This document shows positions 1 to 64,000 of a stretch of DNA of 64,000 nucleotides, one piece after another (positions within the stretch are counted from its first letter, which is position 1; every line of letters begins with the position of its first letter). The notes beneath the pieces were generated by a model, which was not told the origin of the DNA, did no database searches, and was given only the letters and a program-made list of their open reading frames with translations. Source of the stretch: Octopus vulgaris (Eukaryota). The position numbers and the translations under genes were made by a program. Where the stretch lies: positions 57,040,001 through 57,104,000 of the forward strand of contig OX597828.1 in NCBI GenBank assembly GCA_951406725.2, given 5' to 3'.

Positions 1-314
1 GTGTCGTATCTATCGACTTTTCTTTCTTCCTTATCGCATACCTTGTTGTCAGCTGGGCATGCTATATCTATGATTCAACATCGTTTGTTTTCTTTTTCAA
101 TTAAGCCTATGGCTGGCTTCCTATTTTCTATCTCATGGTTGCACTGAATCATAAAATCCCATAGGATCTTTGCATTTTTATTTTCGGCGATGCCTTCGGG
201 TTTGTCGTCGTAACAATTTTTTGCTCTCTCAAGTCCTTACTTGTTACAAAGTGTCCAATGGACAGGCCTGGCTATATTGTCGTGGTGCCTTATATTCCTT
301 CCGGGCTGGTTGCG
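1..314 (-). mobile_element. R4/Dong-like non-LTR retrotransposon fragment (restriction-like endonuclease domain), decayed
   Basis: Minus-strand translation ...HDNIARPVHWTLCNK*...KILWDFMIQCNHEIENRKPAIGLIEKENKRC*IIDIACPADNKVCDKEERKVDRYD, matching the RHD..HW, ILWD..D..PD and D-x-A-x-P...K..KY motifs; internal stop codons. Confidence 0.8.
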
Positions 315-315
315 A

Positions 316-349
316 TATTATTATTATTATTATTATTATTATTAGCAGC

Positions 350-419
<70 letters not shown>

Positions 420-420
420 A
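316..420. repeat. Compound microsatellite (TAT)n-(AGC)n-(AGT)n
   Basis: Direct reading. Confidence 0.95.
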
Positions 421-1644
421 TATACGGAAACTCTTACCTTATTTTTCTGTGTATGATGGAAAGTGTCAGCTGCTCACAACCAGCAAACTAAGGAGAGACT
501 CGTTTACTGATCATGCTTCAAGATGTCTGCGGAGACCACTTACAGATTCAAACAATGATGATTTTTAAGGCTTCTATCGTTATATTTGTGCCAATCTCTC
601 TGAGGCTCGTTGATAGTTGAGTGATGATTCCTCCAAGTGCGCAAATTACTATTGTTAACAAGACCACACTGCGTATTCCTCACTTTAATAGTTTACTTCT
701 TTTACTGAATATTCAGTCACGGCTACTTTTATTAGAACGTAAAGGTGATCGTACGGTGTGAACCCTCTATATGGATCTGGTTACCAAATTAATTAAGCAC
801 GAACTGTTATTAATTGTATTCGGCATCATAAAACTCAACGGGAATGTAACAGTTAATATAGAGAATATTTGTAGAAAAAGATCGACGGCGGCAAAATCGT
901 ACTTAGCCATTTCTTTGTTACAAACAAAGGCTGTATTATACATATTAGGGAATATGCGGTGAGATCTTAAGTACATGAGCTGTCTCAAACTTCCCAGAAT
1001 AATATAGACACAAACACGCTGACCAAAATACATTTAAAAGGAATAGAGTGACATCCGGCTATGTTCAACTTCTTGGCCAATTTAGCGACCTGCACAGAAA
1101 ACATGATAGCCACTTAAAACACTTTTTGATCCTACTTATTGGATCTGTCGTAAATCACTTGAAGTAGCGCAAATATCCGATACTAATATTTTGAATACTC
1201 AAATACCATACGCCATATTTTTTTCGTGTTTATTATGTAAATACAACTATGCCAGTATCCATATCGATGATACAGTGAAAGGTTGATAATTTGCTTTGTT
1301 ATTAATGCTTTGTTTTGTCTTCTTATTATGGATATAGTTATATTTCTATCCCACAATTTACTGATTCCTTCTTTCGTTCAAGGTTCAACTAGCTATGACA
1401 TTAATGATAAATAGTATTATTTAACAATTCAGTGATAAATGTGATCATTGCTTATTTATTAATGTAAATATTATAAATTTTAAACGTTCATGTCTTGTTC
1501 TCATTTATTGAAATCAATCAGTGATAACTAACACTCTAGGGAGTTAAACGGCAGAAGTTCTATAGATACTAATCTCTTTCTGGCAAGTGTTTCGGTCCTT
1601 AACTACTTACATTCTTATCTAATTTGCTATTTCAATAAACAATG

Positions 1645-1660
1645 TTATTTTCTTTTCAGG
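1645..1660 (+). promoter_or_regulatory. Putative 3' splice acceptor of a 5'-UTR intron for the 1683-2798 gene
   Basis: TTATTTTCTTTTCAG|G, a polypyrimidine tract plus CAG with AG at 1658-1659, 23 nt upstream of the ATG. Confidence 0.65.
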
Positions 1661-1682
1661 TATTCTTATTTCATACGAGACG

Positions 1683-2798
1683 ATGAATATCAGAAGCGGC
1701 ATACTCATTTTCTTCTATATACCGCATATATTTGCAAGTTCTTATTTAACTGACCGTGATTTAAGAGATACACTTCTTAAAGGTTACAACAAAGATGTTC
1801 GTCCTGTACGAAATATTACCCAAAATCTAAATATTGATTTATATTTTAAATCAGTCGTTATATACAATCTGGATTTGTTTGAAGGAATGTTACATAGTAA
1901 AATAATTATAGAGTCTAGATGGAAAGACGAATATCTTTGCTGGGATCCCATCAAATATGACAATCTAACTCAAATAGAATTCCAATCTGACTCCATTTGG
2001 GCACCGAATATATTTGTGAGCAATGCAGAAAAAGTTACTAAAGGTTCAGGTTTTAGTGAATATATTACAGTGAGTTATGACGGAAGGACATCCTATTTCA
2101 TTCGAAGCATTTATCGTACATACTGCTCGATTGACTTTTACAAATATCCTTTTTCATTCAATAAGTGTAAAATATACTTTTGGTTATCCAATGAAATGGT
2201 CTCATACCTGACGTTACAAACTATAGATTTCACTAACACAACGAATGTATGGACAACCATTTGGAATATTCAACTAGATGGCCATAAATATGAGGACGAC
2301 AATTCGACAGACGGTTTCCAATTAATAATCATGTTAGAACAGTCTTCATCTGCGAATAATGTTGCGATAATTATAGGAATTTTGTTGCTATCATTACTGA
2401 CGATATGCATATTTCTTTTGCCTGCAGAGAGTGGGGAGAAGGTTACATTTTCAACTACACTCTTTCTCACCAATATTCTCTATCTTGTTGAAAGTGGGAG
2501 AGCGATAAGTACGAATGGGTCAGAAATACCTTTGTATCTACTTTACATACTTTATCTGACAACAGCCAGTAGTCTTTCCTGTGTTGGATCTATCTTTATC
2601 TGTCGGCTCTATCAACACTCAGTACTGGAAAAGAACCTGAACCAACAGTCTGAGAGTCGATACAAGGAAAATGTTCAGCCAAGGAAATGTGGAAAACTAT
2701 CTTTAAATTACACACAACTTAACCGACTCTCACTTTTTATCACTCTTTGTTTGTTCGGGTCTACTCTTCTTCTTGTGATTATTCACTTTTTCGACTAA
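1683..2798 (+). CDS. Atypical nAChR-like Cys-loop receptor subunit (cephalopod chemotactile-receptor-like), divergent type, 371 aa, uninterrupted CDS
   Basis: Signal peptide; YNKDVRPV; W-x-D-x-x-L-x-W; loop A WAPNIFVSN; Cys-loop C148-x13-C162 (CSIDFYKYPFSFNKC); four hydrophobic TM segments; PAESGEK before M2. No loop C Cys-Cys and no canonical ACh aromatic box. Confidence 0.93.
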   Translation: MNIRSGILIFFYIPHIFASSYLTDRDLRDTLLKGYNKDVRPVRNITQNLNIDLYFKSVVIYNLDLFEGMLHSKIIIESRWKDEYLCWDPIKYDNLTQIEFQSDSIWAPNIFVSNAEKVTKGSGFSEYITVSYDGRTSYFIRSIYRTYCSIDFYKYPFSFNKCKIYFWLSNEMVSYLTLQTIDFTNTTNVWTTIWNIQLDGHKYEDDNSTDGFQLIIMLEQSSSANNVAIIIGILLLSLLTICIFLLPAESGEKVTFSTTLFLTNILYLVESGRAISTNGSEIPLYLLYILYLTTASSLSCVGSIFICRLYQHSVLEKNLNQQSESRYKENVQPRKCGKLSLNYTQLNRLSLFITLCLFGSTLLLVIIHFFD

Positions 2799-2804
2799 CC
2801 TAAA

Positions 2805-2881
<77 letters not shown>
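2805..2881. repeat. (TA)n(TG)n microsatellite immediately after the stop codon of 1683-2798
   Basis: Direct reading. Representative of dozens of (TA)n, (TG)n, (TATG)n and (TC)n tracts in the window, e.g. 8280-8346, 11020-11200, 13414-13510, 21988-22216, 22720-22912, 37630-37712, 38328-38430, 44270-44350, 51620-51747. Confidence 0.95.
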
Positions 2882-2883
<2 letters not shown>

Positions 2884-4657
2884 CACACATACATACACAA
2901 AAGACTTAGTAAATATTGTTGTCAATTACGTATTTTTAATCGCAGATACGAAGAAATATATCAAAACATTACATTTCTTCTTACCCAACGGCGTTTGTAT
3001 TTTCCTTTTGAAAAAGCTTGTTCCCAATACCCAAAATATTTACTGTCACAAATTACTCCAATCTCTACTGAGATTGTAGCAATTATTTTTGAGAATTGTT
3101 TTAATGACTTTATGAAGATTTTATAAATGCATAAATTCTTTAAAATTTCTGGTTAAGGAAAACATCATTAGAAAAGGCCTTTCATACTGGTTTTCAAGTG
3201 TAAGTGAAAGAATTGTACTCATACACTAACCCAGTAATTTCGATGTTTATTCTATAGCAAAATTATGACCAAGTGTTGGTTGCTTACATAAAATTATGAT
3301 TTATTCTTGTCTTTGCTGGCGAATCACATTTGTATATCATAAGAGAATTTTCATTTTCACAGAATAGTAAGTCGCTGTATAAAAGATCTACAATTTAACA
3401 AAATTCAATAACAATTAAAATGAAGTCACTCTGCATGTCTCAGATCCTTAAATGCAAGACAAGTAATACTGGAAACGGAAGTTAAATAAGTAAAAAGAGC
3501 GTTTAGCTAAGTGATATTTACTTGTCAAAGTTAAGTGTAGAATATTTAGAAATGAAAACCCTGTTGATGTCAAAAATTCTGATTTATAGTTTTAATCTGT
3601 TGAGATGTATAAATCGAATTATAACCTATTTTCAAATGTTTACTAATTATTTGTAATTTCTAAATTTACAAAATATACCACTGTTTTGACTTATTAGCAA
3701 TTTCCTGTGGATGGTCAGGTATACTCAGTGGATTGTCACTAAGGGATTTGTGTAAGCCATTTACGAAAATCAAAATATCCATAATGATTGTTTTCATTCT
3801 ATGTTGTCATTATTAAGGTAGAATAACTGATGTCATTACAATTTCAACTTATAAGAATTATGAAGAACACATCGTAATTTTTGTGAGATGAAGTAATTTC
3901 AATAAACAAAATTACATCATTCCGATATGTAGTTGCTACATTGTGTATATACATAAATATTCTTAGTTGCAGACATATCACAAATTCACACAACCAGGTG
4001 AACCGTAGTATTTCCGAGTTCTATCCAAGATTTCGGAAAAGGCCATTGGGAAGGCCTACATAACGATGTAAAGATGGATTTAGTTAAATTATTTGAATAA
4101 TAACATCGCATAGTGTAGTCGATACAGAGATAAAGTGATAAATATGCAAGAACGTATTATGTATGTATATTTGCACGCAAATATTTATGCGTCGTATTGG
4201 TACGAATGGAAGTTGTGTAGGAGTGATTCGACTTACAATATTTGCTTTTGGTGCAATTTTTGTATTTTATATCGTTATTTATTTTTGAATCGTGGCATTT
4301 ATCGATTAAAATAGCTAATCTTTTATAGCAGAAATGCCATTTCGATAATGTACTTACGTGAAATTCTTATGTAATACAGTCAATAGAAAAGAGAACTCCA
4401 ATATGTCGTATCAGTATTGTTTTGTGTTGAACTGAGTGCGCGCGGAGCCATATAAACATTGATGTCGGGATCAATTTCCGGTGGTTCGGCTCATCTTTTT
4501 TTCAGTCAATCTTTTAGGTTTAGTCGCTCTAAATAGAGAATATATTATTATTGTGTACATAATTATAGTTATCATTAAAAGGACCTCTGTGTGACGCTCT
4601 TCCTCGTAATTTAAATTCTTCGGGTTAATATATATATATATATATATTTATGTTGTG

Positions 4658-4838
4658 GTTTCAAAGTTAGGTGTAAGACCAGAAATTTCGAAGAGCCGAG
4701 GAAGTCGATTATATCGATCCCGGTGCTCAGCACATATTTATTTTATCGACACTTCAAGATGACTGGTAAAGTCGACCTCGGCTCATTTGGAACTCAGAGC
4801 GTTAAGATGCACGAAATGCCAAGCTTTCAGCGTAGCAT
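4658..4838 (-). mobile_element. Octopus-type SINE, decayed
   Basis: Contains AAGTCGATTATATCGATCCCGGTG...TTATTTTATCGAC...AAAGTCGACCTCGGC..ATTTGGAACTCAGA, homologous in reverse complement to the two copies at 34495-34912. Family recognised from memory of octopus SINEs. Confidence 0.7.
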
Positions 4839-4929
4839 AGAAAATTAAGGCCTGTTGCGTAAATGAGTCAGACCCGGCAAGTTGCCCGTAGTCAAGTCAA
4901 CTATCGCTTTCATTATTACTTCGGCGTTT

Positions 4930-5930
4930 CTTCGGTTTTCACAATACTCCGCTTTTCTTTTCGACAGATGAGTCAGGCAGTTGAGGTAGACACTGAACTC
5001 CATCTAGCTTTCTAACCCACGTCTCGTACCGAACACTTTTTGCTAAGTACAGCTGAAACAAAGCACCATTTTCCTTGGTATTAAATAAACATAGCTCAAT
5101 GTGATCTGCAAAATACCGATTGTGGATTTGTTTCAAAGTTGACCCATGGATTAGCTTTCGTGCTTCACGTTGGAGAATTGATCGATGGCTAGTCTCGCCG
5201 CGACAAAGTCCATTGCGATTACTTTCGTAATTGGTCTGCTACTGCCTTCTCCATTAATTCTATTTTCCGACGTTTTTAGTCCAAGCTTTAAAATTATAAG
5301 TTTCATAGTTTCGCTTCTGATCAGATGGATTTTGGTGTATTTAAAGTTTTGTGCAAACCAAGTAATCGATCGTGTTAGTAATTTTATAAAAACCTTGACG
5401 TGGCGATTGCAAAATTTCTACCTGGCGCACGGCATTATAGAACCCGTTGACGGTAGGATTCGTGATGTTTAAGATGGTGGTACTGGCAACGGAGGTGGAA
5501 GTTGTAGGTGTGTTTAGTCGATTATTTAGTCTTTTCTTCTTTACGTATTTATTTTTGTAGCGGTTGATTTTATTCTGAACGTTGTTGATATCGTTTCGAT
5601 CCGCATTCGTAGGGGTTAGTGGGGATAGTGTTGGTGTTGATATCGTTTCGATCCGCATTTGTAGGGGTTAGTGGGGATAGTGTTGCTGTTGCTTTCACCA
5701 GTGTTTCAAATGTGTGGTTTTTGTTGGCGCTGTTGTTCCTGACCTTCAAATTGATGTTCATTGATTCTCTGTTTACAAGTAGTAGTGAAAAATGGTTATT
5801 GTGTTGCTTGTTAGTTAATTTAAATGTCCCTTGGGAAGGGACATTTGTGAAGTGATATTAGTTTTTTTTTATAAACATTTTTATATTCTCTACTCAAACT
5901 TTTGGAAAAATTTACCCGAGATGAGAGTAC
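4930..5930 (-). mobile_element. Degenerate retroelement-derived Asn/Thr/Lys-rich coding remnant with an internal 52-bp tandem duplication
   Basis: Broken minus-strand ORFs with strong strand bias similar to 30700-31860; direct repeat 5583-5634 / 5635-5685. No diagnostic motif identified. Confidence 0.35.
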
Positions 5931-6060
5931 GACGAACAGATTTTTGGGTTATTGATTGACATCATAACAACATGATAAAAATAAAAATAAAATTAATGTC
6001 TTCAAAACAACAAAATTCTATAACATCTGAGCTTCAAAACAATGCCTTTCTTTTGCATTA

Positions 6061-6134
<74 letters not shown>

Positions 6135-6170
6135 AAGAAGAAGAAGAAGAAGAAGAAGAAGAAGAAGAAA
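6061..6170. repeat. Compound microsatellite (GAT)n(AAG)n
   Basis: Direct reading; source of the spurious poly-D/poly-K ORF. Confidence 0.95.
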
Positions 6171-6999
6171 GATAGCTCCGGGCTAAAAATCAACATGGAC
6201 GTACAGCAAAAATCTCTCTCTAAAAATGAATTTAAACCAACAACGTCGGAGAAATGGAAAGGAAACTTGGAAATAAATCTGAGAGAAATGATTTTTTTAA
6301 AGCAAATCAACTAAAAAATAATTGTTATATTAAGCATTGTTTCTCCTGTGTATACCTCAGAGTGACATGTGCAGAAAATCGAAATCAACATCAGGAACTT
6401 TGAGATAAATCCGTTATATGCACAGCATGTACGTAAATTAACTGCGTATACATTCAACTGTTTATGCGTACGTGTATACATGTTAATATATATAAACTAC
6501 GTAAATAATGCTAACAACACATACACATGCATGCACACACTCACACATACATGCATATATACATACACACATGTGCCGACAAAACATAGTGCAAGAGAAG
6601 GAAAAGAAGCCAAAAACAACACGCCTTTCCACGAACACGATAGGGGCAAATAATCACTATCATGCACGAAGACACTTGTACCAAAAAAGTGAAAAAGAAA
6701 ATGAAAATGAAAAAAATAGAGGTGAATTTCGTTTTTAAACTTCATGCTAGAGACTTATCAATTCAAAGAAGTTGGAAGCGGTGTTTTGTTAAAAAGTGTT
6801 ATGTCGCATGTTCGGATGACCTCTACTCAACTCTGCTCTGCTATCCTAATACCAACTTTGTTTTCATGGCAACAAGCCTATGTTTAACAAAGCGAAATTT
6901 ATACTGAATCGATCTTCGCTCGAGTGAGGAAGGGCCGCGTTAACCTATGCAGAGCTGGCCACGGCGCATACAGTTTGCTAGTGGTTTACACCTCTCCAT

Positions 7000-8200
7000 A
7001 AATATGAGTCTAGAGGATTCCTGCAAAAAGACAACTCCTAATGGCCTTCCAAGCAACAAGTAAACCAAAAGACAGAAATGGTGTAAGTGTTATAATAAAG
7101 TAGTCATTCATGCTTACTACGCTGCTATGTTTCAACCAACCGACGTCTCAAACATTGAACACCCATAGAACCTGGAATGAAAAGAACCCTAACATAAGAC
7201 TAAACATGGAAATGTATGAAGAAATATTATACAAATGAAATTGGTAACCGGCATCGAAATTAACGAAATAAAAGAAAACGTAAAATGAGATCTAAGAAAC
7301 GACACAGCGATTGTAACTCGCATATTAACAGACAGAAGATATGTCAGCAAGAAGAAGTAAACAACAAGAGACACACAATCAGAATCAACCTAAATACTCT
7401 CCCTGGTGATCAAACAATTCCAGAGAAAATAATCGATAATCGAGAAGGCATTTGGAAATAGAATACTTGAAGAACAAATAATCACTGAAAGGATCAAAAT
7501 CCAAAATAAAGTCATGAAGAAATATAGTGACATTCTTCTTAAATTCACAACAGTGAAAAAAAAGTAATAAATTATTTGTCAAATGAGCACAGCCATCAAA
7601 TCCATCAAAGACGAAGTAAACATCACAGGCATCAATGGGATTTTGTACTCTGCTGCTACAGTCCACACCAAAACATGTGGCATACAACTGAAAAATAGTG
7701 TGCTAATTCCCCATAAAAAGCCTGAGTAGCAAGAAAAATCAAGTAACAAATCGACGCATCTGAAATGGAAATCTTGAAAAGCGGCAGCCATGATACAAAA
7801 CCATCTAAAAAGAGAAAGGGAATAAGAAAGTGCAAATTGGAATGACAACATTAGTTTGCTGGAGTAGTGGAGAAATTAAACGAAGACGTTTAGGGCAAAA
7901 ATACGTTATATACTGCTTCAAAAAATTAAATACATGTTTAAAAATAATCCAATGAGGTTGTATAAGCATACTGGAAAGAACAACATCAAAATAGGAGAAG
8001 TCCCTCAAAGCGTGAATTATTACGGTCTTGGCAGAAAATGTGGACATATGAAAATGAGGACAACAGTGATGTCCCTTCAATTAAGAAACACAAAGATGAC
8101 ACTGGGCTGATATGGGGAGAAATAAAGGTAGATATCAGACTCAAGTGTTGATGTCAGACCCCAAACTTTCAGAACTTCACAAGAAACTAACTTGATACAA
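7000..8200 (+). mobile_element. Highly decayed LINE-like reverse transcriptase remnant
   Basis: A-rich plus-strand bias with traces of 'VLIP.KKP' (about 7700) and 'VPQ' (about 8000) RT motifs; many stops and frameshifts. Confidence 0.35.
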
Positions 8201-8286
8201 CATAAGCTTAATTTTAAATGAGGTCTCTGTATGTATTAACTTAAACTTTCCTGTTGCTTTTTTAGCTTCTATTATACATACATATA

Positions 8287-8350
<64 letters not shown>

Positions 8351-8469
8351 GCATATAAATTATTGTATCATTTATGATGTACTTCGATGAAATAAACGAT
8401 GCAATTTGCATTCGCTTTGTATTTGTGATTTCATTTCTCTCTCACGATTATTTTTCCGACAGTTTTGTA

Positions 8470-9330
8470 TCTCAACTTCTACTGACTTTCCCAGGAATGC
8501 ATTATGTGGGACGTTGGATTTTCTTGATGTTGGGTTTTGTTGAAAGGCAATGTGAAGATAGAGTGTGCTGTTCGTCCGCTGTCGAGAAGAGTCGAGGCTA
8601 TTCCTGAGGAGGCAACAGCAACAGTAAGGTTACCATTATATCGCAACTTCGCACGAAGAAGATTCAGGCGAAATGTGTTTCCAGTTCCACCGGGAGCTTC
8701 TAAGAAGATGATTTCGCCAGTGCATGTAAGGATGTTTCCGAGGACAAAATTGCATACGTCAGCTGGATCGGAATTCAGGTGCTAAATGTCAGCGATTTAC
8801 TGCTTTAGTTTGCAACTGTTGTTGGATGTTTCTCTGAAAATGAGGCGATTGGGATGGGCGTCTTCATTTGTGCCTGGGGTTTTCAGAGTATAAGCGTCCA
8901 ACACTTTACCTCCATTTGCCATAACGAAGTCTTCCAAGTGAAGAAGCCCTCTGATGTAAATGGCAGCGCTAGTGGGAGTATTGACGCTACCTGTGATTTG
9001 GCGAGTGATATGTTATGGCACATCGAATCTTTGTGTTTATTCCAAAGTGAATGTGCACCTGCCAGGTTGCAGAAAACCAGCATTCTTGCAAAAACGTGGC
9101 GGAGCTTGTGCAGGGAACAACACAGAAAGGTCTCTCCGAGTGCATTATCATGTTGGTCATCTGTATCTAAAAGTCCCCGTTTGGCGCAATCATCTGTGAA
9201 TGTGCCGCGTATATGGCCATTCACTGTGCAAAGGTAGCTGAAGGAGGTTGCTCCATTAATGACATAAAGTGCAGCAGATGGAAGCATCATTGATTTTGCT
9301 CAGATCACTGTGTCTATTGATACGATATCA
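8470..9330 (-). mobile_element. Helitron Rep/Helicase fragment (linker plus PIF1 helicase N-terminus)
   Basis: GATSFSYLCTVNG...FTDDCAKRGLLDTD...LRHVFARMLVFCNLAGAHSLWNKHKDSM (ORF 8883-9290), followed by IFLEAPGGTGNTF...AVASSGIASTLLDSGRTAHSIFTLP (PIF1 motifs I and Ia). Confidence 0.9.
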
Positions 9331-10069
9331 GAAACACACCCACTGAAATGTTAAGTTTAATATAGCATGATAGTGAAGACCTATGTGCGTCATCACATCA
9401 TCGTGTTTAAGATAGTGATCAAAGAAAGCTATGATTTACCTGTTGTCAGAGGAGTAGATTGGTAATTAAGGTAGCTGTACGCATATTAGTTGTGTGTTAA
9501 TGCAAAACGCCCATCCTACCTGTTGCTCAGAGTGAATATAGCGCTCGTATCAAATCCGGCAGTCAATAAACAGAACACAATAGCATACAATACACAACGT
9601 TCGCATATTTTTAATAAAATGAGAAATTCGATTTTATTCAATCTTTCAATTGACATGCTGCATACAAAATCTGTTGATATTGTTACAATTGGATATTTTC
9701 TGTGCGCAATAAAGGAACTGCTCTCAGGCTTAGCTACAAGTAAGATGGTGTAATGACGATTTGGATACTTGATTGAATCTTCAAAGCTTTCTATACATCA
9801 ATACGAAGCGTTGTTTATTTTACGAAACTTCATAACACATTTCTTAATTTCTTTAATATTGATACTGAGCACTATGTGAGGCACAACATTAATATAATGG
9901 GGAAAATGTACTAGTCATCAAAAACCATATTTCAGCAAATAAATTTCATTAAAGAAATGCGGTTTTAAAATTGCATAATATATCTAATGGAAAGAGGATA
10001 TAATTAGATTAGAGTTAAAAGAAACGATGTCTGTGTGTGCGTCCATATCTATATATAATTTTTTTCTTG

Positions 10070-10295
10070 TTTGTTCCTTCTCGAGCCATGCCCAGCTCAT
10101 AAGAGCCGGTTTCCCGGTTTCTTGGCGTATAGGTTCCCCACCTGGACGGGACGCCTGTCCATCGCAGGTGAGCTGCAAGATGCAGGAGGAAAGAGTGAGA
10201 GAAAGTTGTGGCGAAAGAGTCAGCAGAAGTTTCGCCATTACCTTCTCCCTCGACCGCGAGTCCGCTGCTCTAACCACTAGGCCGTGTGCCTCCAC
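10070..10295 (-). mobile_element. tRNA-derived SINE with V-SINE-like central domain, internally deleted
   Basis: Minus strand starts GTGGAGGCACACGGCCTAGTGGTTAGAGC (A-box-like) and contains CCTGCGATGGACAGGCGTCCCGTCCAGG (V-domain-like); GC-rich island; B box not seen. Confidence 0.65.
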
Positions 10296-11163
10296 ATCTA
10301 TATATAATACATGTGTATTAATGTTTGTTTTTAAGCTATAAGGAAAAATAGAATTGTACGTTAAACTGATGCATTTGTCATTACTCAATACTTTTAATAC
10401 AGTATAAAATTATTACTCTTCATTAAGAACAGAATTGACAGAGTTGTTAATTCTGCTGCGAAGTGGTTGTAGGATGGAGGTTATTTTGATCTGTAGTCCT
10501 AAGTTTAAGTAAGCTTATATTTCCCAGTGTTTATTCTGGCTAAACTTTCACCGGCGGTGTAAAGAAAGGGGAGTAACATGGTTAAAGGGAGGTAACTCTA
10601 TCCAGATTTCTCAGTCCGGGGTGAGTAAAGAATTGTTGTCTTTTGGACTTAAAGATGTAGGAAGTTCGTAGTAATAGAGGAAACCTTGTAAAATAATTGG
10701 TATAATATGATTATGGGTGTGTAAAATGAGTGGGGCTTGGGAGGTGAATGTTTGCGTGTAAGTACTTTAATTGGCTCCCAGCTAAATGAGATTATTTAGA
10801 TGAAGAAGCTAGCGTCGGATTTGTACAGGGTCAATCGGGTTTACCGATATTTGGAAAAGACAAAGAGACCTATATGTAGACAAAAAAACTGTTCTCATAT
10901 TTTATTTTAAATGTACTATTACTACTTTTCTTTATTAATTAATTAAATTAATGGCTTACTAGGGCAAACAACCAACTTCTTCTTTTATTCCTGTTATCTT
11001 TCCTCCATTTTCTTCTTGCATATATATATGTGTGTGTGTTTGTGTATGTGTGTGTGTATATATATACACACACAAAATACACACACACACACATATATAT
11101 ATATATAGAGAGAGAGATGGATAGATAGAGAGAGAGAGATACATACATACATACATACATACA

Positions 11164-11197
<34 letters not shown>

Positions 11198-11225
11198 CAT
11201 ATAGGCATTTAAGTACACACACATA

Positions 11226-11432
11226 TTATTTTATTCGTTTGCTTGTTTCAGTCATTTGTCTGCGACCATGCTGAAGCACTTCCTCTAGTTGCACAAATCG
11301 ATGCCATGTCTTATTCTTTGTAACCCTAGTAATTACTCTATTTGTCAGTTTTGCCGAACCGTTAAGTTGCGGGGACGTTAGCACACCAACATTGGTTGTC
11401 AAACAATGGTGAGGGACAGACACAGACACAAA
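11226..11432 (-). mobile_element. Octopus microsatellite-containing SINE, 3' half
   Basis: TTCAGTCATTTG.CTGCG.CCATGCTG.AGCAC...TTTGCCGAACCG.TAAGTT.CGGGGACGT.A.CACACCAA; same family as 25808-26020, 39133-39262, 44120-44706 and 52694-53417. Confidence 0.75.
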
Positions 11433-11435
11433 TAC

Positions 11436-11517
<82 letters not shown>

Positions 11518-13411
11518 TCTGTGTGTCTGTGTGTGTATTAAAAAGGAATGTAAAAATATATTACGAAGGATGTATCATAAACAATTAATATTTATTTATG
11601 AATATATCAATGGACAAAACATGTAATCATAAATATCATGAAAAAAAAACTATTTTGTATAATCATGAATAAATCACAATTATAACGGAGATATAGAATG
11701 CTCAACCGAAATCGAGCATGTATAAAGTTCTACAAGTTATATTTGGGTTTATATTTCAAATGCATTCACTTTGGCGCGCGGAGGTCGGAAATTATTCTGC
11801 AGTTAATAAATTACAGTAGCCAATTACCGTTAGAGAATATTTTTAAAATTAAATTATAGCGGTAGAAATCCATATTGATCAATTAAAACCAGTGGCTTAG
11901 CATATTTAATAAATCTGAAGATTAAAAATTGTGTTACATACAAAATTTAGAGAAATGACCACTAAAATGGATACCCTATATGCTAAACATAGACGTCAAA
12001 TCGCCATTACCACGAAGAATGTGTTCTCAAGAAAAACACGCAGTGAACAGGGAACTATGTAGTTTGGAAGCAGTCTTCTTTCCACCCAGCTACTCCTAGC
12101 TGAAGTAAGGTAGATATATATGCATATGTATCTGCGTATATGTGTGTGCGCGCATGTATATGTATGTGTGTGTCTGCATACATACCCATGTGAATGTTAA
12201 TAAAGCAAATTCTTTTGCTAATGATAACTAATCCCTTTCACATATATGAATTTCAGTGAACTAAGTAAAATAACATTACATATTATTTCACATGCATAAT
12301 TTGAATACATATTTTTTCTTACACATGTGGCATAAATAAATATATACGCACTTTATAATTTAAATGTTCCGAAATTCTGTTACGTAACTACAATTTCATA
12401 CTCCGTGTTATCATTTCGTTGATATTTTGTATCTGTACCAGCGATCGTATTACATTACGTTGCTGGTTTTTTTATGAATACACGTAATATCGGCTTCGAA
12501 GTTATTTACCTCCAAAATCGTTTTCTTTCGTACTTTTCAATTGCCGATTTTTACGTGTATTTTCTCATACATAACTCACATATTACTCTCTGAGTTAGCG
12601 CATATTAAATGTCGCATAGTCTTCGTTATAAATTTTACAATAGTTCACTTAACTAGAAGTTATATATTCGTATATTTCATATAATTTACAGAAATAGTGT
12701 CATACATTTATAGATGGTCAAAGGCAATATGAAATATTCTTAAAATAATTTAATTGAAAATGATGGTGTGCTGAAAGTAAGGCATTTTCAGTGTCACATT
12801 TCAGGCTAATAAACACAAGGAAACTTCTACAAGTACATAGTTAACAACCATAATAATTATACAAATTCTTGCGAAAAGAATTGATAATTATCAACTAGCG
12901 TGGATTGAAAACAAAGATTAAGACGCACGAACCAATATTTTTAGCAAATTTTGTGGCGCTATATATTGAATGTGCACGATCCGCATATATGTACCTGTGT
13001 TCGCACACATATGTATACAAGCATATAAATGCTTGCGATTGACTGCTGCTGCTGCTATTATTCGCAAGAATCGCTTCGAGCTTTAAACGTCAAGGATGTT
13101 AAGAAATTTAGAATAAAAATTACATTAAAGGGTGATGTGCATACATAGCTTTGTATATATTTTAAAATTAATTTCTCTGAAATAACGCGCTGGTAGTTGT
13201 ATATGCCATTATATAGTTCTCTATAGGATGTGCTGAAAAGTTCCTGGGTTTCAGGCTTTGGCGAAAGGCCTGGCTGAGAAGCCAGCCTTCAAAGTTCTTT
13301 TATATGTCTTAGAATAACAGAAGGACCGCTGTTTGAACCAGAGAGGGCAAGAAGTTGTATAAAATTACAACTGATCTTACTGTATTTCCTTTGAAGCAAA
13401 GCCAGAAATAA

Positions 13412-13517
<106 letters not shown>

Positions 13518-13771
13518 TTATGATTTGTATCATAATATGCTCGGGTGAACGCTTTGCAGATTGAATATAAAAGGATTAGGGATAAAGTAAAGTAGATAAA
13601 TAGAACTAGGACAATAAGCAAAGTAAATATGGATCATTGAGTAAAGATAAATAGAAATAAGATTAATTTATAGTTAATAAAAGAATAAATTATTCATTTA
13701 AAAGGCATAAATAAAATTATAAAAAGCTTTATATGTAATATGTACATATATGTATATATATACATATATAT

Positions 13772-13814
<43 letters not shown>

Positions 13815-15058
13815 TATGTATATATAAATGTGTGTTTGTGTGTGTGTGTGCCTGTGCGTGTATCCGTGTGTATATACGTATGTATGTATACATACGTGCA
13901 TGTATGTGTACATATAGGTTCAAAATTTAAGGTTAATAACAACAAAGAATGTGATTTGAAAACAAAGTGCATTTAAAGATATACCAAAAAAAGAAAAAAA
14001 AACAATAAGAAAACTATAGATAAAAGATAGGGAAGAACATTTCTAGTGACGTAAAATTGTGTTGGTGTATGACTTCTGATGATGAAAGTTTTGGTGGTCG
14101 ATTGACCGTAAACGAAAAAAAAACAGGAATGAGTTTTCATGCATTCAAAATAAACAGAGTACAATAATTTATAATTGATAGATGCGTATATGCGAACACA
14201 TAGTTGTGTGCTCGTGTAATATTAAGATTTATATAATTGTGTGTATTTACACGCTAACAAATATTGAAACTGTGTGTAAATATTGTGTGCGCTCTCATGT
14301 AAGGACACGCGCTATTAAATTTCGAGTTTTTTCTTGTGTATGTATATATAAACAGTATTAGAATCTAATATATCAACTAACTATACATGAACTAAGGGAA
14401 TGTGTATAGCTATGAACTATGTACATGTGAGCGTTTCTGTTTAGCTACGTGTGTGGTTACCGGTATAATATATATATCCTTTTGTTATGGTGGGCAAGTA
14501 ATTATAAATGTATGCATGGATGTAGTGATGCGAGATCCGTTTGTAATACTGGGGGCAGGTGTATGCTTGCATACACATATGGTTCTTTGAATGTCAGTGT
14601 ATAGCGTGCTGAGCTACAATGTATGTATATTTCGATGTGTATGTATGTATGTGTGAAAGCGTGTGGAAATATATATACACATGTTGTTTTTTATGTAGAA
14701 GGGTAAATTGGAGTGTGAGGTGTATTTATGTTGTATGGGGGAGGGGTCTAGTAGGGGGGATGATCTAAGTTTATGCATTTGCAGCAAATGTAGTTATGTG
14801 TATTTCGTTGTTACCTTGAGGCCGTTATTGTGTCGTTGCGAGAAGTTGATCTTCATATACGCATATCACTGGATAGAATGCATTTTTTGAACGCATGTCT
14901 AAAAGTGCGTGTGGTGGCCTTGAGAATGCTGATTTGGATAAAGGCATTTATCGATATGTTGTGGGCGCAAACTGCAAGCCTAGATATTACTGTACGTATA
15001 ATTCATCTGTGTGTATGGGTGTGGGCAAGATATTGTACACTGTGAGGGTCCATGTCGT

Positions 15059-15114
<56 letters not shown>

Positions 15115-15687
15115 TAGAAGTGGGTATGGATTCTATGGGTGTGTTATATTGTGTATATAGCTGTGCTGGTGTTCATGTAGATGTATGCGTCGTGTATGTG
15201 CATGTTCTGAAGTGTGTTAAAGAATGTAATGTATGAATATATATATAGGTAGAAACAGAAAGGTTGTTAAACACATACATTGATGCAGCGCAGATGTTAA
15301 GAATACAATCTAGTGAAAAGTTCATCTTCCTGTTTTATACGTTCCATAGTTTCTGTAATGTTGGAGTTGATATCCTCTCCCGTGAACATAGATTCAATTT
15401 TCCGTGAATGAAGACATGCTTTGGCGAATATTAATGCGGATAAAATATCATTTCAGTTCAGATTAGGTCTTTCTTAATCTTGACTGTTGCTTGGTTAAAA
15501 TTTGCTAAAGACAGAATTGTTTCAAGTAGAATATGTATGTAATTATATTGAAATACGAAATAGAAGCAGTGGTATTATAATGAACATTGTCGACCACATA
15601 CTCTTAAGATATACACACTTCGCTAAATCACAGTCTACCAGCAGATACTCGTCTTTTGTAAGTTAAGCATTTGTGGTTCATAACATA

Positions 15688-15850
15688 TGTATATAGTTCA
15701 AATTTACAGAAAACACAAGGCGCAGGCAGCTAAAGGAACAAAATCAGATGTATTAGTTTAACGCTCCGGAAGAATAGAAAAGTATAGTATGTTTCGAGCC
15801 TACGCTCTTCGACAGAAAGGATTAATAGGGCACACAAAACACGGTGAGAG
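15688..15850 (-). mobile_element. Penelope-like pseudo-LTR remnant with a decayed hammerhead-like motif, just downstream of the 15925 stop codon
   Basis: Minus strand CTGTCGA-A-GAGC(GTAG)GCTC-GAAAC (15791-15815); its 3' tail resembles the pLTR-like insert at 52860-52998; ends at TA repeats. Confidence 0.5.
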
Positions 15851-15924
15851 AATTGTAGGGATTAACGTTTGTTCATCTCTCCTAATCGACTGCTCTTTCC
15901 TTCATATCCTCCACTCTGAGCTGT

Positions 15925-17049
15925 CTATACAACTGCGAAAACTATGTAGCTTAACAAGAATATAAGAGTTACAAACAAAAATACCCAGTCAAGCTTCCTA
16001 TATGTATATGAACGCTTCTTCGATCGACTTGTATTTTCTATGCTTACATTGTCTTGAACAGACTCATCCATAATTCCAACTTTATTTTTCGATCCACTTG
16101 TTTTTTCTGGGATTGAGGTTTCGTGCACAGCGGTCTCGTTGACATAAAATTTACACACAATTATGGAGACAAAGGTAGAAAAGCCGCTGATAAGTGTCAG
16201 AATTAGGAGATATAACAGATATCTTGAGACTCCACGAGATTTAGAACCCAACGACTTGGCCGATTCTGTTAAATAAACGACATTGGCAAGGAAAATAGTA
16301 ATTGCAACTGATACCTTTTCTCCCGTCTCAGCAGGCAATACATACACACCCAAGTTCAATATTGTCAGCAGTGCTGGGAATATAAAATGGGTGAATGTTT
16401 CACTCATCGATTTTCTATTTGCATAAATAATAACCCTAGCCGATACAATTCCATTTTCCATGACGTCTCCTACAACAAACTTATAATCCCAGGAATCTGA
16501 CGACGAGTCATGCCTATTGTGAAAGGAAAAGTTTTGCATAGTTTGTTCTTTATACTTTTGATGGCGCAAACAAGTTTTTATATAGCATTTGTGCTCATCG
16601 AAAGGATATTTATGCATATCAATTGTGCAGTAAGTTTGGAAAATGCCGTCCATATGAAACGTAACGGTTCCATCATATTCTATGGTGGCTCCTCCTTTAT
16701 GAACAGCAAAATTACCTGACATATCGTTACAAATGTAAGCGTGTGGGTACCATATATCCTCTATGTCTACGTTTATATAACTTATGTTATTCAGTTTGTC
16801 ATTCCACATCAAGTTGTTATCTCTCCATGATAAACCAAGCACAATTTTGCTTGCAAGTAAACCTTTGTGGATATCTAATTCAATGATTTTCAAAAGAATA
16901 AGAGATACATTTATTTTCACTATAGCTTCATCATCAGGAAAAGGCAAAAGCGTTTTCGTGTAATTTTCGAATAAGTTTGAGTGTAAAATGTTTTTCTCCG
17001 AAACAGCGTTAACAGTAACCGCTAATAATACCGAAGTTATTAATTTCAT
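15925..17049 (-). CDS. Chemotactile-receptor-like Cys-loop channel subunit, 374 aa, uninterrupted CDS
   Basis: Signal peptide; WYPHAYICN; Cys-loop C141-C155 (CTIDMHKYPFDEHKC); extra Cys107 and Cys160; pre-M1 NRK; M1 Pro; PAETGEKVSVAITIFLAN (M2); short M3-M4 loop; M4. Confidence 0.96.
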   Translation of the reverse strand: MKLITSVLLAVTVNAVSEKNILHSNLFENYTKTLLPFPDDEAIVKINVSLILLKIIELDIHKGLLASKIVLGLSWRDNNLMWNDKLNNISYINVDIEDIWYPHAYICNDMSGNFAVHKGGATIEYDGTVTFHMDGIFQTYCTIDMHKYPFDEHKCYIKTCLRHQKYKEQTMQNFSFHNRHDSSSDSWDYKFVVGDVMENGIVSARVIIYANRKSMSETFTHFIFPALLTILNLGVYVLPAETGEKVSVAITIFLANVVYLTESAKSLGSKSRGVSRYLLYLLILTLISGFSTFVSIIVCKFYVNETAVHETSIPEKTSGSKNKVGIMDESVQDNVSIENTSRSKKRSYTYRKLDWVFLFVTLIFLLSYIVFAVV

Positions 17050-17219
17050 TGTTGTTAAGTGGAGGTAAATTGCTGCTCTTTAGTTGATTCCTTATTTTAA
17101 AATGCTCAGAGTAAGTTCTGATTTCTAAATTAAATCGAAATATTAATTATGATACACAATGGCTTTCGTTGTTAAAACGTAATGAGTTTTCTACGTTGAA
17201 GAATCAGTAATAATATTTT

Positions 17220-17251
17220 TGAATATCATCAAGTTATAACTGCAACCAAGT
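17220..17251 (-). promoter_or_regulatory. Conserved upstream box B (+ strand TGAATATCAKYAA-N13-CCARGT), copy 1
   Basis: TGAATATCATCAAGTTATAACTGCAACCAAGT; same 32-bp pattern with identical spacing at 24687-24718 and 40881-40912. Confidence 0.55.
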
Positions 17252-17346
17252 TAAAAATGAACTGGTTATTTTCAATTGCCAATAAATATAGTTAACTAAT
17301 CTCACTTCTCTCTTTCGAGCTCTACTTCCTTGAATCATTCACTCAT

Positions 17347-17412
<66 letters not shown>

Positions 17413-17795
17413 TCTCTCTCTCTCTCGCGAGCGCTCGATAGATTTTTCTTTTACTGTTATTTTTGTAGCTTTTTACTGCACCCTCTCTCTTCATGTTACC
17501 AGAATGTACCGTGTGTATTGAAGTCTCTTTCATTCGTTTGATTTTAAACACTCAAGTATTTAGTAAGCAATTAGTTCTGGCCAGGGACTTTGCCTGAAAG
17601 AAACTATGCATAATATAGTCTGTTCATTAACGATTTGGATATGGAAAGTGATATTCTAAACAAATTCCTTTGAGACTACAATCGAAGGAGCCCATTCACA
17701 GATTCAGAATATACACAGTTAAATATATATAAAAAAACATACTGTGTTCATTATCCATTAAATTAAAAGTTGTTACTGTTGCAGAAATCAATTAC

Positions 17796-17808
17796 TTATG
17801 GATCAATT
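17796..17808 (-). promoter_or_regulatory. Conserved upstream box A (sense AATTGATCCATAA), copy upstream of 15925-17049
   Basis: Exact 13-mer TTATGGATCAATT (+ strand), also at 25210-25222 and 41140-41152, each 650-820 bp upstream of a minus-strand CR start codon. Confidence 0.6.
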
Positions 17809-18440
17809 TTCTCCATATGCAAAGCGACATCTAAGAGCTTGTGAATAATAGCAATTGAAAACAATACCATGACATTTGCTTCATTTAACTTTTAACTTTG
17901 TAGTTGTTATTGTTCTTCTTTTCAATTACACAGACCGTAACATGTCGGATGAAATACATTTTCTAGTTTTACTTAACAGTATTAACTATATTTCATTTAA
18001 TAGATACAGATAAACAGAATTTTGGTCATTTCCCAAGAGAACATTTTCTAGATTTCACGTAAAGTGGTTTTCCAGCCAATTTTCATTTTCTTCCTTTCAT
18101 TGTTTTGTAATTTATCTAGTGCTCGTATAATCACTGTGATTATTTTAATTTAAAATATTTCACATTCTCGCTCTTTGAATGTCTAAAACTTTATACATAA
18201 AAAAGGTTTTTCAATTTCTCTTAATGACATTCCATTGGGGCTGGAGGGAGTATGACATATCAAATGTCTTGTGATTATTTGAATTTGCTTCAAGAAAGAA
18301 TATATTTTTGGAAACATTTGTTACAATATATCGTGCATCTTGGATTGATTTGTCTGTCTATATGTATGATTGTTTATAGAATAATTTAATATGCATCATT
18401 ACTAGAAACTGTTTTTAAAATTCTGTAATACGCAAAAATA

Positions 18441-18750
18441 TCTATTATATAAAATCCGTTCTGTCTGTCTGTGTATGTGTCTTCTATGATCTCGGGCTTC
18501 CTAGATCTGATTGCGTTCAAATTTGATATGTAGATACCGACGGTATCAGGGCGTGTATATGTCTTGCAAAAATTACAAAATCGCTTCCAGGTGAGAATAC
18601 GATCGATAAAGCCGTGGGAACGTGCATTTGTACGCGCAAGTACATCAGCTGTTGCGATCGATCCTACGCGTACGCGAGAAAAATGCACGTGTAGTTTCCT
18701 ACATGTTTTATCGGATAAACTTGTTATTGTCCCAGGTACGTTCTCATAAA
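18441..18750 (+). mobile_element. Possible non-autonomous Helitron 5' end
   Basis: A|TCTATTATATAAAA start followed by (CTGT)n, typical of Helitron 5' termini; CpG-rich interior; no convincing 3' hairpin/CTAG found. Confidence 0.4.
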
Positions 18751-21700
18751 TTCATCATGCTTTTCCATCTAGATTTACATCCAGCTAACCCATTTGCATG
18801 CATCACTTTTGTTCTTTCGTCAACCTGTACATAACTGCACCTTCCATTTTTTGTTCTTTTTGTACTGCTTAAAGACACGTTTCTTACCTGCCAAGCTTAC
18901 TGTTTAAAACATGTTTGTGTTCTCCCAGTTAACAGCCTTATCATTACTGGTACTTTAAACTCTGCAGTTGCATATTCGTATGAATAAAATCGTTTTTCTT
19001 TGGAATAGAAAACAAACCAGTTTTTATTTTGCTGCTGTCTCAAATTTAGGGTAAATCAGTGTTTCTCAAAGCGGAGATCTATCGGAGAGTCGGACAAGTT
19101 GTTTTGAGAAAATTTGGTTTAAATGTTTGACAACTCAGCACCGTCCATTGGACGTTTTGCTCATTCTTTATGAAATTCAAACTCATGTATATTTATATTT
19201 ATCGGATCTCCGTAAAATAATCACTTGATTAGCTCATGTAAATACGCTTTAAGAACTGTAATACTATTGAATCTCATCCTTAGTAGTTACCTTGCTTGTT
19301 AAGAGATACCAAATTTTCCCCAGACCAGCACAGTGACTTTTACTGAAATTGTTCTTAAATTCTTGGAAATTATTTTCTTTCTTTTACAAATTTTATATTG
19401 ATCTCTGTTATCTTTACAGGACTAAGAGAAAAGTTTCAAATTACTGGACAATTATTTTGCGTACAACCTTTTCTTCATAAATTATCAATCAGATCTAAAT
19501 TCATGAGGTTTAACCGTTTTCATATATTTCCATTCGCTCATTTCTTCCATCAATTTGGTAGTAGAGACATTTCCTGACAAGTTAAACTTAATGCTACAAG
19601 ACACCGAAAAATTATTTTCTCATTATAAACTTCCTAACTGTGAAGAGCAAAAAGCTAGGACTTACCTGCTGATAGAAGAATATATTCGCACTTAAATAGA
19701 GATGCAATTTGAGATATATTGCAAAATCCCTACGCTACCTTTTAGCCCTGTGTTAATATAACATCTTTATCAATTTCGGCAGTAAATAATACAGTACTAT
19801 AAAAAAACAAAAACAAATAACGCACAACAAATTGTTTTTAATAAGAAGAACGAGAGTTTATTCAAACTTGGAATTGGCGGGGTGCATATACATGTTAACA
19901 TTCCTATAATTGAAATATTATTTGTAAAGTGCAAAATATTGTGACAAGAAGATATATATTATTCGTTTCCAGATGTAAACTAATATACGGTGAAAATAAG
20001 GGGCCACATGCTATGTGAGCGACCAATATGAAGATATCTGCAAACTTTTCAGTTCCTTCGGTTGGTTTGGATTTTATGTAATACAAATATTGTGCAATAT
20101 TGTGTTATTTCAGAGGTATTAGTATGAGGTTGTTTTAATATTCATTTCAGTTCCAGGGAAATACGTAAATCGATATTAAGCATTATTTAAAGAAACTGCG
20201 TAATAAGAATACATCGGATTACATACATTTGCATCAATAATGAATATTGATTGTATACGATGCCTCTTAAGCAACCATAGTTTTTATATTCATGCATTTT
20301 GTGAACAAATTATAAAACTATAATTCCATATAGGCTATGTGTATGTGTGGCCGGTTATATCTATGCGAGTGTTACTTTTCTGTATGAATCCTATTACACT
20401 AGTTGCGTTTTCTGATAGAGATTTGTGTCAACATCAGTTTTAGCGCAATTCTAATTTACTTCTAAAAAATATAATCTCCTACTCTTCTCAACCGTGGCTT
20501 TTCATAGGCATTTTCTTTACGAAACACATACAATCTCGATGTTTACATGTATTTATATTACTTATTAGCTTAACCAGATATTGCACAATATTGCGCTTTA
20601 CTTCAAAATTCATATTCACGACACTTGTAAAATGTTTGATTTAATCAAATTTGCATGATTGACAGAATTGATATCATCAGGTTTTAAATATTTCAAAAAA
20701 ACAACAGGAAATATATTAGGCATTTTATGGTAATAGTTTTTAATGGTTTTATGGCTTACGTACTATATTTAATATTATAAATAAAGCGTAGTCTATTCAG
20801 TATTATATTTGAGCATACTTAGAATATGTAGTATTATATATGCGACTACTAAATAACGACTGGATAACATTATATGTAATGAAACAAGTGGCACCTGCCC
20901 TAGATATGATGGTAAAGACTGGAATAGAATACTAAGGGATTGTGACAAAGCAAACGGGGTGAAAACGTGCTACAAAACCGACAAATATCAAGGAGTGGTG
21001 TTTGTAGAGGCCGCAGCCCATGGAGAACTACCCCGTAGATTTAGGAAAGCTCTAAAGTAGACTAAACTCAACATTAAGATCTTTGAAAAGCCAGGGAACG
21101 GAATATTATATCTGAATTTGTGAGTTTATGAGTTTATAGACTGCAGATGGCGTGTGGGTATATTATGTGTGCGACATATTGTGTGCGGTTGTGTGCATGA
21201 ATTTCTGTGCAATTATTATTTGTGCAAATGTTTCTTTCATTATCAGTAAGTGTATTATGAGGCAAGTGTATGCATGGCTATGAAATTCGTACTTATAGGT
21301 GCGTAAGTATTCGGGCATTCACTCTTGTGCGGGATTTTATGCTTCTTTGCGTTACTTGCCGGTATATTGTGAAACAAATGTGTTATAATCTAGTATGTAG
21401 ATATATATGTGTGGATGCATTACTGCAAGATGCTTTTGTAACTGTGTATGCGCGTTTATGTTTCTCTCATAATGTGGTGGATAAGTTTGGGTTTTTTGGA
21501 TAGGTTTCAAAATGAAATGGTGAGTGGACATAGGTTTATGCATTTATCATGTGTATCTGTGTATATGAGTGTGTGTGTTGTTGTATAGGCTTTTTGTTTG
21601 TTGTGTGTCCTGGCGTTACATCGTACGAGCAAATGCATAAGTAGTTTACATGGCTGCGTATATATATATATATGTGTGTGTATGTGAGCGTGTGTCGAAT

Positions 21701-21985
21701 ATAGCGGATGTGTGACTCATTTACATGTATGTTTTTTGTATTGGAACTATCCAAGCGTTATGATAGATATGCTTATGGATATGTTGTGGAAGATAAATGG
21801 AGTGTGTGAATATACTACAGTATGTCTTGTTATTCTGTGTATGAGTGAATGCAAAATATTATAGATATTTGTGAGTGGTATCTTGTTACAAGGCAAATTG
21901 TATATTAGCGACATTGGATGAGCAATACATATGTGGGTTATGTGTGGTTCGAAGTGTGGTAGAAAAATAAGGTAGTGGCGAGTAC

Positions 21986-22039
<54 letters not shown>

Positions 22040-22085
22040 TGTGTGTGTGTATGTATGTATGTATGTATGTGTATGCATGTATATA

Positions 22086-22141
<56 letters not shown>

Positions 22142-22163
22142 ATACATATATTTATATATATAT

Positions 22164-22218
<55 letters not shown>

Positions 22219-22719
22219 TATAAATACATGTGTGTGTACATATGCAAACATGTATGGGCGCATGTAAAGAAACGTTTACGAAAAAAGTTGACAATACATA
22301 CATTGATATTGAGCAGATTTCATGAACACAATTTCGTGACATATCAATCACGCTGGTCCATTCTTTCTAATCTCGCTAAAATGTTCGTGGTGATATCGTT
22401 TTCAGTAAGCTTAGGTGTATGGTAACAGGGAAATAGAATTTTTCTTTTTTTTTGCAAGTGATATGTTAAAAGAATATATGTTGCATTCAGTGTGGGTCAT
22501 CCTTATTAATCTTGGCTTTCTTATGTAGAGATGGATGTGGTTTTCAGAACGTTTTCTTGTACTGTTACATACTAAAAAATTGTATTCTTGACGACGCTGT
22601 TGGTGGGCATGATTGCTTCTCAATAACTGTGTAGTTACATGCACAGTTATTCATATGTGTGTTTGTGTTTGTGTCTGTGTGTATGTATATATATGTATAT
22701 GTTTATGTATGCATATATA

Positions 22720-22754
<35 letters not shown>

Positions 22755-22783
22755 GTGTGTGTATATGTATATATATATGTATA

Positions 22784-22825
<42 letters not shown>

Positions 22826-22836
22826 CACACACACAA

Positions 22837-22917
<81 letters not shown>

Positions 22918-23254
22918 TTATTATTTGAGAGAATAAAATCCAAAACTACAAGAAAAATTCAATCTAGAAATAATAAATCAAACTTCACACAATATAATTT
23001 ATATATAAAAATTAGAGAAAAAACACCTTTTATCAATTCAAAATGAACAATTAAATTACACCATCTAGAAAATTACATATAATAAAAATATTAAAATTAA
23101 AATAACAATAAAATGTCAATGATTAATAGTTTGCCAGAAATAATAATAAAAATAATATATATATAGATATAGATATAGATATAGACATGCATATATGCAT
23201 ATGCATGTGTATATGGAAAGTTTGGGTGTATTGACAGTTGCATTATCATGTCTA

Positions 23255-24394
23255 TTAAGATAATACAACATAAATCATATAGATTAACAAAAATATAACA
23301 GTGCCGAACAAAAAGACCATGTCAAGCTTTTGATATGCATACAGATGTCTCTTAGAGTGAATTGTAGTTTGTAAGTTTAACTTTTCATCATAAGGCTGGT
23401 CAATTGTTCCGATTTTATTCTTGGACCCTGTTTGTTTAAATCTGAATTCTGGTATGCTATTAGTTCTCACTGCAGACTGGTTGACATACATTTTACACCC
23501 AATTATAGAGATAAGGGTAGAAAAGCCGCTGACAAGTGTCAGAATTAAGAGATATAACAAGTACCTTGATAACACGAGGGACTTCGTGCCCAATACTTTG
23601 ACCGTTTCTGTCAGATAGACAACATTGGCAAGGAAAATTGTGATTGCAACTGAAACCTTCTCTCCCGATTCAGCAGGCAATAAATACACCCCTAAGTTCA
23701 GTATTGTCAGCATTATTGGGAATATGAAGTGTGTTAATGTTTCACTCATAAATTTTCTTTTTGCGAAAATAGTAACACTAGCCGATATGATTTCCTTTTC
23801 AGTAATGTTCCCTACAGCAAACTTATATTCCCACTGATCTGCAGCCGCGTTATGCAAGTTGTTAAAAGAAAAGCTTTGCATGTTTTTTTCTATATTCTCC
23901 TGATGACCCAGGCAGGCGGTAATATTACATTCATGTTCATCTAAAGGATATTTAAGCATATTAATTGTGCAGTGAGTTTGGAAAATTCCATCCATATGTA
24001 AAGACACTGATCCATCATATTTTACAGTGGCCCCTTCTCCTTCATGTAGAGAAAATTTGCCTGACATATCGTTACATATGGAAACAGTGGGGTACCATAT
24101 GTCATCTACATTTACGCTTATGTAAGTTATATTTTTCATTGTTGCATTCCACAGCAAGTAGATATCTTTCCATGATAAACCAAGCACAACTTTGCTGATA
24201 AGTAAACCTTTTTGAATATCTAATTCAATTATTTTAAACATTTCAAGCAATACATCTATTTTCACTATGTCTTCATCATTATGGACAGGCCTCTCGGTTT
24301 TCGTGTAATTTTGAAGCAACATTGATCGCAGAATGCTTTTCTCAGAAATAGCGTTTACATTAACCGCTAGTAATAAGATAGCTATGAATTTCAT
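23255..24394 (-). CDS. Chemotactile-receptor-like Cys-loop channel subunit, 379 aa, uninterrupted CDS; closest paralogue of 15925-17049
   Basis: Signal peptide; NYTKTERPV; WYPTVSICN; Cys-loop CTINMLKYPLDEHEC; PAESGEKVSVAITIFLAN; 4 TM segments. M1-M3 region differs from 15925-17049 at about 17 of 90 residues. Confidence 0.96.
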   Translation of the reverse strand: MKFIAILLLAVNVNAISEKSILRSMLLQNYTKTERPVHNDEDIVKIDVLLEMFKIIELDIQKGLLISKVVLGLSWKDIYLLWNATMKNITYISVNVDDIWYPTVSICNDMSGKFSLHEGEGATVKYDGSVSLHMDGIFQTHCTINMLKYPLDEHECNITACLGHQENIEKNMQSFSFNNLHNAAADQWEYKFAVGNITEKEIISASVTIFAKRKFMSETLTHFIFPIMLTILNLGVYLLPAESGEKVSVAITIFLANVVYLTETVKVLGTKSLVLSRYLLYLLILTLVSGFSTLISIIGCKMYVNQSAVRTNSIPEFRFKQTGSKNKIGTIDQPYDEKLNLQTTIHSKRHLYAYQKLDMVFLFGTVIFLLIYMIYVVLS

Positions 24395-24686
24395 TGCTGT
24401 TGTATGGAGGTAAATTATTTCTTCCTCTTGTTGGTTTGTTACTTTAAAGGCCCCAGTAGTTTTCGATTTCTGAATTAACTTGAAACGTTAAATATCCATG
24501 TAGAATAAGCACTCAGCTTGACGAAATATAATTGTATATTTTATGCATGAAATTATGTAAAATATTTGGCTTTGACAAAAGTCTGTTTCAGAAATTCTAT
24601 CGACAGAAGAAATGTATAAGCATGCAGACAAGATTTCTCGCTAAGATTGCATGAGTTCTCTACATTCAGTAGCTTATGAAATTTTG

Positions 24687-24718
24687 TGAATATCAGCAAC
24701 CTTTATCTTCAGCCAAGT
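24687..24718 (-). promoter_or_regulatory. Conserved upstream box B, copy 2
   Basis: TGAATATCAGCAACCTTTATCTTCAGCCAAGT, about 293 bp upstream of the 24394 ATG. Confidence 0.55.
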
Positions 24719-25209
24719 TACAATGAATTAATTTCTTTCACATACCGTCGCTCTCAAATGATCTTCCCTAAACTTATTTGACAGTCATGATTTTCTGTCC
24801 TTTGACGCTCTAACCCCTCTCTGTCTCTCCATATTTCCCTCTCCTCTCTCTCTCTCTCTCTCCCTCTTTCATCTCTTACGCTCCCATTTTCCGTCTTTGA
24901 TTATAGCTACCTTTATTTTATACCATATATTTCTGTCCTTTTTTGTCTTACAGGATTGTGCTAAGTATTTGTTTCTAAGTATACTTAAAAGCGGTTTCAA
25001 CTACTTTGATTTGAAATACTGAATCATTACTTACATTCTATAATCATTTAATTAATAAAGATCTAGTAAGATAATATTATAAAACAAATCCTCGGAGACT
25101 ACAAGCGACGGGACATAACAGATGTATATTGTAACTGTTGTAATATGTATAAAATGTTGTTTCTAACACTGAATAAGCACTGAGTATTGTTATTGTGTTC
25201 ATTACTTGT

Positions 25210-25222
25210 TTATGGATCAATT
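25210..25222 (-). promoter_or_regulatory. Conserved upstream box A, copy upstream of 23255-24394
   Basis: Exact TTATGGATCAATT, about 816 bp upstream of the ATG. Confidence 0.6.
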
Positions 25223-25807
25223 TCCTTTTATGCATTTTGTACAAAGGAATACGCATAAGTACATAACAGCATTTCAAACCGATCCCTTGTAATATTATTT
25301 GTATACAAAATATCTTTGTCATTTTTGAGTAACGCATTCAGCGAGTTAAAATGTTCTAAATTGGTCCCAGTAAAAATAACAATAAGATTGTTAACAATAT
25401 AAAACTTTATTTGTTTGCTTTTCCGGGACAGACGAGAAGGCAAGTCCAGGTATTTCTTGCATGACATTCTATTGCTCAAAATGTTAAACACATATTGAAA
25501 CACACATTTCTATGCACCTAAGCACGCAGAAATATTTAATTTCCGCACAAACAAACGACTAAAATCTACAATAAAAGCATGAGATAAATCTGCCACATAA
25601 ACTATCAATATATTATAGAGTTCCCTAAAGATAAAAAAGCAAAATGATCTCGATAGACGGAGCAGAAAAACAGAACGTTTTTACAGCGGGTTTTCATTAA
25701 CACAGGCAAATATATAGAGAGATAGAAGTGTACAAACACACGCACGCACATACACATAAATTTTCAAGATCACACGCATACTTACATACTTACATATTTA
25801 TATTCTT

Positions 25808-26020
25808 CTCTTTATTCGTTTATAATTTTACTTCTTTCAATCGATTCACTGCGGCTATGCTGGAGCACCTCCTTTTAGTCGAACCTATCGACCCTAGGAC
25901 TTTGTAAGCCTAGTACTTTTTCTATATTTCTCTTTTGCCGAACCTCTAAGTTACGGGGACGTAAACACACCAAGTTCGGTTATCAAGCGATGTTGGCTGG
26001 GCAAACACATACACACACAC
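25808..26020 (-). mobile_element. Octopus microsatellite-containing SINE, 3' half
   Basis: Homologous to 11226-11432; adjoins a (TATG)n tract. Confidence 0.75.
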
Positions 26021-27029
26021 ATACATATGTATGTATGTACGTATGTATGTATGTATGTATGTATGTATGTATGTATGTATGTATGTATGTATGTATGTAT
26101 GTATGCATGTATGTATGTTTTCTAAAGCACTCCTGTCGTCAAAAATATGTACATACATTTTTATATCGAAAATAAGCAAAAGGACACGGGAAAAGAAATA
26201 TTGAAATGAACTTTATTCTTTAATTTATTCGCTCAGTCGTTTGATATCATCACAAGTTATATCACCTATATATCAGGGTTTATGCTGTGTGAGGTTGAGG
26301 TTTGAATTTCCCTCATCATTTAGACTATTTTAACTTCGTTTTTTCTCGCTTGTAAACATTTGATGCAAATAATATAAATTTTACTTCTAATGAATTGTTC
26401 TACTCTAACCATAGTAAAACCTCTCACCGTTTTATATGCTTCTAATTTTCTTCATCCAATTCGATTCTATATATTGTTATATAGTCCTTCAAAACAGCTG
26501 TGGTATTGTGAGGATGTCAATTACTCACTCTATCTAAAAATGGTGACAGTTGTTGTTACATAAACGTAAACATTGTCAGACATCTTTTTATGAATTCCGT
26601 GGCCTTTCTGAAAAATAGTGAAAATTGTTCGAAACTCGGTTGGAGTTCCACTGTGTACTTCAAACATGCTAGGTTTAATAAATGTGTCCAGCAACTCAAC
26701 ATAACCAGCAGCATAAATCTAAGTCCTTGTGGGAAGAAGCAACGTCTTATGACAGGTTCGTCGTTGTTCTGCTCTCTCAGAAGAGGCAAACATTCATATT
26801 TCCTGGAAAAGGGCGGTGCATAAATCTGTGGGTATCAGAAATGATCTTCACATAAGCATTTGTCATTTCCTTTAGACTTTTGAGTTTCATGGAAGTTTTA
26901 CCACACCAAAGTAATAATGCTAGCCAAATTCAAGAGGGTTAATTGGCAGATAGGCACGGATCAAATGATTTTGAGTCTATTTTACACATATAAATAGGTC
27001 TCTCAATATATACCTACATCTAATACCCC

Positions 27030-27370
27030 CTTACTTACTTACTTACTAGTACTTGTGGCGACATTTACCCTGGTCGGTTTGAGTCGGCTTCTTCCTTGGA
27101 AGAAATTTCTTGGGAATATGTGGATTTCACAAGCGGTCCCCAACAATCCCGCATGTAGAGACATCCTGTTTGCCGCAGATTGTCAGCAGACGCAGGGACA
27201 GAACGACCGAGTAGCCGCCGTTTGCCGAAACCGACACTCCGAGGATTTTCACCAGAGCGCCGTCTGCCGTGTTGTGGCCCTAATACCACTCGGTGTCAGA
27301 CCAATCCACCTTGGGTGGCCCTACCAGGAACCGAAGTTCCCGTCGGCATAGTTCTGACACTGACCGTTGC
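27030..27370 (-). mobile_element. Short GC-rich retroelement, probably RTE-derived non-autonomous, with (GTAA)n tail
   Basis: Minus strand AGAACTATGCCGACGGGAAC..GTTCCTGGTAGGGCCACCCA resembles RTE 5'-UTRs and ends in (GTAA)4. Confidence 0.4.
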
Positions 27371-27849
27371 CAGCGTGTGAGGAGAGGATGTCCTAATAAC
27401 CCACCACTCATACACCTGAAGTACTTTGAAGATAGACCTCACTTATTTGCTATGATCATCATCGATAATATTTTGAAGCCCTTGAACGAATCAGAGTGTC
27501 CTTATTGAGTCTGAATATTCAGAATGTTTTGTTCTTTTCAATAGAGTTGAATAACTCCCCCCAGAGACTTTCAATTCAATCTAAAATTTGTGTATAAAAG
27601 ATCTTGCAAAATTTAAAAAGTTAACAAATTTTAAATCACCGGCCCCGTTTATTTGACAACAATGACTGCATGTCTATTAATTTCTTGTAGTTGCATTTAT
27701 CGCCATGGAGATTATTAAACTGATAATTATGAAATGGTACCCAAAAGAAAATAGAATTTCACAATATTATTTTATTCATTTAGATTTACATGTTTACACT
27801 TTTACATGTTTACAATTTTATTGCAATTTGAATTATTCTACATTTCAAA

Positions 27850-28530
27850 CAATGTCGACATCCAGGCGCGTTTCCTCTATTCGAAGCAATGCTGAAACTC
27901 TTGCGAAGTTTTTTTCTCTCACCTCTTCCACATCGGCAAATTCCTTAGCATCAGCTTTTGTCACCATTGTTGAACTTCGAGGAAAGGTCTTGGCCAGCTT
28001 CTAACTTTTCTTTCAGTTCACGACTCCCATTCAGTCGTGACTGGTTTTGATCTTCTGTGAGTAAGTGAGGTACAAATTTTGCTGCAACTCTTTTCATTCG
28101 CAATTTCTCGATCAAATTTTGTGTGCAAGAGCTCCTGGACACAAGAGTCATATCACAAATTTCGTCAATAATTTGGTAACGGTCCTCCAAGACCAGTTCA
28201 TGAATCTTCATGAAGTTTTCATTCGTTTAGGAGGTGCCCGGTCCTCTTGAGCGCGGTTGGTTATGAGTGACCATACTTAAAGCGTGGTAACCACTGGTAA
28301 AAATGTTTCGCTCATGGCAGCGCGCTTGCAAGCTGTTTGAAGTATGAAAACTGTTTCAGCCGCCGTTTTCCCCAGCAGGAAACAGAATTTTATGGAAGCA
28401 CGTTGTTCGTTCGTTTCAGCTATCGGAAAAATCGACGAACAGGGGAGAGGGACTGCAAAACAAAGATGCTCCACGTAGCAGTAGGAATATATCAGACGAC
28501 GCCAGTCGGCAGACTAATGCGTTAGGTTTG
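27850..28530 (-). mobile_element. mariner (Mos1-like) transposase pseudogene, internally deleted
   Basis: EQRASIKFCFLLGKTAAETV (HTH), ..ELVLEDR...EI, LRMKRVAAKFVPHLLT (WVPHEL-like), GDKS; frameshifted. Confidence 0.9.
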
Positions 28531-30036
28531 TAGCTGTTGATAGAAATTGCAGCTGTTCCATTTTATTTTGATTTTTTCTCTTTTAGCACGAAGTCATTTC
28601 TTTTAAAGGAAATCAAGAAGTCGATACCATCGACATTTGTATTTACCTCCTACTCATTTGGTCTATAACGAAATTGTACGAGCGAATAATTGAAATAAGC
28701 AAAGTTTGAACCAAGAAGAGAGATGTATTGATTTAATACAGGTAACTACAATTAAACAAAAGTTGCTAACCATTTTAAGTTTATTCTCTCATTTAAATGC
28801 ATTTTATATCTATAAAAATTATCTAAATACACGGAACATCCATTACAGATTATTACAGCATGTGGATACTTTCCCATAGTTTTTTTTTATCTCCTGGTTC
28901 ACAATTCTTCCAACTATTGATACTGATGTTACGTGATTTTATTTTCTGATTCAACATTAGTTCTCAATTCACACATATCGCTAAGAGATGTTATTTTTGC
29001 TATTTAATACCATACTCTGTGGTGATTTTACATCTTGTATTAGTAAAGAACAACTGAGATAAAAAAATAATACATGTGATTCTGTGGGCTAGGGTTAAAA
29101 TGATCTAATTCTGTTAGCTTGAAGGTAAATGTAAACTTGTGTAATCGCGTAGTACATTAAATAGAGAAGTTTCATTCTGATGACACCATTACTACTATAC
29201 ATTTGTGTTTATGTATATAGGCTGTCGGTTTTATTGTGATTGTAGGTGTGATGACTTTATTAACCTGCGTGTGTAGGCGATGATTATATATACATATTTC
29301 CCGCGAAAATTTTTCATTTCTCTTTTATTGTTCCCTCCGCACACTGGATATTTTGCATTCATTTTCAGATTTCATGAACCGCTATTGAATTGGATTAAAC
29401 AAACACGATAACATATGAAATATTCATAACTAAGTCAGTTATGTATTCAGTGAAAAATATATTTTAATGTATAAGTGCTTATTGAACAAACAATAATATA
29501 CAATACGCAAAGAGAGAGGAACTGCTAAGCTTCATCACATATATTTCTTAATGTATTGCTATAACGAAATAAAGCAATATACTGCGACAGACAGAAATGG
29601 TATGCCGCTATTGCTCATTTATATATACTTGAACTGCTGTGGCCATTTTCCAGGAATGAGTGAAATATTGTAAACACTGTAATACTTTTTCTCCAAATTA
29701 TGAATTATTATAGAACCTCGAAGACTGATAGTATCACTTAAACTACAATGTGTCCGTATGGTTAAGCGCCGCATCAGGGTCAACTCTCTTCTATTGTAGC
29801 CGCGAGCGTTGTGAATGAATTTGGCAGATGGAAACTGTGCAGAAGCCCAATGTATAACTATATATGTATAGGGATGTTTGTGTGTCTTTTTTCTTTGTTC
29901 TTCACCTCTTGGCTATCAGAGGTAGTTTGCGTATGCCAAAGCAGTATTGCAACTTTGCTTTAAAAAAACTAGATACTGTAGTTGATTTGTTAAGGTAGAT
30001 CATTCAATGTGAAACAAGGAGTGAAACAAGTAATAT

Positions 30037-31860
30037 GAGTATTAAAATTCAAAATTGTTTTAATGTTTTTTGCTTCCTATAATTTCCAACTTTTTCATAA
30101 AAGGAGTCATTTTCTAGTATGGACAATGCTAGGAATTTATAGTATTATGTGGCCATCACTACCACAGCACTACCTTTTTCTGCTTCTTTGATTATCAGGT
30201 CTTTGTCGCTTTTTAGCTGTAGTAGGTATTTTCATTGTATGGTGTTCAGGTTAGGTACAATTTTTAGTTCATAGATAGTGAGAGGAAAATTCTGGATACG
30301 GTTCTAGAAGTTGCCTAGTGTTTTATTCCTTCCTTTGAGTGGTAGATAATTACTTTTGTCTCTCATTAGTGATTCATCATCGTTGTTGTAGTTGGTTAGT
30401 GCTTCTAACAATCGAAGTTTTCTACAGGATTCTGCAATGTTATCTTTAATTTCATTGGTGTTGGGTCTACGTGGAGTAGGTGTAAATTTTAAACCTGTAG
30501 CTAAAATACGGAGTTTTGTTGTGGTGAGAGATTTCTTAGATAAATTAACCATTTTGGGTTACTCTTGTAAGATATATTCCAACGCGTGTCCCTGTGTCTC
30601 TCTATTCTGTCTAAAAAACGCTGTGTGTTGTAATTAGGCTAGAAAGTTTTAGCGGTGTCAGGATTGCTATTGTGGGAGAATTGTTGTGTAGGTAAGTTTG
30701 TTGGGATTATGTGGTGCGGGTGTTTATGTTGAAATGAGTTGTAGGGGTGTTCTAACCAGAATGAGTTGTATGGGTGTTGTAATTAAGTTGGAGGGACTTC
30801 TCAGTGTTAGGGTTGCTATTAATGGCGGAATCTTATTGTAAGTGTGGTGGTGGTTGACATCCCAGTGGGGTAGATTTATGTGTCTGTGTTGGATGTTTGA
30901 TCTGCGTGTATGATTATTGGTTTCTGTGAATGAATCTGTTTTGGATTTTTTTTTAAATGGGCTTGTCTGAGTTGTAGTTCCATTCACAGTCGTCTTTCCA
31001 TAGTATAACAACATTTTGTAGAAGTTGTTCATTGGCATGTATCGTGAATTCCGTGTTCATCTCGTCATCGATTGTTTTATTCTTTTGTTCATGATTCTCA
31101 TCTCTGTGTTTAAGTAGTTCAGTTTCTGTTCTAGTAGTGCTAGTTTCTCTCTGAGGATTCGTTGTTGATCTGGTACATCTGGGGTGGATTTGATTTGGGG
31201 TTTGCGTGGCAAGCTTGACGGTGTGGAGTTGATCCATTTTTCATATATTTGTGCCTTATCGTTATTTTTTACCAATTTCCCGAATGAGAGTTTTCTGGTG
31301 TTGCGTTTTTGGGCCAAAGCGGTTTTTAAGTAGGCCTGCTGAAATTGGTGTGTTTTCATTCGGAGTGGGTGATTTTGTAGTGAATCTGTTATGGGATTCT
31401 TTGTGGAAAAGTTAGTAAACAAATTATTTAATATAGTGCATAACTCACGTTTTACTTGCCCTTCCCTGTAGAATTGTTTCTTTGAAATTTTTCTAAGTCT
31501 TCAAGTTTTTGGTGGTATAGTCCATTGATTTTGTTGGTTAAAGTGACTATATGATGTGAAGGGTTTCTCCTTGTCTGGGTGAGGAAGTAGTAGTACTGAA
31601 AGTTGAATTCTTATGCTGAGGAGTAGGTAGGATCCCCTGCATGTTTCTAGTTGTTTTTGGAAAGAATTGAAATAATTGTCATTATTATTATTTTTCTAGT
31701 CTTGGGGTGTTTCTTACTGGTATTTCCTATTAATGGAGATTCGTATTGTAAGGCTAGTAGTGGTTAACTTCCCAGAGGTGGTGTAGTTTTGTGTGTCTCT
31801 ATTGGAAGTTTGATCTGTATGTACTATTATTGGTTTCTGTTGATGTATTTGTTTTGGATT
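30037..31860 (-). mobile_element. Penelope-like retroelement remnant (N-terminal region and RT start)
   Basis: VNLSKKSLT...ILATGLKFTPTP...RKLRL and LKSDKDLIIKEAEKGSAVVVM motifs; stops and frameshifts. Confidence 0.8.
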
Positions 31861-31864
31861 TTTC

Positions 31865-32680
31865 CGTATCCAGAATTTTCCTCTCACTATCTATAAACCA
31901 ACAATTGTACCTAACTTCAACAACATACAATGGAAGCACCTACTACAACTAAAAAGCGACAAAGACCTGACAATCAAAGATGCAGACAAAGGTAGTGCTG
32001 TAGTAGCGATGGACGCAGAATACTATAAAAACCTAGCATTGTCCATACTAGAGAATGACTTATTTTATAAAACAAGTTTTCAATTTATAGGCAGCAAAAA
32101 ACATTACAAAGCCTTGCAACTTTAATACTCCGAGATGGAAAAGGCCTGACAGGAAAAAAAAGAGTACATCACAAACCTCAAATGCAAATGACACCTTTTC
32201 TATGGCTTCCCCAAAATCCACAAGAGTCAAATAATTACTAATGCCTGAAAATCAAATCCAGGTCTATACATAAATATCCCAATATCAGAAGACTTAAAAT
32301 TAAGGCCTATTATTGCTGGCCCAGCCTGTGAAACACACTGCGTAAGCAGCTTTCTGGACATACTATTAAAACCTTTCCTCAAATACATTAAATGTTTCAT
32401 TAGAGACGACATGGTCATGCTAGAGCAACTACCAAAAACTACCAACGAAGAAACTCTATTAGTCTCCTTCGATGTCATCAACCTCTACACTAACATTCCA
32501 TATGAATACGGAATAGGGGCGATCAAATTCTGGTTAGAAAAATACTCCGAGGTTCTCCCGGACCGCATAAACCAGACTTTTGTCATCGAATCCCTATGGT
32601 CATCCTACAAAACAATTACTTCCTATTCGATACAATATACTACCTCCAAAACTGCGGTATTGTGATGGGAACAAAAGACC
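31865..32680 (+). mobile_element. Penelope-like reverse transcriptase remnant
   Basis: LKSDKDLTIKDADKGSAVV, FYGFPKIHK, LRPIIAGPACETH, LVSFDVINLYTNIP, LQNNYFLFD...YLQNCGIVMGTK. Confidence 0.9.
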
Positions 32681-33353
32681 CGGAAATGATGAGCATTCTA
32701 AATACGCACAACGTACTAAAATGCGAATGGCAAGACAAATCACTCAACAGGCTTACATACAACGGAAAGTCCATTTGTTTTAGACGTACGATCGACCTTG
32801 GTGTATAAACATATGCTGGTTTGTATGCGTGTGCAAGCGACCACAGGTATATATACATATGTTGATACTTCAGTTGTGAAGTATGTGAACCTGTACATAC
32901 ATGGGTGTGCGAATGTTTACGTTAACTCTAACGCACTCAAGCGATCAACAATACCAGCTCCAACAAAGAATTTGTTTCACCTAACTACGTAAGCTAAATT
33001 TCTACGTTATTTCGAACGAATCTTTTGCATTTTACAAAAATGCAGACGTCTAAATAATATATTTATTATTCATTATGATAAAATAAGTTATTTTCTTGCT
33101 TTTGTGTTACGAAACAAATTTTGCGTGAAGTTTGTTAGGAAGAAAGAAAAGAAGAGGAGAAAGAAAGGGGGACGATAATATTAAATAGTTAATGTCTTTA
33201 AGGGGGAAAATGGTTGATAAAAATAATTACCTGGTTCATTAAAAATTTAAGATCCAGTTCACTGGGTGAATCTTTACTGTTTACTTATTTTTATGTAGCT
33301 TTGACTTTAATGCCCCAGTGAAACAGATACATACCACAGGGCTTATTCAAAGG

Positions 33354-33422
<69 letters not shown>

Positions 33423-34334
33423 TGCATGTATATATGTATACACACACACATGGGAAGACAAAGAGAAAAAGAGAGAAAGAGAGAGAATCAGACAGACAGA
33501 GTGATACATATATTAACTGTGCAGTTGAAAATAGGTATAAATTAATGTCTCCTTTCTATTTTAGTGAGACATTTTTCTCCATACTATGTGAATTTATCTA
33601 ATGCGATGTTAAATATCTGAAACTTAGTGAACCACATTTCAATTCTTTCATCTTCATTTCTATTATGCCATTATTTAACGTTATCTTTCCAGGTCATATG
33701 AATATAATTTACGTTTTATCCAAGGTCACACTAATTGCTACAACACTTATACGATGTCGAAATCCATAGCATGATACATAATACATGTTATACGAACATA
33801 TTTACGTGTAAAATTTCATTATCTTTACTGACAAGCTTTGCTGTCATAATTTATAAATAAGCTAAAAATATGAAGAGTCTTCTTTTTGGTTCGGTGTTCA
33901 AGGAAATATCACAAATTTTAATATCATCGTCATTTCCATCAAAAATAAAACAACTTTTAATTTCATTTTTACTTATTGCTGTGTAACTTATATTGAATTC
34001 TTTATCTGTTATTTGAAGATGTTGAATGTGGAAATTTTGCTTCAGTGCTCCTAGCAAATTGAAGAAAAAAATTATTGATAAGATACAATAATAATTAAAA
34101 GGCTTCACAGAATATTTCTCTATGTAGTTTTTGCCTTAAAATAGAAGACTTCTTCGTTATGTATAAAAGGATATTTCATCGATTTTTTCGTTATTTTATA
34201 TATATATATATATATTGATGATCTGTATGGTTTCTGAGTAAGCGATCAATATTCACTCACATATATACAGACCTCTTTCATCTGATCTACCATTTATTTC
34301 ATTATATGGTTACGTCACTTTCTCTCTCTCTGTC

Positions 34335-34395
<61 letters not shown>

Positions 34396-34494
34396 TTTTC
34401 TATACTCACTTCCTCTCTTCTCCTTTGTCACGCTTCCTTTTGCTCCTTTCAGAGACTGTAGCACATGTGTTTTACATCATAACTTTACAATTAG

Positions 34495-34912
34495 CTGGGG
34501 TAGTGACATGGCAGAGTCGGCAGAAGTCTGGGTAAAGTACTTTGCGACATCCGGTACGTTTGTACGTTCCGAGTTCAACTTTCCCCGCCGCGATCAATTT
34601 TGCTTTTCCACCTTTTGCGATTGATAAAATGAATACCAGTGGAGTACTGCGGTTGATTCATGGACTTCACATTCCTCTCAAAAAACTGACTGTCCCGTGC
34701 AGAAATTGAAAATATTGCGGCGGGCCGGTAGAATCGTTAGCACGCCTGACAAAATGCGTAATGTTATTTCTGAGTTCAAATTTCGCCTAGTCCAAATATG
34801 CCTTTCATTCTTTCCGGACCGATAAAATAAAACTACCATTTCATCACTGGTCCCCATGTAATTGTCTTATCCCCTCCGCAAAACGTGCTAGTTTTGTTCC
34901 AAAATTGGAAAA
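34495..34912 (+). mobile_element. Two head-to-tail decayed octopus-type SINE copies (about 34495-34712 and 34716-34912)
   Basis: Each has GGYAGA.TCG...GAGTTCAA.TT..GCC...TGCYTTYCA..CTTT...GATAAAAT..A.TACCA; same family as 4658-4838. Confidence 0.7.
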
Positions 34913-35806
34913 CAATATTGGAGTTAACTGATAGAGTTTTCAGATGATTTATTTATTAAGAGTTGGTATATTACATTAACTACTCTGAAACATTATGTTA
35001 TTATTACGATAAACACGTTGTTATATCATTTTAGACTCAAGTTCGTTAAGTCATGAATAACGTCATGTTAAGTGATTATTTCAGAAATTATATCCTATGA
35101 AGTAAGTCTTTTAGATTTAATTCATATTTATATAAAAGTTAAAATTACCGCCTGTAAAAGAGAAATCAGCGTTGGGTTTATACAATAGAGTACATTTTCA
35201 GTACTATAGCTCAATAGAGTATGAGTCAAACATTTACATTAGATACACTATATTGTGTCTTTTCTTTTCTACATAGAGAATCATTTCAAGTTATATAAAC
35301 TAGAACAGTATATTAATTATTGTATTAACAACTTTTCCCGGCGTTATTCTTTCGTAACATATATAAATATATGATAACAGAGTATAAACTATACCTTTAT
35401 ATACGCCCTCGGCATGATACACATAGAATCCATATACCCATTAAATCACTCTTTACTATCTTATGAATACGAATACACCCAGCGGAAAAGTATTTAATAA
35501 TATAAAATATTTGGGGACAATGATGCCATAATTATAGCATCACTTCGTTTGAACACAAGACCTATGGATCAGGTATAACCAACAGGTAAACAACTAATCG
35601 TTCGACAGAGACTTAAAGTACTTTTTTATTCTTAAAGAAACTGAGAAACACTCCGACACGTCAAAGGTAAGCCCAGGGGATATATAAGAGCGTGTTTAAA
35701 AGGAGCATAAAGTATATTATAAACATTTTCTATGAAAAGTTTAAAGGTAAGTCTTACGCGGAAAATATTTTCCAAGCGTTTGTTCTATATATATATATAT
35801 ATATGG

Positions 35807-35837
<31 letters not shown>

Positions 35838-36438
35838 CATATATATATATGTGTGTGTGTGTGTATATATATATAGATATATACAAGTATATCCCTTCAA
35901 TAATGATAAGGTGGGGAATACAAATGCCAAACTTGGTTGAAACAATAACGTAATAATGAAAATCCTTTGGTTAATATCTATCAAAGGAAACCAACACAAA
36001 TATACTTTAATGTATAATATTACAAAATAAATAAAAATTAAATTCCAACAAAAAATTTCAACAGAACATTTACCGATATGTAAGCATATATTTCTTCTTT
36101 GCTTGCTCGATTTTTAACCAAAGAAAGGCCTCGAAACTATACAGTCTTACCTTTAATATGTCTCACGTTCTACTTCACATCTTCCTCTCCTTTACGTAGA
36201 CTTTGAGTAGCATCCTACTGTATTTTCTTTTTTACTCCTCCATGCCTGCTGCTTCGTTATTTCTACTTTAATAAGCTTCAACGGAACAACAATTGTCCTA
36301 CTTTGTCTCCTGTAACCAAGGGACATACACATGTGCAGAGAAATATTGATCACATTTACCGAGTAAGATGATTTGCATAAAACAAAATAAGTAGAAGAAA
36401 TACTTCATACAGTTCGGTAGCATGTAGATGAGCTGTTA

Positions 36439-37186
36439 CAGCGTGTCCCAACAGTCACTATGAGTTTCAAGTTTTAGTAACTTCCTTAAACTTAGAAATA
36501 AAAGCATGATATGTTGATACTATATAAAGGACATAATGGAAAGTAATATGCACTAGTCAAATTTGGCAACATCACTACAGTACAAATAAAAAATGACATC
36601 GCTTAAATGGCATCCGTTTTCGGCTTCGCAGGCCGTGCACCTTCCAAAACCTGCACCATAACACCCTCAAGAGTTTCAGATCCCATTTCTCTGATTGCAG
36701 TACCGGGAGATTATTCTCTCGCTAAAGCATTGCCGTAGCATATGCATTGTTTATCTTGCAGTATGGCAGTCGCCCCATCTAGCTGAACCATGTATGAAGT
36801 CTATTTCGAATGGCCTTCATGTCACCCAGTGTTGAATAACCCGGATTTGCCTTGTGGAGATACCTGAAACGGAAGGTTTACATCAACAAAGCGGAGACCC
36901 TGGCGCAACTGAAGAACATCAAAAGAGAAATCAGAGATATGGGGTTTGTAATTTTGTAGGATGTTATGGTGCAAATTTTGGAAGGATCATGGGCATGCGA
37001 AGCTGAAACTGGCTGCCATTTAAGCGATTTCATTTTTCATATGTGATGTGGAGTTGTCGCAAAATTTTCTTGTGCATATGGATTTGCATTATGTACTTTA
37101 TATTGTATCAAAATTTCCTGCATTTATTTGTGAACTTAAGGAAGGTATTAAACAATTAATGGCATCAATGACATTTGGGATATCTG
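36439..37186. mobile_element. Non-autonomous Tc1/mariner-type element with ~225-bp imperfect terminal inverted repeats and TA target duplication
   Basis: TA|CAGCGTGTCCCAA ... TTGGGATATCTG|TA; arms about 36439-36661 and 36962-37186; interior has a frameshifted W.Q.DGATAH-like transposase motif on the minus strand near 36757-36790. Confidence 0.75.
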
Positions 37187-37627
37187 TACAAATCGTGGTA
37201 TTTGAAATAACATGCAGCATAAAATTGTGGTTTATTCAATTTACCACTCCCTCCAGATAATGGGTCACAATTACCATTCGGTACTTTTGAATAGCATAGA
37301 CAATGCTAATATCTTTGATTACATTTTTCATAACTCATAGATATATGCAATATATATAGCAAATGTTTAAATATGTAACAAAGGAAACGGGAGATATATA
37401 TTTAAAACAATTTAATCAACCAAATTATTACAGAAATAGAGATCAATAAATTTATATATATATATATTCAAATAACAAATATAATCAAATTAATATGATG
37501 AATTAAAGTATTCGTAGCTATCTTCTGAAAGTTGTAGCGAAGGAAAATATTTTTTATAAATTTGTGCAATAACATATATATATCCAGCTATCTATATGCA
37601 CACACACACACACATACGCATATATAT

Positions 37628-37718
<91 letters not shown>

Positions 37719-37727
37719 ATATATAAA

Positions 37728-37936
37728 TTTAAACGGAGTCTGGATAGATTCCTTCAAGGAATACCAGATGAGCCACCCATAATTGGATACAACTCACCCA
37801 ACAAAAACTCACTACTTGAATGAACCATAAACGAAACTTGACTTAAACAGGATTCAGATAATCCTATCAGGTGTGCTATTAAGTTAGACATGGCCTGGAA
37901 CAATCTTTGGTCGAAATATATCTAAGTTTTATCTAA

Positions 37937-37941
<5 letters not shown>
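37728..37941 (+). mobile_element. CR1/L2-group LINE 3' end
   Basis: FKRSLDRFLQGIPDEP...NSLLE* C-terminus, short 3'-UTR, tandem tail (ATCTAAGTTTT)2; embedded in TA-rich repeats. Confidence 0.75.
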
Positions 37942-38001
<60 letters not shown>

Positions 38002-38355
38002 CGGAGATGGACTTGCATAACAAGTGTCTTGATCTACGATCATGTGTTGCAACAAAAACAATTGCAGCGTGTAAGGTGTTTATAAGGCATTTAAAAACGG
38101 ACAAAATCTGTTACATTCACTTCAAGATTTTAATTTAATTTGCGACAAAATATCCAAACTGCGACATGTTCACTGACAAAATTATTGTCAGTGAACAGGT
38201 CGCGGTTTGAAAGCGATGAAAAATATTTTGACACGAATAAATCTAAATGCTGAAGTGAATGTAACGGTTCTTTCTGCGTTATTAAATGGCTTATAAACAC
38301 CCTCCACGTTACATATGTACACACACACACACACACACACACACCCATATATATG

Positions 38356-38436
<81 letters not shown>

Positions 38437-39132
38437 GTTTGTGTGTGTAAACATACATACATACATACACATGTATACTACTGTGTGTATGAAAACATAT
38501 CAATAGTTTCATATTTACATATGGTGCAAATTATCAAAGATCCGAAATTAAAGACTGATTTAAGTCCATATTCCAAGGTGCAATGCGTCACTTCTTTTTG
38601 GTTGAATTAAATTTATTTCCTGGACTAAACTACGTGAGATTTGGTTTCTAAATAAGCGAGAATTTGGTTTAAAATACTTGCACTAAACGTAATGCATTAC
38701 CTCGATGTATTCTGGAAATTATCAAATCTCGTTTTGTATCAACGGAATATTCACTGAATATTCCAGTTACGCTCTTAACAAAAGTTAACAAAATCCTCCG
38801 TTCAGTTGCAATTTTATGCGCAAGAACTATATCACAATATTACGAATTTAAGGAGTCTAATGTTATATATGCATATATATACATATGTGTGTGTGTATAT
38901 ATATGCATATGTAGGTATTTATATGCGTATACATGATATTATATATATATATAAATATACATACATATATATATATATATATATATCATATAACACATAT
39001 AAAGATACTTATCATCTGTCTGTCTCTCACTTTCTTTTTCTTTCTCTTTCTCTTTATGAATATATATACATATATATACCTGCAAGCATATTTATCTACG
39101 TGTGTGTGTGTATATATATATAGATATAATAT

Positions 39133-39262
39133 AGCGGTTCGGCATAAGCGACCGATAAAATAAGTACCAGTGATACAAAGAATAAATCCACCGTTTGATT
39201 CCTTCGAGTAAAAGAGCGGTGCTCCAGCATGACCACAGTCAAACAATAAAAGAATAAAAGAA
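39133..39262 (+). mobile_element. Octopus SINE 3' fragment about 135 bp downstream of the 39398 stop codon (antisense to the gene)
   Basis: GCGGTTCGGCA...GACCGATAAAATAAGTAC...GCGGTGCTCCAGCATGACCACAGTC...(AATAAAAG)n tail. Confidence 0.7.
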
Positions 39263-39332
39263 TATATATACATATATATGTGTATATACATGTATTTATA
39301 TATGTATATATATATATGTATATATATTTGTG

Positions 39333-39363
<31 letters not shown>

Positions 39364-39397
39364 ATACACACACACATATGTAAATTTATATGAATAT

Positions 39398-40492
39398 TTA
39401 CATCAGTAAGCCAAAAATTATTATGAGTAGCAGAGACATAATAGTTACTGAGAAAAATATGTATTTCTTTCCACCACGAATCATACGTTTAAAAACATCA
39501 GCAAATTTTCCTTGTGTATTTTCTTCATCTGGGCTTTCTCGGATACATGTTTTACGTTGTGAAGTGCTTGGTTCAGGACTGATTTTTGTTATTTTGACTT
39601 TATTGGTAGAAATTATCGAGGCAAAACATGAAAACCCACTGATGGTTGTCAGAAATAAGAGATACACTAGATATATAGAGAAAGTTCGAGAATTATTAGA
39701 CATTAGTTGAGACGCTTCAGAAAGAAGAACAATATTTGAGAGAAATAGTGTAACTGCATATGAAACTTTCTCTCCGGATTCAGCAGGCAATAAATAGACA
39801 GCTAATATCAGTATTGTCAACATTATTACGGGTATAACTTTTGTTACTGTTACTAATGTGATTTTTCTTTTCGCTCGAATTACTGCGGTAGCTGTGAAGT
39901 TACTTTCTGTAGAATTTGGCAAAAGAAACTCCCATTCATGGAATTCATTTTGAGGCCTTAAGTTGTATGTACAGCTACTAATCACGGCTTCTGATCTTGT
40001 CTTCTCTTCCATGCAAATTTCTAAATGACACATGTGCGCATCAAAAGGATATTTCTCCATATTGATCTTGCAGTATGTATCGAAAATTTTCTCTGTGTAT
40101 AAAAACACGATTCCATCATGTCGTACAGTAACTTTTTTATCCTCATCAAATTTTGATTTTCCTGTTACACTGTTACATATCTGAATGATTGGATGCCAAA
40201 TTGCGTTTGCTTTGATAGTTACCCTGCTTATATTACCCTTTAATGTTTTATTCCACGCAAGATTAATATCGTGCCATTTTGCTCCAAGAACAAGATTACT
40301 TGTTAGTACACCTTTTGAAATATCTAATTCAATAATCTCCCTTATGTCCAGGGACACATTTATCTTTAAGTTGCCAAAATTGTCGTTCATATATGTCACA
40401 AGGTCAGCGTAATTTCTGAATTCATCATTAAACAAAGTATTGTTTGACAGAACTGTCTCCGTTAACATAAAAAAGATTATCAATTTCATCAT
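39398..40492 (-). CDS. Chemotactile-receptor-like Cys-loop channel subunit, 364 aa, uninterrupted CDS
   Basis: Signal peptide; WHPIIQICN; Cys-loop CKINMEKYPFDAHMC; KRK pre-M1; PAESGEKVSYAVTLFLSN; 4 TM segments. The start could be the first or second Met. Confidence 0.95.
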   Translation of the reverse strand: MMKLIIFFMLTETVLSNNTLFNDEFRNYADLVTYMNDNFGNLKINVSLDIREIIELDISKGVLTSNLVLGAKWHDINLAWNKTLKGNISRVTIKANAIWHPIIQICNSVTGKSKFDEDKKVTVRHDGIVFLYTEKIFDTYCKINMEKYPFDAHMCHLEICMEEKTRSEAVISSCTYNLRPQNEFHEWEFLLPNSTESNFTATAVIRAKRKITLVTVTKVIPVIMLTILILAVYLLPAESGEKVSYAVTLFLSNIVLLSEASQLMSNNSRTFSIYLVYLLFLTTISGFSCFASIISTNKVKITKISPEPSTSQRKTCIRESPDEENTQGKFADVFKRMIRGGKKYIFFSVTIMSLLLIIIFGLLM

Positions 40493-40726
40493 CCAAAATT
40501 TGCTGGAGTCGTTCCCTTCACTCTACTTTTCTTGCCGATTTAGATAACAATTTAGAGGGATAAAATAATTTTTTGAGACAGACAGGTTAAATCTTCTTTT
40601 TCACTGTAGACTTATAAATTTCGCACGCTCAAGGAATTGTAAAAATACTGAAGTAAATACAGCAACGGTTTATTATACATATAACAGTGATTCCGTGAGT
40701 GTATGAGGGAGCTTTTGTGTGTGTAT

Positions 40727-40798
<72 letters not shown>

Positions 40799-40880
40799 GT
40801 GTGTTTGTGTGCAGTATGCTTGCGTGTGCGTATACATGCGTGTACATATATGTACATTAACTGGATGTTATTTAACAATT

Positions 40881-40912
40881 TGAATATCAGTAACTTTAGT
40901 TATTAGCCAGGT
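40881..40912 (-). promoter_or_regulatory. Conserved upstream box B, copy 3
   Basis: TGAATATCAGTAACTTTAGTTATTAGCCAGGT, about 389 bp upstream of the 40492 ATG. Confidence 0.55.
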
Positions 40913-41139
40913 AATATTTACTGAACGCAGAACTGATTTCTGTCACTTGTTCCTAATTTCAATAATTTATGAGTAAATATTGCCTTCGGACATTAATTAC
41001 CACGAATTCACAATTTTTGTATTTTCATATTTGCAGATGTAATTTTCATGCATATAATATGATACACTGTTTCCTTTAAAAGAAAAATCAATACGAGATT
41101 AATTAAGTAAGGCGTAATTGTAAATACAATCCTAGTAGC

Positions 41140-41152
41140 TTATGGATCAATT
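41140..41152 (-). promoter_or_regulatory. Conserved upstream box A, copy upstream of 39398-40492
   Basis: Exact TTATGGATCAATT, about 648 bp upstream of the ATG. Confidence 0.6.
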
Positions 41153-41892
41153 CGATATATATGATGCATCACACTATCTAAACATTTGTACCTGATTTTA
41201 CCTAAAGTAATTATCACCAACTCGTATATATACATTAAACATTTATTAATCGATTCATTTATAAAGATATTAATCAAATATTGAAACAAACATTAATAAA
41301 CACGAATATAAGTTTTATATAATCGATTATTATGCTAGATGCATCATCCCCATTTGTGTGAATTTAGTATCTGTCATCTTAGGAAATACAAGACATCTTT
41401 CAGTTAATAAAGCCATACATAATGTACTGTCTAACGAAAATGTGACATGAACATGACAAGAAAGACTTCATTTATTATTCAGATTTATGAAGCCTAATAT
41501 GTGTATATTAAAACATAGAATAATATTGGGTTGGATAAACGTTAACATGATTTCAATTACTTGAAGTAATTAAAGTCATCTCGGCAATCATTCATATCAC
41601 AAATTGACCTGTGTCCTTCATCTCGCACCTAAATATAGTCATCAATAATCTTGCACCTAGTATTGAAAATCCTGCAGATATATATCTAAACGTTCTCTTA
41701 TTCTTTACAGTGACTTATTTCATCAACAAAATAGAATCTAGATGATACGATGTTACACATTTCAGTAAACGTAATTTTAAAGCAGGAATAATCTCAGAAG
41801 CACGATCGAGGGCACACGCAGTCGCATGTACGTATATTACATATTATGTGTTTGAGTGTGTGAGCATATGTGTGTGTGCGTGTTTGTGTGTG

Positions 41893-41944
<52 letters not shown>

Positions 41945-44119
41945 GTGGGTGGGTGTGTATGTGTGCGTGTGTGTGTGTTTGTGTGTCTGAATATTGGCTA
42001 TGCTTGGACAAGGTTTTCACAAAATTTATAATTTACATGAATATTCCGTGTGCGCAGAGACGAAGTTCAGGATAGCCAAAACCTGACACGACCTAACTAA
42101 TATATATTATTCGTCCCTACAATGGTAGTGAGTAGTCAGCGCAAACAAGTGTATATACATATATATACATATGTATGTGTGTATTGTTTTCAACTGAGGA
42201 GTACGACTGCCATTACATGAGACTGATGGCTGCATAACGCATGACACTACTAGTATATTTCAATATTTTAAGATTTCTAATAAATAAAACATGAAAATAG
42301 GACTAAATCGTAAATTCATTAAGTTATTCTTCTCTAAACAATGTTACAAACACGAATTATATATATATACATATATATATATACTTATATACGTAAATAT
42401 TAAGATATGTATACCAATCTATAAATTATAATGCATACTCATTGTTGACAGGAAATTTACACCAGTATCATGAAAAGAGCAGAACTACTCAACGGATAAT
42501 GTGCCGCTATACACATTTGGCCAAATCATATTTATATTTGGCAAATAACAGCTGACGCTAATCACAGGTACAGTTATACTGAAATGGATTAAACCCTGCT
42601 CATTCCAGTTTCTAATATCATAATTGCTTTGTTTTTTTTTTTAATTTCGACCTACATTAATGGATGCACATGAATATCCAGTTTAAAAAATCCCTGTTGT
42701 ACGATAGGATATAATAGTCGATAATCCGTAATATTAATGCATGCAACACACCCTATCCCCTAGTTCCCCGCCCATAACCCTAGGACTTCTTTAAACCACC
42801 TTACCAACACCGACCCTGGCACTACCAGCCCTCATCCTAATACTCCACCCAATACACTTAACCAACTAACTGATCCGGCTATATCCACCATCTAAATATG
42901 TAATGATAGCAATAGTATCACTAGACACGTGAACTATTATAAGATGTATCTCCCGGACGACTCCCTCACCAACTTAAAATGTACCAATGCTAACGCTGCA
43001 GTGGATAATGTGTATAACACCAGGTTAACTGCAGATAACCATAACACGCAAACTCCAATTTAGCATCATCCAGAATCCTATGAAGCCGTGGATGCCCCAC
43101 CTCCTGTCCCATAGATAACAGGCTCCTCACAAAAATGTTGTATATAAATGTACGGTACTAACGGATGATTCCAAAGAAGTAAATATCGGTTTGTGTAGCA
43201 CCACCTTCATTGTCAGTGTTGGTACCACAATTTAAGTTTTAAATCCCAAGAGAGAACTAACAGCACAGCTTTATCTAGGTTCATTCATAGCCTAAAACAC
43301 AAATCAGGTTTATACAATTCAAAATGGTACGCCAGTATCCATGACAAACCGTATAACAAATGTGATTTCTGCATTGCAGAAGTATTATCTATTATACAAT
43401 ACAACGAATGCCTGAATGAACGGATCGACCTAATTCTTAATTGTAAACGTAAATTATGTAACCCATTCATAATGTACAAATAATAGCGCCTTCCCCAGTC
43501 GTTTCTTATCTATCCTTCTACCCCTACTTGAAGCTTCTGTATGTATTATTTTTTAGCTTCATTATATTTTCTTAACATCGTGCTCTCCCTACAACTTCTC
43601 TGCACACGAGAATATACAGGCGCGTATGCGCGCGCACAAATCTATAGGAAACTACAGACGCACAAAGAATGTGCGCGCGTGCCCACGGATAAGCGTATGT
43701 ATAGTTTTACTGTTAAGTAGTAAGCTATCACTTTACCTCATAATAATATGTTCTCTTAATGACTTGTAACTTTATCCGTCATTTCTCTCTCTTTATCCCC
43801 CCTTTCTCTATTCTCTCCAAGTAGATCCACCTTGCTTCCACTCCTAAATAAATGAAATATTCTCTGCCTTTTCTTCTCATTCTTGACAGTCCCACGTCTA
43901 AATGTCTACTCTATTCTGCTCTTTGATTTTGTTTAAATGTGTACTGTTGGCTGCGACAAGGGATTCGTATTTTACTGTTCACATTGTAAATGAACCCAAC
44001 TTAATGTTCACAACGATCAATCTAACCTAAATTACTTCCCCTTTTCTTTAATCTTCACAACTTTAGACAATACGCCACTTCCATATCTTATTCCTTCATA
44101 CAGGCGCAGCTGTGGGCAT

Positions 44120-44263
44120 ATAGGTGCAGGTATGGCTGTGAAGTAAGAAGCATGGATCTCAACCACATGGTTCCGTGTTCAGTCACACTGCGTGGCACCT
44201 TCAGCAAGTATCTTCTACTATAGCCACGGGCCGACCACCGTCTTGCGTCGCGTAGGTATTGTA

Positions 44264-44351
<88 letters not shown>

Positions 44352-44412
44352 AATGTATGAACATGTGTGCGTATACACACATACACTCACACCCACGCAC
44401 ATACATATATAC

Positions 44413-44455
<43 letters not shown>

Positions 44456-44706
44456 CATATTCATGTCTATATATGTATGTAAGTATGTGTATGTCTTTCT
44501 GTTTTTCCCACCACCGCTTGGCAACCGATGTTTGTGTGCTTGTGCCTCCGTAATGTGGCGGTTCAGCAAATGAGAACGACAGAATGAGTACCAAGATTTA
44601 AGAAAATTGGTAATTGCTACGATCAATTCATTCATTCGACTAAAAGTTTACGTCGATGCCTCAGCATGGCCTCAGTCTAATAGCTGAAATTAATAAAAGA
44701 TAAAAG
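44120..44706 (+). mobile_element. Near full-length tRNA-derived octopus SINE with internal (TA)n/(TG)n
   Basis: Head TGGCTGTG..GTAAG...AACCACATGGTTCCGTGTTCAGTC.CACTGCGTGGCACCTT; microsatellite middle; 3' half as in the other copies; (ATAAAAG)n tail. Confidence 0.8.
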
Positions 44707-45329
44707 ACCTGTTCTTATATATTTTTTCACCCCGATAGGAAACAGATGTAGACTCAATTTTACCTGTTCCATTCCCACAATTTAGATTTTTATTTGCATT
44801 CATAGCAAGCATACTTGCCAAACCTGAACTATAGAAAAATCTTTTTCAGTTCATGAAACTTTGATATGGGAAAAACCTATCACCTTTTACGCCAGTAATC
44901 TATGATTGTTCCTGAAAGTTGATTTTATTCCTACTCACAGCTTACTAAGTTCCTACACCAATATACTTGGATTTTCAGCATTAGCTTTCGAGAGAGCCAG
45001 ATACTTTTCAGTCATGTAAGACCTTATCACCAAAATGTACTCAGGATAAAATGCAATTCTGCGGATCATAGTAAATTCATTTAGGATTTGAAAGATAGGG
45101 ACATTAACTACAATATAATGTGATATATTATTAGTTACGTTCCATTGTACAATGCTGGCAATTCTATATGTAATCTTTACGAGAAATATACTATAGGACT
45201 TCCAAATTTAAATGATTAAATTGAAGAATATTTTAGGTTGAAATATTCACATAAATATTCAAAATTACTTAAATTTTTATACATGTTTCAGGCCGTGAGC
45301 TCCAGTCATGCTGGGGCACTGCCTTTATC

Positions 45330-45900
45330 TTTGCTAGACTTACACTATTTGAAACCTCCTCTAATATTGCAGCATTTGGTGAATGTAGTAGTTTGATATT
45401 GATGCCTTCATCTTCGTTCATATTGGCACACGTCATTGGAGGAAGTCGAATTTGGATTTGAAGACACCAACATCCACCCCAGATAGGCTCCTCAAACTTT
45501 GGGGGATGAAGCTGAAGAGCTGTGGAACATTGAAACCAAACTCTTGTAGTATCTGGTCATGTATCTTGAAAGCTATGCGGTGATACTATTCTGCAGTTTG
45601 AGTAACCTTCAATGCCAAAGTTTGCTACAAGTCCTTCCAGAATTTTCCTAATATATTTCTCTGAATATCTTCCAAACCTTTTATTTTCTATTTTCCCTTT
45701 ATAGCTTCTTCGTATCTCTGGTTCTTCACATTGGTTATCTTAGGACCCTAGTGCTGGAGTCTCCTTCCCCGGCAGGTAGTTCACTCATGGTTTCATGTTT
45801 GAAATTTGTGATTGGGTAGAGCAAGGAGAACATCTCTAACTCACATTAATTTCCCCATCGTTGTCATGTTTTACTTGTTTTCAAAGATAGTGCAAAGGAT
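45330..45900 (-). mobile_element. CR1/L2-group LINE RT C-terminal remnant
   Basis: Minus strand GFNVPQLFSFIPQSLRSLSGVDVGVFKSKFDFLQ, the 'GPQLFN.LP..LR...FK.KLD.FL' motif. Confidence 0.7.
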
Positions 45901-47949
45901 TGGAATGTAAAGTCTGATGAGAGCATAGGAGCGGATGAAATCTTGCTTCTTTCGTATAATCTGAGCTGTAGTCATTGTATAACCGTTGTTCAATAGTGTT
46001 CTTTAGAAATTAAGAAAATAATTAATTAGAGCACTGAAACAGACAGCAGTACTGATATAAGTTCAAAAGCCAGAAAGCACAAACTTTACTGATCAGTCAA
46101 CCATTTTATCACATTTCACAAATCCACGTGCCTAACGGCAGACAAATTCGCAATGTGTAAATTTAAAGAAGGTTATTTCTGCAACTTTATTGTGGTACGT
46201 AAAAAGTAAAACACCATACCATTAGCTAGAGATGGTTTCTTCTAAGGGTGAATACCTACGTCCGTTCAATATTATTATTTTAGGAATTAAGGTTTCTTGA
46301 ATGGTATGCTGTTCTCTACTTTGTTTCTTCAGGTTGTGATCGGGCTCTACGAAAATACTCTAACACAGGCAAGTATTTTATAGATCTTCGCAATTTTATC
46401 ATACCTTTTTTTATATGTACATATCAATAGTATATTATATCAATTTTATGTGTATATAATTGCTTTTCCTATAATCTAATAGGTATCATTTTGCGAACTT
46501 TTTTATTTTAGCCTTCAGATAACTGTATGTCTTGACTTAGAATTTCCGTCTAATCTTTCCTTATCTACTGGCGGTATCAAACGTATATATAGTAACCTGG
46601 TTTGTCTTGAGAGCGGTGTTCATTAAAGATTTCCCCTGATACACTTTCGGTTATTGCAGGAAATGGAACTTATACAGGTACAATTATACCCGTCTCGGCA
46701 TGCCAGATTGTAAATTACGGCTGCCCATAAGTATTCGTTTGTCTTTTATAGCTGCTGAAGTGGACTAAGGCTTTACAATTGAGGCAGTTGACTGCAGAGC
46801 AGTGATCAGGTTATTATACTTCAATGGACATACACGATGAGACGAATGAAGTTTATAGTAACGATGCACCATCATACGAAAGTGGAATTTTTCACTTCAT
46901 TATTTGAGTTCTTCATTTGATACTCTGTCATTTAGTACTAATAATGACTATTTTAAAGTAATATCCGGTGTAATTATTTTCTTCTTTGATTCTCTCAGCT
47001 TGTGCAAACTCAGCACAGAACGAACGCATAACTCAAAAATACGTAATGAATAATGGCTAGATTTTCCCCAACTTTGTAAGACTGCTTCCAATTTCACTCC
47101 AGTCAATATCCTGGTAACAAAAGTATTCATATTTTACTATCCTTTATAGCATATCAACATTTTTGTGTTTACTATTGAAAACTTGCATCATTGTATATTC
47201 GCCACATGATTCCCGAACTTATTATATATAGTTTATTTGCTGAAAGCAATATATGCTAAGTAGATTTGAACTTTTCTTTTATAGATGCATACATTTGGTT
47301 ATTTCAATCATTTTTACACCTGCTCTGTGTCTAATTAGTATTTAGCATTTCTTTGCTGGAGGTCACTACGAGAAATATTCTTTCAATTGTATTTGAATTT
47401 TTGAATGACAAATCTAAGTTTTAAGAACGTAAAATAATTGGAATATAAAATAAAAATTTCAACAATGCCTGGGATATTTTGTATATAGATATAGGATAGA
47501 CATTTGATAAAGCATAAAACATGTGTTATGAAAATTCATTACATATATTTAGTCCAAATTTTCCATTTTTCTGTCAATTGCCAATTACGTGTTCGGCTTG
47601 GTACAAATACCACCATATGTATACGGTTATAAACATTAGATAATAAACAACCACTGTTAAATGTCAAACAGGAGGCATTGCTGAGAAACCAGTATGTTGG
47701 TCGGTTTTGTTTCGTGACTCAATGTTATTAATGTAGGGTGAAGACAACCAGGTATATTCAATTAAACCTTTGACTTTCTTGAAAAGTTTTAGGAAGTTGA
47801 CCTTAGGTGGCTAAATCAAAATTTCTAAAACCTGATTGTTACAAGGTTATTCTCCTCCACTTCTTTATGATTGATAATCCGCTAAATTCAACATAACATC
47901 AGCTCAATATATCTGTTTGTATGTCTTTCTCTTTTTGTCTTTCTTTCAG

Positions 47950-47996
<47 letters not shown>

Positions 47997-48409
47997 CGAG
48001 GGAATCGATGCCGCAACAAGTGGTGAAATAATTCTGTAGTTGACTCAAGACCTTCCACCACGACTGTTGACATATAGTAGGTCATCCACTGATGTAGACG
48101 ACAAAATTGACACACAATAGCACTTGCTTTATTGAATCTCATCTTGACGTTTTGGGCTAGCTGCTTTTATCCTCTTCAGTGCGCGTTCCTTCTGCACTAC
48201 TCGTCCTCCCTCTTGAGCCAGATTTAATAGTTTACGGTCTCATTAGCCTCCAACAACTTTTATGCAACGTCTTTTCTGTCCTTCACAACTAGTCAAGTGA
48301 CCTGCCCATCGAGTGAAATTTCTTTCCAAAAGACCCTCTAACACCTACCTCTGAAGCAAAGCACAATAGCCATTGGTTTGCCTGTTCAAACTATTGACCG
48401 TATTTTCTG

Positions 48410-48895
48410 TTTTCCCCGTGACAGACCACGCTTGTGATATTCGACACATAACATATACCCCATACAGCCACCGTATAAACCACTTATTTTAAGAAAATAC
48501 TTTATAAATATTTTCTTTTCAATTCGAATACTTTTGCGAATAAATCTGGTCGTTGATGTGGCTGTTGATCCCAGAAAAGATGCTGTCGTGTTTTGGCCAG
48601 TTTGGTTTGCACGTCTTTGCAAAAGACGTGATGCATTTCCATATGCCATTATATACATCATGGCATCCTGAGAAGGTTCCATCATATATCTAAGACCACC
48701 AAGGAACGTTGAAGTGAGAACAAACATTTTTCCAATGTTTCAGAAAACATCATCATCATTTAATGCATCAGCTAGGCCCCAATATATAGTTGATCCAACG
48801 GTTCCTTGATTCATTCTCATAAAAGAATCTATCTTGCCCTCAATCTCAGCAGCAATATGCGCCAAGTATTGCTGAAGAAGACGTCCTCCTCTCAG
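48410..48895 (-). mobile_element. Helitron Rep (HUH endonuclease) fragment
   Basis: LRGGRLLQQYLAHIAAEIE...NQ...IY.GLADA, VLTSTFLGGLRYMMEPSQDAM.YI..YG, CVEYHKRGL (EWQKRGLPH-like). Confidence 0.85.
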
Positions 48896-48950
48896 AAGTT
48901 GATTGAACTAATTTTCGTGGTTCAAAATGCGATATGCATAGTAAAACATT

Positions 48951-49137
48951 GATCGGGTTGAACTTGAGCACACGCTCCAGCTGGGCATTATTCGTCCCTC
49001 CCTCCATGAGGCTGTAGGCAGCACCTTTACATATGTCCAGGAAGAATGTAGCTGATTTTCGACCGGTTGGAGATTTTAGACGTCTTAACACTGTCACTAT
49101 TCCGGATCACTATTCGCTCCCAAATGTGCAGATTTTT
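48951..49137 (+). mobile_element. Ty3/Gypsy LTR-retrotransposon RT fragment
   Basis: VELEHTLQLGIIRPS...APLHMSRK..ADFRPVGDFRRLNTVTIPDHYSLPNVQIF. Confidence 0.85.
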
Positions 49138-50422
49138 CGTCTGGAATCTGTGTATCACACATATTGTCCATACAACTGTAGTGTCATATTTCATTCTTCT
49201 GTGCCCTCCTATCACTCATGTACTTCGCCTTCCTTACTCTTATTCAACCGCTTCCGGTCTAAGGGAGGGTGTAGGCACAGTTGCATCCTTTGACAGCGAC
49301 TATTAAAACAAGCTCGCAGCAACACGGCGTAAAAGCGGTTAGCTGCTGACACGAAACTTTGGGACTTCGTTTTTCGTGACGAGACACCATACTGTGAAGA
49401 CATGACCTAGTTGGCTCTCGTACGACACACGCCAGCTAGCAGACATGAGGTAGTACACAGAAGATGAACATGGCCTGTATTCATCAAATTCTTTCCTTTC
49501 TTGTTCAATTGTATAATTGTATATGTTTGAGACCTCGAGTAAAGGTATTTAAAGTTACAGTTTCGTTCTATAAATTCATTGCACCATGTTCTTTTATCAA
49601 ATGATATTACAGCCTTCTGAGCGGAGTCATCATTAGATGCCTCCACAACCTGAGAACACCACCATCTAAATACTAATAATTAACTATCCTGAAATACTCA
49701 TCCCATGCTGTATATATGTCATGTGTTTGCATATGTCAGAGTATGACTGTATGTGCTTGTGTACTGAGCAACCAGGTTTGAAAAGGAAGCTAATTAGGCA
49801 TGAATTTTATTAAAATATTTCAGCATTTTTTAGTACAGAGTAGAAACATGCACACCAGCACATGCAGTATTTGGATATAATTTTTATCGAGTTTCAGCCA
49901 TACTTCGTTATTTGATTTATGTGATTTGAAGGAAGAATGTGACCGCCGGTGGTAACCGAAAAATTGTCACCGAAGCACTTATCTTCTCAAGGGAAACAAC
50001 TCTTTGATACACTTACACCATTTTAATCAACAACTACTTTTAATTTCCATATAAACATATTTAAATCATTTTCAAAATTTTTAATGATTTACTTTAATTC
50101 TTTCACTTTCTTACTTTAAATTATTCAAATCATTTTTCAATTTTTTTTGTGTAACTTTAACTATTCTCATTCTTCGAGCATATGTAACTCATCCTTTATT
50201 AAGTATTGCCGAGTTCTTCCCCTTCAAAATATTTCAGTTAGACTCTTTGGTAACAGCGTCGGTGCTTTTTTTCTTTGTGTGTGTATGTGTGTGTGCGTGT
50301 GTGTGTGCGTATGTGTAATAGTCAAATACGACAGATGGAGACAGGTATCTTGAAATGGGAAAAATTTGTATAGAATGTCGGGAAACGCTGAAAAATGGAT
50401 GGGAATTAACCCTGCTGTTATA

Positions 50423-50528
<106 letters not shown>

Positions 50529-50543
50529 ATTTATATATATATA

Positions 50544-51616
50544 ACGTCCGACGACGGAGTGTTCCTCCACACCAGGGCTGATGGTGGATTGTTCAATCTT
50601 GCGCGCCTCAGAGCTAAGACCAAAGTCCGTCAGGTGCTGATCAGAGAGATCCTCTTTGCTGACGATGCCGGCCTAACATCACACAACCAACCGGGTCTCC
50701 AGAGGCTGGTCAGCTCCCTGGCGGATGTCTGCCAAGAGTTCGGCCTTACCATCAGCCTGAAAAAGACAGAGATCATGGGCCAGGACGTCGGAGGGGTCCC
50801 CAGCATCAGTGTCGGCTACCACAGCTTGCAGGTGGTGAACGAGTTCACTTACCTGGGATCGACGGTCTCCAGCAGCCTGTCCCTCGAGCCGGAGCTGAAC
50901 AGAAGGATTGGGAAGGCTGCTGCTGCCATGGCTAAGCTCTCCAGGAGAGTGTGGGAAAACAACATGCTCACAATAACCACCAAGATCGCAGTGTACCGAG
51001 CCTGCGTGCTGAGCACCCTACTCTACGGCAGCAAGAGCTGGACAACATACACCCGGCAGGAATGCCGCCTCAGCGGCTTCCACATGCGGTGTCTTCGACG
51101 GATCCTTGGCATCTCCTGGAAGGACCGAGTGCCAAACGGAGTCATCCTGGAACAGACTAATATGCCCTCCTCGTGCAGAGACGACTGCGCTGGCTCGGAC
51201 ACGTCTGCCGCATGCAGGACGGTCGCATGCCTAAAGACATCCTGTACAGCGAACTCACCACGGGATCCCGACCCAAGGGACGTCCACAGCTACGATACAG
51301 GGACGTGTGCAAGCGCGACCTGAGGACTGCCAACATCTGTGTGGACACGTGGGAGGAAACAGCTGCTGACCGCTCTGCCTGGCGTCGGACGGTGAGGAAA
51401 GGCGTTTCCATGGCTGTGGTTGGACAGGCGGGACAGGAGGAGGACAACTGCAGCAACACCCCACACGTACCCATCGATGTTCGTGTGCAGCAACTGTACC
51501 AAGGACTGCCACTCTAGAATTGGACTGTTCAGTCACAGCAGACGCTGCACATCATCAAAGTAGGCCCCCACCCTTGGCGCAACCCATTGCCTATCAAGAC
51601 AGACGGGGAAAGATGA
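50544..51616 (+). mobile_element. RTE/BovB-type LINE, 5'-truncated, young and GC-rich, inserted in (TA)n
   Basis: [25 protein letters not shown]...ILFADD, FGLTISLKKT, FTYLGS, RIGKA, STLLYG..SWT, then after a frameshift near 51170 RLRWLGHVCRMQDGRMPKDILYSEL..G.RP.GRP.LRYRD; degenerate C2H2 tail. Confidence 0.95.
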
Positions 51617-51646
51617 TATGTATATATATATATATATATTGGTATT

Positions 51647-51752
<106 letters not shown>

Positions 51753-52693
51753 ATTTATATACATTCATACATAGCTACATACATACACACACATACACAC
51801 GTACGTTGTCATTAAGATGCTGACTTTGTAACCAACTGGTATCGGGCTCAGTGTCGCTCCGTGATATTTTTGCTTCACGTAACCAATAGGATCGGATAAC
51901 CAAAGCCATGTAAATGAATTTGTTAGACGGAAACTGTGTGAAAGCCTATCGTTACGTGCTATGAATGCTCAGTCTGGTTTACCACTAAATGGTTTCAACA
52001 GTTTGTCTTACACCTAAACAGTTTTTCACGTATTGCACTACAAGTGAATGTTAGATGTTGAGACTGCCTATCAGAAGCTGCTACATGTGGTTTTTCATTG
52101 TGTAAGTAGATATACAGCTGTTTCTAGAATAGCCAATCATATGGATCATCATATTTAGAAAGGATTCCATAGTGTGAGTATTCTATCACCAGAGGAGTAG
52201 AAGACAGGGAGATGTCGAAAATGACGGAATATCCCAAGTCGAGGATATCACTGTATTTGAGTTTGACAAAAATGGGGGAAGGATCAGGATAAATTAAAAC
52301 TGCATTAGGTAAATCCATGATCATATGAGAAGTACAGTTATAGATAATGCCCAATAGGAGTTTCGAATAAGAATGTGAGATGATAATCCATGGCGAGATG
52401 ATAATCCATAGTGGAAGTTACCATTTCCTAATTTGAATAGAGAATGAATAAATATAAAATCAGAATATTATATTATAGTCAGGAGCGAAGACAGACAGGG
52501 GCGTGTAGTAAAATAGATATATACTACTTAGTATATTTCAAAGATGTTAGAGGTTGAATGTATACAGACAGATATTAGAAACTGTCAAATGATCATCAAT
52601 GTTGGTAAGAATTAGCAAAACTGTGACGGTGGACATGAGGGGACATTTAAAACTCATCTGGATATAGCGGTGTCATAATACTAAATATAAATA

Positions 52694-53028
52694 TAGGTGC
52701 AGGGGTGGCTGTGTGGTAACAGGCTTAACAACCACATGGTTCTTGGTTCGACCCAGCTGCGTGGAAACTTGGGCAAAATCCTTTAGTAGAAGGAAACAGA
52801 AATAAGCTCCTCGTATGTATTGTTATGTTTTCTCTTTGTGTTTTCATGTTTGGATTAACTTTATATACCGCACGCTCACCCGGACTCCGGCCTTCCAAAC
52901 CTTCCTTCTTTCCTTCCTGAACGTCCAATAATACTATATTTGTTCCACGTCCTCGCGTTGTTGTGTTTTCTCTTTGTGTTTTCATGTTTGGATTAACTAT
53001 ATATATATGTATATATATATATATTGGA

Positions 53029-53102
<74 letters not shown>

Positions 53103-53110
53103 ATGTATGA

Positions 53111-53143
<33 letters not shown>

Positions 53144-53417
53144 TGTATGTATGTATGTATGTATGTATGTATATGTTCATGTGTCTATTTGTCCCACTAC
53201 CATCGCTTGACAAGCAATAATTCCCCTCTTGATTTCCAACCCTCCTAGTTGTTGATTCTCTGCTGTCCCCTAACTATGTGGTTCGGCAAATGAGACCGAT
53301 AGAATAAGTACTAGGTTAACAAAAAATAAACCCAGTTGTTGATTTGTTCGACTGATGGCGGTGCTCCACCATGGCCGCAGTCAAATTACTTAAACAAATA
53401 AAAGAATAAAAGAATAA
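52694..53417 (+). mobile_element. tRNA-derived octopus SINE carrying a nested pLTR-like insert in its microsatellite region
   Basis: A box TGGCTGTGTGG (52706-52716), B box GGTTCGACCC (52745-52754); direct repeat 52820-52860 / 52958-52998; 3' half and (AATAAAAG)n tail. Confidence 0.8.
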
Positions 53418-53519
53418 ACCTTAAAATTTGAATCGAATAATTTGGGATGTTAATGAATGTGCATATTCATTAGGTACCGAGAGATGCAAAACAAAGATTT
53501 AAAACGATAAATCAAAGTT

Positions 53520-54974
53520 AAGTCAAAAGTAAATATTTATAAGTTAATAGATTAGGGGCATTCATTTATTCAGTTTAAAAGTATAGTGAAATTATTAGGC
53601 CATTTTTTTTAGATATTACACTTAACTTACACAATAATTCGTGCTTCCCATATCACAGACCATCAACCAATCTTTATTATGTGAGCCAATTCAGTAATCA
53701 TTCTTGGGCAATCACTAAGAACTTAGTTAAGAATATTTTCAACGGGAAGGCTGAATTTTATAACTCAGCCTTACTTAATCAGGCTACACAGAAAGTTACC
53801 TACATTAATTCTATTCAATCTAACTTTACTTTAGAGTTGGAGACATGAAATCTAGTTCTAACGGTTGGAGACATGAAATCTAGTTCTAACGATATGAACG
53901 ATTCCAATTTTAATTTATATGCCAACACCAAACAGGGGCAGTATTTTTTACAACGTAAGGGAGATAACCGTTATTTAAACTCCCTTTTCATTCTAAAGTT
54001 AAATCGATGTCTTTTAAAGATAGTTAAACTAAAAATAAGGCAACTGCTACCAAATCTATTTGGTTGATTATTCCTTATAGGAGAAAAATTAAATCTAATC
54101 TTCCTTTCCAATTTCGGGAAGCTATTATAAGGAATTTTCCTAAGAACTCTAGGCATTACGCGGTTACCAACTCCCACACGGTTAGGGTTGGTTTTACCAA
54201 CACAAAAAACTCTCACAAATTATCTCTTCACATAATATTAGTCTGTTACATAAGAATCCAATTACTAATACTAACATTAATTTAGTAAATACTAACCATC
54301 CACTTAGAAATATTAATAACGAGGTTATTGTCTCTGAAGTCAATTCCAGCAAAATTAACTTATGTCTAATAATTCTAAGATTAAAAACTCTATATACCAT
54401 TGTAAAATTACTTTAAGTCTTTTTATTTCATTCCCATATGATAAAGGCAAGGAATTCTGCCAACTCTGTAACAGTGAACTATTTTCTATTCTATTTTCTA
54501 AGAATCACCTTGTAAACACGTTTATAGAGCGTGCTTATCGATGTAAAGATTGGCAGAAACATACCTTTAGTAGTTCATATGAGTGACATCTACCATTATA
54601 TATAATTTGAACATTCATTTTCTTCCACTAGATATATCTTTTCTCAAGCCTTTAAGCTTTTATTCTAATTCACATATCTCTCTATATTGCTCCTTTATTA
54701 GCTTTCTGCTTATTTATTTCCTTTACCCCTTAACTTTCTATAGGCTACCTTTGATTTTATATCTTCAAACGGTTTTTTAAAAAACTTAATAGCGTTCCGT
54801 TCATCAGTTTACACATCCATCACATTCTGTTTAAATGATGAGTTTGGATTCTTTCTTTCTCTGATGAGAAGATTACATTGTTTAACGCCAGTTTGTTCCT
54901 TTGGAATAATACCAATGTTGTCTTCGAAACATATGTCGGAAGTAAAAGAATTTGAATAACACCTGCATTTAACT

Positions 54975-54976
<2 letters not shown>
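53520..54976 (+). mobile_element. Penelope-like element 3' portion (RT thumb, GIY-YIG C-terminus, hammerhead-bearing pLTR)
   Basis: FPYHRP...YYVSQFSNH, IKSNLPFQF..AI.RNFPK...NSHTVRVGFT, PYDKGKEFCQLCNSE...LVN...YRCK; hammerhead at 54844-54956; ends at (TA)n; 28-bp tandem duplication 53836-53891. Confidence 0.85.
54844..54956 (+). ncRNA. Type I hammerhead ribozyme with canonical core, at the 3' end of a Penelope-like element
   Basis: CUGAUGA (54861-54867); stem II GAAGAUUACAUUG / CAAUGUUGUCUUC; GAAA (54926-54929); minimal stem III C-AUAU-G; GUC cleavage triplet (54935-54937); stem I UUUCU/GGAAG, extendable with one mismatch and one bulge. Confidence 0.8.
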
Positions 54977-55009
<33 letters not shown>

Positions 55010-55132
55010 TGTATCTAAATTTATGCCCAATAGTTTGATACTTCAGTTTCATTTTTAATTTAGAATCATACAGAGAGACAGAGAGACAGACCGATAGATC
55101 GATAGATAGACAGATAGATGTTTGTATGTATG

Positions 55133-55163
<31 letters not shown>

Positions 55164-55625
55164 GTAGGTATGTATGTATGTATGTATGTACTTGAATGTC
55201 TTCACACCCCTACAATCGCCTGAAAGAGAGTTTGTCAAACACGAAGAAAAAATTCTCGCTTATGTAAAGGTCTAAACTGCAGCTAAATTTTCTTTGTACG
55301 TTAAAATACCCCTCAATATACCGAAAGCTTAATTATTTGCCATCATCGCTGCGCGTTGGTACTTACGTGTTGCGGGCTGCGAGCACAAGCCATTCCCTAT
55401 CATTGATGGATTCGTTATAAAACTGCAACTTTCCAATCGGTGTAGGTATGACTTTTTATAGTACCCCCTACATGTACTTAACTGTTCAAAGAGGGAACCA
55501 TGTAGCTGATAATTGTGTATTTATTCTTATAAAATAAACAAGAAATATTTCACCTCGGAAAACTGACTTGAAATTGCTCTTATAAGTTTAAGCATATGGC
55601 AAACGTATTTAAGTAATTTTTATTA

Positions 55626-55680
<55 letters not shown>

Positions 55681-55979
55681 TGAAGATGGGTATGTATGCG
55701 TGAGTGTGTGAGTGTATATGTAAACAAGCAGAAGTTCTGAAGTTCGCAACTGATACTCACCAAACTCGAAATATCCGTTACGTTCCATGGATGCGTTTAG
55801 ACGTTTAAAAGTTTTCACATAATGAATAATGTGGTCCCTGTGAGCAGAAAACCCCCTTTCCTGAAACAAATCTCTACGTTTACAGTCTTGGGTAGGTGGA
55901 GTTATCCCCCTTACAGATCTTGTTGGATTCTCTTTCTATCATCATCTCTGGTTATTTTCCTAATTAATAAAGATAACCT

Positions 55980-56270
55980 CTCTTTGATTTCGTTATTTAA
56001 TTGATATTTTTTTCCAATGGTTGTAATGGATCCTCTCGTGGAGGAGGGCATATCCTGCCCTTTCCGATACTCTTTTAACTTTATGTGAATCGACTGGTGT
56101 CATTATATTCAAGCCAGGTGGTATTAGATTTGTATCTCTACATCTACATATATTTATGTATAGAATTTTTATAGGAAACATACATCATTATGTTAACAAT
56201 GGATTCAGAACCATGTTGTGCAGACTGGTAATCGTGTCTGGAAATCCCCCATTTTACTGGAGATAGTAGA
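55980..56270 (-). mobile_element. Penelope-like ORF N-terminal remnant
   Basis: CRDTNLIPPGLNIMTPVDS..VKRV.ERAG.ALLHERI resembles the 'C....LIP.GL....P......A...LL.ERI' N-terminal motif of Penelope ORFs. Confidence 0.55.
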
Positions 56271-58239
56271 GAAGTATTAGCTTGGTATCCACAGAAATAC
56301 TTATCATCCCATTCCTTATGCATTCAATATTCATATCCTGACACCGCAAATGATCCGATGTTTGTTGCTTTATCTTGCCTCACCTTCAAGAACAATGAGA
56401 ATCTGGAACCTTTACTGGAACATTTAGGAGGATAATAGCTACCAGCCATGCAGAACCAGGCCAAAATATATGATCTAGTTCATGATGCAATACCTTCCAC
56501 TATATGATTAATATACTACAATCCTCACTGCACTTATGTCGCAGTGGTGTATCATCCAAACATCTGCTGTACAGTGAATCAGCTGCACAATTTTCAGTAC
56601 TATCTACGCTTAAGAAATACGCTTCTAACATATTCGTGATCACATTTGAAGCTCGTTAGGATAAGTTTATCATTCCTATATATCATAAAAAAGCAAGGTC
56701 ATTAGCGTGTAGGATATAACGTAATTCTAGCTCCAGTAGAGCTTCCAGGTCAATAAACACAGTTACGCGTTTCGCGTACAAAAGTCATTACTACGTGAAT
56801 ACACATCGTTATTTATTCAAACATGTATTACTTTTATTTGAAGCTTAAGTTTTGCTTCACCTCACGTAAACCACACACACATACACACAAACACACAGAC
56901 ATATGTATGAATGCTTTTTTGTATGAAACAATGTGCTTTCTATAGCGCATATAAAATTAACACTTATAAAATGTACGCGCTCGCAAATATTTATAAGAAA
57001 CATAAATATTCATAAGCTTACAATATACAAAATATATATATCAGAAGTCAAATGAAGTCAGAATATGTTTCAATATTTATTCTATGGACGAATTTTATGT
57101 AACATACATATAAATTATTTTTTTTAAATAATACTTTTATCAAATTTCGAATATTTAAATCAATTTTCTTTCGTTAAAATTATTTTTATTCGTATTCTAA
57201 TACATTAGTGTATACGCACTTTTTATAACGCCCCATTTTCGCATATATGCATTGGCCTAAAATAATGTATTGTAAAATACTTCCTTTTGAAAAAGAATCG
57301 AATATATATCCATAAAACATATTCCACAAACTCTGCCACGATAAAAGATGATGGCTAAAATTTGAACATTTTAATCAAATTGCTTATAGAACAATGTGCC
57401 TTTAGTGAGAAATATGCCCATCAACAAATCCTCTTGTCAACATCAAAGTACACGATAAACAAATTCCTATACTAACAAATACTTGACGTGCTCACCAAAT
57501 AACCTCTACTTTCGAAATACAAACGGGAAATAACTTGAATAACGTCAAAAAGTAAACAAAATCTCTGACCGGGCGAAGACACACCATATATTTACAATAT
57601 TTTATAAACCATTAAAAATTCCACTGCAGAAACGTGAGACAACCAATCGCTAGGTTTTCGAAAATTTGATCTTTATATTTACAAACTAAAGAATTAGATC
57701 AACAAGACCAAACAATACCCCCAAACTAATGGCATATCCACTGGCCAAAAGCTTTCATTTACTATCTACATCGTTTTTTGTGAACTACTAAGTAATTTAC
57801 AAGCCATAAACTTGAAGGTGAATGACCTAAACATACACAGAGCTTTACAATTGTCTGTATACATAAATGAATTCTAAACAATAATATAATCCCAAATTTT
57901 AAAAAATAAATCCACAACACGTATCCATCATAACCAACCCTACAACCAAAACACCATTCACCTGAGCATCACAAGCATCAGAAAATTTTATCTCAACAGA
58001 GATAAACTTCACGATTTGCCGGGCGTACCGATATTACTGGCAAAGACCTCGCCTTTATTTTATCTGATTAGCTTGAAGTTTTCATATAATGGTTTTATGA
58101 GTGAGCAAACTTAATTAGTTTCGATCATTTTTATTTCAGGTCGTGGGAGTCTTCTGTAAGTTCTTTATAGTCATATGTTAAAAATATTTTTAAAACCACA
58201 TCATTAACTGGTTGTTATATTATTGTTGTCATTTCCATT

Positions 58240-58520
58240 CAGAAGAGGTTTGAATGTTTTTAATAATGCGTTTTTCTTTTATCGTTTTTCCAAACTCACT
58301 TGCGTCATTTAGTTTGTGGAAAGGGAAAATTAGAAATATTTCCTATCTACATGTTTCTATATGTACGCTCAATGGAATTTGGCGAACATTAGCGTTCCTG
58401 ATTTGTTGTCTGTGGACTCTTAAGCGTTCCGATAATGCATTTCCTGTCTCGCCAATATATAGTTCATTGCAATTCAGCTATTTAATGCTGCATATAAAAT
58501 TTCTAGTTTTGCAGTTGTTA
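58240..58520 (-). mobile_element. Penelope-type GIY-YIG endonuclease remnant
   Basis: Minus strand CKTRNFICSIK*LNCNELYIGETGNALSERLRVHRQQI...HIETC...E..IIKTFKPLLN. Confidence 0.85.
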
Positions 58521-58526
58521 AAAGCC

Positions 58527-59198
58527 TTCTCCACTCGCACACACAATAGGTTCTTTATGCGGCACGCAGTAACTAATCACGTGTAGAGAAAGTGACTTGT
58601 TTTAAATCTCTCAGCGGAAGGTATACAATAACAGTATCGAATAGTAACGTTTACTTGCCTACAGAATGTAGCGATCACATACAGGGCGATGTTACTGTTG
58701 CTTGAGCCCCAGGCAAACATTTTTCCAACAGGTTATCCAGTCTGTATCCCTATAGTGTTTACAAGGGAGGACATCGCTCCCATCTCTAGCCTTAGGTGAT
58801 AACCACCGACCATGGTTTCTGGACGGTTAAGCGCCCTCAGTTTGAGAGAATTACTGGCTGTTGATAAAATCATTCTCCACTCGCAAACACTTTATATACT
58901 TTAAGCGACACTAATTTTTTCATCTCGTATCGAGAGAAATACTTTTTTTTAAAATATCTTAGCGAGAGGTATACAGTAAATTTGACAGAGTAGTGAAGTT
59001 TATTTGCCATCAGAATGTGGCGGTCCCAGACAGAACGACGTTACTCTTATTTAAGCTTCAGGAAATATCTTTTCCAGCTGGCTATCGACACATAGTGTGT
59101 GTCCGTATAATGTTGGCAAGATAGGTCATCGCTCCCGTATCCAGCCTTACATGATAGTCACAGTCCATGGTTTCTGACTGATTAGCCGTCCACGTTGA
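58527..59198. repeat. Two diverged head-to-tail copies of a ~330-bp unit (about 58527-58846 and 58873-59198)
   Basis: Shared ordered blocks TTCTCCACTCGCA.ACAC, AGGTATACA.TAA, CAGAATGT.GCG.TC, GTTACT.TT, CATCGCTCCC, AGCCTTA..TGATA, CCATGGTTTCTG. Confidence 0.75.
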
Positions 59199-60062
59199 AT
59201 ATACATATAGACATACTTACAGATGTACGTACAAGTATTTAAATCGTAATAAAGCTTTCATCTCCGTCAAGTATCTAAATGGATGTAATGAACCGCAACA
59301 TATACCATAAATCACTAATGTGATTTTACGAAATTATATGATTTTAGAAAACCGTGTGTTATCCGCATTATACTGAATAACGATACGTAACCAGAAAATA
59401 TAAAATAATTAACTACATCGATATTAATGAGTGCCCTCACAACGAAACCTGTTTATTGTCCGATTCAAATATCAACCCCCAGTTAACACCACGTATTGAG
59501 TATATCTTCATATGTACTCCTGCTTCATTTTCCCAAAACTTGTCTAGCATGTGTAACTGATCTGTTTTTGTGTCCGATGGCACCAGTAATGTGATAACGG
59601 ATCTGATTGGTGGATTTTTTATAATATAACTTTCTATTAGTATGTTGCGCAATAACTATATATCATGCTATGTAGTATTGTCTTTGACAGTTATATTGGT
59701 TTTTGTTATGCATGTCTTGGTTCGTTGACACCAACATATGCAATTTTATTTATGTAATTTACTCGAACAGTATATTGGGGGAGTGTTTTAAGTTAAGGTA
59801 TTCAGGTAACTTCGTCTAAATGTTTGTAAGATTTATATCACTATGATATATATTATATATCTCAGTTTCCAGCTGCAATTGTTTCTAAATTTCATTTAAA
59901 CCCTATTTTGATTCGTAAGTCTTTAAATTATATTTCTATAAATTTTGTTGAAAATGACGTGAAAATCGTATGTCCTTGGTTTGGTGATTTCTATTTGCTT
60001 ATATATATTTATACCTGATTAAACCGAGTTCAAAATTTATAGATACATACATACATGCATGC

Positions 60063-60133
<71 letters not shown>

Positions 60134-60266
60134 AAAATAGTAAAGTGTGAAAAAACGACAGAAGGCTTAAATGTTAAAAAATATATATATTTGTGTCAAA
60201 ATGTCTGGATAATATTGGAAAAATTTTTTTTCCTTTCCTTAAAATGACATAATTTTAAAATTTTTA

Positions 60267-60306
60267 AAGAAATTACCGGTTTCGCGTGTAGCTTTTCAAA
60301 TTTCTT
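60267..60306 (-). ncRNA. Minimal type I hammerhead ribozyme, U3:A8 variant, inverted copy
   Basis: Exact reverse complement of 60351-60390. Confidence 0.65.
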
Positions 60307-60350
60307 GTGACGTCACAAGAAATTTGACGTCACAAGAAATTTGACGTCAC

Positions 60351-60390
60351 AAGAAATTTGAAAAGCTACACGCGAAACCGGTAATTTCTT
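60351..60390 (+). ncRNA. Minimal type I hammerhead ribozyme, U3:A8 core variant
   Basis: AAGAAAU-UUGAAAA-GC(UACAC)GC-GAAA-C(CG)G-UA-AUUUCUU: perfect 7-bp stem I, 2-bp stem II, palindromic mini stem III, GUA triplet at 60381-60383. Confidence 0.65.
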
Positions 60391-61610
60391 TAAAAATTTT
60401 AAAATTATGTCATTTTAAGGAAAGGAAAAAAATTTTTTCCAATATTCTCCAGACATTTTGACACAAATATATATATTTTTTAACATTTAAGCCTTCTGTC
60501 GTTTTTTCACACTTTACTATTTTCTTATATATTCACCCACGTGCTTTACCAAACAAACTTTCTTATCTATATATATATATATATATATATGAACACAGGA
60601 AACAAAATATTGCGTTCTCCATTTTCGCTGTAGTCTGTATAACAATGTCATACAATTATCATTTAATGTGTACCAGTATAACAGCTTTTTGAATGAGATT
60701 TGCTATAAACAAAAGCAATAATATTTCAAATATATTTTAATTTACGACATATAATTCAAAATTTACAACAGCTTAGAATGAAAAGTTAATACGTAATATA
60801 AGGGAATTGCAAAAGTAACTATGAAAAATTTTATATGAAAATAAACGTTATCATTTCATAATGCGCAAGCACATTTATTTATTTTTCATTTATAGTGTGT
60901 ATACTATATATTTATTTTGGTTCAAATATCATGTACGAAAACATATACATTTTAAGTAACATATTTACTTTGTTAAATCGATCGATGCAACCAACATTAG
61001 CTCTATAGTTCTTGTCGGTTCTTGATTATACATTACAATAGAATGTTAGATACATGGGCATTTTAAGATGATCGTTTGATTTCTCCGTCCATAAACAACC
61101 ACTTAAACACAACCATATATATTCTATAGCATATATATTATATTATAGAATATATTCTATTATAATTGTTGCGACTAAATATTGTCATTAAAGCAAACAG
61201 TCAAGCATTTCACCTAAAATAGGATTTTTTAAAAACTTTTTACTCTTTTGTATTGGATGCAATATGCTTGAAAATATCATCTTACAATTGAATTGTTTTC
61301 AAATAAAGTGCAGTTCGTTTTCTTTTTCAACATATATATCTAGAAGTACATCATTGTTGCCATTTGTGGGACTGTTGAGTACGAATTGGCAGATTTTCAT
61401 TTCCATTTGCAGCTCTTAATTCTAGCAATCTCTTCATAGTTAACTTGGTAGTGCTATTGTGAGGCGCGTTTACACTTAGAATATAGTTGGTTAAAAGCCC
61501 TATAGTATTCTGAAACGTAGTGTTCGTAATTAGACGGGCAAAAGTTCAAACGCTTCCAGTTTATTTTAGATGATTGTATTTCGTATATTTGTAAAAACGT
61601 TAAGTATATA

Positions 61611-61799
61611 CTGTTGTGTCTGGGGAGAGTCATTTTCTTTTTGTGCGTTATAATGTAACACACTCACCGGTAAAAAAAAATAAGATAAAAAAATAAATAA
61701 AAATAAATTAATAAAACAAAGTAATAAGTACAAATTTTACCGGTGAGTGTGTTACATTATAAGGCACAAAAAGAAAATGACTCTCCCCTGACACAACAG
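61611..61799. repeat. 65-bp inverted repeat (63/65 identical) around a 59-bp A-rich spacer; probably an inverted retroelement end
   Basis: Arms 61611-61675 and 61735-61799. Confidence 0.85.
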
Positions 61800-62991
61800 A
61801 AATGCTCCAACACACGAAGTCATATAAAGAATCTTGCAAACCAAATCCCAAAACGAAATATAATAAGCTTTAATTAAGGATATATTTTTAAGTATTAAGA
61901 AATCATGTCGTGGAAGATGTGTAAATGCCGTTATGCATCAAATAGATAGCTATTGATATTATTGACAATACTTTAGTGGCAAGATATCTTTATTGAGTGT
62001 CTTAAAATGGTGTTCACTTTGTATAGACTCAAACAATCTCTAGGTGAAGAAACCGACTTGTCCTATATTAATATGCCATGTAAAACCAACACTATTAGAT
62101 TTTAAAAATTAAGCAGTGTATCACATCGATCTTTTTTTTATGACGTACGTGTTTTACCAGGACAAAAAGTAGAAGCCTTAAAGCAATAAATACTAAAACT
62201 CATTGTGAGACATCTATGGAGCACAAGTGATATGTTTGAATCCAAATAGTATCCCTGGTTTATTCCTGGCTTATACAACGACTGTGAAGAAGAAGATATT
62301 TTTACAGTACGTATAAATATAAATCCTACAACACTTTGCAACATATGGCTAATGCGGGCTTTATCGTAAATTATTTGCAACTTAAATGGCAGATTAATCG
62401 CAAATGTTCATAAGTTCGTTTGTGACAAAATATTTTTTTCATTTTAAAAATTAAATGAAAAATTTACACAGTAGTTAGCTGATAGTGAAATAAATTCAAT
62501 ACTTAATGGGTCTATATATATGTCCACAAATAAAATTACAAATAATAAAGTCTTTATCATAACCAAACACCTGAAATTTCTAGTACATCCCCAGGATAGA
62601 GTGTTTGATAGCAATCAAATGATAAACTGATGTATGTTCAGTTGGTTGAATTTTGGTTTGTTTTATATATAGTTTCAGTTGACTTCTGTTCAATTATTTC
62701 GTTTCCATTATTTTCTCTAATATGCTGAGACATGTTTTCAGGCAGTAGCTGTTCAGTTTTCTAGCATCTAAGAATATAATTTCAAATTATTTTTTAGAAG
62801 AGCGAAAACGAACGGACACTGACCTGTGGCATCGTTTAGATATATTCGACGATGTTAAAATTGTCAACCATTTTTATCCATAGAGTTGTTAATTCCGTCT
62901 CTATTTTTAATGCAAGTTTATATTTCAGGTTATCACGTGTAGTAAAGATGTAATAAAATATATTGGTATTCGTTTTAATGATTTGTTATTG

Positions 62992-64000
62992 TTAAATAGA
63001 GTCTGATGAAACAATAATGATATAGAGTAGAAGGAATAAAACAGTTGCTGACAAAATGGATTTGTCTAGCATCTGATGTTTTATTCGACATTTCTTAATG
63101 CGCCTTTTAGATTTTGTCTTAATAATTGGTTCATCTGCGTTTCCTATGATCCCGATTTTATTTTTCGATCCGTTTGTTTCTTGATCCTTTTCTGAAATTG
63201 TGTTGGCGCCAGACTCGTGGGCGAACAGTTTACACACAATTACAGAGCTGATAGAAGAAAAACCGCTTACAAGTGTCAGATTTAAGAGGTATATCAAATA
63301 TATAGAAGGTTCACGGGAATTATTACCCAGTTTTTTCTCAGTTTCAGAAAGATAAACTATATTTGCTAGAAAAACAGTAATTGCAACAGAAACTTTCTCT
63401 CCAGAAGAAGCCGGCAACACATACACAGATAAGATCAATAATGTTAACATAATTGGCGGTATAATTTTGGTAACTGTTGCACTAGAATATTTTCTTTTGC
63501 AGTACACAATAACTCCAGCTGTTATGATCTCCTGTTTTTCAACCTCGCTGTATTCATATCTATAATCCCATTGATTCGATATTGGCTTATAAGTTACTTC
63601 GTACAGAAAATAATCTAACATTATCTCCGTATTCATCTGGTGTTCAAAACAAACAGATATGTCACATTCGTGCTCATCAAAAGGATATTTATTAACGTTA
63701 ACCTTGCAGTAAGTATTGAAAATTCTGTCTATATGTAAGTGGACACTTCCGTCACTCTTTATCGTGACTCGCGAATTTTCATCAAATGTGAATTTACCTG
63801 TTACGCTGTTACATATTTGTACGTTAGGATACCACACTTTCTGTAAATCAACTTTTACATAGCTTATATTATTTTGTTCACGATTCCACATAAGATTAAC
63901 ATCATACCACAATAATCCAAGAATGAGATTACTTGTCATTATACCTTTCGTAATATCAAATTCAATAATGTTCTTTATTTTAAGCGATACATTTACGTAT
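62992..64000 (-). CDS. Chemotactile-receptor-like Cys-loop channel subunit, 5' end truncated by the window edge
   Basis: The frame stays open upstream of the listed Met (63939) to the window end and reads YVNVSLKIKNIIEFDITKGI-MTSNL, homologous to beta1-beta2 of the paralogues. WYPNVQICN; Cys-loop CKVNVNKYPFDEHEC; PASSGEKVSVAITVFLAN; 4 TM segments; stop at 62992. Confidence 0.95.
   Translation of the reverse strand, partial: YVNVSLKIKNIIEFDITKGIMTSNLILGLLWYDVNLMWNREQNNISYVKVDLQKVWYPNVQICNSVTGKFTFDENSRVTIKSDGSVHLHIDRIFNTYCKVNVNKYPFDEHECDISVCFEHQMNTEIMLDYFLYEVTYKPISNQWDYRYEYSEVEKQEIITAGVIVYCKRKYSSATVTKIIPPIMLTLLILSVYVLPASSGEKVSVAITVFLANIVYLSETEKKLGNNSREPSIYLIYLLNLTLVSGFSSISSVIVCKLFAHESGANTISEKDQETNGSKNKIGIIGNADEPIIKTKSKRRIKKCRIKHQMLDKSILSATVLFLLLYIIIVSSDSI

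Follow-up and report, generated by a model that had tools for sequence, protein, structure and literature searches.

A chemotactile-receptor-type subunit of Octopus vulgaris without the conserved coupling residues of Cys-loop channels

In Cys-loop channels, the Asp-Arg salt bridge and two prolines constitute the best-conserved part of the connection between ligand binding and channel opening. The window analyzed here, a stretch of 64,000 nucleotides from Octopus vulgaris, contains a gene for such a subunit (1683-2798) in which these residues are missing, and this raises the question of which role the subunit can have. A subunit that occurs in nature, is under selection and does without four of the seven top residues offers a ready test of whether every subunit requires the linkage or whether something else can take its place.

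The gene was annotated on the forward strand (1683..2798) as a single-exon ORF encoding a chemotactile-receptor-type pentameric ligand-gated channel (pLGIC) subunit of 371 aa, with a signal peptide, an extracellular domain and the segments M1-M4. The preliminary description of the locus had called the ORF otherwise intact, and all 371 codons were found to be open. The Pfam search resulted in matches to PF02931 (E 3.5e-30) and PF02932 (E 2e-4, under its curated cut-off). An AlphaFold model calculated with a 21-row alignment has a mean pLDDT of 78 and predicted helices at residues 224-245 (M1), 252-274, 284-325 and 343-370. Pfam, AlphaFold and Foldseek agree on an extracellular beta-sandwich followed by four transmembrane helices, which is the pLGIC fold. 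The Cys-x13-Cys loop is present with C148, Y155, P156 and C162, and the beta9 Trp is W194.

Among solved structures, the closest relatives by sequence are octopus CRT1 (E 2.1e-46) and squid CRB1 (E 5.2e-29), both ranking above the nicotinic subunits, and a Foldseek search with the AlphaFold model placed CRT1 at rank 1 (TM 0.85 on the target, 30% identity). In a tree of 40 rows, the protein is located inside a 22-row clade (support 100/98) together with named Octopus cluster genes, and a second tree revealed a chemotactile receptor (CR) clade of 20 rows (support 100/100). The trees were calculated without CRT1 and CRB1 as rows, and the link of the protein to both consists of their being its best solved matches. 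The stem branch of 1683-2798 is long in these trees (1.36-1.39 changes per column). As is typical for CRs, the acetylcholine aromatic box and the vicinal cysteines of loop C are missing (loop C reads GHKYEDDNSTDG; S169 occupies what we take to be the loop B Trp position of nicotinic receptors). Likewise, the coding sequences are intronless and arranged in tandem, with five single-exon paralogues in 64 kb. A cluster of 26 CR genes is given for O. bimaculoides in PMC9068888, and CR coding genes are described as intronless in PMC13174522. On the basis of the CRT1 and CRB1 matches, the near-matches in O. sinensis and O. bimaculoides, and the placement in the CR clade, 1683-2798 is by its sequence a member of the cephalopod CR cluster.

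The positions of the CRT1 pocket correspond to Y54, K56, I75, F139, R141, S169, N170, S208 and T209, of which three of nine are hydrophobic, with none of four on the principal face. The 18 other CR rows span 1-6/9, so this count does not set 1683-2798 apart, and a polar pocket as a sign of a non-binding subunit was discarded as not discriminating.

Four further CR paralogues were found in the window, all on the reverse strand: 15925..17049 (374 aa; Asp and Arg kept), which is a candidate partner, 23255..24394 (379 aa; Asp and Arg kept), 39398..40492 (364 aa; Asp, Arg and M1 Pro kept) and 62992..64000 (Asp, Arg and M1 Pro kept), whose 5′ end lies beyond the window edge. A tblastn search of the 64-kb window with the five genes revealed no further CR copies or fragments. 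The four neighbours have YPFD/YPLD, and the NRK/KRK and M1 Pro attributed to them before were confirmed, with the Pro one column later in 15925-17049 and 23255-24394 (FIFPA and FIFPI, respectively). The first gene had also been described as the only one on the forward strand. This is correct among the CR genes, but an ORF for a reverse transcriptase fragment is located on the same strand (50499-51320; RVT_1, E 8e-06, under the cut-off), likely a retrotransposon remnant among the CR genes.

For the comparison of the coupling residues, the five window proteins were aligned with 183 domains spanning the Cys loop to M1 (188 rows in total). These domains were drawn from 155 of 156 collected proteins, and the remaining 16 of the 199 domain hits were too short to be included. 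The Cys loop C148-C162 (2124..2168; C148 at 2124-2126, C162 at 2166-2168) has the motif YPFS, in which Ser158 (TCA, 2154-2156) replaces the conserved Asp while Y155 and P156 are retained. The pre-M1 Arg position is Q220 (CAG, 2340..2342), which is aligned with R203 of CRT1 and ends beta10 (strand 210-220) in the AlphaFold model. A misalignment by one residue was excluded, as the column of the preceding E219 (2337-2339) is variable, whereas the Q220 column is the Arg column in the CRT1 alignment, the 188 rows and the model. The M1 Pro position is G232 (GGA, 2376..2378), with Gly in all three orthologous sequences. The M2-M3 Pro position is S276 (2508..2510), where CRT1 has Pro and the four neighbours, too, are without it; this loss is not mentioned in the preliminary description. 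At the beta1-beta2 acidic position, L65 is found (1875..1877). In nicotinic receptors, the pre-M1 Arg has this acid as its third partner. Despite these losses, Y155, P156, W194 and P283 are kept, and the M1-M2 loop and M2 (residues 246-271; 2418..2495) contain the cation-type motif GEK together with T2′, T6′, L9′ and L13′.

The codon reading and the 188-row alignment thus bear out the losses of Asp, Arg and M1 Pro that had been read from the ORF. That these residues are near-invariant also holds, as Asp or Glu is found in 181, Arg in 179 and Pro in 178 of the 188 domains. In Table 1 of PMC4795631 (561 sequences), conservation is given as 93% for the Asp, 94% for the pre-M1 Arg, 77% for the M1 Pro (Gly in 5%) and 88% for the M2-M3 Pro, and the loop proline alone is named absolutely conserved. 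Of the seven residues in this table, four are missing from the 371-aa protein, and S158, Q220, G232 and S276 stand at their positions. The extra Cys pair of the paralogues is absent as described before (S113 and W167 instead), but it is not distinctive and was dropped as a special trait, because 7 of the 22 CR rows are without the pair.

An error in the letters was also considered. In the runs X2, X5, X7 and X8, which come from four studies, contigs span positions 2124-2400, agree with the window at all three codons and contain no indel. A sequencing or assembly error, raised earlier as a possible objection, is therefore rejected by all four independent DNA-type runs. Furthermore, no indel in 1683-2798 was seen in any of the eight runs compared. 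The stretch at 1571-1615 upstream of the gene recurs in numerous other contigs of each of these four runs (loose ends) and represents a dispersed repeat, likely in a 5′ UTR intron.

Orthologues were found as three octopod-type sequences. The O. bimaculoides protein P0157 (371 aa, 89% identical) and P0001 (371 aa, 80% identical) are ungapped and free of stops, and both keep S158 and G232. An Octopus sinensis model (P0008) is identical in 128/131 positions to the first 129 residues of the 371-aa protein. Word-based searches of limited reach with the protein, P0140 (see below) and the 21-row alignment as queries revealed no orthologues beyond P0001, P0002/P0157 and P0008. The conservation check proposed in the preliminary description gave a divided result: S158 is conserved in P0001, P0002 and P0157, but Q220 is not, since P0157/P0002 have Gln and P0001 has Arg.

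For codons 1-183, a dN/dS of 0.42 was calculated against run X18 from about 23 non-synonymous and 13 synonymous changes among the differences listed (binomial p = 0.017 against neutrality). Residues 246-271 (M1-M2 loop and M2) are invariant in the three orthologues, with 0/26 variable sites vs 86/371 overall (P = 0.0008), and M1-M3 varies at 10/87 sites (P = 0.0016). Over the gene, low-depth contigs (depth 2-7) were also found in X9, X10 and X20, which are presumed RNA runs, and at most one difference of X20 is not common to X18. Overall, these numbers indicate that 1683-2798 is kept under moderate constraint, and the earlier statement that the losses are not random decay is upheld by the intact orthologues, the dN/dS and the invariant M2.

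Relaxed selection or an incipient pseudogene would agree with the long stem branch, with the truncated database models of two orthologues (P0002 of O. bimaculoides, 286 aa; P0008 of O. sinensis, 177 aa) and with the differences among close relatives, of which 6/8 in the coding sequence are non-synonymous, a near-neutral ratio based on very small numbers. The frame, however, is open at 371 codons in three lineages up to 20% apart, and the missing indels, the dN/dS and the low variation of M1-M3 also speak against decay. This explanation is regarded as very unlikely and as already largely refuted.

The two truncated models are possibly gene-prediction errors or truncated, perhaps soluble, forms. 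P0008 leaves the frame and ends at a splice-donor-like GTGAGT (2070-2075) directly after codon 129, and no splice joint at this site was seen in the contigs of the runs compared. P0002 leaves the frame within M1. A putative splice acceptor, consisting of a pyrimidine tract and CAG, is located at 1650..1659 (+), 23 bases 5′ of the ATG, and likely belongs to a 5′ UTR intron; P0008 was translated across it as GILISYETM. On the other side of the gene, TA and TG microsatellites (2806-2900) begin a few bases past the stop codon.

The order of the losses can be addressed with the same orthologues. The paired loss of Asp and Arg had been interpreted as compensatory, and both residues are in fact mostly lost jointly (both in six, one in three of the 188 rows), the six joint losses representing at most three lineages, namely 1683-2798, P0140 and a 5-HT3A-like protein of a catfish with three such domains. 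The interpretation is supported only in part: a simultaneous compensatory loss is unsupported, because P0001 has Ser158 together with Arg, with the caveat that this Arg could stem from an edited transcript. P0001 is the first to branch among the three orthologues in the trees. The changes from Asp to Ser (TCA) and from Pro to Gly (GGA) need several base changes and are common to the three orthologues, whereas Arg to Gln needs one. As the Arg is kept beside Ser158 in P0001, the loss in these three sequences was probably stepwise and not paired, with Asp and M1 Pro lost first and Arg released later.

The caveat leads to A-to-I editing at Q220, whose codon CAG would be read as CGG; the pre-M1 Arg would thereby be restored in some transcripts and coupling would be switched. 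Coleoids show extensive RNA recoding, a single A-to-G change turns the codon into one for Arg, and P0001, whose assembly type is unstated, has Arg. An X10 contig (presumed RNA, depth 2.2) over 2100-2362 nevertheless has 0 other letters, and editing is unable to restore Asp158 (TCA) or Pro232 (GGA), which makes this explanation highly improbable.

A non-gating accessory role and an altered coupling, both proposed in the preliminary description, are each plausible from the residues described. As the best explanation, held tentatively and at a little under an even chance, we propose that 1683-2798 encodes a non-principal structural subunit of heteromeric CRs. Such a subunit would fold and get to the membrane, and would co-assemble with CR subunits that keep Asp and Arg, needing them as partners. 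It would line the cation pore and tune the responses without driving the gate itself; ligand binding would be carried to the gate by the partners, and the subunit would move passively. The loss of Asp and M1 Pro would date to an early part of the long stem, and the Arg, without its acidic partner, would later have drifted to Gln by one transition.

The structural role fits best because a CRT1-like invariant M2 is combined with the missing coupling linkage: the pore face (T2′, T6′, L9′, L13′, V16′) and the GEK motif are equal to those of CRT1. According to the alignments, CRT1 and CRB1, the two CRs solved as homomers, have each retained the Asp, the Arg and the prolines of M1 and M2-M3. According to PMC4778918, Asp-to-Ala is non-activating in ELIC and GLIC, and Arg-to-Ala is non-activating in ELIC and not expressed in GLIC. 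For the heteromeric Torpedo receptor, PMC10899235 describes that neutralizing the Arg in beta, gamma or delta has little effect, while in alpha it abolishes expression. CR subunits are reported in multimeric complexes (10.1101/2025.03.03.641191; PMC11526382), and four CR genes with Asp and Arg are located within 62 kb of 1683-2798.

The same facts, lost coupling residues with a conserved pore, also fit an inhibitory or leak-type subunit, which would damp the gating of its partners (dominant negative) or open spontaneously, uncoupled from the sensor. Loss of coupling residues stabilizes closed states in ELIC and GLIC (PMC4778918), whereas the canonical L9′/L13′ hydrophobic gate does not suggest a leak. 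We consider this explanation decidedly unlikely.

Several points also stand against the structural role. Every functional subunit should have an invariant M2, which does not distinguish this role from the other explanations. Natural non-alpha nicotinic subunits tolerate the mutation but keep the Arg, so that Arg loss is no known mark of accessory subunits, and two other heteromers are almost unaffected by such mutations (PMC10899235), so the residue sorts subunit roles poorly. In addition, the dN/dS is moderate, and most coding differences among the close relatives are non-synonymous. In the searches made, the orthologues are three octopod-type sequences only and do not extend across cephalopods, as those of a universal co-receptor would.

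A further point, missed in the preliminary description, is that much of the coupling network is already eroded across the CR clade, which renders 1683-2798 less singular. The comparison covers 22 CR rows, non-independent and with orthologues among them, and up to 166 other rows, of which only those in the 40-row tree are shown to lie outside the CR clade. In this comparison, the beta1-beta2 acid is found in 0/22 CR rows vs 107/157 others, the beta8-beta9 acid in 3/22 vs 91/166, the M2-M3 Pro in 7/21 vs 155/160 and the M1 Pro in 14/22 vs 164/166. The M2-M3 Pro is missing from all five window genes; the neighbours 15925-17049, 23255-24394, 39398-40492 and 62992-64000 have Gly or Ser at this position and no beta1-beta2 acid. 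By these residues, 1683-2798 is the extreme of a CR-wide erosion of the coupling interface, and this erosion across the family may outweigh the single-gene case. The net charge of the five coupling segments gave no signal (-3 to -4 here, -4 to +4 across 21 CR rows).

Considering the CR-wide residue loss and the gating of CRT1 without a beta1-beta2 acid, CRs may couple differently, and 1683-2798 may gate alone. In this case it would act as a receptor in its own right, either as a homomer or as the principal subunit, and its coupling would be rewired: packing between the Cys loop and M2-M3 would replace the salt bridge, and the ligand would belong to a class so far untried. Besides the erosion in the family, the retained Y155, P156, W194 and P283 are in line with this, as are the extracellular residues 132-158, a segment picked after viewing the alignment, which are invariant in the three orthologues. 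As both charges are gone, the window allele has no unpaired buried charge, and double charge changes in the muscle receptor result in an EC50 near wild-type (PMC10899235). On the other hand, the Arg without Asp in P0001 means that a strict charge balance was not kept, the solved homomers CRT1 and CRB1 have all four residues, and single losses silence ELIC and GLIC (PMC4778918). A rewired receptor is rather unlikely, but it is the main rival of the structural role.

Joint losses were also found outside this gene. The CR-clade protein P0140, which is derived from an ENA contig, carries Ser in place of the Asp, Asn in place of the Arg and Phe in place of the M1 Pro, and no close relative of it was found by search. 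Free trees keep P0140 and 1683-2798 apart, while a single origin was not rejected (AU p = 0.167). If both belonged to one ancient uncoupled lineage, they could represent a shared CR co-receptor that provides the pore and the assembly surfaces without a sensor-to-pore linkage; we regard this as quite unlikely. If true, the many CRs that are not open to testing on their own would depend on such a co-receptor for their function. Other members of the CR clade, P0019 and P0020, have His or Lys instead of the pre-M1 Arg and keep the Asp, and in P0020 the GEK motif is changed to KQK. In the Bagarius yarrelli protein P0060 (TSK87574.1), three tandem 5-HT3A-like domains all have Val instead of the Asp and are without the pre-M1 Arg. 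This joint loss arose independently, within a vertebrate expansion.

The CR family and this gene are already known, and the gene is contained in databases, albeit as truncated models. No paper on these residue losses was found in the literature searches, whose coverage did not extend to the primary CR papers. The accessible parts of PMC4795631, PMC4778918, PMC10899235, PMC11526382, PMC13174522, PMC10338036, PMC11536092, PMC9068888, 10.1101/2025.03.03.641191, 10.1101/2025.10.28.685082 and 10.1101/2025.04.02.646353 do not mention them. The gene may already be listed under a CR number, with function data, in the primary CR papers. Published screens are limited to the few CRs that are functional in expression systems, two (10.1101/2025.03.03.641191) or five. 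A structural partner subunit would help to explain combinatorial coding and could render other CRs testable.

Compared with known systems, CRT1 (PDB 8EIS, 9E6B) resembles 1683-2798 in the GEK motif, the pore-lining residues and the missing beta1-beta2 acid, but has the Cys-loop Asp, Arg203, both prolines and the extra Cys pair, and it works as a homomer (10.1101/2025.03.03.641191), unlike the role proposed here. Squid CRB1 (PDB 8EIZ), the second-best family match, likewise shows no extra Cys pair over the part that was aligned, whereas it keeps Asp, Arg and both prolines. P0140 shares the missing Asp, Arg and M1 Pro, but retains the M2-M3 Pro and is 24% identical. The catfish domains of P0060 have Val at the Asp column and Ser, Ile or Leu at the Arg column; unlike 1683-2798 they keep the M1 Pro and belong to a fish protein. 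No characterization of P0140 or P0060 was found in the literature searched. Chemosensory channels with a dedicated partner subunit are also known from insect Orco (PMC11526382) and the ionotropic-receptor co-receptors; these, however, belong to unrelated protein families, and Orco is ubiquitous and highly conserved, whereas the lineage of 1683-2798 was found in three octopod-type sequences only. As a functional analogue we propose the non-alpha subunits (beta, gamma, delta) of the nicotinic receptor of muscle, where gating does not depend on the salt bridge of the pre-M1 Arg (PMC10899235), although these subunits keep the residues in nature, belong to another clade and serve a receptor for acetylcholine and not a chemosensor.

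Follow-up and report, generated by a model that had tools for sequence, protein, structure and literature searches.

A palindromic 13-mer upstream of three octopus chemotactile-receptor genes as a candidate CUT-class site

The window analyzed here, a 64-kb stretch of Octopus vulgaris DNA (64,000 nucleotides), holds chemotactile-receptor (CR) genes, referred to below by the position of the start codon, and three copies of a 13-base word with the following associated features.

1326..1333, minus strand: ATCCATAA octamer only (full 13-mer absent), antisense to the 1683 gene and 357 bp upstream of it
1683..2798, plus strand: divergent CR ORF, 371 aa; upstream region without the 13-mer
15925..17049, minus strand: CR ORF, single-exon, intact, 374 aa, with a Cys-loop ligand-binding domain
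17796..17808, minus strand: 13-mer copy 1 (AATTGATCCATAA), 747-759 bp upstream of ATG 17049
17817..17821, minus strand: TGCAT, POU half-site-like, 8 bp 5' of copy 1
23255..24394, minus strand: CR ORF, single-exon, intact, 379 aa, 63% identical to the 17049 gene
25210..25222, minus strand: 13-mer copy 2, 816-828 bp upstream of ATG 24394; promoter alignable with that of copy 1
25230..25234, minus strand: TGCAT (in ATGCATAA), 7 bp 5' of copy 2
39398..40492, minus strand: CR ORF, single-exon, intact, 364 aa, sharing 37-38% identity with the 17049 and 24394 genes
41140..41152, minus strand: 13-mer copy 3, 648-660 bp upstream of ATG 40492; flanks unalignable to copies 1 and 2
41164..41168, minus strand: TGCAT, 11 bp 5' of copy 3
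41249..41254, no strand assigned: ATCGAT (CUT core), upstream of copy 3, with a second one at 41322-41327
41641..41648, plus strand: ATCAATAA, 1156 bp upstream of the 40492 gene and antisense to it
62992..63939, minus strand: CR ORF, 3' part, with its ATG 140 bp past the window edge

The genes downstream of the word are of CR type: they are single-exon Cys-loop ORFs in a tandem cluster of 24 intact genes, and their nearest solved relatives are octopus CRs, the closest to the 24394 gene being the CRT1 structures 8EIS and 9E6B (E ~4e-48). Putative-RNA contigs are short low-depth pieces with no joints, and the 117-base piece at 24714-24830 may be DNA.

A scan of the window places TTATGGATCAATT by exact match at 17796-17808, 25210-25222, and 41140-41152, and finds no one-mismatch copy in the 64 kb. 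The word is separated by 648-828 bp from the ATGs of the three adjacent CR genes (near-edge spans of 747, 816, and 648 bp to ATGs 17049, 24394, and 40492), confirming the first-pass annotation, which had described an identical 13-mer at three sites in the same orientation and at about these distances. On the plus strand it is followed by ATGCA after 8, 7, and 11 bases in copies 1, 2, and 3, that is, TGCAT lies 7-11 bp 5' of every CR copy on the sense strand; the adjacency reported previously holds with a lower bound of 7 instead of 8 bases. ATGCA, a putative POU half-site, is present at all three copies; in the other CR promoters ATGCAW is unenriched (36 vs 45.8 expected). The 13-mer is imperfectly palindromic, centred on GATC: one strand carries an ATCAAT core, the other carries ATCCATAA, and the two overlap. 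This ATCAAT, an instance of the RTCRAT core, is on the plus strand in all three copies. The full CUT-class consensus has an A-rich 5' side and ATA on the 3' side, whereas this ATCAAT is followed by T, not A, and GATCCATAA on the opposite strand contains a noncanonical C. The site fits DRRTCVATND, a putative CUT-class consensus.

A both-strand scan of 564 kb returned the three exact matches and a single one-mismatch match downstream of a gene, and the upstream regions of the other 21 CR genes lack the 13-mer, exact or with one mismatch, which rules out such a word as a cluster-wide motif. The earlier proposal of an element shared by CR genes therefore fails for the full 13-mer, which is upstream of 3 of the 24 intact genes, not of most members, two of its three copies being nonindependent. 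As had been observed, the 1683 gene has no exact copy upstream, only the ATCCATAA octamer; the gene at the window edge, suggested as a further place to look, has none either, its upstream region holding an antisense 11/13 match at -330 and GTCAATAA at -803. The family-wide claim survives only in weakened form, because the shorter RTCVATAA occurs at the three genes and, of the 19 held-out CR genes, at 14. A multiple alignment of the distal blocks of 8 clade members did not place the site in any dependable shared column.

RTCAATAA, a close variant of the last eight bases of the 13-mer that was chosen post hoc after word counts had been viewed, has 16 matches in 12 genes among the 19 held-out CR promoters (repeat-masked) vs 3.8 expected, an approximately fourfold excess, with 12 vs 1.6 expected between -1100 and -550 and none in 7 of the 19. 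Sixteen matches were reached by 0 of 400 dinucleotide and 0 of 400 trinucleotide shuffles, and the pattern ranks first among 16,384 patterns of R plus a 7-mer (p 3.4e-7; 0.0055 corrected for that number). With alignable paralogs collapsed to 14 groups, 7-9 groups contain it (p 0.0065-0.0002). Its density is 0.79 per kb upstream of CR genes vs 0.19 in 29 GPCR upstreams, 0.15 in 29 protocadherin upstreams, and 0.18 in 60 random flanks; of the tested sets, only CR genes show the enrichment, GPCR and protocadherin upstreams being at background. The prenamed consensus DRRTCVATND is mildly enriched in the same 19 promoters (31 vs 20.4, p 0.017). Su(H)-like, E-box, and Meis patterns showed no enrichment in CR promoters, and a de novo EM motif search returned low-complexity words and did not recover the RTCAATAA motif.

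The identical 13-mer at three genes and the over-representation of RTCAATAA elsewhere in the cluster make the word a likely candidate neuronal transcription factor site. Our preferred reading, held with roughly even confidence, is that it is a conserved site predicted to be of CUT class (Onecut/Cux) that would help activate the three CR genes in sucker sensory cells. The genome (G000) encodes an Onecut whose CUT domain shares 74 of 81 residues with HNF-6; it also has a second, Cux-like CUT exon, giving two CUT matches over the cut-off. In octopus paralarvae, 83% of brain cells are marked by onecut (PMC9712504). The CUT/Onecut core named in the first-pass annotation remains the best-fitting option by way of the shorter RTCAATAA. 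Counting against it, ATCGATAA, the best-documented CUT core, has 0 matches vs 1.5 expected in held-out CR promoters, and no confirmation that CUT proteins bind ATCCAT was found in the open-access texts consulted. Being palindromic, with ATCAAT overlapping its counterpart on the other strand, the 13-mer could present a CUT site in either orientation, and RTCAATAA at the other CR genes would do so in one orientation only. Tandem duplication probably copied the word with its promoter, selection keeping the word while the flanks drifted, and a POU factor at the adjoining TGCAT may provide a second input specific to the three genes, by analogy with Drosophila Acj6 and Onecut.

It is unlikely that the word is a selected site for some other factor, such as an Abd-B/Cdx-class homeodomain, a DMRT protein, or a PBX/HOX pair. 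The opposite strand carries TTATGG/TTATTG, a putative Abd-B/Cdx-class core, and the RTCAATAA sites have flanks resembling WKYRTCAATAA; the base preceding R is A in only 1 of the 16 held-out sites, unlike the A-rich 5' flank of Onecut sites, which counts against the CUT reading. Among held-out promoters, C[AC]ATAAA occurs 25 times vs ~15 in shuffles (4-9 of 400 reach 25), TGTA[TG]CAAT 5 times vs ~1 (2 of 400 reach 5), and TGATNNAT 35 times vs 23.3 (p 0.014). However, C[AC]ATAAA loses significance when it lacks the RT prefix (30-39 of 400 shuffles), whereas RTCMATAA followed by non-A remains significant (0-2 of 400), DMRT-like matches are few and some of them paralogous, and neither YTCAATAA (5 vs 3.6) nor TGATTGA (4 vs 3.7) is enriched in held-out CR promoters. 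The PBX/HOX composite proposed earlier is poorly supported by these TGATTGA and TGATNNAT counts; TGATCCAT fits only a loose PBX/HOX pattern, and we know of no PBX-HOX half-site reading CCAT.

A neutral leftover, with copies 1 and 2 retained by descent and the third arising by chance or through a very short gene-conversion tract, is rather unlikely. Promoters 1 and 2 do align, 345 of 538 columns being identical (64%), and with the motif removed their alignment scores 25.5 vs -21 for the best of 200 shuffles; copies 1 and 2 thus lie in alignable paralogous promoters, and therefore only copy 3 is independent. Words of at least 13 bases common to just two promoters are frequent (40 of 276 pairs), and the three genes are adjacent, with their single clade not rejected (AU p 0.43). 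Against a neutral origin, the 13-mer region is the longest common word in all three pairs (14 nt for promoters 1/2, 14 nt for 1/3, and 13 nt for 2/3), and the 13-mer appears in none of 5000 simulated third promoters and in none of 818 background tiles; calculated analytically, the probability that one of the 22 other promoters holds a third copy is ~9e-4 (about 1e-3). Identity at copy 3 ends at 13-14 nt with no conversion-like tract, the composite TGCAT-N7-11-13mer is confined to these 3 of the 95 genomic copies (0 of 92 others), and other CR promoters show an excess of the related octamer. Alignment scores of promoter 3 against promoters 1 and 2 are within the shuffle range, so the earlier statement that the flanks are unalignable is right for copy 3 and wrong for copies 1 and 2. 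Likewise, the term phylogenetic footprint is apt between paralogs, the word being kept in copy 3 relative to copies 1 and 2 despite diverged flanks, and does not describe three independent copies. The 13-mer is unchanged in contigs X8 (copy 2) and X7 (copy 3), which are only ~1% diverged, too little to give the comparison power; over copy 3, the X8 contig ends 7 bases past the 13-mer, with one of 3 differences unlisted.

Less probable still is a transcript-level or core-promoter element, with a noncoding first exon ending beside the word and a 5'-UTR intron that extends as far as an acceptor at about -75. A donor-like GTAAT directly follows copy 1 and lies a few bases after copy 2, whose genes have TTAATTYAG/AAATC at -75 in common, and working cuttlefish regulatory elements are reported to have overlapped first exons and introns (10.64898/2026.09.23.753964). 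However, copy 3 is not directly followed by GT, the related octamer lies on both strands in other promoters, as expected of a DNA site, and Rfam gave zero matches in the window. Although several of 30 examined among the 92 other genomic copies form small families with common flanks, a fragment of a transposon or other interspersed repeat is so improbable that we treat it as ruled out: none of those 30 shares the flanks of the CR copies, self-comparison of the 564 kb plus those loci found no repeat cover closer than 60 bp to any CR copy, and the 95 genomic copies fall below the 134-207 expected under Markov models, which also settles the concern raised previously that the word might be an abundant repeat.

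Extending the CUT-class reading, a site at -550 to -1100 might license sucker-neuron expression cluster-wide, with subfamily modules setting co-expressed subunits and heteromers; a receptor family derived from acetylcholine receptors would then have converged on the Onecut plus POU arrangement of fly odorant receptors. This we advance tentatively and regard as doubtful. The modules would be the palindromic 13-mer with its POU half-site in the three genes and a TGGGAAA-CTAA block found in five other genes of the same CR clade.

Or19a expression in Drosophila requires both its Acj6 (POU) and its Onecut motifs, which lie within 1 kb (PMC3302810), and the listed cores are AATCAA and ATCGAT for Onecut and TGCAA/T for POU domains (PMC3302810, PMC4356613). 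The octopus arrangement resembles that odorant-receptor code in serving a chemoreceptor family, in having motifs within 1 kb of the start codon in combinations that differ between receptors, and in its adjoining TGCAT and ATCAA, which match the POU and Onecut cores. The receptors are unrelated, however (Cys-loop channels vs insect ORs), the octopus element is an overlapping pseudo-palindrome with ATCCAT whereas a spaced Hox/Cut dimer is reported in the fly, and binding and requirement have been demonstrated for the Drosophila sites, the octopus sites being predicted from sequence. Pan-neuronal genes of Caenorhabditis elegans have the CUT-class consensus AATCGATA (10.1101/2021.12.10.472091), and ONECUT structures define an eight-base core with T/C at position 5 and C/T at position 8 (PMC11490551). 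Read on the other strand, this core would be RTCRAT, matching RTCAATAA and the ATCAAT of the 13-mer, and the octopus element appears to share its geometry with the worm and vertebrate sites. The purine contacted by a conserved ONECUT serine (PMC11490551) would probably be lacking in ATCCAT. Unlike in the C. elegans and vertebrate systems, ATCGAT is unenriched in octopus CR promoters, and RTCAATAA is CR-specific among the tested sets, whereas the worm sites are pan-neuronal.

The type of element is ordinary and its location at octopus CR genes is new. As the first-pass annotation had supposed, no description of the motif was found in the open-access papers searched, nor anything on the control of CR co-expression, the main Cell, Nature, and Science papers on CRs lying outside that set. 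CRs assemble as homo- and heteropentamers (PMC11526382), and therefore the gene sets that are co-activated shape the taste range of the arm; the parts of that paper drawn on here concern receptor proteins and describe no CR cis-regulation. The present result supplies exact bases, a candidate factor, and the prediction that the three genes share cells. A functional test of the 13-mer is feasible since reporter transgenesis has newly been reported in cephalopods, a group in which, according to that report, functional promoters had not been identified (10.64898/2026.09.23.753964). The 24-gene tandem cluster is close in size to the up to 26 CRs of O. bimaculoides (PMC11526382), and among more distant orthologs P0001 is 80% and P0002 92% identical.

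Written out, the 13-mer is ATTGATCCAT; it forms an imperfect palindrome in which one strand carries ATCAAT and the opposite strand ATCCATAA. As the first-pass annotation reported, it lies upstream of three intact minus-strand chemotactile receptor (CR) genes. The window holds no one-mismatch copy, and the exact ones are these:

17796, exact copy 1 of the 13-mer; 17049 gene downstream on the minus strand, ATG at 747 bp
25210, exact copy 2; 24394 gene downstream on the minus strand, ATG at 816 bp
41140, exact copy 3; 40492 gene downstream on the minus strand, ATG at 648 bp

Each of the three downstream ORFs carries a Cys-loop ligand-binding domain, and the nearest solved relatives of the one searched are the octopus CRT1 structures. 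TGCAT stands 5' of every copy on the sense strand with gaps of 8, 7, and 11 bases, which upholds the neighboring ATGCA already described and widens its claimed range of 8–11 to 7–11 bases. Two other contig sets have the 13-mer unchanged (X8 at copy 2, seven substitutions in 546 bases, none inside it; X7 at copy 3, four in 349), as expected anyway at their ~1% divergence. The contigs aligned to the window show no splice joints. A GA or CA microsatellite separates 13-mer and ATG in each gene (window 17354-17426, 24831-24874, and 40733-40793), and purine-rich tracts followed by TATTTAA at about −420 to −510, a possible core promoter, are seen again elsewhere in the clade to which these genes belong.

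The observation is real, narrower than claimed as a 13-mer and wider as an octamer. A cluster-wide presence of the 13-mer itself is contradicted by the lack of further upstream copies at 0 or 1 mismatch in the 564 kb scanned. The gene at the right edge of the window, singled out earlier for checking, likewise has no such copy, but carries an 11-of-13 match in antisense orientation at −330; upstream of the 1683 gene, ATCCATAA occurs in antisense at 1326. At about −760 of the 57.120 and 57.130 Mb genes, TTATTGATCATAAG resembles the 13-mer minus one base at the same ATG distance. Since TCAATAA was among the top words in counts, we tested RTC[ACG]ATAA, the family of the last eight bases of the 13-mer, in 19 held-out CR promoters, a set that excludes the three 13-mer genes and keeps a single member of each near-identical pair. 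With repeats masked, RTCAATAA occurs 16 times in 12 of the 19 (3.8 expected), a total reached by none of 400 dinucleotide and none of 400 trinucleotide shuffles; 12 of these lie at −1100 to −550, where the 13-mer itself sits (1.6 expected), and across −6000 to +3000 the profile is highest at −1200 to −600. Its density upstream of CR genes is 0.79 per kb versus 0.15–0.19 in controls (60 random flanks, 409 cluster tiles, and regions upstream of 29 GPCR and 29 protocadherin ORFs, which may not be promoters). RTCAATAA ranks first of 16,384 R+7-mer patterns (p 3.4e-7, for a pattern chosen after the data were seen), and collapsing alignable paralogs to 14 groups gives p 0.0065–0.0002; significance is lost under correction for all degenerate 8-mers if the likeness to the 13-mer is ignored. 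An EM motif search did not recover the motif.

The likeliest mechanism, to which we give an even chance, is one in which a predicted CUT-class site, duplicated together with its promoter and retained by selection, would act with the adjoining putative POU half-site to help activate these three genes in the sensory cells of the sucker; a looser use of RTCAATAA throughout the cluster would form the setting. The data establish the sequence, its position, and the enrichment, and the factor, its binding, the cell type, and the direction of effect are predictions. The Octopus vulgaris assembly encodes a Onecut whose CUT domain shares 74 of 81 residues with HNF-6, as well as a second CUT exon that we take, by sequence type, to be Cux-like. 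The Onecut gene (G000:C15:26641734-26644961) shares a contig with the CR cluster ~30 Mb away, probably incidentally. Printed CUT-class cores include AATCGATA (10.1101/2021.12.10.472091) and AATCAA and ATCGAT (PMC4356613, supplementary table); in ONECUT structures two positions of the eight-base core vary (PMC11490551), and we read this core as RTCRAT. The gene onecut marks 83% of paralarval octopus brain cells (PMC9712504). The closest parallel is the promoter code of Drosophila odorant receptors, in which Or19a requires both the Acj6 and the Onecut motifs lying within 1 kb (PMC3302810). We found no account of CR cis-regulation in listings of the open-access literature or in passages of PMC11526382, a scope outside which the main CR papers fall.

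Counting against the CUT reading, ATCGATAA is absent from the held-out promoters (0 vs. 1.5 expected) and a pyrimidine usually precedes the R of RTCAATAA sites (A in 1 of 16); a CUT-class consensus named beforehand reached only p 0.017 in those promoters. A site for another factor is conceivable though unlikely: patterns from Abd-B-like and DMRT-like consensus sequences are enriched, but more weakly and largely at sites overlapping RTCAATAA, and PBX-type TGATTGA shows no enrichment in CR promoters, which gives little backing to the PBX/HOX composite once suggested. ATGCAW is not enriched cluster-wide in held-out promoters, so a POU input, if there is one, would be confined to the three 13-mer genes.

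That the 13-mer is a neutral remnant we consider unlikely. The window, G000:C15:57040001-57104000, lies inside a tandem CR cluster (~56.91–57.42 Mb) of 24 intact genes and one truncated copy. In a tree restricted to the intact genes, with neither the truncated copy nor the fragments included, the three fall within an 11-gene clade (support 100/100); the 17049 gene has the 24394 gene as its sister (63% identity), and the 40492 gene, 37–38% identical to them, is a long branch of unresolved position, the tree neither showing nor rejecting a single clade of the three (AU p 0.43). With an alignment at 64%, promoters 1 and 2 hold the 13-mer in common by descent, and the supposedly unalignable flanks are so only for promoter 3, which aligns with neither once the 13-mer is removed. 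The proposed phylogenetic footprint thus rests on one independent copy, which is nevertheless significant. Shared words of at least 13 bases are common between promoter pairs (40/276), and the longest in all three pairings of promoters 1–3 is this same 13-mer. It is present in none of 5000 simulated third promoters and in none of 818 background tiles, the chance of a third copy comes to ~9e-4 when 22 promoters and two words are taken into account, and TGCAT-N7-11-13mer matches these three places only, genome-wide.

A first-exon or transcript element appears quite improbable; what might point to one is a donor-like GTAAT following copies 1 and 2, together with an acceptor-like site common to both genes at −75. 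The 13-mer can hardly be a repeat fragment: its 95 genomic copies (57 for the reversed control), just three in the CR cluster, fall below the 134–207 expected under Markov models of order 2–5, no repeat covers the three sites, and none of 30 fetched from the 92 other copies shares flanks with the CR copies, some forming small families among themselves. At two places on contig G000:C1 (L004, L005, L008) the 13-mer sits inside a tandem repeat of ~32 bp that has no relation to the CR flanks.

Between intact near-identical genes (G000:C15:57109949-57121624; L055-L057, L059), one truncated CR copy of 220 aa and several CR fragments with stop codons indicate recent duplication and decay. A 274-aa ORF at window 50499-51323 (+), with a partial reverse-transcriptase match below the Pfam cut-off (E 8e-6), is likely a LINE remnant. 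Sense-strand AGGTATT(T) is enriched in 22 CR promoters (10 vs. 1.9 expected), at −200 to −360 from the ATG in seven genes (e.g., L034, L035, L033, L045, L049, L043), with a concentration around −250 to −300; a conserved splice donor of the 5'-UTR and a promoter element are both conceivable, and one carrier is without a YAG acceptor within 130 bp of the ATG. A second block, TGGGAAA(A/T)CTAA followed by ACACTTAA or similar, occurs at −655 to −945 in the 56.921, 56.943, 56.966, 57.120, and 57.130 Mb genes, members of the same clade without the 13-mer, with a TGTGAAA variant at the 57.104 gene.
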